NCBI RefSeq assembly: GCF_964204645.1
Contig: NC_134035.1
Location: forward strand, 434,001 to 498,000
Direction: 5' to 3'
DNA from: Tubulanus polymorphus
Taxonomy: Eukaryota > Animalia > Nemertea
Length of the DNA stretch: 64,000 nucleotides
Shown here: positions 1 through 64,000 of the stretch, in pieces
How positions within the stretch are numbered: the first letter of the stretch is position 1
Layout of the letters: the number at the start of each line of letters is the position of its first letter
The notes under the pieces: generated by a model
Seen by the model: only the letters and a program-made list of their open reading frames with translations
Databases searched by the model: none
What the model was told of the DNA's origin: nothing
Made by a program: the position numbers and the translations under genes

Positions 1-600
1 TGAGAATGAGAAATGAGTATGAGAGATGAGAATGAGAGATGAGGATGAGATGAGGATGAAAGAGTGAGATGAGGATGAGTATGAGATGAGAGATGAGTAT
101 GAGATGAGTATGAGAGATGAGGATGAGAGATGAGTATGAGATGAGGATGAAAGAGTGAGATGAGTATGAGAGATGAGGATGAGAGATGAGAATGAAGTAT
201 GAGAGATGAGGATGAGAGATGGCTATGAGAGATGAGGATGAGAAATGAGTATGAGATGAGGATGAAAGAGTGAGATGAGTATGAGAGATGAGGATGAGAG
301 ATGAGAATGAAGTATGAGAGATGAGGATGAGAGATGGCTATGAGAGATGAGGATGAGAAATGAGTATGAGAGATGAGAAATGAGAATGAGAAATGAGTAT
401 GAGAGATGAGTATGAGAGATGAGTATGAGAGATGAGTATGAGAGATGAGTATGAGATGAGGATGAAAGAGTGAGATGAGGATGAGTATGAGATGAGTATG
501 AGAGATGAGTATGAGATGAGGATGAAAGAGTGAGATGAGGATGAGTATGAGAGATGAGTATGAGAGATGAGTATGAGAGATGAGGATGAGAGATGATAGA
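1..600. repeat. GAGATGAG(T/G)AT-type minisatellite
   Basis: Directly visible ~11-13-bp degenerate units. Confidence 0.95.
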
Positions 601-2324
601 GAGAGACAGAGGATAGGATTGTATATCACCTGAACTTCTATGTTCCTCGTTGTTTTCTATCCGGCAGATTCTAGATGCCGTCAGTAGTTTTAGTTTTACA
701 GTTTTTAGTTCAAACAGATATTTATCCCATCAGCAGCAAAGTCATCACATAGTTAGTCCTCGTGGACATAAAGTTCACTATAACTGAAGTCAAGTTCTCC
801 CAATATTTGTTCGTTTGTTTGTTTATCCTCCCGGTGAGTTCTAACGCTGCCAACACATATTTTATCCAGTTCATCTGATGTAGTCCTGATCATCAAACAC
901 AAACGTCAATAATTCCATCCTAATGATGACAAACATCCTAAAAGATATAAATGAAACTTTATAGATTTGAGGCAACCAATCAGTTATACACAGTGTAAAA
1001 GTTAAGTAAAGTTACTGGTGTATCAGAGAAATGGTAGGCTACTCCCCAAAATGAGTGTCAGGGGTCAAATATTTTTTGTCTCCGATTTTGATGAAATTCA
1101 GTATAAACATGTATTCTTGGGTGTTGATCACAAATCTGAACGAATTTTTCGGATCTGAGGCCCAGAAAATGAGAAATTCGAATTATTGGGGGACCCCCTA
1201 AATTTTCAAAAGGCCTTGGACCCCAGAGTTTTCGAGATATTCAAAATCTGATTGCAGATTTGGAATCAGCACCCCTGAAAATATAAAGGACTAAAATTTC
1301 AAGCAAATCGAAGAGATTCGGTTTTTTGGCCAAAAATGGCAAAAATCTAAGGTGTTAGTCCAGGAGTTTTTTTTCGGCGAAAAATTTTTTTTCCCTGATT
1401 CCTTCTAAAATTGGTAGGAATATGTATTCTAAGGTGTAGATTCCGGATCCGCAATCAGATTTTGAATCGGAATTCATCTTCATGGGCAAATATGGGTTTT
1501 AATGCCCAAAATATGCACCCCAAAAATGGGGTACAAAGTCAAAATTTTTTTTTGGCCCAATTTTAATGACACTTAGTGCAGACATGTTTTTTGGGGTGCT
1601 GATTACGAATATGGGGTTAGATTTTGGATCCGAGGCAACTAAAATGAGATATTCAGGATTTCGTGTTTTGACCCCCTTAATTTCGTCACAAATTTTGATG
1701 AAATTTGCCTGGGAAATTCGGCCCAAAATCGAATTTTATTCAATGATCAAATATTCAATTAATTTTTAAGGTAGAAATTGATGCTCTTACTAAAACCCTG
1801 TATTATAATTCCTGCAACAGAATTACAGGCTGCTTCAAATAACCACATTGACAATTCTTATGAAATGCAGTGAACAGTGTTTACAGATAAACTGCTTTCT
1901 CATAATTGTTTTGGAAACTTATAAGAAATTCTACTCACACACTCACTAGCCCTTGTCTAGCAGTAATGGTAGTCCACTGAGTTCCACAAATCCACACCTC
2001 CTGGAGTCCACCACTGACTGTATTTTTATGAGTATCAATCCACTTATAGTCCGGTTAGTTGACTAAATAGTCCAGTTAGTTCACATATAGTCTGGTTAGT
2101 TCACTAGTAGTCCAGTTAGTTCACTTATAGTCCGGTTAGTTGACTAGAAGTCCAGTTAGTTCACTAGTAGTCCGGAAGAAGTTCACTGAAGAAATAAAAC
2201 TGTGATGAATTTCAGTTGAAGTCAACATCCAGTTTCGTGATGAAGTTTACACCACAGCCCGACAGGAAAACCTGAAATACTAAAATTGAAATCACATTAA
2301 CAGGGAGACTGACTGAGAGGTTGA

Positions 2325-2745
2325 GGGAGGATGGGGTGAGAGGTTGGGGGAGGATGGGATGAGAGGTTGGGGAGGATGGGGTGAGAGGTTGAGGGAGTAT
2401 GGGGTGAGAGGTTGGGGGAGGATGTGGTGAGGGGTTGGGGAGGATGGGGTGATAGGTGGAGGAGGATGGGGTGAGAGGTTGGGGGAGGATGGGGTGAGAG
2501 GTTGAGGGAGGATGGGGTGAGAGGTTGGGGAGGATGGGGTGAGAGGTTGAGAGAGGATGGGGTGAGAGGTTGGGGAGGGTGGGTTGAGAGGTTGGGGAGG
2601 GTGGGTTGAGAGGTTGAGGGAGGGTGGGGTGAGAGGTTGAGAGAGGATGGGGTGAGAGGTAAGGGAGGGTGGGTTGAGAGGTTGGGGAGGGTGGGTTGAG
2701 AGGTTGAGGGAGGGTCGGGTGAGAGGTTGAGGGAGGATGGGTGAA
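2325..2745. repeat. G-rich minisatellite (GAGAGGTTGGGGAGGATGGGGT)n; shorter copy at ~5865-6010
   Basis: Directly visible; source of the Pro/Ser/Leu spurious ORFs. Confidence 0.95.
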
Positions 2746-3360
2746 AAGGGAAGCAAAACAGTACAATAACTCTGACATAGTAAAGGCTTAAGCAAAAGTT
2801 TTCAGCAGTTTTCAGTCACACTGGATTAACAGATTCACGTTTTACACAAGAGCCCAGCCTGTGGCAGTGGAAGAAAGCTGGTGTAACCTGCTGAACAAGA
2901 TGTGGTGCTGGAGGAAGTTAAAGAACAGTTCATCAAGATTTGTGAAACTATCGCCTGCTGCACCATGTGCAATGCAAGCGGCTAGGGTAGTGCGGCCCGT
3001 GTAGGCTAGAAAGTGGTTTTTGAAACCGAGTGAGGTCCCTGTTCGTGTTAGCCTAGCACCTAGCCGTCGTTACCCAAACAACCCGGAACCCGTAGTAACA
3101 ACAACTGACTGATTCAGACTAAATTTGAGTAGGTCCCGGCCTCCACTGACTGTCGTGAAGTGTCTGCGAAGTCACTGGAGTGAGGTCCCCCTAAACTGTG
3201 TGTACCTGAGGACATGAAAATGAAATATCAAGCATGAATTTTTATCTTTTTTACCAATATCGAAATTCGTACATTTAGAATCAGCGTGGCTTTAAAGTCT
3301 TTATCAATTGAGGGAATAGTTCACTGTAAATAAAGAATTAGCGATTGAATTGAGCCCGCT

Positions 3361-4057
3361 CCACAGTAAAATAGCGCGATTAATTCAATCTCGACCGTCT
3401 AGTGCTGCCGCTATGTATAACGATAGCGTGGAAAATGTGAACTAACATAATACTCGCTTGCCAGAGTCTTCGAACGGCAGGAGTGGACGAACTAATTACC
3501 GATTGGCGGGCCGGATTCCGAGGAAAATTCTCAAACTCTGAAAACTGCTCTGAAACGTTCGAACCAAACAATTTTTCTATAAGAGAATGAGCCTTAAAAG
3601 AGTTAATTTGAATCGGGGTATTTCTAGTATGGTCTGGGAGAGAGCGACAGGTGTTTGTAAGTTCCCTGTTTATTTGCGCGTAAATAGAATATATCGAAGA
3701 AGAAATATTGACATTTTGTCAATTCTGATGATATATTATCATTAAAAAATGAAAATGAATAATTTATTCTGTATACAAATACTATATTTATTGATAAGTA
3801 AGTGAATTTTAGCTAAAAAAAATTAAATATGTTACCTAAAAATAAGGAAATATCATACAAAATTCAGAACGTATTCATAGTATCATATTTAATCAGAATT
3901 AGACGACACACTGGTCTGTATTGTACGTAATAAGGACATTTAAATTCCGGCGGTAAATATGCGCTACTATTTTAGTTCACAGAAATTCCGCTATCGTTAT
4001 TCATAGGGGCAGCACTGTACGGTAAATATCTAACTCATCCTCGCTATGTTACTGTGG
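3361..4057. mobile_element. MITE-like element with ~110-bp imperfect TIRs (second copy 6391-7074)
   Basis: ccacagtaaaatagcg...gtgctgccgctatgtataacgatagcg is inverted relative to cgctatcgttattcataggggcagcac...cgctatgttactgtgg. Confidence 0.7.
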
Positions 4058-7000
4058 CATGCGAGCAATACAGATATTTTTCTTAGCCGATTTCGTTGAT
4101 TTTCTAATACGATTCCATTGTATATGAATAATTCTACTATCGTTTAAGGTTTTTAGAAGGGGATTCTCTTTTTAAAACGAATTTCAAACCGTTTGTGATA
4201 GAACTCTTTTGTCTGCGGAATGTATTAGCATCCATCAAAGCGCTAAGCTCACATGCCAAAGGAAGAATTTCAAGCAAATTAAATTTTATTCTCTAAAATA
4301 GTGCATTCAACTACCACTATTCACTGTAACCAGAAATAATGCTCGGAAACTATTAAAGAAGAGTAAATTTGAAGTCAAGTTCTCCCAATATTTGTTCGTT
4401 TGTTTGTTTATCCTCCCGGTGAGTTCTAACACTGCCAACACATATTTATCCAGTTCATCTGATCCTGATCATCAAACTCAAAAAGTCAATAATTCCATCC
4501 TAATGATGAGAAACATCCTAAAAGATATAAATGAAACTTAATAGATTTGAGGCCACCAAACAGTTATACACAGTGTAAGAGTTAAGTCTAGTTACCGGTA
4601 TATCAGAGAAATGGCAATCTAAGGTAGGCTACTCCCCAAAATGAGTGTCAGGGGTCAAATATTTTTTGTCTCCGATTTTGATGAAATTCCGGTTAGACAT
4701 GTATTCTGGGGTGCTGATCACAAATCTGAACGAATTTTTCGGATCTGAGGCCCAGAAAATGATAAATTCGAATTATTGGGGGACCCCCCTAAATTTTCAA
4801 AAGGCCTTGGACCCCAGAGTTTTTGAGATATTCAAAATCTGATTGCAGATTTGGAATCAGCACCCTTGACAATATAAATGACTGAAATTTCAAGCAAATC
4901 GAAGAGATTCGATTTTTTGGCAAAAAATGGCAAAAATCTAAGGTGTGTTAGTCCAGGAGTTTTTTTTCGGCGAAAAATTTTTTTTCTCTGATTCCTTCGA
5001 AATTTGGTAGGAATATGTATTCTGAGGTGTAGATTCCGGATCCGCAATCAGATTTTGAATCAGAATTCATCTTCATGGGCAAATAAGGGTTTTAATGCCC
5101 AAAATATGCACCCCAAAAATGGGGTACAAAGTCAAAATATTTTTTTGGCCCAATTTTAATAAAATTTAGTGCAGACATGTTTTTTGGGGTGCTGGTTACA
5201 AATATGAGGTTAGATTTAGGATCCGAGGCTCCTAAAATGAGATATTCAGGATTTTGTGTTTTGACCCCCTTAATTTCGTCACAAATTTTGATGAAATTCG
5301 CCCGCGAAATTCGGTCCAAAAACGATTTTTATTCAATGATGTCAAATATTCAATTAATTTTTAATATTTAATTAATTTTTAAGGTAGAAATTGATGCTCT
5401 TACTAAAAACCCTGAATTATAATTCCTGCAACACAATTACAGCCTGCTTCAAATAACCACATTGACAATTCTTATGAAATGCAGTGAACAGTGTTTACAG
5501 ATAAACTGCTTTCTCATAATTGTTTCGGAAACTTTTAAGAAATTCTACTCACACTCACCAGCCCTTGTCTAGCAGTAATGGTAGTCCACCGAGTCCCACA
5601 AATCCACAGAGTTCAACACCTCCTGAAGTCCACCACTGACTGTTTTTTATGAGTATCAATCTAAATGGTCCTAAATGGACTAAATGGTCCGGTTAGTTCA
5701 CATATAGTCTGGTTAGTTCACTAGTAGTCCGGAAGAAGTAAAACTGTGATAAATTTCAGTTGAAGTCCACCACATCCAGTATTCGTGATGAAGTTTACAC
5801 CACAGCCCGACAGAGGAAAACCTGAAATACTAAAATTGAAATCACATTAACAGGGAGACTGACTGAGAGGTTGGGGGAGGATGGGGTGAGAGGTTGGGGA
5901 GGATGGGGTGAGAGGTTGAGGGAGGATGGGGCGAGAGGTTGGGGACAATGGGATGATGAGGTTGGGTGAGGTTGAAGGAGGATGGGGTGAGAGGTTGAGG
6001 AAGGATGGGTGAAAAGGGGAGCAAAACAGTACAATTACTCTGACATAGTAGCCTAAAGGCTTCAGCAAAGGTTTTCAGCAGTTTTCAGTCCCCTGGTCAC
6101 ACTGGTTTAACAGATTCTCGTTTTTCACAAGAGCCCAGCCTGTGGCAGGGAGAAAGCCATTGTAACTAACTGGTCGAGTCAGGGCCTGACTAGTGTGTCG
6201 TGACGTGTTTGCGGTGGAGTGAGGTCTCCCTGTGCGTCCCCGGGGCCCTGAGTACATAAAATATGATGAATTCTTATCATTTTACCCAATTCAAAAGTCG
6301 TACATTTAAAATCATCGTGGCTTTAAAGTCTTTATCAATTGAGGGAATAGTTCACTGTAAATAAAGAATTAGCGATTGAATTGAGCCCGCTCCACAGTAA
6401 AAATAGTGCGATCTAATCTTGACCATCTAGTGCTGCCCCTATGTATAACGATAGCGTGGAAAACGTGAACTAACATAATACTCGCTTGCCAGAGTCTTCG
6501 AACGGCCGTAGTGGACGAACTAATTACCGATTTGCGGGCCGGATTCCGAGGAAATTTCTCAAACTCTGAAAACTGCTCTGAAACATCTGGCCAAACAATT
6601 TTTCTATGAAAGAATAAGCCTTGAAAGAGTACTTTTGAATCGGGGTATTTCTAGTATGGTCTGGGAGAGAGCGACAGGTGTTTGTATGTTCCCTGATTAT
6701 TTCTGCGCAATTAGAATATATCGAAGAAAAAATATGGACATTTTGTCAATTTTATCATTCAAAAATGTAAACGAATAAGTTATTCTGTATATAAATACTA
6801 CATTAATTGATAGGTAAGTGAATTTTAGCTAAAAGAATTAAATATGTTACCTAAAAAATTAGGAAATATCATACAAAATTCAGAACGTTTTCATAGTATC
6901 ATATTCAATCAGAATTAGGCGCCACACTGGTCCGTATCGTACGTAATAAGGAAATTTAAATTCCGGCGGTAAATATGCACTACTATTTTAGTTCACAGAA

Positions 7001-9050
7001 ATTCCGCTACCGTAATTCATAGGGGCAGCACTGTACGGTAGATATCTAACTCGGCCTCGCTATCTTACTGTGGAATGCGAGTAATAAAGAGATTTTTCTT
7101 AGCCGAATTTCGTTCAATGTTTAATACGATTCCATTGTATATGAATAATTCTACTGTCGTTTAAGGTTTTTTGAAGGGGATCATCCTTTTAAAACGAATT
7201 TCAAACCATTTTTGATAGAACTGTTTTGTCAGCGGAATGTATTAGCATCCGGTAAAGCGATAGGCTCACATGCCAAAGGAAGAATTCTGAGCAAATTAAA
7301 TTTTATTCTCTAAAATAGTGCATTCAACTACCACTAACACTGTAACCAGAAAAAATGCTCTGAAACTATTAAAGGAACAACTTTCTATGAAAGAATTAGG
7401 CTTAAGAGTAAATTTGAATCGGGGATATTCCTAGTTTCGTCCGGGAGAGAACGACAGGTTCTAGATGCCACACAGTTTTTTTTCAGTTGCCCTGTTTTTA
7501 GTTCAAAAGCAAATCGGTAGTGTCACATATTTAGTCCTCGTAAAGTTCACTATAACTGACGTCAAGTTCTCCCAATATTTGTTCGATTGTTTGTTTATCC
7601 TCTCGGTGAGTTCTAACGCTTGCCAACATCCAGTTCGATGTAGTCCTGATCAACAAACAAAAATGTCAATATATAGTTCCTAATGATGACAAACATCCTA
7701 AAAACAGACATGAGTCATTTTGGCCAAATTTTCATCTTCAGGAAAAATGTGGTAATGTATTCTGATGGTGAAGAGTAAGAAGTGAATGGTGATTGTGACC
7801 AATTCTTGCTAAACTTGCGAAAACATTCCAAATTTAGACACATTACTTAGAGCTTCAAATTTCCACTCAGCAAAATTGATCCAAGATGGTTTAGATATCG
7901 TCATACATGTATAGATCCCTCCAGTGGTGTATAGTAAAGTATCTGTATATTTTGTCAATAACTTTCATGTCACCAATGTTTTCAAAATGTTTTTATTTCT
8001 ATCTCGATTAACAAAATTATTTTTCCCCATTTACCATGTAAATGGTAGGCGAGTAATGGAATTATCTTGGCGATCTGGTTTTAACTACTCTTCTGTTCAA
8101 AATGGTTTTAGCATTATATTTTTTTTCACTTTAAACATTTCAACCAGTTCACCATAGATCAACAAGGGAGAGGAAATTCAGAATAAGCTCTATAGAGAAG
8201 GGATGTGCTTGGGGTCTATATCCCGAAGTGCTGGAGTTACATCTTCTTTCTTCACTTTTCCAAGATAAAACCAATGAATAAAAAGAAATTCATGGGGTTG
8301 GATCATTCATAGCTATTGGATTTTATCCTCTTTCATTCATTTTTCACCTTCTGCTGTTCACAAATAAAATCCCGTTTTGAGAACAAAAATCCAAATGAAC
8401 AAACAACAAATATCAAACAATCATAAAAGGTCATGTTTTTCCAAATGAATTTAAACATATAAATACATCTCTATCTACATTTTTAGAACACACGTGTTTA
8501 TATGTAATCGTGTTCAAAATTATATACACTCTAACTCTTCAATGAAAATGAAAACATACAAAGTTTACATGACTTAATTAGACTTTGCCTGTTTAACATA
8601 TTATAAAAATGAGATCATATGAAATCGCGAGTAGCTATTTATTATCACTGCTAGTTTCTATTTAATAGATTGAATATATAACCCGAGTAACCATCATCAG
8701 TATCAGTGCAAATCACAAAATACTGATAAAATCTTCCAACAAAATCACCCTCACGATTTTTATAAGTTTTATCTTTGTAACCTAGACAAACCTGGACTGT
8801 GAAAAACTGGAATGTTTCACAATCACAAAAACACAATCATAATATTTCAACATCAAGCCACTAGAAAAACAGGAATGTTTCAGAATCATCAAATTTTTCC
8901 CTTTACGGTTTTAATATAACTGTATTCATTATACAACAGTTTATCAAGATCTTTCTGTATCACAAGAAAAATCACACAAAATTCATCGTATATTTCCACA
9001 TCAAATACTTCTATTTTATCGCTTGAACAACCTGAGTAATTATATATCAG

Positions 9051-9054
<4 letters not shown>

Positions 9055-9097
<43 letters not shown>
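9055..9097. repeat. (TA)n microsatellite
   Basis: Directly visible. Confidence 0.95.
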
Positions 9098-9101
<4 letters not shown>

Positions 9102-10917
9102 ATATCTAGTGGCACGGAATGCAATTCACAAAATAGTAACATTTTTCAACAAAATCACCTCACTGTTCTATATCTTATTCTTGTAACCTAAACCATATTC
9201 CTATGCGGACTTTCGTAACCTGACCTTGAAACCTTAAATGAGGAAAATTCTTATAACAAGAAAAACGGGAATGTTTCATAATCACAAAAATCATCATAGT
9301 ACTTCCGCATTTAAATCTATTTATGCCACACCACTGGAAAAACAGGAATATTTCAAAATCATCAGATTTCTTCCTTCATGGTTTAACACTGTTTAACACA
9401 GTATCTAAATCTAATTGTTTCACAAAAATGTTTCCTATATTTTCACGCACAACAGTTTATCAAAATCTGTATCAAAATTTCTTTCAATGATTATTCCATT
9501 TCTTCATTTTACAGTTTTAATCGTATATCACTGTGTTTATCAGAATTTTTGTCAACTCTTTTCTTACAGCTACAAAACATTTTTCGACCAACACAAACTT
9601 CACACAAGTAATTCATAATCTCCTTTTCAATGAAATATCTATACCATAGATTTCTATAGTCTATTCAAAATTTCTATTACTCTATCTAGGTTTCTTCATT
9701 TTTCAGCAGTTTTTCACCGATCGACTCAAGAATTAAAGTCAATCAACTTCGATCAAACATTAAAGATTATTTGATAGATATTCAACCACACTAAAACAAC
9801 ATGAAACGCTTTAAATCAATCTCTTGAATAGAATCGTATTCATAATTCGACAATTCAGTTTATTTTCAGTTATTCACTTTTCTATGTCCAGTCCATCATA
9901 ATAAATATTCTAACTTCTAAAATTTACTGATTTACAATTCAATTATTCACCAAATATCCTAATAATATTCACCACAATCTCTAAACTCAAATTATTGACA
10001 GATCAACAGTTCAGTAATTCATCTACGTTTGTCTAAATCCTATTTCAGTGACTTCAAATTTGTAATCAAATATCACATATAAACCTGCACTAGATTATTC
10101 TAAACTTGACTCAACTGTTAACTACCCGGTATTCGATTTATGTTTGTATTATTCAAATCTGTTAATTCAACTGCTTCTTCACAATATTCTTTTCTTATTG
10201 TCTAAGATATTTATGCCTTATTTTCTTAGAAATTTTTTTTTCTTTTCTTACAATAATATATTTTTTTCCTTTCTTACAATAATATATCTTTTCCTTTCTT
10301 ACAATAATATATCTTTTCCTTTCTTACAATGATATATTTTTTTCCTTTCTTACAATAATATATCTTTTCTTTTCTTACAATTTATTTTTTCTTTTCTTAC
10401 AATAATAATATATTTTTTCTTTTCTTACAATAATATATTTTTTCGATAATTCAAGCTTTAATGTTATCTTTTAGGTTTCTCAAAATATGTTTTATGTTTA
10501 ACATATCTCTCTTTATGTTTCCTACAATTTATTTTCTAATCATCTAAAATATCAATCCAAGTTTTTTTTTTTTCGAATACAAATATTTTTCAACCACTAA
10601 AATCCTGTAGTCGTCGTTGCTGAAGTTGTCGTCATCGTCGATGAAGCGTTTACGAATTTTAAAACGAGTCTAATTACGCGAAGTAACCAAACGTAGTAAC
10701 GAACGAACGAACGAGGCGATTCAGCTCCCTTAACTCCTTCCACTACCCGATTACACAACGTACACTTTCAACCAAATTTTTCTTTCTGGAAAATATCTCG
10801 AGATCGCAAGCGAGAAGGAACGCTAGCGAGTAATTTGTGCACTGGAACGTTTTTGATTCGACCTGTTTCGTTATTACTCGCGATCGTGACGTATTGGACT
10901 ATATACGACAGCCCTAT

Positions 10918-11045
10918 GACAGATAGCGGGTTACTGGATCTACGACAGATAGCGGGTTACTGGATCTACGACAGATAGCGGGTTACTGGATCTACGACAG
11001 ATAGCGGGTTACTGGATCTACGACAGATAGCGGGTTACTTGATCC
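10918..11045. repeat. 26-bp tandem repeat (AGATAGCGGGTTACTGGATCTACGAC), ~5 copies
   Basis: Directly visible. Confidence 0.9.
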
Positions 11046-11384
11046 TTGGTGTCTCAACTCAGTTCGTCTCGTTTCTTTGTTACTGATGAACATGACGTAT
11101 TGTATCATATAAGCCTTTTCGCTGTGGGTATCATTCAACTTTCATACTCGATATCGCATTGTATGAGACGGTCCCGTAAGACTGGATAGCATAGCAGGTG
11201 ACTCTCACGCATTTATATCAGACAGTCTCTTGACTGATAACAGCAAACCTGATGTTTCGATAGATTGAATTGTTTCTATGTTACTTTACATCGCAAGATT
11301 GATGTTTTGTAATCACATTGGTTTGGTACATTTTTTTCTGAATGCGATTTTTCACACTGTTCGGCACATCCTGCTTTACAGTTC

Positions 11385-14300
11385 ATATCATAAAAGCAGC
11401 AAATTGTAGAAACTGAAAAACAACAAAATAATCAAAATATAAATATAGATTTCAATCCGATCAAAATATTACAAAGCAACAAAGTAATTCAAATACAAGG
11501 AATTATGAGAAAGTAATATTTACCTGATTTGCTTGAGTTGTTTGTCCAGTTGATGGAACTGATAGCGATACCGTCCACGAGACGCAACTGATAGCAATAC
11601 TGTCCACGAGACGCAACTGATAGCGATACCGTCCACGAGACGCAACTGATAGCGTTACTGTCCACGAGATGCAACTGATAGCGATACCGTCCACGAGATG
11701 CAACTGATAGCAATATAGTGGATTTTGATTGATCAGATTTGTTCACACTGTACGACGTTGTTTTTGCGAAGCAGTGTTTTCCGGTTCATAGTAACAACAG
11801 CAAATTGGAGAAACTGAAATGATAAAACAAAATATAAATACAGATTTCAAACACATCAAAATATTACACAAAACTACAAATTTTAAAGTGAGAAGTGATG
11901 AGAAAGATAATTACCTGATTTGCTTGAGTTGTTTGCCCAGTTGACCGTTGAATGTTGGTGGAGTAATAGACTGAATGACTCCAAGATAGAGTTGACATTA
12001 GATCTGACCATTGAGTCGACATTTAGCCGAGAGTAGCGTTGGCCGCAGTTTGAGTTGACAGTACTGAGTTGATCGCAGGGTTAGATGACCACCGCACGTT
12101 GACGGTAAATGATAGCAGTGCCAGTCGATCACGTGGTGAGTTGACAGTAGATTCAGTTGACCACTGCGCGTTGACGGTAAATGATAGCAGAGCGAATCAA
12201 TCGATAGCACGGAGTTGATCACTGACATTAGATCTTACCGGTTTTGAGTAAGTTGACCACTGAACGTGTGGTCATAGAGTGGATGTTGTATCAGGAGTTA
12301 ACGGAGCCAATTAGTTGTTACTATGGTTACTATTGTTGTCCATCGTTGCCATTCCCGTTGTTGTCGTTATCGTCGTTGATTTACAATATATATTTTTTTC
12401 TTACAATATTTTTTTTTTCTTACATAATTTTTTTTCTTTCATTACACAAACGTTTTTTTCCCTTGTTCGAACCTGAGTCGACTGAAATGTCGAACAATGA
12501 ATAATCGTATCACATCGAGATTTTTCATAATTGATTTTGATGAAGTCACATGAGACTTGAAATAATGTTTACAGGTTCGGTCCCTGAAGATACACATTAT
12601 TTCTACTAAACTGAAAAGTGTTAAAGACTTTATCATTTCTAAACACTTCGGGTTCTTTTGAACCGAGCATCAAATGCAAAACATGGAAACTAAAACATAC
12701 ATGATTCCATGAATAAGAAACTCCTTTTAGGATTTTACTTTGATGACAATAAATTTCACAAAAACTTCCCAACAAATTTTCCAAAGTTGAGAAGTTCGAT
12801 ATCAGGTTCAGTTTATGAAGTTATGAATAAGACATAACTTCATAACTGTTGTAGTTTTTGCTGAAAATGAAAGTATTTGATACCAAAAATAGCAGATTTT
12901 GATATCACACAAAACTTGGTAATTTTATAGTGACAGGTTCGGTCCCTGTAAGCCGAGAAATGTTAGAGATTTCTCCTTAGAAATTTTGTACTTGTTCAAA
13001 ACCAGCATCGAATACAAAACATGGAAACTAAAAAGAAATTCCAACAGGAAAATCCTTTCAGTTTCAATAATTTGATGACGATATCTGTAAGAAAAACGAA
13101 TGCCAAATTTCAGAAGTTCAATATCAGGACCAGATCATGAAAATCTATGAATAAGACTTAACTGATACTGTAGTCGTTTTTTGGCTAAAAATGAAAGTAA
13201 TTTGACGTCAAAAAATGGCAATTTAATCAAAAATGATGACGAAATTATCCAGATTTAGAGAGCATTTTGACTGTTGCTCAACGTTGTTTAAAGTTCACCA
13301 TCTGGCTCATTGGTAAGAGTAAACCAGATATAATAATCTGTGCAGTTTCAGGTTCGATTCCTGATGACAATTTCTGAAATTGGAAAAATTTCACAAAGTG
13401 TTTCCAACGTAGACACGAGATTTTATTCACGTGTTTCACTTGAGCTTTTCATTTCAATAAAAATAGGATTCTATTCAGGTAAAATTCCCGAATAATGAAT
13501 GCCTCAAAATAATTTGGTCGTTTTTCAAAAGGCAATTCATTGGAAATCATAGAAGTTTCCTTTGTTAAGTTCAGCTTCGTGAGTTCGAAGACTCAAATCA
13601 TCAAATCTTTCAACTAGAATTAGTAATTAGTACATTGCTTACGCATGATTTAACTTTTTGTGTTAAATCTGAACTCAGAACCCTATAGAACTGCGTCCTG
13701 CCGTTTAGTAATACATCATTATCATCCAGAATGATTTATCCATTTACAGGTTCAAATCCTGTTGGCAAGAAAATTGAATTAGGCAAATAACTGAGATTCC
13801 ATATTTAAATTCTGAAGGAAATGATAGTTTCACGGATCATGGATCAATTTGGTCTCGATTTCAAAGATTTGATAGACAATTTTGATATTTCAATATGGAA
13901 CATTTGATCTCAATTTCATAGGATTGAGACGCACATTTGATCATTTTGGTCTCAATTTCACAGATTTGATATCCAAAATTCTTTGAATATCAATTTCTCT
14001 TGAGTATCGACTTTGCGCTTCGACCGTCCCATATCATAACAGCAGCAAATTGTAGAAACTGAAAAACAACAAAACAATCAAAACATAAATATAGATTTCA
14101 ATCCAATCAAAATGTTACAAATCTATAAAGTAATTCGAATACAAGGAATTATGACAAAGAAATATTTACCTGATTTGCTTGAGTTGTTTGTCCAGTTGGT
14201 GGAACTGATTGCGATACCGTCCACGAGACGCAACTGATAGCGATACTGTCCACGAGATGCAACTGATAGCGATACCGTCCACGAGATGCAACTGATAGCG

Positions 14301-16090
14301 ATACCGTCCACGAGATGCAACTGATAGCGATACCGTCCACGAGACGCAACTGATAGCGATACTGTCCACGAGATGGAACTGATAGTGATACCATCCATGA
14401 GATGCAACTGATAGCAATATACTGGATTTTGATTGATCAGATTTGTTCACACTGTACGACGTTGTTTTTGCGAAGCAGTGTTTTCCGGTTCATAGTAACA
14501 ACAGCACAAATTGGAGAAACTGAAATGATAAAACAAAATATAAATACAGATTTCAAACACATCAAAATATTACACAAAACTACAAATTTTAAAGTGAGAA
14601 GTGATGAGAAAGATAATTACCGGATTTGCTTGAGTTGTTTGCCCAGTTGACCGTTGAATGTTGGTGGAGTAATAAGACTGAATGACTCCAAGATAGAGTT
14701 GACATTAGATCTGACCATTGAGTCGACATTTAGCTGAGAGTAGCGTTGACCGCAGTTTGAGTTGACAGTACTGAGTTGATCGCAGGGTTAGATGACCACT
14801 GCGCGTTGACGGTAAATGATAGAGGAGCGAGTCGATCGCGTGGTGAGTTGACATTAGATTCAGTTGACCACTGCGCGTTGACGGTAAATGATAGCAGAGC
14901 CAGTTTATTACGCGGTGAGTTGACATTAGGTTCAGTTGACCACCGCGCGTTGACGGTAAATGATAGCAGTGCCAGTTTATCACGCGGTGAGTTGACATTA
15001 GGTTCAGTTGACCACTGCGCGTTGACGGTAAATGATAGCAGTGCCAGTTTATCACGCGGTGAGTTGACATTAGGTTCAGTTGACCACTGCGCGTTGACGG
15101 TAAATGATAGCAGTGCCAGTTTATCACGCGGTGAGTTGACATTAGGTTCAGTTGTCCACGAGACGCAACTGATAGCGATACCGTCCACGAGACGCAACTG
15201 ATAGCGATACCGTCCACGAGACGCAACTGATAGCGATACCGTCCACGAGACGCAACTGATAGCGATACCGTCCACGAGATGGAACTGATAGCGATACCGT
15301 CCACGAGATGGAACTGATAGCGATACCGTCCACGAGACGCAACTGATAGCGATACCGTCCACGAGACGCAACTGATAGCAATATAGTGGATTTTGATTGA
15401 TCAGATTTGTTCACACTGTACGACGTTGTTTTTGCGAAGCAGTGTTTTCCGGTTCATAGTAACAACAGCAAATTGGAGAAACTGAAATGATAAAACAAAA
15501 TATAAATACAGATTTCAAACACATCAAAATATTACACAAAACTACACATTTTAAAGTGAGAAGTGATGAGAAAGATAATTACCTGATTTGCTTGAGTTGT
15601 TTGCCCAGTTGACCGTTGAATGTTGGTGGAGTAATAAGACTGAATGACTCCAAGATAGAGTTGACATTAGATCTGACCATTGAGTCGACATTTAGCTGAG
15701 AGTAGCGTTGACCGCAGTTTGAGTTGACAGTACTGAGTTGATTGCAGGGTTAGATGACCACCGCGCGTTGACGGTAAATTATAGCAGTGCCAGTCGATCG
15801 CGTGGTGAGTTGACAGTAGATTCAGTTGACCACCGCGCGTTGACGGTAAATGATAGCAGAGCCAGTTTATCACGCGGTGAGTTGACATTAGGTTCAGTTG
15901 ACCACCGCGCGGTGACGGTAAATGATAGCAGAGCCAGTTTATCACGCGGTGAGTTGACATTAGGTTCAGTTGACCACCGCACGTTGACGGTAAATGATAG
16001 CAGAGCCAGTTTATCAGGCGGTGAGTTGACATTAGGTTCAGTTGACCACCGCGCGTTGACGGTAAATGATAGCAGTGCCAGTCGATCGCT
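11385..16090. repeat. Composite repeat: three copies (~11385-12200, ~14030-15155, ~15155-16090) of [29-bp array + linker + 72-bp array]
   Basis: 29-bp unit AACTGATAGCGATACCGTCCACGAGACGC and 72-bp unit beginning GACCACCGCGCGTTGACGGTAAATGATAGC. Copy numbers vary between modules. Confidence 0.9.
13302..13368 (+). mobile_element. tRNA-derived SINE-like head
   Basis: A-box-like TGGCTCATTGG and B-box GGTTCGATTCC; no clean cloverleaf. Confidence 0.4.
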
Positions 16091-17528
16091 ACTTCAATCA
16101 AAACGTAAACGTAGACGATCATAAGCGGAATATCGCGATGGTAGCGGATCCGGGTTCGACGACGACGACGAATCGAGACAAGTAAAAGGATGGTCCGGGT
16201 AAAGCCTTTTTACGAAATACAATCGAACAAAAACCATTTATGATTACAATTAAGCTCCACTGCGGCATAAAAATCCCTCAACTAACCCGTGGTATATCCC
16301 TGAACCAAATAAACAAGAATCCTATATTGGGCGGGTAAAATGTGATAATATGAGAGGAACAAGTTTATCGCGATATCAATATTAAAAAGTTAACAGGGTA
16401 AAACATTTCTTCACAGGAATGTTTTCATGTACAGTAAAAATACCAAGGTTACGCCCTCAGTTACAACTGATCTAAACATTAAGTCAGTTTGTATTATTGA
16501 ATCTATTTACATAAGATGGCAGTTAAACTGCGTAATGAAATATGGTTTCAGTAAAAAACGGCGAAGGTATCTTCAGATAGATCGAAGGGAAAAAAATCTC
16601 AATGAAATCTGGTTTCAGTAAAAATTGTAAACCTTCAGCAATCTATTTCATCGCAAAATATCAGAGTACAGCAAAACTCTGCATTCAACATTAGATCAGA
16701 TTTTAAAACTTATTACATAAGATGGCAGTTAAACTGTGCAATGAAATATGGTTTCAGTAAAAAACGGCGAAGGTATCTTCAGAAGGGAAAAAAATCTCAA
16801 TGAAATCTGGTTTCAGTAAAAACTGTAAACCTTCAGCAATCTATTTCATTGCAAAATATCAGAGTACAGCAAAACTCTGCATTCAACATTAGATCAGATT
16901 TTAAAACTTTTTACATAAGATGGCAGTTAAACTGCGTAATGAAATATGGTTTCAGGAAAACCGTAAACCTTTAGCAATCTATTTCATTGTGAAATAGATG
17001 AAAATATATATAGTTGACCTCATCATCACATTGTTATAACGGGTGGGTGGGGCCCCCCAAAACATATTGAAGTCCAAGGGCCCCCAACTAGATCTAATTG
17101 CCAAGCCACATAAAGATCAGTAATAATATATATACAAAGACCATCAACGGTCCACAGTTAAAGTGTCACAACACTGCAACACATATTCGGATGATAATAA
17201 TTATCATCGTTATCCCGAGGCTCACGCCAATTTATCGAGTTCAAAAAAGTGACTTGGCAATGTTCCGCAGCGGAGAAAAAAACCAATAAAAAACATCCCG
17301 GGACCCACCAAAAAAATAAAAGGGTACTTACTGGCAAAAGCAAACGCATACAGTCGACAGAGGCTCAGATCACAGCGCCGCAGCATAAACCGTGGAACAG
17401 CGCAGAAGCAGTGAAGCACGGACAGAGGAGAGCATGGAAGAGGCGAAGGTATCTTCAGATAGATCGAAGGCAAAAAAAGGGTAACCAGCAGCAAAACACA
17501 CGTAGTCAACTAATTTGACCTACGAAAT

Positions 17529-18880
17529 AACGAATGAGTAGTCATATACTTGAACTAACGAATGAGTAGTCGTATACTTGAACTAACGAATGAGTAGTCG
17601 TATACTTGAACTAACGAATGAGTAGTCATATACTTGAACTAACGAATGAGTAGTCATATACTTGAACTAACGAATGAGTAGTCGTATACTAGAACTAACG
17701 AATGAGTAGTCATATACTAGAACTAACGAATGAGTAGTCGTATACTTGAACTAACGAATGAGTAGTCGTATACTAGAACTAACGAAAGAGTAGTCGTATA
17801 CTTGAACTAACGAATGAGTAGTCGTATACTTGAACTAACGAATGAGTAGTCGTATACTTGAACTAACGAATGAGTAGTCATATACTTGAACTAACGAATG
17901 AGTAGTCATATACTTGAACTAACGAATGAGTAGTCGTATACTAGAACTAACGAATGAGTAGTCATATACTAGAACTAACGAATGAGTAGTCGTATACTTG
18001 AACTAACGAATGAGTAGTCGTATACTAGAACTAACGAAAGAGTAGTCGTATACTTGAACTAACGAATGAGTAGTCGTATACTTGAACTAACGAATGAGTA
18101 GTCGTATACTTGAACTAACGAATGAGTAGTCATATACTTGAACTAACGAATGAGTAGTCGTATACTAGAACTAACGAATGAGTAGTCATATACTAGAACT
18201 AACGAATGAGTAGTCATATACTTGAACTAACGAATGAGTAGTCATATACTTGAACTAACGAATGAGTAGTCGTATACTAGAACTAACGAATGAGTAGTCG
18301 TATACTAGAACTAACGAATGAGTAGTCATATACTAGAACTAACGAATGAGTAGTCATATACTTGAACTAACGAATGAGTAGTCATATACTTGAACTAACG
18401 AATGAGTAGTCGTATACTAGAACTAACGAATGAGTAGTCATATACTAGAACTAACGAATGAGTAGTCGTATACTTGAACTAACGAATGAGTAGTCGTATA
18501 CTAGAACTAACGAATGAGTAGTCATATACTAGAACTAACGAATGAGTAGTCATATACTTGAACTAACGAATGAGTAGTCATATACTTGAACTAACGAATG
18601 AGTAGTCGTATACTAGAACTAACGAATGAGTAGTCATATACTAGAACTAACGAATGAGTAGTCGTATACTTGAACTAACGAATGAGTAGTCGTATACTAG
18701 AACTAACGAAAGAGTAGTCGTATACTTGAACTAACGAATGAGTAGTCGTATACTTGAACTAACGAATGAGTAGTCGTATACTTGAACTAACGAATGAGTA
18801 GTCGTATACTTGAACTAACGAATGAGTAGTCGTATACTTGAACTAACGAATGAGTAGTCATACTCTTTGAACTAACGAAC
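17529..18880. repeat. 28-bp satellite (AACTAACGAATGAGTAGTCRTATACTWG), ~48 copies
   Basis: Highly homogeneous array with two main variant positions. Confidence 0.97.
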
Positions 18881-19119
18881 ACACTTAGTTTTACATCCAA
18901 GATAAAAGCTTGGTTTAGTTGTAGTGAGTATGTTGTAAACATACTTACATCAAAAATATTGAAAATATTCCTGGATAAGATGCAGAAAGCGAGTGCAACT
19001 TCATACATAGAGAAAGGCTAATGCCTGAACTTTTAACATGAATAACTGCATCGTACTGTAAACTCATTAACAATTACTACCAATTAATGAAACGAATATC
19101 TCGGCATTTTTATATATAG

Positions 19120-22100
19120 GGGATATAGTTTATCTTACCCCAAAGTGAAGAAATGATTCTTGTGGAGCTTATCTTACTCCAAAGAGAATTTCCATGTATT
19201 ACTAAATAAATAGGGGTTATATTCATCTTACTTCAAAGTAAAAGATTCTTACAGGAGCAGCTTGTCTTGTATTTCTTATGTTATATTTATCTTACCCGTA
19301 GGAAAAATGAGATTCTAACAGGGGTGGCTTATCTTACCCCATAGTGAAATGATTCTGACAGGGGTAGCTCATCTTACCCCAAAGTGAAGATTCATGTATT
19401 ACCTAAATAAATAGGGGTTATATTCATCTTACCCCAAAGTAAAAGATTCTCACAGGGGTAGTTTATCTTACCCCAAAGTAAAAGATTCTGACAGGGGTAG
19501 TTTATCTTACCCCAAAGAGAAGATCATGTATTGCTAAATAAATAGGGGTTATATTCATCTTACCCCAAAGTAAAAGATTCTTACAGGGGTAGCTTATCTT
19601 ACTCCAAAGAGAAAAGAGATTCTTACAGGGGTAGTTTATCTTACCCCATAGTAAAATGATTCTTACAGAGATAGCTTATCTTACCCCAAAGGTAAAAGAT
19701 TCTTACAGGGGTAGTTTATCTTACCCCATAGTAAAATGATTCTTACAGGGATAGCTTATCTTACCCCAAAGTAAAAGATTCTTACAGGGATAGCTTATCT
19801 TACCCCAAAGTAAAAGATTCTTACACGGGTAGCTTATCTTACTCCAAAGGTAAAAGAGATTCTTACAGGGGTAGTTTATCTTACCCCAAAGAGAAGATTC
19901 ATGTATTACTAAATAAATAGGGGTTATATTTATCTTACCCCAAAGGTAAAAGATTCTTACAGGGGTAGTTTATCTTACCCCAAAGTAAACAGATTCTTAC
20001 AGGGGTAGTTTATCTTACCCCAAAGAGAAGATTCATGTATTACTAAATAAATAGGGGTTATATTTATCTTACCCCAAAGGTAAAAGATTCTTACAGGGGT
20101 AGTTTATCTTACCCCAAAGTAAACAGATTCTTACAGGGGCAGTTTATCTTACCCCAAAGAGAAGATTCATGTATTACTAAATAAATAGGGGTTATATTTA
20201 TCTTACCCCAAAGGTAAAAGATTCTTACAGGGGTAGTTTATCTTACCCCAAAGTAAACAGATTCTTACAGGGGTAGTTTATCTTACCCCAAAGTAAACAG
20301 ATTCTTACAGGGGCAGTTTATCTTACCCCAAAGAGAAGATTCATGTATTACTAAATAAATAGGGGTTATATTTATCTTACCCCAAAGGTAAAAGATTCTT
20401 ACAGGGGTAGTTTATCTTACCCCAAAGTAAACAGATTCTTACAGGGGTAGCTTATCTTACCCCGAAAAGAAGATCGGGGTTTGAACTCACAGACTGAGCT
20501 CAAACTAGTAAGCCTTACCTCTCCTCAAGGGTACATAACATACACCAAGCTTATCTTACCCCAAGTGAAACATTTTTACAGGGGTTACATTTATCTTACC
20601 CCAAAGTTAAAATAGATTCTTACATGAACAGTTTATCTTACTCCAAAAAGAAGAAAAGATTCATGTATTACTAAACAAGGGTTGTAGTTTATTTTACCCA
20701 AAAGGTAAAAAATAAACACTTTTACAGGACTAGTTTATCTAGGTCAAAAGTGAAAAGCATATATCACCACAAAGTACAGATTCATGCCTTACTAAACAGG
20801 GTTTGTAGCTTAACCTACCCCAAAGTAATAAGATTCTTACAGGGGTAGCTTATCTTACCCCAAAGAGAAGATTCACTGAATAAACAGGTTAGCTTATCTT
20901 ACCCTAAAGTAAAAATAGATTCTTACATGAACAGTTTATCTTTCCCCAAAAAGAAGAAAAGATTCATGTATTACTAAACAAGGGTTGTAGTTTATTTTAC
21001 CCAAAAGGTAAAAAATAAACACTTTTACAGGAATAGTTTATCTAGGTCAAAAGTGAAAAGCATATATCACCACAAAGTACAGATTCATGCCTTACTAAAC
21101 AGGGTTTGTAGCTTAACCTACCCCAAAGTAATAAGATTCTTACAGGGGTAGCTTATCTTACCCCAAAGAGAAGATTCACTGAATAAACAGGTTAGCTTAT
21201 CTTACCCTAAAGTAAAAATAGATTCTTACATGAACAGTTTATCTTTCCCCAAAAAGAAGAAAAGATTCATGTATTAATAAACAAGGGTTGTAGTTTATTT
21301 TACCCAAAAGGTAAATAAACACTTTTACAGGACTAGTTTATCTAGGTTAAAAGCATATATCACCACAAAGTACAGATTCATGCCTTACTAAACAGGGTTT
21401 GTAGCTTAACCTACCCCAAAGTAATAAGATTCTTACAGGGGTAGCTTATCTTACCCCGAAAAGAAGATCGGGGTTTGAACTCACAGACTGAGCTCAAACT
21501 AGTAAGCCTTACCTCTCCTCAAGGGTACATAACATACACCAAGCTTATCTTACCCCAAGTGAAACATTTTTACAGGGGTTGTAGCCTATCTTACCTCAAA
21601 GTGAAGAAAAGATTCTGACAAGTTTTTCTTTTATTAATAATGTTATATCTATCTTACCCGTAGGAGAAATGAGATTCTAGGAGTAGTTTACCCCAAAGTG
21701 ATATGATTCTTACAGGGGTAGCTCATCTTACCCCAAAGTGAAGAAAAGATACATGAGCAGTTTGTCTTGTACTTTTACGATAGATATTTATCTAAGAAAT
21801 GTTGTTGCTTATGAGAGAAATGAGATTCTAACAGGGGTAGTTTATCTTACCCCACAGGGCAAAGAGATTCTAACAGGAGCAGTTTATCTTGCCCCAAAAT
21901 AAAAACATTTTTCCAGGGGTAGCTTATCTTACCCCAAAGAGAAGAGATTCTTACAGGAGCAGTTTGTTTTCCCCCAAAATAAACAGATTCTTACAGGGAT
22001 AGTTTATCTTACCCCAAAGAGAAGATTCACTGAATAAACAGGGGTTGTAGCTTATCTTACCCCAAAGATACTCACAGGGGAAGTATGTCTTACCCCAAAG

Positions 22101-23580
22101 AGAAGATTGTTTGGGGTTTGAACTCATCTAGTTAGCCATACCTCTCCTCAAGGGTACTTAACATACATCAAGCTTATCTTACCCCAAGTGAAACATTTTT
22201 ACAGGGGTTACATTTATCTTACCCCAAAGTTAAAATAGATTCTTACATGAACAGTTTATCTTACTCCAAAAAGAAGAAAAGATTCATGTATTACTAAACA
22301 AGGGTTGTAGTTTATTTTACCCCAAAGGTAAATAAACACTTTTACAGGACTATTTTATCTAGGTTAAAAGCATATATCACCACTAAGTACAGATTCATGC
22401 CTTACTAAACAGGGTTTGTAGCTTAACCTACCCCAAAGTAATAAGATTCTTACAGGGGAAGCTTATCTCGCCCCAAAAAGAAGATTGGGGTTTGAACTCA
22501 CTGACTGAGCTCAAACTAGTAAGCCATCCCTCTCCTCAAGGATAGCTATACATAACATACACCAAGCTTATCTATTCATTTATTAATTATCTATCTTACC
22601 CGTAGGAGAAAAGAGATTCTTACAGGGGTAGCTTATCTTACCCCAAAGATTCTCACAGGGGTAGTTTGTCTTACCCCAAGATAAACAGATTCTTACAGGG
22701 GTAGCTTATCTTACCCCCAAAGAAAAGATTCACTGAATAAACAGGGTAGCTTATCTTACCCCAAAGAGAAGATTCACTGAATAAACAGGGGTTGTAGCTT
22801 ATCTTACCCCAAAGATTCTGACAGGGGAAGTATGTCTTACCCCAAAGAGAGGATTGTTTGGGGTTTGAACTCATCTAGTTAGCCATACCTCTCCTCAAGG
22901 GTACTTAACATACATCAAGCTTATCTTACCCCAAGTGAAACATTTTTACAGGGGTTACATTTATCTTACCCCAACGGAAAAAGTTTCTTGCAGGGGTAGT
23001 TTATCTTACCCCAAAGTAAGAATAGACTCTTACATGAACAGTTTATCTTTCCCCAAAAAGAAAAGATTCATGTATTACTAAACAGGGTTTGTAGCGTTTA
23101 TCTTACCCCAAAAGAGAAGGGATTCTTACTCTTACAGGAGCAGTATATTGATCTTCTACCCAAAAAGATTCTTGTATTACTAAAATAAACATGGGTAGTT
23201 TATCTTACCCCAAAGAGAAAGGTGATTCTAACAGGGGTATTCCGTCGTACCCCAAAGAGATTCTAACAGGGGTAGTCACCCTAATAATAAAAAGATTCTA
23301 ACAGGGGTAGTTTATCTTACCCTAAAGAGAAGAGATTCTAACAGGGGTAGTTTATCTTACCCCAAAGTGGAAATATTATTACAGGTGCAGTTTATATAGG
23401 TCAAAAGTGAAAAGCTTATATTAGCACAAAGTACAGATTCATGTATTGCTAAACAGGGGTTGATAGCTTAAATCTTACCCCAAAGTGATTCCAACAGGTG
23501 CAGTTTATCTTACTTCAAAAAGAAGATTCTTGTATTACTAAACTGGGGCGGTATTCAACTTATCCCAAAGTGAAAAAAGA
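19120..23580. repeat. Complex satellite built on the palindromic core GATTCTTACAGGGGTAGYTTATCTTACCCCAAA, with higher-order blocks
   Basis: The core recurs every ~40-60 bp; larger blocks are duplicated (e.g. near 20460, 21455 and 22470). Confidence 0.92.
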
Positions 23581-24006
23581 TTCGTATGATAATAACCGAT
23601 GCATCATTAACCGGGTATTGATACAAAAATAAGTGTTAGATACGCATATTCTCAAATTATAGACACCACACAAAAACCATAAGATTCTACCGCATTTGAA
23701 TCGAACTATAACGTTGTCCGCCCTTCACGGAGGAAATAGTAAAGGGCGCAGAATTCATACAGAAAACAATAGTTTCAACGACAGTCTTAATAACGACCCA
23801 GCTAAATTCAGGGAAGTAAAACCCATTTGGAAATATGGTTATGAACGTCCATTTCAATCGTAATCTAATTTTGCTAGATTTTAATCTAAGTTTGCTCCGA
23901 ATTGGTAATGAACGTCTCCATTTCAATTCTAATGAAATAAATCATTTTGCAAAATTATCGAAGTATAATTATACTTTTTCTTCTAATTTTAATTCTAATT
24001 TTACAG

Positions 24007-26079
24007 TGGAACAAATTTTTATTGATAGGGTGGAGAATGGTCCGGAGGACATGAAAGAGGCCATAGACCACTTGAACCTTAGTCCCGTGTTGGACGACCA
24101 GCTGGCAGACCCCGTTCCAGCTGCTGCCTTCCCAGTTAGGCGGCCTAGGCAGCGGACCCTCCGGCAGCCGCACCCTGCTGCACAGAGGTGATCCCGTCGC
24201 GTGGACGGGCGGCTGTGGGAGGGGGAGTTACGGGAGGTAAGCATCATTTCAACATCAATGAGATTTGATATTGTACTAACCAGGTGGCGATCGCGTCACC
24301 GAAACCACCAGATGGCGATCCCACCATTTATGCCACCAGATGGAAATTTTATGCTTCATCAGCTAATAACGAAAATGTTGCAGCCGCCGTGATATTTCAA
24401 GGTAAGACATATTCGATTTTAATCAATTAAATCTCAACATCGTCGAGAAGAAAATGTAGCCCCTGATGCAGTCGCCGCTGATGCCACAGAAAATAGTAAG
24501 TCTACACATATTCATGATCCTATTTTAGATATGTCCGTTTGTAGCCAGACATTTTTGGTGGATGGGTTTATATATACTTATGTAAAAGTGGCAAATCTCA
24601 CTTGGCGGAACCAAGAATTCTAAATAAGAGCTGAAACGTTCATATTTTCAGTTGTACATATTGAATACACGCATACCAAGCGGTCCAGTTCCAGTTAAGA
24701 TTCGACTCAGTAGAGTTAAAACATCAAAACGAATTAATTCTATAACTAAATGATCGAAAATATCCATTTCGATTGTGATCAAATTGATAAGTTTAACTAG
24801 ATTCTCAAAGTTCACCAGATGGCGATCCCACCAGTTACGCCACCAGATGGCGATCCCACCAGTTATTACCAGATGGAAATTTTACGCTTCATTAGCTGAT
24901 AATGAAAATGTTGCGGCCGCCGTGACATCTTAGGACGTATTCAATTTTAATCAATTAAATCTTAACATCATGATTGTTATTATATTATAGGAAGAAAATG
25001 CAGCTCCTGCCGCTGCTGCAGTTGTCGCCGCACCTGCACCTGAGCCAGCCCGAAAAGGGCCCGCGTTGGTGCCGTGAAAGTAAGTTTGATTTGCGTCAAA
25101 TCATTTTAAGTTCGATAATCTGGGCAGGGTTTTATAGACCACATCATTTTCTCCTAGGGGTAAATCCTCAACCTTGGCCCGATTTCATAGACCGGGTTTC
25201 AATGTTGCCCCTAGCGGTAAATCCTCAACATAGGTGACAACCACCATTGTAACAATGATAAACTATGGTAATAACTGACAAATTTTTAAATGTTTCCATT
25301 TCGAACCACTTTTCAAGTGATTTTCGCGTCTCTGCACCCACAGTTCATGGTTATTCATGAAGACTTGACCATTATTTCCTGTTTTAAGTCATGTAGATTA
25401 TTATCATTGTGGTTCACCAATGATTATGAGGATATTTTATTGTTTTCAAAATTTGCATCGGAAAAAGAATTATCCCTGAATCTCTCTGGTCCTACCGAGC
25501 TATTCACATATAAGAATCCCTGAACCTTTCCAGTCCTACCGAGCTATTCACATATAGAATCCCTGAACCGAGCTATTCACATATAGAATCCCTGAATCTC
25601 TGGTCCTACCGAGCTATTCACATATAGAATCCCTGAACCTTTCCGGTCCTATAAAACCAAGTTATTCTGATACCGAATTCTCCAAACAGTAAGAAATCAT
25701 TTAATGTTTCGATGATTTAATCAATGTTGATCGTTTTGTTTTTTCCAGAGAGACGAGATACCGTTACGGCGTTCGCCGCAGCTCCGACGCCGTAGAGTAA
25801 GTTTGAATTGTTTACTGAGTTAGTGGTATTCCAGACCTGATAACGACTTTGAGAGTAGTGCCTACATTTTTATGAGCTTTGAAATATCAAAATACTTTCA
25901 AGATCACAATGATTTCTAGTTGTGGTTATTTTTCGATCTCTTTCATCTGAACCTTGGCTGTGGGAGGGGGAGTTACGGGAGGTAAGCATCATCTCAATTT
26001 GTTTATTTAACAATCATTGAAGAGATTAGGCGGAATATCGCCGTGGATCCGCGGTATTTAGTTAATTTTTTGACGCGAT
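24007..26079 (+). pseudogene. Inverted, order-scrambled pseudogene fragments of the microexon gene's 3' exons
   Basis: 24007-24236 is an exon 38 copy with TGG>TGA and a 6-nt deletion. ~24447-24495 is exon 36-like with no normal acceptor. 24991-25079 is an exon 36/33 chimera (89 nt, frameshifted). 25749-25796 is an exon 35 copy (RDEIPLRRSPQLRRRR). ~25956-25981 is the 3' end of exon 38. 26014-26079 is an exon 37 copy with acceptor AG>AA. Flanking intron sequence was also copied. Confidence 0.85.
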
Positions 26080-27224
26080 GTAAGTACAACTTTTTGCACT
26101 TATATTATACTCTCTACTTTCTCTTTTCACTGATCACATCATTTTTCATCCCCCGCTCGTGTTGAGATAAATATCCTCAACGTATATTGAATAAAGTACT
26201 GGCTGTAATGGTGTAAAACTATCTTGCTCTATCCGTTATCAATTACACTTTCCTGTTCGACCGATAATCAGAAGATTATGTATCAAAAGAAATCCTAAAT
26301 TATCTCAAATACTGACAAAACTTGAGAGTGAGAAGCAAAAAACATTTTCATGCTGGTATCACGGTTCCCTCAGTTATATGAATTCAGAATTCCCAAGTAT
26401 TTCATGGGTGATTTTTCAATTTTCCCAAATGGCAATGAACACATATCGTCATGCAACAGTCAACATTTTAGCGGTGACTGGTTGATAAAGGTGATTTTCA
26501 ACGGAAATTGCTGAAGAAAGTTGCCCTTGGCAAATACAACATGTGAAATATAATGAATTTCCCAAGTATTTTCCTGATATAAGGAAAATTTTTTCAAATT
26601 CCCAAATATTTCCAAACCGGGAATTATTATTACCAAATTCCCAAGTTTTCCCAATTTCCCTGTTCTGTGGGAACCATACGGTATAATACGCACATCGTAA
26701 ACGGATGCATAGCAAAAATCGAAAAAATAATTTGGTGTCTATAATTTGAGAATGTACCTTTATAAGAATAACTTAGTATACATGTGACTAAATATACACA
26801 TAACTAGACATACACAAACCTAGACATACACATGCCTAGACATACACATGACTAGACATACACATGACTAGACATACACATGACTAGATACACACATGAC
26901 TAGATACACACATGACTAGATACACACATGACTAAGTATTCAGGTGACTAGTCAGAGACTGCATTCGTGTTTTAATAGTTGTTATCATTGTTTCCAGAGG
27001 GTTGGAGAAACCTCTGGGGAGTTACTGGACATATCCCGTGAATCGTAGCGGTCTAACCAGGAAGATGACCATATCCAGACCAACCAGAATACCCGCTTTT
27101 GAAAACCCTTTTACATCTTCCCATATTGCTGGCTGAATGCGTGCTCGCGGCGCGTGTTGGGCGTAAATTCTTGATATCTGCACCGGCAACGTGGACCTGA
27201 GTAAAAGCTCAGCAACAATTTAGA

Positions 27225-27630
27225 GGGGAGTGGGTAGACCAGGGAGGGAATAGGGCAGGACTATGGGAGAATTTGGGAGGGGAGCAGAAATGGGAGTAAG
27301 AGGGAGATAGAAAAGAGGTAAGGAGGAGGGCAGAGTATAAAGAGAAGAGGATATGAGGGAGGGATGCAGGGAGGGAGGGAGGGATGCAGGGAGGGAGGAC
27401 AAGAAGAAGTGAAAGAGGAGGGCAGAGCATAGAGAGAAGAGATTAGGGCAGGGTAGGGAAGAGGATGTGAAGAGGAAAGGGAGAGAGGGAGGATCAGGTA
27501 TGGGAGAGGATGAGAGGAAGAGGGTTAGGGTAAGGAGAGGGTGGTAAAGGAGAGAGGCAAGAAACGTGGAAGGGAGGAGGAAAAGAAGAGAGAGGAGGAG
27601 CAGGGTAGAGGGTAGAGGAAAGAGGGAGCC
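27225..27630. repeat. Polypurine (GA-rich) low-complexity tract
   Basis: Directly visible. Confidence 0.85.
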
Positions 27631-30020
27631 AAAACTAGGGATGCAATATCCAGTTATACTAAGTGAAAATACCAAGAATTTACGTGCCAAGATAAATGGG
27701 GAGGGCCTACAAAAAAGTCTAAGAAAAAAAAACCTAAGAAAACGAAATACCTAAAAAAGTGTTTGGAAAAAAATCAGGAATTTCTGAAAATATTGTGACA
27801 AATTTTGAATATTTTTGCTATATGATTTTTAAGAATGGTCTAAAGAGCAACGAACCCAGTTTCACGAAGTATAATTTGACAATGATTGGTTCTAACTCAA
27901 TCCTAAACTGAATATCTTCGTGAAACTGGGCCCACATAGGAATACCAACCACCCCCATAACCCGAACCCATCCTCAACCATGTCCCTACACCCCATCCCA
28001 GGGTTTAATGGGTTCAGACGACACGCGTGAAGAACTAACAATCATTCTCGCAAAAACAGAACCAACATTCACTGTATACAACATTCACACACACACACGC
28101 ACACACATACTAAGAGAAGCTTCGTAATTGAAACGTTGAAATTAATTTCGAATATTTCATTCAATTAATGGATTCACAAAAAAGCATCAACTCCTTAAAC
28201 GAGTTTCCAAACGTTTTTGTTTAACTTTGCCTAGGATCGAAACATCACGAATTGTTATGAAATCCAAACTCCAAATCTATTTCAAATTTTCAATTACGTT
28301 CTTCTGAGAAAAAACAAAAGAAGACCAATCTTAATAATGATTATTTCAAAAATTTTCTAAAATATCAAAACATTCTCAGTAGTTCCCGACGCAGAAAAAA
28401 TTTTGCCTAGAATTTTGCCTAAGTTAAACCTAATTTAACCTAATATATTTTGTCTGGGATCGATTTTTTCGGATATTTCCTTGAATCATTTGAACACTTG
28501 CCTCAACTTGGGCTTAAACGACAAGTGAAACTGTGTACTCTGAATAAAACATTGTTTCTTATAATCCATTTTACACTGTATCGAAGAATTGTCAACAAGT
28601 CTAATAGGGAGAACAATAGACTCAATTTTTTTAAATAAATCAAAAATAAATTAAGTTCAGAAATTAGCCTACACCTTTCACGCCTAAATACTGAAATATT
28701 TTCCAAATGATCAAAATTATAATTTGTCGGCTTGAAAAAATTGGAAACACATTGTTAGAAATGAAAAAAATGGAGTCTCTTTTCTCTTATTCAACTAGAG
28801 TAGATTCTTTTTCTATCTTTCAATACAGCATAAAATGGATATAAAAGCTAGTTCATTTAGACTGCACCGTTTCACTATCATATCAAGACCAAACTCGAGG
28901 CATGTGTTCAAAAGATTAAGAAAATTATCCCGAAAAATCTACCACAGACAGAAAAATATAAGACTTACGTTAGACTTACGTTAGATAAGAAAAAAAAAGA
29001 AAAAAAACCGAACTCCTTAAAATTGTAATAATAAATCCTAAACTATCACTAAACCTAAACTATAAAAAAAAAGGTAGGAAGAGGGGGGCCAAGATCTCGG
29101 CACAGCGAGCCAGGGGGGTTAGTGCACATCCTGCGCTCGCTAGGAGGGTACATGACCACCCTCCTGCAACCTCGGGAGGACCTCCTACTGCAGCCTCGGG
29201 AGGTCTTATGCCTCGTGCTACAGCCTCGAGAGATTTTATACCTCCTATTCCGTCACTTCCGACGGAAATACGCCATTGCCAGCTATGGAAGAATGGGATG
29301 TATGTTTTGTGCGAGTTTATCTCCGGAAGGCCCGGATCTGCGGCCATCAACCCAGCACCGTACGATTCATATCGAGATATGACTAGTAACTCCGAGAGGT
29401 AGCCCAACCATAGAAACAATGATAGCAACTAGTAAAACAGAATACAGAGTCTGACTAGTCACAAGAATACCTAGCCACGTATATACCTAGTCATGTGCAC
29501 ACCCAGCCATGTGTACATCCAGCCATGTGCACACCTAGTCATGTGTACACCTAGTCATGTGCACACCCAGCCATGTGTACATCCAGCCATGCGCACACCC
29601 AGCCATGTGTACAACTGGTCATATGCATACTTAGTACCTGAATACATATGTACCAAGCACCTAACAGCACCTGCACCTAAAAGGATCTGCACCTGTACCT
29701 GAGAGCATCTGCACCTGTACCTAAAAGGATCTGCACCTGTACCTAAAAGGATCTGCACCTGTACCTTATAGTATCTGCACTTGGAAAATTGACTGCAATT
29801 TTCGCAGAGTAATTTTTACTCAAATTGCTGAAAATTAGAAAATATCGACGAGGCGAACACGTCGAAAAAACGTTTGACACGCAAAATATTGTTTTAGAAA
29901 AAATCGGTTTAAGAAAATGCCGAGATATCGATCGACGGTTTTTCGAATAATCTGAACTCAATTGAGCTGATTATCAATTTATCGACTGATCGACTTTCAA
30001 CTGACTACTACGACCGAGTC

Positions 30021-30660
30021 ACTGACTTATAAAGACTTACTGACTACTACTGAACATGACTACTGTGATTGAGTGACTGCTACAGAGTCACCAATACTAT
30101 TACTATTAATGACAAAATGACTACTACGAGTCACTGACTACAACTTAGTGACTACTATTAACCAAAAAATGACTACTACAACTGACTTATAAAGACTTAC
30201 TGACTACTACTGATCATGACTGCTGTGATTGAGTGACTGCTACAGAGTCACCAATACTATTACTATTAATAACAAAATGACTACTACGAGTCACTGACTA
30301 CAACTTAGTGACTACTACTAACCAAAAAATGACTACTACAACTGACTTATAAAGACTTACTGACTACTACTGATCATGACTACTGTGATTGAGTGACTGC
30401 TACAGAGTCACCAATACTATTACTATTAATGACAAAATAACTACTACGAGTCACTGACTACAACTTAGTGACTACTATTAACCAAAAAATGACTACTACA
30501 ACTGACTTATAAAGACTTACTGACTACTACTGATCATGACTGCTGTGATTGAGTGACTGCTACAGAGTCACCAATACTATTACTATTAATGACAAAATGA
30601 CTACTACGAGTCACTGACTACAACTTAGTGACTACTACTAACCAAAAAATGACTAGTATG
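30021..30660. repeat. 160-bp tandem repeat, 4 copies
   Basis: actgacttataaagacttac at 30021, 30181, 30341 and 30501. Confidence 0.95.
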
Positions 30661-30843
30661 ACTGCGTAACTTGACTGAATGACTACACTACTACTGCTGA
30701 TTAACTGACTACCATGACCGATGAAAAAAACTGTTTCGTTGAACTGCTGATTACCCGGATACAGGAAGCAGTTGAATTGTAAATGACCCAGTGAAGCAGT
30801 GAACAAACAAGCCTACCTCGTTACTGGATCATTTACGATTCAT

Positions 30844-31311
30844 CTACTCCCTGTACCCACGCCTAAACAAGACCGATTTTAAATCATGTAAAAGAGCCTT
30901 TGATCTATCCGAAGATAGAAGCTCCTCCCACGGTCCCACGGAACCGCGAGCCACCACCCGCACTTCGGCGCGGCATCGGTCGCTGGACAGAACTCTGTCC
31001 AGCGCCGAAACCGGGGCAGCGGCCAACGGCTCCACGGGGGCAGGAGGAACCCCTCTTACCTCCTCAACCTCCACGACCATCTCCTCTTCTACCAGTTCCG
31101 GCTCCGGCTCCGGCTCCGGGACCGGTTCAAACACCGGTTCCGGTTCCGGCTCCGGCTCCGGCACCGGCACCGCCTCCACCACCTCCGGAACTACCACGAC
31201 GCCGATCTCCTCCCCTCCGCCACCGCGTCGCTCCCCCTCGGGAGGCGCCACACCACCGCGACGAACCGCCGGACGGCGTCGTCTTCGATGCCGAGCGGTG
31301 CGCGTGCCCGT
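30844..31311 (-). CDS. Terminal coding exon (exon 39): Arg run, Pro/Glu/Val low-complexity tract, C-terminal ...LHDLKSVLFRRGYRE*
   Basis: Acceptor tttttttgcag at 31312+. GC-rich 468-nt frame matching ORF 30844..31335. Phase 0 matches the donor of exon 38. Confidence 0.8.
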   Translation of the reverse strand, partial: TGTRTARHRRRRRPAVRRGGVAPPEGERRGGGGEEIGVVVVPEVVEAVPVPEPEPEPEPVFEPVPEPEPEPELVEEEMVVEVEEVRGVPPAPVEPLAAAPVSALDRVLSSDRCRAEVRVVARGSVGPWEELLSSDRSKALLHDLKSVLFRRGYRE

Positions 31312-32838
31312 CTGCAAAAAAAAGAAAACATTCATTTACTAAATGATCGGTTGAAAAGTGATTTTTTACAGAAAATTTTCGGATCAGTAACCGAGCTGAA
31401 ATAATGGAACAATTGATTACATATAAACAAAGAGATAAATCGTCGCGATCTGGGAAACAATATTCTAAAGGGTTAGAAAATAAAGCAAAAAAAAAAATGA
31501 CGATGGCTCGCTGAAAATGAAAGTATTATTTAAGAAAAGATATTATAAGTGATTCATAAAAACTGTTCGTGTGAGAGAAATTCATTCGAAATCAAAACTG
31601 AGAGAAATATAAAAAAAACAGTTAATGTTGAGATGATGCTTACCTCCCGTAACTCCCCCTCCCACAGCCGCCCGTCCACGCGACGGGACCACCTCTGTGC
31701 AAGAGGGTGCGGCTGCCGGAGGGTCCGCTGCCTAGGGCGCCTATCCGGGGAGGCAGCAGCTGGAACGGGGTCTGCCAGCTGGTCATCCAAGACAGGACCA
31801 AGGTTCAAGTGAAAGAGGTCTATGGCCTCTTTCACGTCCTCCGGACCATCCTCCACCGTCTCAATTAATATTGGTTCCACTGTAAAATATAAAATAGAAA
31901 GAAATACATTAACAATCAGGAGAAACAATTAATATATCAAGGGCGGATCCAGTCCCCCGCCTTTAATATCTTGAGGTGCCCTCGAGATATTTTAGGAATT
32001 TCTTTTTCCATTTTATAAAGAAATATCAAGTATTCCCTCATGATGGCTATCGAATAGCCTCGGGCAACAAAATTTCAAAATTTTCTGGGGAGAAACACTT
32101 AAGACCCCTTTCATCCCTTCACGAGTGCTCATGTGCCCTTCAGTAAACCTTCCAAAAATCCTGGCTCAGCCCTTGTAGATTTACAGTGAACCCAGTGTAG
32201 CTAGTAATCTCATTAATACAAAATGGTTGACTTTCCACTTGAAGCGTGATTGGTTGCCAATAATTTGTGACATCATCATGCAGCAGAATGGGGGATGCGG
32301 AAAGAATACAATATCAGTCTCGATGAGTGACATTGATGGGCTGGTTGAGAGTTTAGGGTTGTCGGGACAGGGTTACTACAGTACAGCACAGAAGTAACTA
32401 AACATTGTATCATTGTATTGTACAGTCACATGAACAAACAAATAAATAGGTGTCATACCATCAGCGAACCATCACTTAACCATCAGGTGAACCCCTGCCA
32501 TAACCGCAAACCATGATTCATGATGATTTGAAAATAATTCTAAATGGTAGGCATGGAAACTTGTTAAAATTGATCTAGTTCATAAAATGCAGTCTATTTT
32601 CTCTGATTCAAATCAGTTCAAGAAGACTTTTTTGGCAATGCTTCAATTAACAGCGTAAAATGGATGCAAAAACGATGGTTTATTCAGACCGCGCGGTTTC
32701 ACTGGTCGTATTTAAACCAAATTTGATGCGGTATGTGTTTAAAACAATGAGCGACATATGGTATATGGAGTATATTACTTCATGCCTTGCCAAACACTAA
32801 TTACTTACTCACCAAATCACTCAATTAACCTGTTCTTA

Positions 32839-32905
<67 letters not shown>

Positions 32906-35900
32906 TTTTAGTCAATATCTCACACCTGACGATGATCTCTAGGGTGAGATCGAAACATCGTGTTCTTATGTTTTAGATTGTTTCCATAAATAAATTCTCG
33001 ATTTTAGAATTCTTTTAATTTGTAAATAAAGTTGGTTTTTATCTTATTAACCCTTTCAGTGCTGACTGATCAATACCCGTATACTGCTGGAGATAATTTG
33101 AAAAATTCCACCCAAGTGTGTTGAATAACGGGAATAGCACTACAGTGCGTCTACACCACGGCGCGGTGTATCGTTAGTTACTGATATTTCACGATGTGTC
33201 TGAAAATGGTTGACGCCGCACGAAAATAAATAGGCTTTTGTTATACAGAATTCTGTTGTAAACAGAAAGGGAACAATGATCTCGTTTTTCGATTTCAATT
33301 ATTTCTAGGATGTACCGTCAATAAGACCCGGGGCTTGATGAGGCAGTGGCTGCGTTACTGTGGCAAGCGAGGATCAGCTAGTGGTTACTCCTCAATTACC
33401 GTGCTTCAATTTCGTCGTCACTTCCCGATTGAACTGTAGCCGACTCATCGCTTTATCAATACGCGAAAGTTCACGATTGGTAGAACACTTTATCTGTGTT
33501 GACGCGATGAGGAGAGAATCCCACAATGATAATAAAAAGTCCGAAAATGAAACTTCGAGATAGTAGTTTATTCAACGTTTCGACTATATCCTAATAGTCA
33601 TCTTCAGGAATAATCAGGAATTATTCCTGAAGATGACTATCAGGATATAGTCGAAACGTTGAAATAAACTACTATCTCGAAGTTTCATTTTCGGACTTTT
33701 TATTATCATTGTGGGATTCTCTCCTCAACGCGAAAGTTGCTCGAACAAAAATTCGTTTGATTATATTTGAATTTTGTAAGCGAAAATCGAGTTCGAAAAT
33801 AAACTAATTTCATCGCGTATCAACGAGTGTACCAGTACCTTATTCAATGTACGTTGAGGATACTTAACACGAGCGGGGGGGGGGGGGGGGGATGAAAAAT
33901 GATGTGATCAGTGGAAAGAGAGAGGAGAGAGTATAAATGCAAAAGGTTGTACTTACATCGCGTCAAAAAATTAAGTAGATACCGCGGATCCGCGGCGATA
34001 TTCCGCCTTATCTCTTCGATGACTGTAAAATAAATAAATGAGAAAAATTATTAGTATTTCATTAAATCATGGACGATCAATAGGAGTTTTACGACGTGGA
34101 CAATACAGTCAAAGTCCGTTATACTGCCGCCATACTCCATCAGGAGTGACATGATTTTGGGCATTCTAATGTGCTGGATCCAGTTCCACAAATGAGTTAA
34201 CTCTGATCTCAGAATCTAGTTCTACATTTGGGAGAGTTAATTCTGAACTCAGGATCCAGTTCCACAGATGAGTTAGATTTAACTCTGAACACAGAATCCA
34301 GTGCTACAGTTACGAGTTAAAGTTAACTCTGAACTCAGGATCCAGTTCTACAGTTACGAGTTAAAGTTAACTCTGAACTCGGGATCCAGGACCCAGTTCC
34401 ACAGTTGTGAGTTACAGTTAACTAAATTTATCATCAGTTATCAACAGTAAGGCGCTCAGTAACATCTTTCATATTTCTGTTCAAATCAGAGACAAATTCA
34501 GTATTTCTTGTCATAAAATAGTAACAAATACCGAAAATCAGTAACAGTTTGGGCAGCTCTGCTAAAAATGTCTGGCTACAAACGGACATATCTAAATAGG
34601 ATCATGAATATGTGTAGACTTACCATTTTCCGTCGCATCGACGGGGGCGGCGGGGGCGGCAGCTGCATTTTCTGCCTATAATATAATAACAATCATGATG
34701 TTAAGGTTTAAGAAAACAACAAAAAAATTTGTCAAAATTCATGCAGTTTTTACTAGCGTTTCGATAACACGAATCGTAATTAGAGAGATAATGGGGCCAA
34801 TTCCCTATATGAAATCAAAAGCTGAAATAGAGCCTGCAAACAAGAGCATTTCAAGAGCTCAACTAATGCAGCGCAAAGTTTCCAAACAAACCAAGAAATC
34901 ACAATTTCAAAGTTTTTCTTGATTTCTCTTTATAGTACATTCGCCGTTTATGTATAGCAGTTCCGGTCCATTGGATAATCCTTTCATCATCGCTTTCATG
35001 AAATTTGAACAGTAGGGAACTGGCACGCCAGCTATCCCTTCAGATGGCACCGCTTAGGTATGTGAGACAATCTAATGGGACAGAAAGTGAATTTCAGAGA
35101 CGTCGTCTGCGCGACAAGAAGTCGTCAAATTAGAGCATCGATATTTTTTCGCGCATCTCTTATTGTATTAATAGTGAGCACTGGATCATATCATTACGGT
35201 TAAAAATACCTGACAATTTGATATCTCTAATTTGAGTAGTTTTCACCTGAATATATGACAGCGCAAGGGCTCTAATATCAAAAATGGTAGTTGAATAAGA
35301 AATAACCACAACTAGAAATCATTGTGATCTTGAAAGTATTTTGATATTTCAAAGCTCTTAAAATGGAGGCACTACTCTCAAAGTCGTTATCAGGTCTGGA
35401 ATACCACTAACTCAGTAAACAATTCAAACTTACTCTACGGCGTCGGAGCCGCGGGGAGCGCCGCAATTGCGGTATCTCGTCTCTCTGGAAAAAACAAAAC
35501 GATCAACATTGATTAAATCATCGAAACATTAAATGATTTCTTACTGTTTGGAGAGTTCGGTATCAGAATAAGCTCGGTAGGACCAGAGAGATTCAGGGAT
35601 TCTATATGTGAATAGCTCGGTAGGACCAGAGAGATTCAGGGATTCTATATGTGAATAGCTCGGTAGGACCAGAGAGATTCAGGGATTCTATATGTGAATA
35701 GCTCGGTAGGACCTGCGAGGTTCAGGGATTCTACATGTGAATAGCTCGGTAGGACCAGCGAGGTTCAGGGATTCTATATGCGAATAGCTCGGTAGGACCA
35801 GAGAGATTCAGGGATTCTATATGTGAATAGCTCGGTAGGACCAGAGATTCAGGGATTCTACATGTGAATAGCTCGGTAGGACCAGAGATTCAGGGATTCT

Positions 35901-38900
35901 ATATGTGAATAGCTCGGTAGGACCAGAGATTCAGGGATTCTGTATGTCTTCCTGTTCATTGACGTGTCAGTAATGATCAACACATTCAGTGTATTCGATG
36001 CATTATAATTATTTTCACTTATAGTTCAAACTTACATCAGCTTGCGGCGGCGGCGGCGTCGCAGGTGTTTCAGTCTAAAAAGTAAAAAAACGATATTTCC
36101 ATTGGTTATAAAAACATGAAAATGATTCATTTCAACTTAATATAATAAAACTTGGTTCCACAGTTCTGGACCCAGTCCCACAGTTACAGAACCTGGCTCC
36201 GCAGTTCTGGACCCAGTTCCACAGTTTGAAGTTATGATCTAGTAAAGAGTTACCGATGCTGGATCCTAGTTTTCCAGCCAATGATATTCAGTTAGTTCCG
36301 TGCGATAGTCATCAAGCCGATTGTCATAAATTTCTAGATCTCTCCCTGTCCCGCCGCCCCAGAATTAGGTATTTTTACTTTTTTTTGGTTTCGATTTTTT
36401 GGTGCCACGAGATCCAAAGCAGAAGAATTCTACACTATTTTAATTCTTTTTCCGATGCAGATTTTGAAAACAATAAAATATCCTCATAATCATTGGTGAA
36501 CCACAATGATGATAATCTACAGGACTTAAAACAGGTCAATTTGTCAGTTTTTACCATAGTTTATCATTGTTACAATGGTGGTTGTCACCTATGTTGAGGA
36601 TTTACCGCTAGGGGCAACATTGAAACCCGGTCTATGAAATCGGGCCACGGTTGAGGATTTACCCCTAGGAGAAAATGATGTGGTCTATAAAACCCTGCCC
36701 AGATTATCAATAAACTTATTTGAAATTAGCTTCACTTAAAATGATTTGACTCAAATCAAACTTACTTTAACCGGTCCGACGCGTGCCCGTTTAGGGCTAA
36801 CGGGGTCCTATAAAATAAAAACAAGTTGAAATCAACATCCAGAATTTTCAAACATATTTCTGAAGGAAATCTCAATTTCAGATTATCTTAATAATCTTTG
36901 ATGAGCCACGAAAATGATAATCTACACAACTAAAAAATGTAAATGAATAACCATGAACTGCGGGTGCAGAAACGACAACACCACTTGCAAAAAGGGCTTC
37001 AACAAACTCTCCACAATCACAAGAGGCACGTACTACCATCGCGAAAATCTTGTGCCTTTTTTTCCATGCCCAAAATAGATGTTCAAGCCACTTGGAAAGT
37101 GGTTTTTTTCGCATCGACAAACTCTCGTCGCAATCACAAATCATACTTGTCGTAAGCTTAAACTTTCACAAGATCCCGTCGGCAGACGGACAGACGGAGA
37201 GACAGGCGGACAGACGGAGAGACAGGCGGACAGACGGAGAGACAGGCGGACAGACGGAGAGACAGGCACACAGACGGAGAGACAGGCGCACAGACGGAGA
37301 GACAGGCGGACAGGCGGAGAGACAGGCGCACAGACGGAGAGACAGGCACACAGACGAACGGACTGTAAAATGATTTGATGAAATTCAAACTCACCGATGC
37401 CGGTACCTCGAGCTTCCTCTTCTATAAAATAAAAAATCAACTTTAGTTTAACAACGTCAACAAAAATTCAGACATATTTCATCTGCAGTCGTTTGTGTTC
37501 AACTGTAAATTCAATAGAAATGTTCACAATATTTACCGGCACATTCACGCACGTGTGGAATTCATTTCTCTACATAAAAAGAAAAACAAGAGCTCAATTT
37601 AGCATTTATGAAAATCAGAATAAATTATCTCAAATCTCGCATTTTTTTAATAGCTTGGTTGACAGGGTAGACTATTGAAATATCATTTCGGAAAATTAAA
37701 AAAAAAAGAACTCGCTCAGCGCGATAAACACAGTTTTTGAAGGAAGAGGGAACTATCGATAGGGCAATATACATATGTCCAAAACAATGATCCTTGGAAA
37801 GTTCGAATTCTGCACACAAATGTGATCAAAAAAAGAATAAACGTGCGTTTTTCAATTTTTTCATCATTCAAGCCGGGATTCTCATTCGGCGAAGGTGAAA
37901 AACTTTTTTGCTCGTTTTCCACTGAATTTGTTCCACGGATGGGAGTAAAAAAAAAATTCTACTTTTGTTTGACTTTTCTTCAAATTTCGGGAGGCGGTTC
38001 CCGTAAACTAAGCTATTTAAGAAAAAGCCTCATCTGGTGAACCATCACAAATAGTTATTATTACGTTATAGGTTGTTACTAATGATCGGATTTATGAGAA
38101 CCACAACGGTATAGTGTACATTATGGAATAAAGTTCAAGTTTTTGTCAGTAGATGGCAGGCAGGTGGTATTTATAAAGTGACTGGGTGTCAACATGTGTA
38201 ACTGAAATTGTCTATTGTAAACTTACGTCAATTTGCACAATACGCGCGATTTCCGATTCCTAGAAATGTAAAGAAAAAAAATTCTGAAATCAAGTTTTGA
38301 ATAACTATACCACGGATGAAAGATTCCATGATCTAAATTCTTAGTTGACCCTCGATTTAGAGACTATTTTGAGGATAATTGAACCGATGGATGCTGCGTG
38401 ACATGATTTCAATATTCTACTAACTCGGTCTGAAGAATATTTACATCGATACAAAACTGTGACCGAGCCGCAACTTTTAAACATTCTTAGTTTCACTTAA
38501 AAACATTGCTTCACGCTATTATCAATACCAATTTTACGAATAATATGAACTCGGTAAGATAAATATTCACATCGATACAAACTGTGACCGAGTGCGACTA
38601 CTTTCAAACACTCTTTAGATATAACTGGCTTCAGCTGTGATTAATTTAGGACCGAAGATACTACTCTATATAGCTTAATCAGTAGCGGATCCAAACTAGA
38701 TTCCATTGTATTCCCGAATATAGTCAGAATAACATTTTTTTTTTTTAAGTAACTCGATCCAACAGAATGTCCCAGATACAAGGAAATTAGAACATATTTC
38801 AAAATTTTTATTGGTTAGGACCCCTAAACTGCGGCAGCTGCAGCGGTCAGGCAAAAAATATCTTTAAGGAATATAGCCAAATTCACCAGTCCCCCACGGA

Positions 38901-41900
38901 ACTGCCCCTAAGTAATGACTTTAGAATTGAACCCATGATACCGTATAGCGGCTGCAAACAGATCGGTCACAATTACCAGTGTTTATGTTTTCCAACAACA
39001 AATAAGCTAGCAAAAACTAGGTGCCTTTAGCCTACGAGCAAAATTGGTCGTAGCTTTAGCCAAGTTTGACCTTGGTGGAGATATGCTATGGGATCTCATA
39101 GAACATGGATATTTCAGCAGGAAAATCAATATCAGATTATAATAATCTGGTGAACTACGAAAATAATTATCTTTTACAACTTACGATAATGGTAGGAGCC
39201 TCGGGCTCCGGCGGCGGCGGCTCTGGGAAATCATCATTCTAGTAATCAAAATAACATGAAATATCATGAAAAATTCTAGCTAACCCTAAAAGCGAGTATA
39301 TATGGAGCCACCCACTAATGAAAGGGATGGCTCCAAATTCACTGAGAACGAGTAGGCGATCAAAAGGATATTTACCCAAAGGTCGTCGAATAAATTGATG
39401 TCCTATAAAAAAGAATACAAAAAATTTATTACGATAAAATGTACGTATGTTTTTGGTAAATGACACTTACTGATCACAAGTGACATATGGTCACGATAGT
39501 ATCACAATTGCTTGCCAGTGAGGCTAGGCGTTCACCAGAGCCAAGTTTCATAGATGTTGGGAAAAAATAATACCAGCTGGGATCATTTCGAAATTTTTCA
39601 GTTATTACCAAGGTTTTCATCATGAAGTTGTCACCTATGTTGAAGATTTACCTATAGGCAACCAACAGGGCTGCCAACCTCTGAAAAGTGCTATCACTAA
39701 CAAATTGTAATATGAAAATAAATGTTCAAATCAATCAGTAATCAACAGTAAGACCCTCAGTTAGATCTTTCATACTTCTCATATGCATCGAACAAAACAA
39801 ATCAGTATTTCTTGTCATAAAAGAGTAACAAATACCGAAAATCAGGAACGGTTGGCAACTCTGGGTAACATTGATATCCGGTTTACAAAATCGGGCTCAG
39901 GTTGAAGAAATACCTCCAGGGTATTATTGATATACAGTCTATGAAACAGGGCTAAGGTTATCAATATTTAACATCGATATCGAAAATGATTTAATGAAAT
40001 TGAAACTTACCTCGTCACGCGGAATCTTCGGCGGGCTTACGGGTTGCTGTAAAATATTTTAAAAAAAGTTGAAATCAACATTCAGAATTTTGATACACAT
40101 TGATAATAATCTACACGACTTAAAACAGGAAATAATGGTCAAGTCTTCATGAATAACCATAAGCTGTGGGTTCAGAGACGTGAACACGACCGACCGACCG
40201 ACCGACCGACCGACCGACCGACCGACCGACCGACCGACCGACCGACCGACCGACCGACCGACCGACCGACCGACCGACCGACCGACCGACCGACCGACCG
40301 ACCGACCAATTCAATGAGATTGCCAGGTTTTCTAGGACATTAGCACCCTTGAATTGCTGAACAATGCCTATACCACTGGCGATTGTGAGATCCTATCTAT
40401 GGACGAAAAGACAGATTGAAAGTAATAACGGGAGAACGATTCGATAGAATTCAAACTGACCTCGTCGACGGATCGGCGTCGTCGCTTTCTGGTGACCTAT
40501 AAAATAAACGAGCAACATTTAGATTTAATCATTTTTCATTTTCAAGTTCATGATCACGTGTAGTTCGAACATGGAAAGCATTTCATGAGAGAAATTGAGT
40601 GGAGCCGATTTAAGACTGCGAGGAAAGATATCAGTAATGTCAGTGATGAGCGAAAACTAAAAACATGGCCAAAACTTACTTCTTTTGTTGTTGTCGTTGT
40701 TGTTATTTGTTTGCACTGATGCCATGAAAGAAAAAAAGAGAATTAATTTTAGTTTTGTTATTTTATGTTCAGTAGCACACGTAGGTATCAATATACGTAA
40801 TAAATGAGTTCTAAGCGACGGATGCCTCGTTATAGATATTGTTTTGATTCTGTATCGTTATTTAATAAAACGAACAGGAGAATTTTTATGACTTTGTTCG
40901 GTATGAAATACATTGGCTGTCAGATAGAAATGAACACGACAGAAAATCCATGATACAGAAAAATGCTGACTTACTTCCTTCGGTGCTGCTGCTGTTGGTT
41001 TCTGTTGCAATAAAAGAAAGAAAATTCAGTAAGTTTTTTTTTTTTATATTTCATATACAGCAGCAAACGTTAATAAACACAGTAGACATAAAAACTGGAC
41101 AGGTTTATATAGATGTCTGTATCTGAAAAATGATTTTGATGTCATTAGCATAAATATCTTACATTAAGTTAAGTGCAATTCCTGAGTGCTAATGGATTAA
41201 AGTTGATGTTAAGACAGGATCATCTACGAGGGAATACACGGGAAACGAATGACGCTCAATTATAAAATTGAAACTTACTCGTGCAGGAATGGCCGCTACC
41301 GCTGCTGTTGCCGTTGGTGTTGGTTTCTGTTGCAATAAAAGAAAGAAAATTCAGTAAGTTTTTTTTTTTATATTTCATATTCAGCAGCAAACGTTAAACA
41401 CAGAAGACACAAAAACTGGGCAGGTTTAATATCTGTGTCTGGAAATCGATGAAAATCGCAAAAAATAATTGCCCATAGGCCAAGAGGTTTACCACAGCCT
41501 TATGAAATGCTTATATCAGGTAACGAAATAGGGATGTAAAGTGTAAGGTGCGAGAAGTTTCGGTCTCGGTTAGAGAAATGAACGTTATCGCGGACCCAAG
41601 ACAGAGCCGCTATACCGCGCCGTTCATCAGTCAGAATAGGACCGATTCCATCGCATCTCAGCTGCAGCCTCGGTACGGGAATTCAGAGCGTCGTTACGAA
41701 ATGCGAGTTAAACACACCTACTTCCCACTTAACCCATTAGCACTCAAGCCGCTCGAATCCGCCCCGGTACTTTTTTTGTATCCTGCACAAAAACGGTTAT
41801 AGTGGGATTCGAACCCGATAGCTTATAACAATCTACACACCTAAGTCCTCGAAATACCGAACAGAAAATCGACATCCTCCTATTTCAATTTCTCAAGTAT

Positions 41901-44900
41901 TTCGAGTTTGAACATGAAATATCTGAGCGTTCACTTAAAATCCAAGTAGCGGTATGTTTGGATGAATTTCAAGGGGGGCCAAAAGGACACAAGGATTTTG
42001 GTGGCCCATCTCATCAAATCTTACATCATATGAAAGCCATGATTATTTACTACAAAATAACACTAACTTGTAATGCATGGAAATAAACAGCCAATGAGCT
42101 ATTCGGTGAGGAGAGAATCCCACAATGATAATAAAAAGTCCGAAAATGAAACTTTGAGATAGTAGTTTATTCAACGTTTCGACTATATCCTAATAGTCAT
42201 CTTCAGGAATAATGAGATACTACAGAAATTATGAGATATATATACAATCCAGAGACAAAGAGACTAATTCAAGTAATCAGAGATGATACAAACTAAAGGA
42301 AAATTAACGTAGAAACAGTTACACGCTAAAATAGATTAAAGGGAAGCAAACTAAGGGGTGATTATAAACAACAATAGTGAGTATAAATATAAATGAAACT
42401 TAAAGTCAGTAGTAAAAAGAAAGACAAACTAAGGGGCACTTAAATTAAAACAAAGGTGAATACAAGTTAAGTCAGAGACGAAATTGATGAGAGAACAAAT
42501 AACAAATAATCAAAGGGGAAATCAAGTGTTGAGTTTAACCAGTTTACAGAGGAATTTTGATATAAGTTTATTATGGGGTGAAAAACCATTATTAAGGTTT
42601 ACAACGTTGTTCGAATTTTCAATAATTAATGCAGATTCCAAAATATGTCTTCTAGTTTTATCGCTGCAAGGGTAAACTAATTCAGCATTAGCAAAATCAA
42701 AATTGTGTGAAGTCTGAAAAACATGACTAGCAACTCCGCTTTCAGGTTTAAAGTTTTTTACATCTAATTTATGCTCTTTTATGCGTTGATTAAGATTCCG
42801 ACCTGTTTCTCCTATATATACTTTGTCGCAAACTTTACAAGGTATTTTATAAATTCCACAGTTTAGGGATTCGGTTTTCGGTTTGTTGTTAATCAATATG
42901 TTACTAAGTTTATTATTGTATTTAAAGATGAGTTGTTTATTTAGTGACCGAAGAGAAACTTTAGAATTCTCGAGGAAAGGTACATACGGTACAATGATAG
43001 GCTGTTTATCGGTAGCCAACGTAGGAGTTCTAAGGTTGTTATTTCTAAAATGCGTAGTACGAGCTTTAAGTAGAGCTTTTTTCAATAGGAAATCGGGGTA
43101 GGCAAGTTTTTTGAGAGATTGGTTAATATGGTGAATTTCATCGGGTAGAAATGAGGGGTCGCAAATTCTCAAAGCGCGAAGAAATAATCCTTGAGCTAAA
43201 CCGAGTTTAATATCCGGAGAAGTAAAAGAGAAGTAATGGAGGTAGGATTCAGCGTTGGTAGGTTTCCTATAAACCGCGAATTTCAAAAAGATATTAAACT
43301 CGGTTTAGCTCAAGGATTATTTCTTCGCGCTTTGAGAATTTGCGACCCCTCATTTCTACCCGATGAAATTCACCATATTAACCAATCTCTCAAAAAACTT
43401 GCCTACCCCGATTTCCTATTGAAAAAAGCTCTACTTAAAGCTCGTACTACGCATTTTAGAAATAACAACCTTAGAACTCCTACGTTGGCTACCGATAAAC
43501 AGCCTATCATTGTACCGTATGTACCTTTCCTCGAGAATTCTAAAGTTTCTCTTCGGTCACTAAATAAACAACTCATCTTTAAATACAATAATAAACTTAG
43601 TAACATATTGATTAACAACAAACCGAAAACCGAATCCCTAAACTGTGGAATTTATAAAATACCTTGTAAAGTTTGCGACAAAGTATATATAGGAGAAACA
43701 GGTCGGAATCTTAATCAACGCATAAAAGAGCATAAATTAGATGTAAAAAACTTTAAACCTGAAAGCGGAGTTGCTAGTCATGTTTTTCAGACTTCACACA
43801 ATTTTGATTTTGCTAATGCTGAATTAGTTTACCCTTGCAGCGATAAAACTAGAAGACATATTTTGGAATCTGCATTAATTATTGAAAATTCGAACAACGT
43901 TGTAAACCTTAATAATGGTTTTTCACCCCATAATAAACTTATATCAAAATTCCTCTGTAAACTGGTTAAACTCAACACTTGATTTCCCCTTTGATTATTT
44001 GTTATTTGTTCTCTCATCAATTTCGTCTCTGACTTAACTTGTATTCACCTTTGTTTTAATTTAAGTGCCCCTTAGTTTGTCTTTCTTTTTACTACTGACT
44101 TTAAGTTTCATTTATATTTATACTCACTATTGTTGTTTATAATCACCCCTTAGTTTGCTTCCCTTTAATCTATTTTAGCGTGTAACTGTTTCTATGTTAA
44201 TTTTCCTTTAGTTTGTATCATCTCTGATTACTTGAATTAGTCTCTTTGTCTCTGGATTGTATATATATCTCATAATTTCTGTAGTATCTCATTATTCCTG
44301 AAGATGACTATTAGGATATAGTCGAAACGTTGAATAAACTACTATCTCAAAGTTTCATTTTCGGACTTTTTATTATCATTGTGGGATTCTCTCCTCATCG
44401 CGTCAACACGGATATTGTGTTTTACCTATCGTGAGCTATTCGGTATCGCGATAAACTTGGATTTTAATTTGAATTTTCTGAGGAGTAATCGACACTACAT
44501 AGTGCAATTCCTGAGTGCTAATGGATTAAAGTTGATGTAAAGTTGATGTTAAGACAGGATCATCTACGAGGGAATACACGGGAAACAAATGACGCTTAAT
44601 TATAAAATTGAAACTTACTCGTGCAGGAATGGCCGCTGCCGCTGTTGGTTTCGTCTGCAATAAAAGAAAGAAAATTCAGTAAGTTTTTTTTTAAATATTT
44701 CATATTCAGCAGCAAACGTTAAACACAGAAGACACAAAAACTGGGCAGGTTTAATATCTGTGTCTGGAAATCGATGAAAATCGCAAAAAATAATTGCCCA
44801 TAGGCCAAGAGGTTTACCACAGCCTTATGAAATGCTTATATCAGGTAACGAAATAGGGATGTAAAGTGTAAGGTGCGAGAAGTTTCGGTCTCGGTTAGAG

Positions 44901-47900
44901 AAATGAACGTAATCATAAAATCGTAATTATAAAATAGAAACTTACTCGTGCAGGAATGGCCGCTGCCGCTGTTGTTGTTGTTGGTGGTTTCTGCTGCAAT
45001 AAAAGAAAGAAAATTCAGTTTTGTTTTAAATTTCATATTCAGCAGCAAACGTTAATAAACACAGTAGACATAAAAACTGGACAGGTTCATATAGATATCT
45101 GTATCTGAAAAATGATTTTGATGTCATTAGCATAAATTTCTTACATTAAGTTAAAATCAAACATGCCACATGGTAAATCATTTTGAAGGGAATCGAACTC
45201 AGATTAAATTCTGTAACTTTTGACAAAATTCTGATGAAAAGCTCTTTAAGAATCGATTGTTATATTATTTGATGATCATTGGTTTACATATATCTGTTGG
45301 TTAATATTATCAATGAACTTGTGGTCCAGTCGCCAATCCCACGCGAAAAATGATTTGGACGCTTGATAATCAGACTTATTTGATATTCAACGCCCCCTGG
45401 TGAAAATATACAAAAACCGTTGACCTTGAAACTCGTCACTATCATAGAAAATGTCGCAAGTGAACAGATGGAGAGATGAATAGACGGACAAAAAAGTCCA
45501 TGATACAGAAAACTTCAAACTTACAAATGCTGCTGCTGTTTTTGCTGCTGCTGCTGCTGCTGCTGCTTTCGTCTGCTATAAAAGAAAAGAGAATTCATGA
45601 ATTTCTTGCGTTATTTCGTATTCAGTTGCAAACATTAAACATAGATCATATCTTGATTAAAACAAAAGAAACAAAAAACAAGTTTTTTATCTGTGTTTGG
45701 AAAAACTCTGATATTTATGTAACTTTGAAATTGATATTTCTGTATTCGTTTGTTTTACGGTTTAAAAGATATAAAGTCCATTAAACAGACAAATTCAAAC
45801 TTACTTCTAATGCTTTTTTTTTCCTTTCCCTCTGGAAAGAAAAGAGAATTAATTTATTTAGTTTTGTTATTTCAGACTCAGTAACTGTGTGACCTAAATC
45901 CGCCTGTAATTATTCGAAAGAATTTACTTACTTCCATTTTTCTCTTCTCTTTCAGAGTCTATTAAATAAAAACGATTCAATTAAATTCTTTTTCTATTTT
46001 CAAGAGTGATGAGAGTAATCAACAATAGAAATTTCGGCGACGATAAACTAGAAATTATTGTGTGATTGTTTGGTATCAGCTGAGCTGTTAAAATGAGGAG
46101 AAACTAAAACTTAGCAAAGTGGCAACAACTGGAAGACAGGTAAAGAATGTTGCAGTCTTCGTAAAAAACGACAGAGTTTACTTAATTTGTTATTGACTTC
46201 GAAAGAATTAAGCTTAGCCGTCTTAAAGCGAAGTTTCACGGGAATCCATCGAGAAATAAAGGGCAAACTTTGGTTTTTCGTAGCTAGTCGACCAATGGTT
46301 GGAAATCACTGAACGCCCGATAGCTCAGTCGAAACATATTCCAGCCATCTTGGAATCATGAAGTCCGAACTACAGCGACCGTGCTCAATACCACAGTCGA
46401 TCATTTCTGACTATAGTCATAACTGACATTCTGTTGCACTTAGTTCACAAATAGTCGACTAACTGCGATAACCAAAGTTCGTCCAGGCTTTGTAGCGCTA
46501 AAAATAAATTCAAGATGGCCGCCGATGACATCCTTCAATAGGGGTTAACGTGTGCCCTATATCGCACCGAGGATTGCAGGCTGGATGATGCTGGGACTGC
46601 ACACACTGAGTAAGATTAGATGGCCCCCACAACCGAAGAAACATTAATATACTCTCATATTATAGTTGTCATAATCAAGTATGGATATTATTAACACTAT
46701 TATTCTTACCTCCTGCGCGACGAGCCGGTCGCGTAGTTCGTGGGCGTACTCGTAGCAGTTGTCAACTGCTACTTTCGGCCCACGAACTACCACAATGGCG
46801 TGTACCCTCGGCGTATCTACGATCACTTGCTGTAAATAGAGAACAAAAGAGACTGTATGAGCATTTTAAATCAGTAGCAGTTTGAAAGTGATGAGAAATA
46901 AACGTCATTCACTGAAAGCTCGTTATATACAACAATGAATTTCAGTAATCTGTTCGTTTATAATCGATATGAAATTATTAAAATGTTTTATTTTGGACGG
47001 AATTCTCAGGTTTATAATAAAACTAAGAAATAGTTAGATAAGTCGTTATATCCAAAGTCATTTTAACGTGAATACAAAATGTATAGAGCATTTTCACCCT
47101 TTGACTGTTTAATTTATGTAATCAAAGTGGCTCCCCCTAGGGTAAGCTGCACTTCCTTTGAAATCAATCTTTTTCACATTACCGGATGTTTTCGCGTCAG
47201 CGTCTTCTGGAACGAGGCCCTGAGCGACGTCCCCAACTTTAATTCGAAAACTGTTTCGATTTCCTGAAATATAAATGAAAAATTTTACATCTCCATAAAT
47301 ATCAATTAGAGGAAAACTGAAAGAGGTGTTTATTGACACCTTGAATGACACATGAATTGCTTGTCAACGATTGACGATATATGAATTAATCGGGGTCGAA
47401 TTCTGTATTTTCCTTTCATAGGAATGAAAGTTACGAAAGCAGTGTTGTCGTATGTCAGTTACATCTTTATTCTTCAAGTTCTCCGTGTTCCTGTTCCGTC
47501 CGATGAGTCGGGGTAGTCAATCAGTGTGACTACTAGCAGGATCAATAAATATATGTTGAATTTGAATATATCGATGATTGAATTGAACTGACCGGCAAAA
47601 TCTCTAGTCTCTAGCCCCGATATATCAACGAGGTAATACCGGTACACAAATGTCTATTGCCAATAAGACATATATAAAATTTATCGAACAGAAAACATAC
47701 AGAATGAAATATGTTATATTCAGAGTTGCCACTTATGTGAAGCTAAAAATCCGGAAAATAAGTCGGGGGTCTGGGGCCCTCCCCCCAAAAAAATTTTTAA
47801 ATTAGAACGCCAGGAGATGCGTTCTGGCGCAATACGCGTTATAGGCCTCACTTTCATTACCGCCTATAGATCTTTTTTTCAAATAGCAATTGGCTCCGGC

Positions 47901-50900
47901 AAATACACCTCATATATAAACCAGAGCCAAAAAAACAAACGAAGCGTCAGTCGATTTCGATCGTCGCGTCATCTTGGTTTAATCGTGTACTGCGCGCGGG
48001 GTTGTTGCCACTACGTGGCAGCACAATACGGCTTTTTCGAACCCTCTACGGAGCCGTCACGTTTTGATGTTTAGGGTCGAATCCCGAATTGATTTTATTT
48101 TTTTCGCGATGTTTTCTTTTGTGGTTATTTGACTTCTCCCGAAAATCCGGAAATGAAATTGGATTTTTTTTAAATCCGGAATTCCGGAGAAATCCGGAGA
48201 AGTGGCAACACTGTATATTACAAAATGGATAAGCGAACATTCACAATTGTAATTGTTATTTTGAAATGCTTCAATATTGAAATCTTCACCTGTCAAGGGA
48301 TTCGAACCCACTACGCTAAAGCTGTTCCCCGAACCCCCTGACCTCACGAGTCGTTGGAGTCGTTACTAGCCGACCAGAATCCGGTCGTACCAATCACAGC
48401 GCTTGTAACAAACCGTCAGTAGACTTATGTTGGTTTTCCCGTTAAATAGACCAATCAGCGAACGTTTTACCGAACAAGGAAGTATTTCGCAAATCGATAT
48501 ATGACGTCACGCGCAACAGCGCCAGTAATGAAATCACGCTTCATGAGGCCAGGGGGCTGGTGGAAGCGAGTTCGGGAGTGATACCGGACCCCTGGCAAGC
48601 GTTATATTACAAAATGGATAAGCGAACATTCACAATTGTAATTGTTATTTTGAAATGCTCCAATATTGATGACGTAGCGCACATTGACTCACACAAAACC
48701 ATAGGCGTCCCCGAGGGGGGTGCAGGGGTAGCGGACCCTTTTCAAGATAGCTAACTTCTCAAGTTAACATGTAATCAATGTTCAAGATTTTTCTTGCCAA
48801 TTTGACTTAAGTCCTTTAACTCTAAGTGATTCATTTAGAGCCTGGAAAACGTCTCTAAAGCCTCAAATTTAAAAAAAAGTTTTTTGGGGGAGGCCCCCCA
48901 AACACCAGACATTGTGCTTGGATGCTGGATTGATGCTTATTCGAACCCCGTATGAAAATTCCTGGGGACGCCTATGAGAACCTGTTTTAAATAACGCACA
49001 GGTATGAATGTATATGAACATCGTTGTAATTCCGGTTTTTACGGCATCAAAAAAGTTGCGATATTTGCTTCGCTATTAACACTCCCTCCCGTTAAATAAT
49101 ACAGTCGAAGTACCAAAAAATTGCATCAAAAGATTGAATCGTGAGAGCATCTCAAAAACGACATTTCAATAAATTGTCGTTAAGCCCTTGGGTTGTTTAT
49201 CCTATACCTGAAATTTAAGGAGTTAGCAAATAAACTGGTCGCTGAGCTATAATTAATTGGAGAGGCGCAGTGGCCAAGTGGACTAAGCCGCCGGTCACTG
49301 GTCTCGTCAATCCAGGGTTTATAGGTTCAAACCCTTGTGACGACAGAGTTTCTTAGTCGAATGTTTTTCTCTGGTCTCTTAAACAACGAATCCACTTATA
49401 ATGCCATGTGTGGCGCTTAGCGTTTTGAGGCTCTTAAAAAGAGCTATAATTCGTGCAAATTAGATCATTTTTCAAAAAATTGTTACCAATCTTTTCTAAG
49501 GGTCAGTCATACCCTAGAAACCTTTCAATTAACATTAAGCTCATCTCTTACAGTTTTCACTCTATGGAGCTCGAAAGTTTCTATCGATTTTCCTACTTTT
49601 ATGTTACCAATGATGGGCACTCTGAGTGTTTTTTTTTATCAAATCACCCGTGAGTGCTGAAAGAGTTATGCCCTTGGATGATATATACTGGGAGGTGGGT
49701 TGATCCGACGTGGCTCCTTAACTCATTTCCACCCAAACACGTACTCGTATGTTCGTTATCTCCCATCACATTCCTGCCAAAACCGTACTGGCAAAATGGT
49801 TGGCTTGTTTCTTAACTCAAAACCGTACCGATACGGTTGGCTTGTTTCTTAACTCAAAACCCTACCGATACGGTTTGCTTGATTCTTAACTCAAAACCGT
49901 ACCGATACGGTTGGCTTGATTCTTAACTCAAAACCGTACCGATACGGTTGGCTTGGTTCTTAACTCTAACGATAGATGGCGAATTCATCGCACAACACCA
50001 GTTAGTTTAATGCCTTTTAATACTAAACAAACTCATCAGTTGTTCTATACAGTGTGCGAGTGACATCATCTATTGAAATGGGGGCTGAACACGCATGAAC
50101 GAGCATATATTCTGCAAAATACTCCCTCTGCACTGGTTATCGCTACAGATTTTATCACTCTTAGAAGAAATGCCGCTTATTTTACATGAAAATGCAAGAC
50201 CAGATCAAAGATATAAAACAAATTTGATGAGAAGATATCTCTTCTTGTTTTTGTTTTATGAATCTCTGAAAAACACGGAAATCCTGGCAAAATGCAGCAT
50301 TGCCTGAAAAATAGGCGTGGCAGGCAAAGAGTTACGAATGTTCTTCATTTATATTCCCGCTTTTTTTCTCATATACCCTAATTATTCACTCGCCTTAAGC
50401 CCGCCGCACCGGCATAACATTTTTTTCGCCAAAACAGAAAACACACTTTTCAGAACACGTTTTGCCCACAAACAATAAAATGTTCAACGGACACGACATT
50501 TTGCTGTTCGGCGTTTTGTGTTTTGCCTTCCCCGCACACGGCATAACAAAAAAGAGGCTTTAACCTCATGTACTAACACAATACAAATCATTTTCATCTC
50601 AAGTCTCAACATATTACAATTGATAACCAGCCAACAGAATGGATACATCTAAACTTACTTCGATGTCTGGGGACGCCAACGTGGACCTCGTTCCAGTGTG
50701 ATGCTGTAAAAGAATAAAATTCATTAATACAAAGCCTAGGAATTGGTAAATCGACCATGGAAAACATCATCTTGTTTTGCAGAAAATCTACCAGGCGAAA
50801 GAAAAAAATGAGTCGGAATCTATTCAATCGTTGCGCTTATGAAAATCAGCACCAGTTTATGGGCATAAAAATGTGCGCCAAGAATTGAATTTGATGACCA

Positions 50901-53900
50901 ATACAAATAAACCAAAAATAGACAGGTTTGATATCTGTAACCGAACTGGATTTAGAGCCGCCTTTTTTCAGGTCAAAAACGATAAGTTACGAAGGGAATC
51001 GAACTCCGATTTAATTCTGTAACTTTGATGATAATTCTGACGAAAAACTCATAAGAATCGGTTGTTTCAAGGTAACAGAAGAATTAATACTTACTGCCTT
51101 TGCTGCTGTTTGTTTACGCTGATGACATGAAAGAAAAAAAGAGAATTCATTTTAGTTTTGTTATTTCACGTTCACACGTTAAATACAGTAAATATAAATA
51201 CATCAATAAGAGATACATAAAATATATGCACATATATCCGTGAGCAAATGCTTCCAGATTTTACTGTGTGTGCTAATGTTATATAAAAGAAACTTGATAT
51301 ATAAAATAATTCTAAGTGACGGGAATTTATTTCATTGAAAGCAGGATTATTTTCATGACTTTGTTCCTGGTATGAAATATACGATGAAAATCACAAACAA
51401 ATCATCGGCTGTCAGAAAGAAATAAACACCACAGAAATTCCATGATACAGAAAACTTCTCACTTACTTCTGGTGCTGTTGTTCTTGTCGTCGTCGAATTC
51501 TGTCGCAATAAAAAAAAAGAAGAGAATTCATGAATTTCTTGCATTATTTCATATTCAGTAGCAAACATTAAACACAGGAGATCATATTATAATTAAAACA
51601 AAAGACAAGTTTTATATCTGTATTCGGGAAAAACCTCGATATTTCAGTATTCGTTTGTTTTAGGGTTTTATTTAAACAATATAAAGTCCATTAAACAGAA
51701 AAATTCAAACTTACTGTATTCGTCGCTGTTTGTCTGTTCTGTTGCAATAAAAGAAAAGAGAATTCATTAATTTCTTGCATTAAAACTCTGATCTCTGTAA
51801 CTTTGATATTTCTGTATTCGTTTGTTTTACAGTTTGATTCAAACGATATAGAGTCCATGAAACAGAAAAATTCAAACTTCTGTTGTCATTGCTGCTGCTG
51901 CTGCTGCTGCTGCTGCCGCTGCAGCAGCAAACTGTCGCGATGAAAGAAAAGTAATTAATTGCGTTGTTATTTCATATTGAGTAGCACACATTTAACAGAG
52001 ATCATGATTAAAACGAATACCAGACAGGTTTAATATCTGGAAAAAGATTTCATCAGAGTAAACTTGTTACAATGAGAGAAAACCAAAAACACCACGCGAT
52101 AAATCAGTTTGATAATTCCTTTTATCGGGATATTTGCACTTTAAAAATGACAATTGTAATTATCATCATTACTATTATCGTTGTTACTACGAGTATGATG
52201 ATAATTATGAAAGACGAAATCAGTTACAACTTGCTTAAAGAGTTATGAAGTTTCAATGACTCTCAGCGAAAATGGTAGATATCATATTCCACCGAGGAGA
52301 TTAATAGAAAACTTACAAAATGAATTTCCGCTTCTACTGTTATCTAGAAAAGAGAATTAACATTCATATCTATAAAAATCATTCATTAAATGATCAATGA
52401 ATCTAAGCACCAGTTTTATGGAGACCAATGTTTACTTTAATAAATCTGGGTTAACTTGATTAAAAGTGAATTCAGTTAACTGAGCACGGGTTAAACATAA
52501 TACCAGTCTAACCGGCTTCAGAGGACCAGGTTAAACAAAACAGGTTTACATAAAATGATATCATAAAATCTAAACTTACTGGCGGCGGAATTTCCTCCAG
52601 GACTTCTGGCTGTTAGAAAAGAACAATAACATTCACATTCAGGTCAAAAACGATAAGTTATGAAGGGAATCAAACTCCGATTAAATTCTGTAATTTTGAT
52701 GATAATTCTGTTGAAAAACTCATAAGAATCGGTTGTTTCAAGGTAACAGAAGAATTAATACTTACTGCCTTTGCTGCTGTTTGTTTACGCTGATGACATG
52801 AAAGAAAAAAAGAGAATTCATTTTAGTTTTGTTATTTCACGTTCACACGTTAAATACAGTAAATATAAATACATCAATAAGAGATACATAAAATATATGC
52901 ACATATATCCGTGAGCAAATGCTTCCAGATTTTACTGTGTGCGCTAATGTTATATAAAAAAAACTTGATTATAAAATAATTCTAAGTGACGGGAATTTAT
53001 TTCATTGAAAGCAGGATTATTTTCATGACTTTGTTCCCGGTATGAAATATACAATGAAAATCACAAACAAATCATCGTCTGTCAGAAAGAAATAAACACG
53101 ACTAGAAATTCCATGATACAGAAAACTTCTCACTTACTTCTGGTGCTGTCGTTTTTGTCGTCGTCGTCGTCGTCGCTGAATTCTGTCGCAATAAAAAAAG
53201 AAGAGAATTCATGAATTTCTTGCATTATTTCATATTCAGTAGCAAACATTAAACACAGGAGATCATATTATAATTAAAACAAAAGACAAGTTTTATATCT
53301 GTATTCGGGAAAAACCTCGATATTTCAGTATTCGTTTGTTTTAGGGTTTTATTTAAACAATATAAAGTCCATTAAACAGAAAAATTCAAACTTACTGTAT
53401 TCGTCGCTGTTTGTCTGTTCTGTTGCAATAAAAGAAAAGAGAATTCATTAATTTCTTGCATTAAAACTCTGATCTCTGTAACTTTGATATTTCTGTATTC
53501 GTTTGTTTTACAGTTTGATTCAAACGATATAGAGTCCATGAAACAGAAAAATTCAAACTTCTGTTGTCGCTGCTGCTGCTGTTGCAGCAGCAAACTGTCG
53601 CGATGAAAGAATAGTAATTAATTGCGTTGTTATTTCATATTGAGTAGCACACATTTAACAGAGATCATTATTAAAACGAATACCAGACAGGTTTAATATC
53701 TGGAAAAAGATTTCATCAGAGTAAACTTGTTACAATGAGAGAAAACCAAAAACACCACGTGATAAATCAGTTTGATAATTCCTTTCATCGGGATATTTGC
53801 ACTTAAAAAATGACAATTGTAATTATTATCATTACTATTATCGTTATTACTACGAGTTTGATGATAATTATGAATTATATGCGCAAATATAAGCGTATGT

Positions 53901-56598
53901 GTAAGTGAGCGCGCACACAAACTGAAGACGAAATCAGTTACAACTTGCTTAAAGAGTTATGAAGTTTCAATGACTCTCAGCGAAAATGGTAGATATTATA
54001 TTCCACCGAGGAGATTAATAGAAAACTTACAAAATGAATTTCCGCTTCTACTGTTATCTAGAAAAGAGAATTAACATTCATATCTATAAAAATCATTCAT
54101 TAAATGATCAATGAATCTAAGCGCCAGTTTTATGGAGACCAATGTTTACTTTAATAAATCTGGGTTAACTTGATTAAAAGTGAATTCAGTTAACTGAGCA
54201 CGGGTTAAACATAATACCAGTCTAACCGGCTTCAGAGGACCAGGTTAAACAAAACAGGTTTACATAAAATGATATCATAAAATCTAAACTTACTGGCGGC
54301 GGAATTTCCTCCAGGACTTCTGGCTGTTAGAAAAGAACAATAACATTCACATTCAGGTCAAAAACGATAAGTTATGAAGGGAATCGAACTCCGATTTAAT
54401 TCTGTAACTTTGATGATAATTCTGACGAAAAACTCATAAGAATCGGTTGTTTCAAGGTAACAGAAGAATTAATACTTACTGCCTTTGCTGCTGTTTGTTT
54501 ACGCTGATGACATGAAAGAAAAAAAGAGAATTCATTTTAGTTTTGTTATTTCACGTTCACACGTTAAATACAGTAAATATAAATACATCAATAAAAGAGA
54601 TACATAAAATATATGCACATATATCCGTGAGCAAATGCTTCCAGATTTTACTGTTTGCGCTAATGTTATATAAAAAAAACTTGATATATAAAATAATTCT
54701 AAGTGATGGGAATTTATTTCATTGAAAGCAGGATTATTTTCATGACTTTGTTCCCGGTATGAAATATACGATGAAAATCACAAACAAATCATCGTCTGTC
54801 AGAAAGAAATAAACACCACAGAAATTCCATGATACAGAAAACTTCTCACTTACTTCTGGTGCTGTTGTTCTTGTCGTCGTCGAATTCTGTCGCAATAAAA
54901 AAAAAAAAGAGAATTCATGAATTTCTTGCATTTTTTCATATTCAGTAGCAAACATTAAACACAGGAGATCATATTATAATTAAAACAAAAGACAAGTTTT
55001 ATATCTGTATTCGGAAAAACCCTGATATTTCTGTATTCGTTTGTTTTAGGGTTTTATTTAAACAATATAAAGTCCATTAAACAGAAAAATTCAAACTTAC
55101 TGTATTCGTTGCTGTTTGTCTGTTCTGTTGCAATAAAAGAAAAGAGAATTCATTAATTTCTTGCATTAAAACTCTGATATCTGTAACTTTGATATTTCTG
55201 TATTCGTTTGTTTTACAGTTTGATTCAAACGATATAGAGTCCATGAAACAGAAAAATTCAAACTTCTGTTGTCGTTGCTTGCTGCTGCTGCAGCAGCAGC
55301 AGCAGCAGCAGCAGCAAACTGTCGCGATGAAAGAATAGTAATTAGTTGCATTGTTATTTCATATTGAGTAGCACACATTTAACAGAGATCATGATTAAAA
55401 CGAATACCAGACAGGTTTAATATCTGGAAAAAGATTTCATCAGAGTAAACTTGTTACAATGAGAGAAAACCAAAAACACCACGCGATAAATCAGTTTGAT
55501 AATTCCTTTTATCGGGATATTTGCACTTTAAAAATGACAATTGTAATTATCATCATTACTATTATCGTTATTACGAGTTTGATGATAATTATGAACTACA
55601 TGCGCAAATATAAGCGTATGTGTAAGTGAGCGCACGCACAAACTGAAGACGAAATCAGTTACAACTTGCTTAAAGAGTTATGAAGTTTCAATGACTCTCA
55701 GCGAAAATGGTAGATATCATATTCCACCGAGGAGATTAATAGAAAACTTACAAAATGAATTTCCGCTTCTACTGTTATCTAGAAAAGAGAATTAACATTC
55801 ATATCTATAAAAATTATTCATTAAATGATCAATGAATCTAAGCGCCAGTTTTATGGAGACCAATGTTTACTTTAATAAATCTGGGTTAACTTGATTAAAA
55901 GTGAATTCAGTTAACTGAGCACGGGTTAAACATAATACCAGTCTAACCGGCTTCAGAGGACCAGGTTAAACAAAACAGGTTTATATAAAATGATATCATG
56001 AAATCTAAACTTACTGGCGGCGGAATTTCCTCCAGGACTTCTGGCTGTTAGAAAAGAACAATAACATTCACATTCATTAGAATTATTTGAAAAATAAGCA
56101 TCTGGGGGCGGTTGCACGTCAATCGAGACTTAAGTCCGAAAGTGGTCTTAAATCTTAAGACTGGTCTTAAGTTGTTAGATTGGCTATAGAACCAAGTTGG
56201 TCTTAGACTGATCTTAAGTCTAAGCCCTGACTATGGAACGGGCCCCAGAAAATGTTTCAGTTTTGAATATTGATTGTAACATCAAATGATAACCGGTCCC
56301 GGGTTCAATTCCACATTTAATTCAATATTATATATAATATCTGTATCCTGGATGGTTAGTGAGGTGTAGTGGATGGTATCTTTGATGGGTTGGTATGAAC
56401 GCCAACACCAGGGGGAGTGGGGGCGGGGGATTTAAATCTAGCTCCGATATATCAATGAAATAGTGCGCACTATCTCAAAAATATCGACGACGTAGTGCAC
56501 ATCTACTCAGGTAAGTATACTAGGTATCAATGTAGATACAGACATATTATTGGAACAAAAAAATGAATACTTACTATCTGCTTTCGTTTTGGAGCCAT
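30844..56598 (-). CDS. Microexon-rich gene (39 predicted coding exons, ~709 aa); putative nuclear, largely disordered protein of unknown family
   Basis: Exons in transcript order: 56575-56602 (ATG at 56596-56598) MAPKRKQI; 56015-56044 PEVLEEIPPP; 55752-55778 ITVEAEIHF; 55101-55124 NRQTATNT; 54854-54886 NSTTTRTTAPE; 54480-54503 RKQTAAKA; second copy 54294-54323, 54031-54057, 53396-53419, 53138-53182 (NSATTTTTTKTTAPE), 52766-52789; third copy 52580-52609, 52317-52343, 51715-51738, 51467-51499, 51095-51118; 50659-50703 HHTGTRSTLASPDIE; 47183-47263; 46710-46829; 45932-45958 TLKEKRKME; 45805-45831 RERKKKALE; 45525-45572 TKAAAAAAAAKTAAAF; 44946-44990 KPPTTTTAAAAIPAR; 44619-44654 TKPTAAAAIPAR; 41279-41326 KPTPTATAAVAAIPAR; 40975-41001 KPTAAAPKE; 40680-40715 CKQITTTTTTKE; 40461-40496 VTRKRRRRSVDE; 40011-40046 QPVSPPKIPRDE; 39185-39238 NDDFPEPPPPEPEAPTII; 38227-38259 ESEIARIVQID; 37395-37421 KRKLEVPAS; 36766-36807 DPVSPKRARVGPVK; 36036-36074 TETPATPPPPQAD; 35434-35484 RDEIPQLRRSPRLRRRR; 34624-34675 (phase 0-1); 33957-34022 (1-1); 31644-31879 (1-0); 30844-31311 (terminal). 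Each has a pyrimidine-rich YAG acceptor, and each non-terminal exon has a GT donor (mostly GTAAGT). Phases chain without a stop. Confidence 0.8.
31644..31879 (-). CDS. Exon 38 (236 nt): EPILIETVEDGPEDVKEAIDLFHLNLGPVLDDQLADPVPAAASPDRRPRQRTLRQPHPLAQRWSRRVDGRLWEGELRE
   Basis: tattttacag acceptor and GAG|gtaagc donor; phase 1-0; paralogous copy on the + strand at 24007-24236. Confidence 0.8.
32922..32963 (+). ncRNA. Hammerhead-like motif of a second Penelope-like family, next to a (TA)n tract
   Basis: ACAC-CTGACGA-T-GATCTC(tagggt)GAGATC-GAAA-CA-TC-GTGT. Confidence 0.55.
33472..33727. mobile_element. Very short inverted Penelope pLTR insertion with two hammerhead motifs (33568-33613 on -, 33621-33667 on +)
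   Basis: Same sequence as the ends of the 42.1-44.4 kb element, ~105-bp inverted arms, one-sided tail, and 11-bp direct repeat acgcgaaagtt at 33461-33471 and 33728-33738. Confidence 0.88.
33957..34022 (-). CDS. Exon 37 (66 nt, phase 1-1): (V)IEEIRRNIAADPRYLLNFLTR(L)
   Basis: ttattttacag acceptor and gtaagt donor. Its phases fit exon 36 (52 nt, ends phase 1) and exon 38 (starts phase 1). Confidence 0.75.
35572..35945. repeat. 41-43-bp intronic minisatellite (inverted copy at ~25470-25650)
   Basis: GCTCGGTAGGACCAGAGAGATTCAGGGATTCTATATGTGAATA units. Confidence 0.92.
37183..37357. repeat. 20-bp minisatellite (CAGACGGAGAGACAGGCGGA)
   Basis: Directly visible. Confidence 0.92.
39666..39863. mobile_element. 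MITE with CAG(G/A)G(C/T)TGCCAACC TIRs
   Basis: cagggctgccaacc ... ggttggcaactctg. It interrupts an intron whose paralogue (~36610) lacks it. Confidence 0.65.
40187..40308. repeat. (CCGA)n microsatellite
   Basis: Directly visible. Confidence 0.97.
42167..42212 (-). ncRNA. Minimal type I hammerhead ribozyme (Penelope pLTR, left arm, same strand as host gene)
   Basis: Reverse complement of 44292-44337. Confidence 0.75.
42522..43286 (-). CDS. Penelope ORF C-terminal fragment: RT thumb (VYRKPT..YL) plus GIY-YIG endonuclease
   Basis: Motifs VYRKPTNAESYLHY and GIYKIPCKVCDKVYIGETGRNLNQRIKEH. The RT core is absent (truncated). Confidence 0.9.
   Translation of the reverse strand: MKFAVYRKPTNAESYLHYFSFTSPDIKLGLAQGLFLRALRICDPSFLPDEIHHINQSLKKLAYPDFLLKKALLKARTTHFRNNNLRTPTLATDKQPIIVPYVPFLENSKVSLRSLNKQLIFKYNNKLSNILINNKPKTESLNCGIYKIPCKVCDKVYIGETGRNLNQRIKEHKLDVKNFKPESGVASHVFQTSHNFDFANAELVYPCSDKTRRHILESALIIENSNNVVNLNNGFSPHNKLISKFLCKLVKLNT
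43290..43982 (+). CDS. Inverted second copy of the Penelope GIY-YIG endonuclease fragment
   Basis: Identical protein from DIKLGLAQG to KLNT*. The N-terminus of ORF 43236 is the antisense of the spacer. Confidence 0.85.
   Translation, partial: DIKLGLAQGLFLRALRICDPSFLPDEIHHINQSLKKLAYPDFLLKKALLKARTTHFRNNNLRTPTLATDKQPIIVPYVPFLENSKVSLRSLNKQLIFKYNNKLSNILINNKPKTESLNCGIYKIPCKVCDKVYIGETGRNLNQRIKEHKLDVKNFKPESGVASHVFQTSHNFDFANAELVYPCSDKTRRHILESALIIENSNNVVNLNNGFSPHNKLISKFLCKLVKLNT
44292..44337 (+). ncRNA. Minimal type I hammerhead ribozyme (Penelope pLTR)
   Basis: TTATTC-CTGAAGA-T-GACTAT(taggat)ATAGTC-GAAA-CG-TT-GAATAA. Stem I, catalytic core, stem II and a loopless palindromic stem III are visible. 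Confidence 0.75.
46710..47263 (-). CDS. Exons 18-19 (47183-47263, 46710-46829): EIETVFELKLGTSLRASFQKTLTRKHP-QVIVDTPRVHAIVVVRGPKVAVDNCYEYAHELRDRLVAQE, possible degenerate KH-like domain
   Basis: 81-nt and 120-nt phase-0 exons with canonical splice sites. The hydrophobic pattern resembles a type I KH fold lacking the GxxG loop (by eye). Confidence 0.65.
47721..48213. mobile_element. MITE with CAG(A/T)GTTGCCACTT TIRs
   Basis: cagagttgccactt ... aagtggcaacactg, flanked by the direct repeat tatatt. Confidence 0.7.
48700..48976. mobile_element. MITE with CATAGGCGTCCCC TIRs
   Basis: cataggcgtcccc ... ggggacgcctatg. Confidence 0.7.
49263..49450 (+). mobile_element. tRNA-derived SINE-like element
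   Basis: A-box-like GTGGCCAAGTGG and B-box GGTTCAAACCC, followed by a non-tRNA body. Confidence 0.5.
49790..49965. repeat. 37-bp tandem repeat
   Basis: GGTTGGCTTGWTTCTTAACTCAAAACCGTACCGATAC, ~4-5 copies. Confidence 0.9.
50967..56076 (-). repeat. Three tandem copies of a ~1.7-kb unit carrying five coding microexons plus one exon-like segment with a defective donor
   Basis: The PEVLEEIPPP exon recurs at 56015, 54294 and 52580 (spacing 1721 and 1714). Introns are near-identical between copies. Confidence 0.95.
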
Positions 56599-57947
56599 AT
56601 TTCTAGAAAACAAAATAGAGACATCATAAACATTTGAGCGACGACACTTATCATCATTTGAAAATTGGCATATCGATTGTAAACAAATCCGCCAGATGAC
56701 AGATCTGTAATCAGTCAGTGCTATGGAGGGTAGCCCTTGGGTTTTAATAGAAACAATTTCAGAGACAACACATTAACAACTTTCGTCAACGAATTCCCTT
56801 GAGAATCATCTGTATCAACCAGTTACAGATGATTCTCAAGGGAATTCGCTGACGAAAGTTGCACTTGGTAAATACACAAAATATAAATGAATTACCCAAA
56901 TATTTCCTTGATTTTAGGAAAATTTCCGAAATTTATTTTTGGAAATATTTCCAAACTAGGAATTATCATTTCAAAATTCCAAAGTTTTTCCCAATTTCCG
57001 CGTTCTGTGGGAACCATGAGTATGCCTGTTTATCTAAGTGCTGAGGTGGAATTTTTTAAATCTTACATCTCCAGCACTTTCGAGTATTGATTAGTTCAAT
57101 GAAATGCTTAACGCACCTTAAAATTTCAACAAAATATTTTGTTTAGGGTTTCATTCAGTAAACCATCAGGCCATACATGCAGTTCAACAGTTTTGGACGC
57201 AATGGGATACCGGCAAGGCTAATGAATGAATAAGACCCTAAAGATATTTTCTGTTGAAGACATTTTGAGGGCACCAACGATTCCCTACCATTTTTCATTA
57301 CCAGTTGAAATTTGGTTTATTTCAGAATGTTTTAAATCTAAAAAACTGATCAAGAAATGTGGAACTGGGGGGTCCAGAACAGTGGAACTGGATCCTGATA
57401 GCCGCTTTAAATGAAATCTTTTTGACATTTTTGTTGAAGAAATTAAATTTGTGTAGGGTGCCAAAAATCCCAGATCAGTTATCCAAAGTAATACACACTA
57501 AATTTTTTATTTTCGTGTTTAAACTTTTCTCAACTTGGTCTCAACAGGACCAGTGAAACTGTATAGTCCAGATAAACCATCGTTTCTATATCCATCTGAC
57601 ACTGTTTTCAAAGGATTGTCAAAAAATCGTCTTTAACTGATTTGAATCAGAGAAAAGAGACTCCATTTTATGAACTAAATAAATTTTAACAATATGTTCC
57701 ATGCCTACCATTTTAAATTATTTTCAAACCATCAAGAATCATATTTCAGAGGCATGGAAACACAAGAAACATTTTGTTAGAATTTCAAAAATGGCTGATC
57801 TTTTGTAATTGCAACATGAGAAAATGAAGACTTTTTGGCAATTCTTCAATATGGTGTAAAGTGGATGTAAATACAACTGTTTATTCAGACTGCACATATT
57901 CACTCTGGTCGTATCGAGACCAAATTGAGGTGTTTTCAAAAGTTTAA

Positions 57948-58840
57948 CCCCTTTAGTGTGTCTACAGCACAGTGTGGTATATAAATCAGTGATAGATTTT
58001 GCTAATTCACCGCACTGTGGTGTCTTGATGTAATAAGTAATTAGTTTTTATCTCTATTGAAAGATGACAGCACCTGTCAAACATAGTGAAATACTAGTAC
58101 CGTATTTTCCGGCCAATAAGCCGATTTTCTAGCCTCAGATTTTTACCCAAAATATCGTGATCGGCTTATTGGGCGGATACGATCTGACATAAAAAATCAC
58201 TTCCCGATCTATGCCACTCTAATGCTCTCAATGATCGTCAAAATCAAGAAAAGTGGTCGATATTTATTGGAGGTCATTATTTACTACCAATTATAATCTA
58301 TTTTGAACTATTTTATTTTTACTTTGATTGTTCCATCACCGCACAGCGGCAATGGTATACATTTATATAATGCGCGAGTTCATCGCACTACCACACTACC
58401 ACGTGTCAGTTCATACATTAGTATTTATGCAAATCAGCAGTGAGCCGCGTACTGCGTGTATAGTAATCAGCTGAGTGATTCTATATATAGCACAGTCACT
58501 CGGCGATGATAGTATACACAGCACTCTCACACATCGGCGGGCGCTACTGTCAGCCTCTTAAATGTCAATTAAGACGAACTAATTGACAAATCAGTGAATT
58601 AAAATCTCCGATGAAGGGCCTCGGCTTATTGGGCGAAGCTTTATGAAATCCATGTATTTTAGGCTAAAAAACTGCCCTTGGCTTATTGGCTGGAAAATAC
58701 GGTAGCTAATGATACACCGCGCCGCGGTGTAGACGCACTATAGTGGTATTCCCGTTATTCAACAAACTAGGGCAGAATTTTTCAAAATTTTAAAATTATC
58801 TCCAGCACTATAAGCTATTGATCAGTCAGCACTGAAAGGG
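57948..58840. mobile_element. piggyBac-like non-autonomous element (TTAA-flanked); related end at ~33051-33175
   Basis: TTAA|cccctttagtg ... cactgaaaggg|TTAA. Confidence 0.6.
58100..58702. mobile_element. Tc1/mariner-pogo-type MITE nested in the TTAA element
   Basis: TA|ccgtattttccggccaataagcc ... ggcttattggctggaaaatacgg|TA. Confidence 0.8.
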
Positions 58841-59120
58841 TTAAGAGAAATATCACAAAGTAACGGATGTCATGCAAAAATTATGAAGACATCGGTCCAT
58901 TCCGTTTCATGAACGTAAAAATAAAACCCTGTAAATCAATTCAACATTCACTAAATTCACCTGCATTAATGAAGAAATTTAAAATCGATTTTAAGTGTAA
59001 GATATTTTTTATGTAAGTGGGTCCTAGTCTAATTGGGTCTAACAGTCAGTTTCACAAAAATTTTATTGGCGAGATAAACTTTAGTTAATGATGAAATTTT
59101 ATAATCGATTCTAAGTGTAA

Positions 59121-59340
59121 GGCTAAACAAAAATGATACCTTGTTTCTCCGCAGCGGCCGGGTCATTTTTGTAAAATATGATAAAATCTATAAACAGTTC
59201 ATTTCTATAGCGGCCGGGTCTGTTATGGTAAAATTGATCACGATTTTTAAAAAAGTAATGTATAGGGTAGATAGGCGGCCGGCCGGGTCAACATTTAAGT
59301 TCAGCAGAGTGGAGAAACAAGGTATCAATTTTTTTTAGCC
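59121..59340. mobile_element. PIF/Harbinger-type MITE
   Basis: TAA|ggctaaa...gataccttgtttctcc ... ggagaaacaaggtatc...ttagcc|TAA. An empty paralogous site sits at ~58984-59010. Confidence 0.8.
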
Positions 59341-59435
59341 TAAGATATTCTTCATCTAAGTGGGTCCAAGCCTAATTGGGTCCAAGAGTCAGTTTCTCGA
59401 AAATTGTACAGCTATTTTCTATTTCGACTTGACTT

Positions 59436-60008
59436 GCACATCAGGTGGCCTAGCTCAGTCAGTTTTAGTGGTATATACCTGATAGAAGTCTTATTAGGAC
59501 CAGAAAGGACTGGCAGTTGACGAAAAACATTGTTTTCTGATCCATTCTACACTGTATTTAAGGATTGCAAAAAAAGTCTTCATTGAAAACAGTTAAAATA
59601 AAGAAAAGTGGCTCTATGATTCTAACATTCTAACAAAAGTGGCTCTATGATTCCAACATTAAATTCTAACAATTTATTGCCATGCCTACATAGCAAACTT
59701 CAGTTGCTAAGGCTTTTTTGTAATCATTTGATACAGTGTGCAATGGATTAAAAAACGACTGCCCCTCAGTAAGTTTAGGTAAAAGGGTCAAAAGGGTAAG
59801 CACAGATGGGCAGCTGATCTAAAAGCATCGGTTCCATTTAAACTGCATTGAGGGATAACCTAAATCTTCTTTAACTCAAATGATCTTCAATACAACGTAA
59901 AATGGATTAAATATCAAAGTTTAAGGTTGGCCGCCTATCTGTGCCATCTCATTTGAGACAACAGGTTACGTACTACCAAAACTGACTGAGCTAGGCCACC
60001 TGATGTGC
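59436..60008. mobile_element. MITE with ~35-bp TIRs
   Basis: gcacatcaggtggcctagctcagtcagtttt is inverted relative to aaaactgactgagctaggccacctgatgtgc. Confidence 0.7.
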
Positions 60009-61484
60009 GGCCAAATCTAGTTGAAATAGAAATTAATCAAAAAACAATATTCTTTACCGACACTAATGGATACAAAAATCTTGTAAAACCAGGGCAACTA
60101 AAATCGGGGAAGCAATTTCATGACATAAATTTGACACCAAAATCTATTTCATGGCTCAGTATTTTATGAGAATAGATAATTCTAGAATATAATAATATTT
60201 TGCCTAGTATTTGTTGATTTGTATCAACATCATCCACAGCTAATAGTGACCTAAGGTCTCAGTGAGTTGTATTGTATTCAAACAACTGTAAGACATGCCG
60301 CTACATTTTGAGCAGCCAGGGTTTGACTAAGGGTTTGCCAGGGTTTGACTAGTTCGCCATCTAGTGGATACTATGAATTATGAGTGTCTATCGGATTAAA
60401 TTGTCAGCTGGCAGATGAGCTTGGCAAGAAAGTTTTTCAAATCGATTCTAAAAATATTTACATTTAATACAGTTTATCTCACCAATAAATTTTTTGTGAA
60501 ACTGACCCCTGGACCTAATTAGACTAGGCCCTACGTGAAGAAAATCTTACTCTAAAATCGCTTTTAAATTACTTCAACACGGGTGCATATTGAATCGATT
60601 TAGGATTAATTTCGTTTTGGGAAAATGTACCCAGGGTCGTATATTTCATATAGGCAGCTATCAGGATCCAGTTTCACAGTTCTGGACCCAGTTCCACAGT
60701 TGTTAGTTAGAGCTAACTGAGTTCATTTTCAATGTTTTAACTACAATCAATTTCGAACTCAGATTTAGAGTTCAGGTTTAAAGCAAATTGAAATGAACTA
60801 ATTTTAACTCAAAGTAAACCAAAGATGAAACCGAGATCGAATGCTGATTTTCAGATGCAGCTCTCAATTCAGAATAATTCTTATCAAAATAATTTCTGAT
60901 CTTTAGGACTAATGACCCTTCATTTCACACCCCTTAACACTGGACAAAAATGAACTCAGCTAGCTCTACCCCAACCTGGAAGCTTTGTTTATTTTCTACC
61001 CTTAGCTACGTATAAAGCTCGGGTCTAAAATCAAAACTTCACTTCAAAAACTTAGGCCTAGTTTACAAAAAATGGCCACCGGGCTGAAGAGGTAGGAGGG
61101 AGAGGGATCGCCGCCGACGGGGCTTTGTTTCTTCAGTTTTCTTCTGCCGTTCGTTCGACCATCTCATTTTTTCAACCAGTCGCTGCTGTGATGATATTCT
61201 CCTGCAGAAATTTGAGATCTCAAAAAGATCGGCCTCAAGAATATCGGCGGCGATCAGGATTGAGGAGCGGGATGGGTGCGGAAAGTGGCGCCATTTCAGA
61301 CGACGGAATATCGAGTTAAAACATCGTCTGAAATATCAGTTTACATCAATAGATGATCGTCAAAAACTATTTCTACGCCGTCCAAACGATCTCTTCTGTG
61401 ATATTGGCCGTAAAATCTACCGCAAAACGATCCGATTTAACGGATGTAAAGAGATTTAAATCGAAAAAAATCACCAACACGTTT

Positions 61485-61570
61485 ACTTACATCGCTCGAT
61501 TTAGCATGAATGATAATGCGCGCAACGGGCGAGCCAATCACCGTGACGGAAACAATAGGATCCAATCAAC
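61485..61570 (-). promoter_or_regulatory. Candidate promoter and short first exon of the microexon gene
   Basis: Donor GAT|gtaagt (acttac 61485-61490), Inr-like TCATTC at 61508-61513, two CCAAT boxes (~61534, ~61562) and CpG-rich flanks. An ATG at 61505-61507 would splice in frame to the MAPKRK exon. Confidence 0.4.
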
Positions 61571-61884
61571 GGAACGGATACTACCGGATGCCGGACCACG
61601 TGGTGTGTTTGAATCGGCGACACTCGGATACGGATTCTATAACCGAACCGTCGAAATGATATATCATTATCAATTTCAATTGATGTATCGAAATATCAAT
61701 TCGACTATCGATAGAAATAGAAATGATTATATCGTAGATCTTTTAATATCAGTATCGGATTTTTTTTAGAATTTACGGACGCCCGACGACCAAACAACTC
61801 ACATCATCCTCGATTGCCAGGGGCCGGATGAAACGTTGAACGCGGACTGCGTATCGGCCATCGGCACTATCTAGGCTATGAACC

Positions 61885-62663
61885 CAGGGGCGGATACAGG
61901 GGGTCGCATCTGCGGCTCGTGCAACCCCTTGAATTTGTGAAGTGCCCTTTTCAAAAAGATTCTCATGAAAATACAGCGCCTGCAAAATCCGACGTCCGGA
62001 CCTATGAAATTAATTAGAATTTCAATTATTGCGGAAAAGGGCACTTTATATTGCAAAAAATGGCACGTTTCATTGAATCAATTGCCAAAAGGCACGTTAT
62101 ATTGTCAAGAAGGGCACATATATTGCGAAAAAGGGCACGTTCATTTGCAAAAAAATTAAGAAAAGTGCTCCAAAAATAGTTTGAAAAATCCTGTTATGGG
62201 CACGATTGATCTCCAAAATGAGGGCGCATGTGTTCAATCATATTACCGTACTGATGTGCTCTGACAGGGCACAACTCTGTGACTATCGGCACGTTCAAAT
62301 TGCCAAAAAAATCCTAAAGGCACATTGTATTGCCAAAAGGGCACGTTCATAAAAATTCAGAAAAGGGCTCAAAAATAGTTGGCTCAAAAAAATGACTAAT
62401 AACTATCACATTCTAAAAGGGGCACATTCAAATTGCAATAAATACTAAGAGTGGTTTGTTATTGCCTAAAATTCAGACAAGGGTATTTTTGCTATTTTGA
62501 TGCCTCAGATGCTCTGATAGCTGGGCTTCAAATTTTTAACTGATTCTAAACCCCTTGGTGGCTTCGTACCTTCGGTGCTCGCCTCGTCGTGGTAATACAA
62601 ATCCGGACAGGTGCCCTCTTGAATGAGTGCTACCCCTTGAATTTGGGCCTAGATCCGCCCCTG
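61885..62663. mobile_element. Non-autonomous DNA transposon with CAGGGGCGGAT TIRs (related element ~31938-32175)
   Basis: gaacc|caggggcggat ... atccgcccctg|gaacc. Confidence 0.75.
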
Positions 62664-64000
62664 GAACCGATACCAACCAAACACTTTCAAAAATAACTTG
62701 AAACCTTATTTAGAAATAATTGCGATTAAGATTTCATCCCCGGCTTTAATTACTCTTGTTAGCTCATGTTTTATTAGTAAAAATGTTCATGTAAGTCCCA
62801 GACGAAGTCTCTTGATATTTCGGCTAAAACATTTACATGGTGTATTGTTTTTATATACTTGTAATCGATTCTAATAAATTAATCGATTTTCAATCGTCAT
62901 TGTAATAATTTTGTTCTTTTTGAATAAATTTCTTTTTAATGTTTCGGATAATTCTATTGATTTTCCTTGTGTAACAATGAGTGAATTGCTAGCTACCTCC
63001 TGAGGGAGAGACTCTCTTTAGTGCCTGCGGACCATGGGGGAGAACATGGGGGAGAACATGGAAGAGGCGTATCTCTTTAACACCCGTATTGCTCGGGTTA
63101 GTTTTACTACCAACAGGTGGCGCTGTATGTAAATTTCACATAAATCAACGACTTTCGGCTATTAGCGGTACTTAAGACCACTTGAAAACATCGTAGTCAA
63201 TTACGGTAGTAGTGAAAATAAAAAGATACAGTACAAAGATACAGTACGGTGTACAGTTAAGGACATGATTCCATAGCACCGATACTAGAGACATTTCATT
63301 CAGACAAGGACTATTAGTTAAACATAATCTTCATGACATTTTCAGCAATTAATGATCTGTTGAATTAATTAGTAATTCGGTCTTTCGGTGGTTCGAGATA
63401 AAATGCCTCGAGATAAAATGTAATATTCATTATCGTGTTTTATTATGAACTATTTTCAGTAAAGCCCATCCTTTCATCAGTCAATCTATTATTGTGCTGT
63501 ATTTCTGTAGAATTTGCAGCGCACGACTTAATTAGACTTAAAAGTGAAATCAGATACTGAACCGACAGAGCGTAACGAACGACTCGCGTGCCGCTTGTCA
63601 AAAGCCAGAATGATTCGCTGAAACGACAAAGCGTAACCGACTGGTTTAACGTGCACTTGGTGGGCTTCCTGGTCGTCCCACTTCGGTGCACACAAATTCA
63701 CTCCTTTGAGGCAATCATGAAATTCAATTTCAGCTTTTAAAGCTCAAAGGAAAATAGCTAAAAGTTTTAGTTATTTCAAAAATGTTTAGCCGGTAAGAAG
63801 GTCAATTTTGACTCGGACACAAGCAAGATTTGGGTGCAGGTAGGTGGCCGTAGGATTTTCAACGCCAATGCGTGAATCAAAATTATCGCTTAAAATACTG
63901 AGCTCTATAAAAAAGCTGCTCAAAGATTCTACGTTTGTTGAACGCTTTTTTATTACTCGCATGCCGCAGAAAGTGTCATATCAACCTCTACCGTCAAGTG

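What the first reader, a model, noticed from the sequence alone, without database searches (positions are those of the whole stretch)
30844..56602. Hidden 39-exon gene built almost entirely of symmetric microexons, encoding an apparently non-secreted nuclear protein
Seen in sequence: 39 minus-strand GT-AG exons chain into one stop-free ~709-aa frame, 32 are 51 nt or shorter, and 34 consecutive internal exons are phase 0-0. The three non-phase-0 exons near the 3' end (0-1, 1-1, 1-0) also fit each other. That many frame-preserving exons in a row is very unlikely by chance. Established: long runs of symmetric microexons are known from Schistosoma micro-exon genes (MEGs), which encode secreted proteins diversified by exon skipping. 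Inference: this is a MEG-like architecture used for an intracellular protein (starts MAPKRK, no hydrophobic leader), and any subset of exons 2-35 could be skipped in frame. Standard gene predictors could easily miss most of it.
Basis: partly seen in the sequence, partly recalled or inferred. Interest (0 to 1): 0.93.

Follow-up and report, generated by a model that had tools for sequence, protein, structure and literature searches.

The report
Multicopy 41-exon microexon gene family
This is a real-looking animal gene made of 41 exons, 34 of them 51 bases or shorter, that encodes a non-secreted, probably nuclear, mostly disordered protein with no known relatives; it is one of about nine near-identical copies of a larger family, and its expression has not been tested.

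Summary
Thirty-four exons are 51 nt or shorter, 36 consecutive exons are phase 0-0, and the last three junctions are 0-1, 1-1 and 1-0.

It is not a single hidden gene. The genome holds about nine near-identical copies and more than 35 distant relatives in 33-45 kb tandem arrays near contig ends. Earlier notes of this scan (s1-492696, s1-500187) saw the family on other DNA.

The three other copies I read are also intact, with 41, 40 and 36 exons.
- All 21 exon indels are multiples of three, against 35 of 182 in non-coding DNA.
- dN/dS is 0.2-0.45, in microexons and large exons alike.
- The 60-nt intron flanks are better conserved than deep intron.

So this is a constrained coding gene whose middle grew by duplication of exon cassettes. 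It has no signal peptide, several polybasic clusters, and no hit in Pfam, PDB or 1.84 billion proteins.

It meets a structural definition of micro-exon genes (MEGs). It lacks their signal peptide and their fast protein evolution. No RNA data exist, so splicing and exon skipping are untested.

The parts
56575..56598 (-). Exon 1 (24 nt), start codon, peptide MAPKRKQI. An acceptor AG lies 4 nt upstream of the ATG, so a non-coding 5' exon or a spliced leader is likely.
   Evidence: 95-100% conserved in three paralogs
50967..56076 (-). Tandem triplication (period about 1.72 kb) of a block with five live microexons and one dead cassette; holds exons 2-16.
   Evidence: The C8 paralog has only two blocks.
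56015..56044 (-). Exon 2, 30 nt, phase 0-0, PEVLEEIPPP
55752..55778 (-). Exon 3, 27 nt, phase 0-0, ITVEAEIHF
55264..55318 (-). Dead cassette, copy 1 (55 nt). The acceptor is kept, but GTTTGA stands where its relatives have GTAAGTTTGA. Its length is no longer a multiple of 3. Not in the model.
55101..55124 (-). Exon 4, 24 nt, phase 0-0, NRQTATNT
54854..54886 (-). Exon 5, 33 nt, phase 0-0, NSTTTRTTAPE
54480..54503 (-). Exon 6, 24 nt, phase 0-0, RKQTAAKA
54294..54323 (-). Exon 7, 30 nt, phase 0-0 (copy of exon 2)
54031..54057 (-). Exon 8, 27 nt, phase 0-0 (copy of exon 3)
53559..53594 (-). Dead cassette, copy 2 (36 nt), donor GTTTGA. Not in the model.
53396..53419 (-). Exon 9, 24 nt, phase 0-0 (copy of exon 4)
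53138..53182 (-). Exon 10, 45 nt, phase 0-0, NSATTTTTTKTTAPE (copy of exon 5, longer by an ACG-repeat run)
52766..52789 (-). Exon 11, 24 nt, phase 0-0 (copy of exon 6)
52580..52609 (-). Exon 12, 30 nt, phase 0-0 (copy of exon 2)
52317..52343 (-). Exon 13, 27 nt, phase 0-0 (copy of exon 3)
51878..51931 (-). Dead cassette, copy 3 (54 nt), donor GTTTGA. Not in the model.
51715..51738 (-). Exon 14, 24 nt, phase 0-0 (copy of exon 4)
51467..51499 (-). Exon 15, 33 nt, phase 0-0 (copy of exon 5)
51095..51118 (-). Exon 16, 24 nt, phase 0-0 (copy of exon 6)
50659..50703 (-). Exon 17, 45 nt, phase 0-0, HHTGTRSTLASPDIE
47183..47263 (-). Exon 18, 81 nt, phase 0-0; first half of a 67-aa stretch that is not low-complexity
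   Evidence: 97-100% in paralogs
46710..46829 (-). Exon 19, 120 nt, phase 0-0; only one frame is open; 11 copies in the genome at 95-100% aa identity
45932..45958 (-). Exon 20, 27 nt, phase 0-0, TLKEKRKME
45805..45831 (-). Exon 21, 27 nt, phase 0-0, RERKKKALE (cassette family)
45525..45575 (-). Exon 22, 51 nt, phase 0-0, Ala-rich (cassette family). In the C8 copy the acceptor has moved 3 nt, still in frame.
44946..44993 (-). Exon 23, 48 nt, phase 0-0, QKPPTTTTAAAAIPAR (cassette family)
44619..44654 (-). Exon 24, 36 nt, phase 0-0, TKPTAAAAIPAR (cassette family; no counterpart found in paralog C9b)
41279..41326 (-). Exon 25, 48 nt, phase 0-0, KPTPTATAAVAAIPAR (cassette family)
40975..41001 (-). 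Exon 26, 27 nt, phase 0-0, KPTAAAPKE. Chimeric cassette: its upstream flank is 98% like that of exon 25, its downstream flank 88% like that of exon 5.
40680..40715 (-). Exon 27, 36 nt, phase 0-0, CKQITTTTTTKE (upstream flank 94% like that of exon 6)
40461..40496 (-). Exon 28, 36 nt, phase 0-0, VTRKRRRRSVDE (polybasic cluster; donor GTCAGT)
40011..40046 (-). Exon 29, 36 nt, phase 0-0, QPVSPPKIPRDE
39376..39402 (-). Exon 30, 27 nt, phase 0-0, DINLFDDLW (acidic-hydrophobic motif)
39185..39238 (-). Exon 31, 54 nt, phase 0-0, NDDFPEPPPPEPEAPTII
38227..38259 (-). Exon 32, 33 nt, phase 0-0, ESEIARIVQID
37537..37569 (-). Exon 33, 33 nt, phase 0-0, RNEFHTCVNVP
37395..37421 (-). Exon 34, 27 nt, phase 0-0, KRKLEVPAS (NLS-like)
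36766..36807 (-). Exon 35, 42 nt, phase 0-0, DPVSPKRARVGPVK (NLS-like; related to exon 29)
36036..36074 (-). Exon 36, 39 nt, phase 0-0, TETPATPPPPQAD
35434..35484 (-). Exon 37, 51 nt, phase 0-0, RDEIPQLRRSPRLRRRR (polybasic)
34624..34675 (-). Exon 38, 52 nt, phase 0-1 (46 nt in the C8 copy, same phase)
33957..34022 (-). Exon 39, 66 nt, phase 1-1
31644..31879 (-). Exon 40, 236 nt, phase 1-0. Its C-terminal part is 46-57% identical in subfamily B, where the counterpart read in the C6 copy has the same phase.
30844..31311 (-). Exon 41, terminal, 468 nt including the TAG. It encodes a polybasic start, an acidic PE-rich middle, and a C-terminal domain of about 50 aa that is 45-47% identical to subfamily B.
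23987..26115 (+). Inverted, rearranged partial copy of exons 37-40 with their intron flanks (85-99% complementary), tail to tail with the gene. A partial inverted exon-40 copy lies 7-8 kb downstream of exon 40 at eight of the nine full copies; the C8 locus is rearranged.
56603..63407 (.). Upstream flank duplicated together with the gene in the other copies (93-99%); probably holds the promoter and any 5' non-coding exon.

Best explanation
This is a functional, lineage-restricted protein-coding gene. It is one of about nine near-identical copies (subfamily A) of a larger family.

Shown:
- 41 exons with canonical splice signals join into one 731-aa frame.
- The middle of the gene is a string of symmetric microexons of 24-54 nt, each adding 8-18 residues of Thr/Ala/Pro/Lys/Arg/Glu-rich sequence.
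- This string grew, and still changes, by tandem duplication of exon-plus-intron-flank cassettes, unequal exchange between cassettes, gain and loss of cassettes, and triplet slippage inside exons. Selection keeps every live exon in frame and keeps the splice-site flanks.

Inferred:
- The product is a non-secreted, largely disordered nuclear (possibly nucleolar or chromatin-bound) protein. It has several polybasic NLS-like clusters and acidic patches.
- It has two small modules that are not low-complexity: exons 18-19, and a helical C-terminal domain of about 50 aa that defines the family.
- The microexon region acts as a tunable linker or motif carrier.

Unknown: whether the cassettes are always included or are skipped in combinations.
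For: Gene model:
- Exon chain, phases and splice signals.
- Strand-specific excess of microexon-like candidates: 27 against 0.

Paralogs:
- Three other copies I read in full are intact: 41 exons/735 aa, 40 exons/728 aa and 36 exons/671 aa. Every exon has AG and GT, and each copy has a single stop at the same C-terminus.
- One lost acceptor in the C8 copy is replaced by an AG 3 nt downstream, in frame.
- Exon indels are multiples of 3 in 21 of 21 cases, against 35 of 182 in introns and flanks (p = 7e-14).

Selection:
- dN/dS is 0.34, 0.45 and 0.30 for the three paralogs.
- Against the most diverged copy, dN/dS is 0.30 in microexons (p = 1e-5) and 0.20 in large exons (p = 4e-5).
- In that copy, substitution rates by codon position run 2nd < 1st < 3rd.
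- The 60-nt intron flanks diverge less than deep intron (1.14% against 1.70% pooled, p = 4e-6).

Family:
- Nine full-length exon-41 copies at 97-100% identity, and more than 35 distant copies.
- In subfamily B the terminal exon has pS 0.21 against pN 0.04-0.07, and the C-terminal 60 aa differ at no more than two positions among the nine copies read. The intron before exon 40 has the same phase in both subfamilies.

Protein:
- No hydrophobic segment; polybasic clusters at residues 244, 335, 420, 455 and 585; pI 8.7.

Cassette origin:
- Flanks are up to 98% identical while the exons are 50-70% identical. The pattern is mosaic: the upstream flank of exon 26 matches exon 25 and its downstream flank matches exon 5.
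Against: - There is no transcript evidence. The runs that hold the locus are DNA with no splice joints. The only possible RNA run (small, 2015) holds none of it, even the 468-nt terminal exon.
- No canonical AATAAA or ATTAAA lies within 1.8 kb after the stop.
- The nonsynonymous rate (0.029 against C8) is about equal to the deep-intron rate (0.030). The low dN/dS therefore rests partly on a high synonymous rate at CpG-rich third positions.
- Exon indels fall largely in triplet repeats, which slip in threes without any selection.
- Gene conversion among copies could mimic conservation.
- Nuclear location rests on sequence features only.
- No homologue, domain or confident fold is available. AlphaFold2 on the C-terminal 75 aa gave mean pLDDT 58.
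Confidence: 0.7

Rival explanations
1. It is a true micro-exon gene in the schistosome sense. It would encode a secreted or surface protein whose variants arise by skipping of symmetric microexons, under diversifying selection.
For: - It meets the structural definition of MEGs in PMC7653826: 36 of 41 exons are under 70 nt and divisible by 3, with a longest run of 18.
- It is multicopy and clustered, as some MEG families are.
- Raw exon divergence exceeds that of the intron flanks.
Against: - No signal peptide or hydrophobic segment follows the ATG. The start region is basic in both subfamilies (MAPKRK / MPKATKK). All MEG products are said to have a signal peptide (PMC4350168).
- dN/dS is 0.2-0.45, not near or above 1.
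- The excess exon divergence disappears once CpG content is taken into account.
- Only 34% of the CDS lies in exons of 36 nt or less.
Confidence: 0.05
2. It is an untranslated or decaying amplified segment. The copies would look intact only because the duplications are recent and gene conversion homogenises them, and the frame would be kept by triplet slippage alone.
For: - Copies differ by only 0.6-4%.
- No RNA evidence exists.
- No canonical polyadenylation signal was found.
- dN is about equal to intron divergence.
- The locus lies in segmental duplications rich in repeats.
Against: - dN/dS is significantly below 1 in both exon classes.
- Zero of 21 exon indels break the frame, while a cassette that lost its donor has drifted to 55 nt.
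- No splice dinucleotide is lost without an in-frame replacement, where about 4 hits are expected in the C8 copy.
- No stop occurs in four copies.
- Subfamily B is 45-57% identical in protein yet keeps the intron phase, and its C-terminal domain is nearly invariant over 21% synonymous divergence.
Confidence: 0.12
3. The family is an amplified gene family of the genetic-conflict type, or the cargo of a large duplicating unit. The inverted partial copy beside the gene copies would form a hairpin with the parent 3' exons and feed small-RNA control of the family. This adds to the best explanation rather than replacing it.
For: - A partial inverted exon-40 copy lies 7-8 kb downstream of exon 40 at eight of the nine full copies; here it spans exons 37-40 at 85-99%.
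- The duplicated unit spans at least 46 kb, and copies lie within about 3 Mb of contig ends.
- The product is basic and nuclear-looking.
Against: - No small-RNA or transcript data exist.
- No terminal repeats or target-site duplications of a mobile unit were found.
- The arrangement may be a passive by-product of one ancestral rearrangement that was then copied.
Confidence: 0.1

Closest known systems
Flatworm micro-exon genes (MEGs; Schistosoma, Echinococcus, Hymenolepis)
   Same: Both have long runs of symmetric microexons with lengths divisible by three, between longer end exons. Both occur as gene families expanded by tandem duplication and are hard for gene finders (PMC7653826, PMC4350168). 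This gene passes the structural rule of PMC7653826.
   Different: - This gene has no signal peptide, while all MEG products are reported to have one.
- dN/dS is 0.2-0.45 here, against values near or above 1 for several mature MEG products (PMC4350168).
- Only about half of the CDS is in microexons.
- Exon skipping is untested.
- MEGs are reported as restricted to platyhelminths.
SmVAL6 (Group 2 venom-allergen-like gene of S. mansoni)
   Same: It is a protein of the VAL group that lacks signal peptides, and part of its gene has a MEG-like run of very small symmetric exons in a gene of many exons (PMC4350168). This is a precedent for the architecture outside secreted proteins.
   Different: SmVAL6 has a known SCP/TAPS domain and is thought to be a VAL-MEG fusion. 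The gene here has no known domain and is multicopy.
Symmetric-exon arrays that encode disordered regions (for example the titin PEVK region, from my own knowledge; general principle in PMC3632108)
   Same: Exon-phase symmetry goes together with intrinsic disorder. Growth is by tandem duplication of exon blocks, including a triplicated block. The units are low-complexity and rich in Pro, Glu, Val and Lys.
   Different: The exons here are much shorter (24-54 nt against roughly 75-90 nt). The protein is small and nuclear-looking, not a giant muscle spring. There is no sequence homology.
Neural microexons that depend on the Srrm/eMIC splicing factor (from my own knowledge)
   Same: These exons also have very strong 5' splice sites and long pyrimidine tracts. 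Twelve of the 40 acceptors have a TGC within 22 nt (mostly 5-8 nt) of the 3' splice site, which is the cis-signature reported for that class.
   Different: Those microexons are usually single exons inside structured or interaction surfaces of conserved genes, not arrays. Here the TGC motif is limited to one cassette family and is probably inherited by duplication. No tissue data exist.

Membership tests
Micro-exon gene, structural definition (Olson et al. 2020, PMC7653826) | At least seven exons | tested here: met
   41 exons; 36-41 in three paralogs
Micro-exon gene, structural definition (Olson et al. 2020, PMC7653826) | [quoted passage not shown] | tested here: met
   36 of 41
Micro-exon gene, structural definition (Olson et al. 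2020, PMC7653826) | [quoted passage not shown] | tested here: met
   Longest run 18; a second run of 17
Schistosome-type MEG (DeMarco 2010 as summarised in PMC4350168) | Most of the coding region is made of very small symmetric exons | tested here: inconclusive
   51% of the CDS is in exons of 51 nt or less, and 34% in exons of 36 nt or less
Schistosome-type MEG (DeMarco 2010 as summarised in PMC4350168) | The product has a signal peptide (secreted or membrane-anchored) | tested here: not met
   The basic N-terminus MAPKRKQI follows directly on the ATG. The highest 19-residue hydropathy is 1.13 and there is no hydrophobic segment. Subfamily B also starts basic. An unseen upstream coding exon is not excluded.
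Schistosome-type MEG (DeMarco 2010 as summarised in PMC4350168) | Protein variants made by skipping of symmetric exons | not testable with these tools
   No RNA run holds the locus
Schistosome-type MEG (DeMarco 2010 as summarised in PMC4350168) | Accelerated protein evolution (high dN/dS of the mature part) | tested here: not met
   dN/dS 0.30-0.45 overall; 0.30 in microexons against the most diverged copy
Schistosome-type MEG (DeMarco 2010 as summarised in PMC4350168) | Restricted to Platyhelminthes | not testable with these tools
   The organism is coded. An earlier first-reader note on this genome describes a lineage-specific TALE homeobox gene as SPILE-like (s1-487751), which points to a spiralian, but I did not check it.
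Any known protein domain family | Significant match of any exon of at least 20 aa to Pfam, PDB sequences or the large protein collections | tested here: not met
   Pfam gave only a low-complexity PE-repeat hit far below its cut-off. HMMER against 1.84 billion representatives gave no hit below 1e-5. The word search found no candidate. PDB matches had E of 0.4 or more. The Atlas gave unnamed bacterial clusters at 0.90 or less.

The most novel reading that the evidence does not exclude
A combinatorial microexon system outside flatworms and outside secretion. The 30-odd symmetric cassettes would be included in different combinations, by tissue or by gene copy. A small amplified family would then yield many variants of one nuclear disordered protein. 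The inverted partial copy beside the gene copies would supply hairpin-derived small RNAs that control the family.
Probability: 0.12. Interest if true: 0.8.

Novelty: new variant of a known kind. Interest (0 to 1): 0.55.

Why it matters
- It extends the micro-exon-gene architecture, so far tied to secreted flatworm proteins, to an orphan and apparently nuclear protein family in another genome.
- It shows the architecture under ordinary purifying selection. Frame-symmetric microexon arrays are therefore not in themselves a mark of antigenic variation.
- The locus is a natural series for study. It holds live, chimeric, lost and dead cassettes with nearly identical intron flanks, in four or more intact paralogs with 36-41 exons. 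This makes it a good substrate for asking how 24-nt exons are recognised and how they are born and die.
- Gene finders are likely to fragment or miss the whole family of about 45 or more loci.

Tried and rejected
- Transcript evidence. The run search found three DNA-like runs and one possible RNA run. Laying all four on window 30801-36800 (6,000 letters) gave intron coverage and no splice joints in X1-X3, and nothing from X4. This says nothing either way about expression.
- Homology, exon by exon:
  - Pfam.
  - HMMER of exon 41 against 1.84 billion proteins: only PE-repeat low-complexity hits.
  - Word search with exon 40: none.
  - ESM Atlas.
  - PDB sequences with exons 19 and 40 and a profile of the C-terminal domain. 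All blank.
- Fold. AlphaFold2 on the C-terminal 75 aa, with a six-row alignment of two subfamilies, gave mean pLDDT 58 and four helices. This is too weak for a fold search, so none was run.
- Retrocopy as proof of splicing. In all genome matches exon 41 lies about 330 nt from exon 40, as in the parent, so no processed copy was seen. The inverted copy in the window keeps intron flanks.
The raw numbers hold. The cause is that exons are 20% CpG-context against 8% in introns, CpG sites change 3-5 times faster, and the flanks are constrained. At non-CpG sites, exon and deep intron do not differ (p = 0.18).
- An apparent match of the exon 18/19 junction peptide downstream of a subfamily B gene turned out to be a tandem repeat.
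- Introner-like spread of introns as the origin of the cassettes. I rejected this because the exons of related cassettes are themselves similar and multi-exon blocks correspond to each other.
- tRNA-like sequence in intron 17: ARAGORN found no tRNA.
No full model was built for subfamily B.
- The joined protein went to no database, family or fold tool.


Full report
**What is there**

I read the minus strand from 57000 to 30000. I listed every short open stretch between a pyrimidine-rich acceptor and a GTRAG-type donor, and fixed the remaining boundaries by string search.

Joining the exons gives 41 exons and 2,196 nt, or 731 codons. The only stop is the TAG at 30846-30844.

Exon lengths run from 24 to 54 nt for 35 exons. 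The others are 66, 81, 120, 236 and 468 nt. Exons 2-37 are all phase 0-0. Exons 38-40 are 0-1, 1-1 and 1-0. Median intron length is 353 nt. Donors are almost all GTAAGT, often GTAAGTTTGAAT, and acceptors follow long pyrimidine tracts.

As a chance control, a strict microexon filter finds 27 candidates on the minus strand of the gene region, 25 of them divisible by three. It finds none on the plus strand of the same region and five in the rest of the window.

**The exons are not independent**

- Exons 2-16 are a five-exon block repeated three times with a period of about 1.72 kb.
- Each block also carries a sixth cassette. Its acceptor is kept, but GTTTGA stands where its relatives have GTAAGTTTGA. 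The three copies are 55, 36 and 54 nt long, so one has left the frame.
- Exons 4-6 and 21-27 share intron flanks at up to 98% identity, while the exons themselves are 50-70% alike. The pattern is mosaic: exon 26 has the upstream flank of exon 25 and the downstream flank of exon 5.
- About 17 symmetric exons are independent, which is still far beyond chance.

**It is a family, not a hidden singleton**

The window is contig C11:434001-498000 of a 268-Mb assembly. Searching that genome exon by exon gave the following.
- Exon 40: 11 copies at 96-100% identity.
- Exon 19: 11 copies at 95-100%.
- Exon 41: 9 full-length copies at 97-100%.
- These lie on C11 (0.39, 0.47, 1.66, 2.00, 2.08 and 2.95 Mb, plus a rearranged one near 3.01 Mb), on C9 (0.96 and 1.58 Mb) and on C8 (13.96 Mb).
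- A second subfamily, B, is 46-57% identical over the end of exon 40 and 45-47% over the last 50 aa of exon 41. Exon 40 finds about 40 such copies and exon 41 about 35. They lie at roughly 33-kb spacing on C6 (0.65-1.75 Mb), roughly 45-kb spacing on C3 (0.42-1.33 Mb), and on C8 (15.1-16.3 Mb).
- All of these places lie within about 3 Mb of a contig end.

The duplicated unit of subfamily A reaches from at least window 17.7 kb to 63.4 kb. Eight of the nine full copies have a partial inverted exon-40 copy 7-8 kb downstream; the C8 locus is rearranged. In this window the inverted copy spans exons 37-40 with their intron flanks. Notes s1-492696 and s1-500187 of this scan describe the same kind of gene in other windows. 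The first of them coincides with the C11 2.95-Mb copy.

**Is it a constrained coding gene?**

I fetched three paralogous loci and projected or rebuilt every exon.
- The C11 0.39-Mb copy has 41 exons and 735 aa.
- The C9 1.58-Mb copy has 40 exons and 728 aa; no counterpart of exon 24 was found.
- The C8 copy has 36 exons and 671 aa, with two blocks instead of three.
- In all three, every exon keeps AG and GT, and the single stop falls at the same C-terminus.
- In the C8 copy the acceptor of exon 22 is lost, and the first CAG of the exon serves instead, three bases on and in frame.

Whole-locus alignments give exon indels that are multiples of three in 21 of 21 cases. Flanks and deep introns give 35 of 182 (p = 7e-14).

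Substitution patterns:
- dN/dS is 0.34, 0.45 and 0.30 for the three paralogs.
- Against the most diverged copy it is 0.30 in microexons (p = 1e-5) and 0.20 in the large exons (p = 4e-5).
- In that copy, rates by codon position run 2nd < 1st < 3rd.
- The 60-nt intron flanks are more conserved than deep intron (1.14% against 1.70% pooled, p = 4e-6). This fits working splice signals.

Raw exon divergence (0.6, 1.9 and 4.0%) does exceed flank divergence (0.4, 1.1 and 2.1%), as noted before. But exons are 20% CpG-context against 8% in introns, and CpG sites change 3-5 times faster. At non-CpG sites, exon and deep intron do not differ. I see no sign of diversifying selection.

Two caveats apply. dN is about equal to intron divergence, and triplet repeats slip in threes by themselves.

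In subfamily B the terminal exon shows pS 0.21 against pN 0.04-0.07. The C-terminal 60 aa differ at no more than two positions among the nine copies read, and the intron before exon 40 has the same phase as here.

**The product**

- Size and composition: 731 aa, pI 8.7; Ala, Pro, Glu, Arg and Thr each make up 10-12%.
- Hydrophobicity: no hydrophobic segment (maximum 19-residue hydropathy 1.13), so no signal peptide or membrane span.
- Charge: polybasic clusters at residues 244, 335, 420, 455 and 585, plus KRKLEV. There are strongly acidic stretches, including DINLFDDLW-NDDFPEPPPPEPE and a PE-rich run.
- Start: both subfamilies begin with a basic peptide directly after an acceptor that lies 3-4 nt before the ATG. 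The different spacing argues that the upstream exon is non-coding.
- Modules: exons 18-19 (67 aa) and the C-terminal ~50 aa are the only parts that are not low-complexity.

I infer a nuclear, mostly disordered protein in which the microexon string is a linker or motif carrier. This is inference from sequence only.

From memory, RRSPRL in exon 37 resembles the arginine-anchor motifs that bind the nucleosome acidic patch (HMGN RRSARLS). This is a lead, not a test.

**Searches**

The joined 731-aa sequence was built only inside local scripts. There I used it for frame, composition, substitution counts, and local BLAST against the window and the fetched loci. It was sent to no database, family or fold tool.

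Exon by exon, nothing was found in any library:
- Pfam.
- HMMER of exon 41 against 1.84 billion representatives: no hit below 1e-5, all in the PE repeat.
- Word search with exon 40.
- ESM Atlas.
- PDB sequences.

AlphaFold2 on the C-terminal 75 aa gave four helices at mean pLDDT 58, too weak to search with.

**Expression**

The run search listed three runs of one 2024 study that hold 58-68% of the words of window 30801-40800, and one possible RNA run of 2015 that holds none. I laid all four on window 30801-36800, 6,000 letters. X1-X3 cover the introns and show no splice joints, so they are DNA. X4 has nothing. Transcription, junctions and exon skipping are therefore untested.

Two mild negatives remain. 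No AATAAA or ATTAAA lies within 1.8 kb of the stop, and the sequence there is a 160-bp tandem repeat.

**Comparison with what is known**

The gene meets the structural rule for micro-exon genes used for flatworms (at least 7 exons, at least half under 70 nt and divisible by 3, a run of at least 4; PMC7653826). It has 36 such exons of 41, with a longest run of 18.

It fails two hallmarks of schistosome MEGs as summarised in PMC4350168: a signal peptide on every product, and a high dN/dS of the mature part. That paper also reports a precedent for a MEG-like part in a member of the VAL group that lacks signal peptides (SmVAL6).

More broadly, it fits the known link between exon-phase symmetry, disorder and modular growth (PMC3632108). 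From my own knowledge it recalls the triplicated exon blocks of titin's PEVK region, but with far shorter exons.

I file it as a new variant of a known kind. The architecture is MEG-like, in an orphan, non-secreted, purifying-selected, multicopy family.

**Verdict**

- The gene is very probably real and coding (about 0.7-0.8).
- The nuclear role is plausible but inferred.
- Combinatorial splicing is open.
- Interest is moderate (0.55). It would rise with any transcript evidence of cassette skipping.

Noticed in passing
G000 C6:0.65-1.75 Mb, C3:0.42-1.33 Mb, C8:15.1-16.3 Mb (loci L015-L018, L022-L032): Subfamily B has about 40 copies, at roughly 33-kb spacing on C6 and roughly 45-kb spacing on C3. 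Each has an intact 130-aa terminal exon. The last 60 aa differ at no more than two positions among the nine copies read, despite about 21% synonymous divergence. A candidate start exon reads MPKATKKTRGAG. Only a few microexon candidates (27-39 nt) were seen, and no full model was built.
   Followed up: partly
window 23987-26115 (+) against 31622-35947 (-): An inverted, rearranged partial copy of exons 37-40 with intron flanks (85-99% complementary). A partial inverted exon-40 copy lies 7-8 kb downstream of exon 40 at eight of the nine full copies. Read-through transcription would give a long hairpin. Whether it makes small RNAs is unknown.
   Followed up: partly
window 42120-44400 (intron 24): Two inverted copies of the 3' part of a retroelement with a GIY-YIG endonuclease domain (Pfam PF01541, 27.7 bits, above the cut-off), of Penelope-like type. 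The ORFs are at 42522-43286 (-) and 43236-43982 (+). A short palindromic remnant of the same element end sits in intron 39 (33503-33732) and is extremely high-copy in the DNA runs.
   Followed up: partly
window 56777-56861: A near-perfect palindrome of about 38 bp per arm lies 180-260 nt upstream of the ATG. It is found at the same place in the other copies listed (77-91% in the reverse-strand self-match). It may be a small inverted-repeat element or a regulatory hairpin.
   Followed up: no
window 58098-58704: A dispersed repeat of about 610 bp is inserted in the upstream flank of this copy, the neighbouring C11 copy and the C9 copies, but not the others. More than 30 copies at 94-95% lie across the genome. 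It is useful as a marker for the order of the duplications.
   Followed up: no
window 30021-30655; 35566-35947; 37183-37356; 40187-40307: A 160-bp tandem repeat (4 copies, 97% matches) lies about 190 nt after the stop codon, each unit with a CAG|GTAAGT site. The introns hold a 43-bp minisatellite of 9 copies, a 20-bp repeat of 8.7 copies, and (CGAC)30.
   Followed up: no
whole gene against paralogs: CpG sites change 3-5 times faster than other sites in exons and introns alike, which points to a CpG-methylating genome. Non-CpG third codon positions (4.2%) diverge more than deep intron (2.4%) against the C8 copy. I cannot explain this; it may be small numbers or constraint or conversion in the introns.
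   Followed up: partly
window 17700-24000 against 30700-56700: Between copies, the gene body including its introns is 96-99% identical, while the co-duplicated downstream flank is only 73-92%. This suggests gene conversion or selection confined to the gene, or faster turnover of the repeat-rich flank.
   Followed up: no
donor sites of exons 4, 9, 14, 21, 22, 28, 34, 36, 37 and others: Many donors, including those of otherwise unrelated exons, continue as GT[ACG]AGTTTGAA. This is either a trace of very old common cassette ancestry or an intronic splicing element. I did not check whether it is common genome-wide.
   Followed up: no
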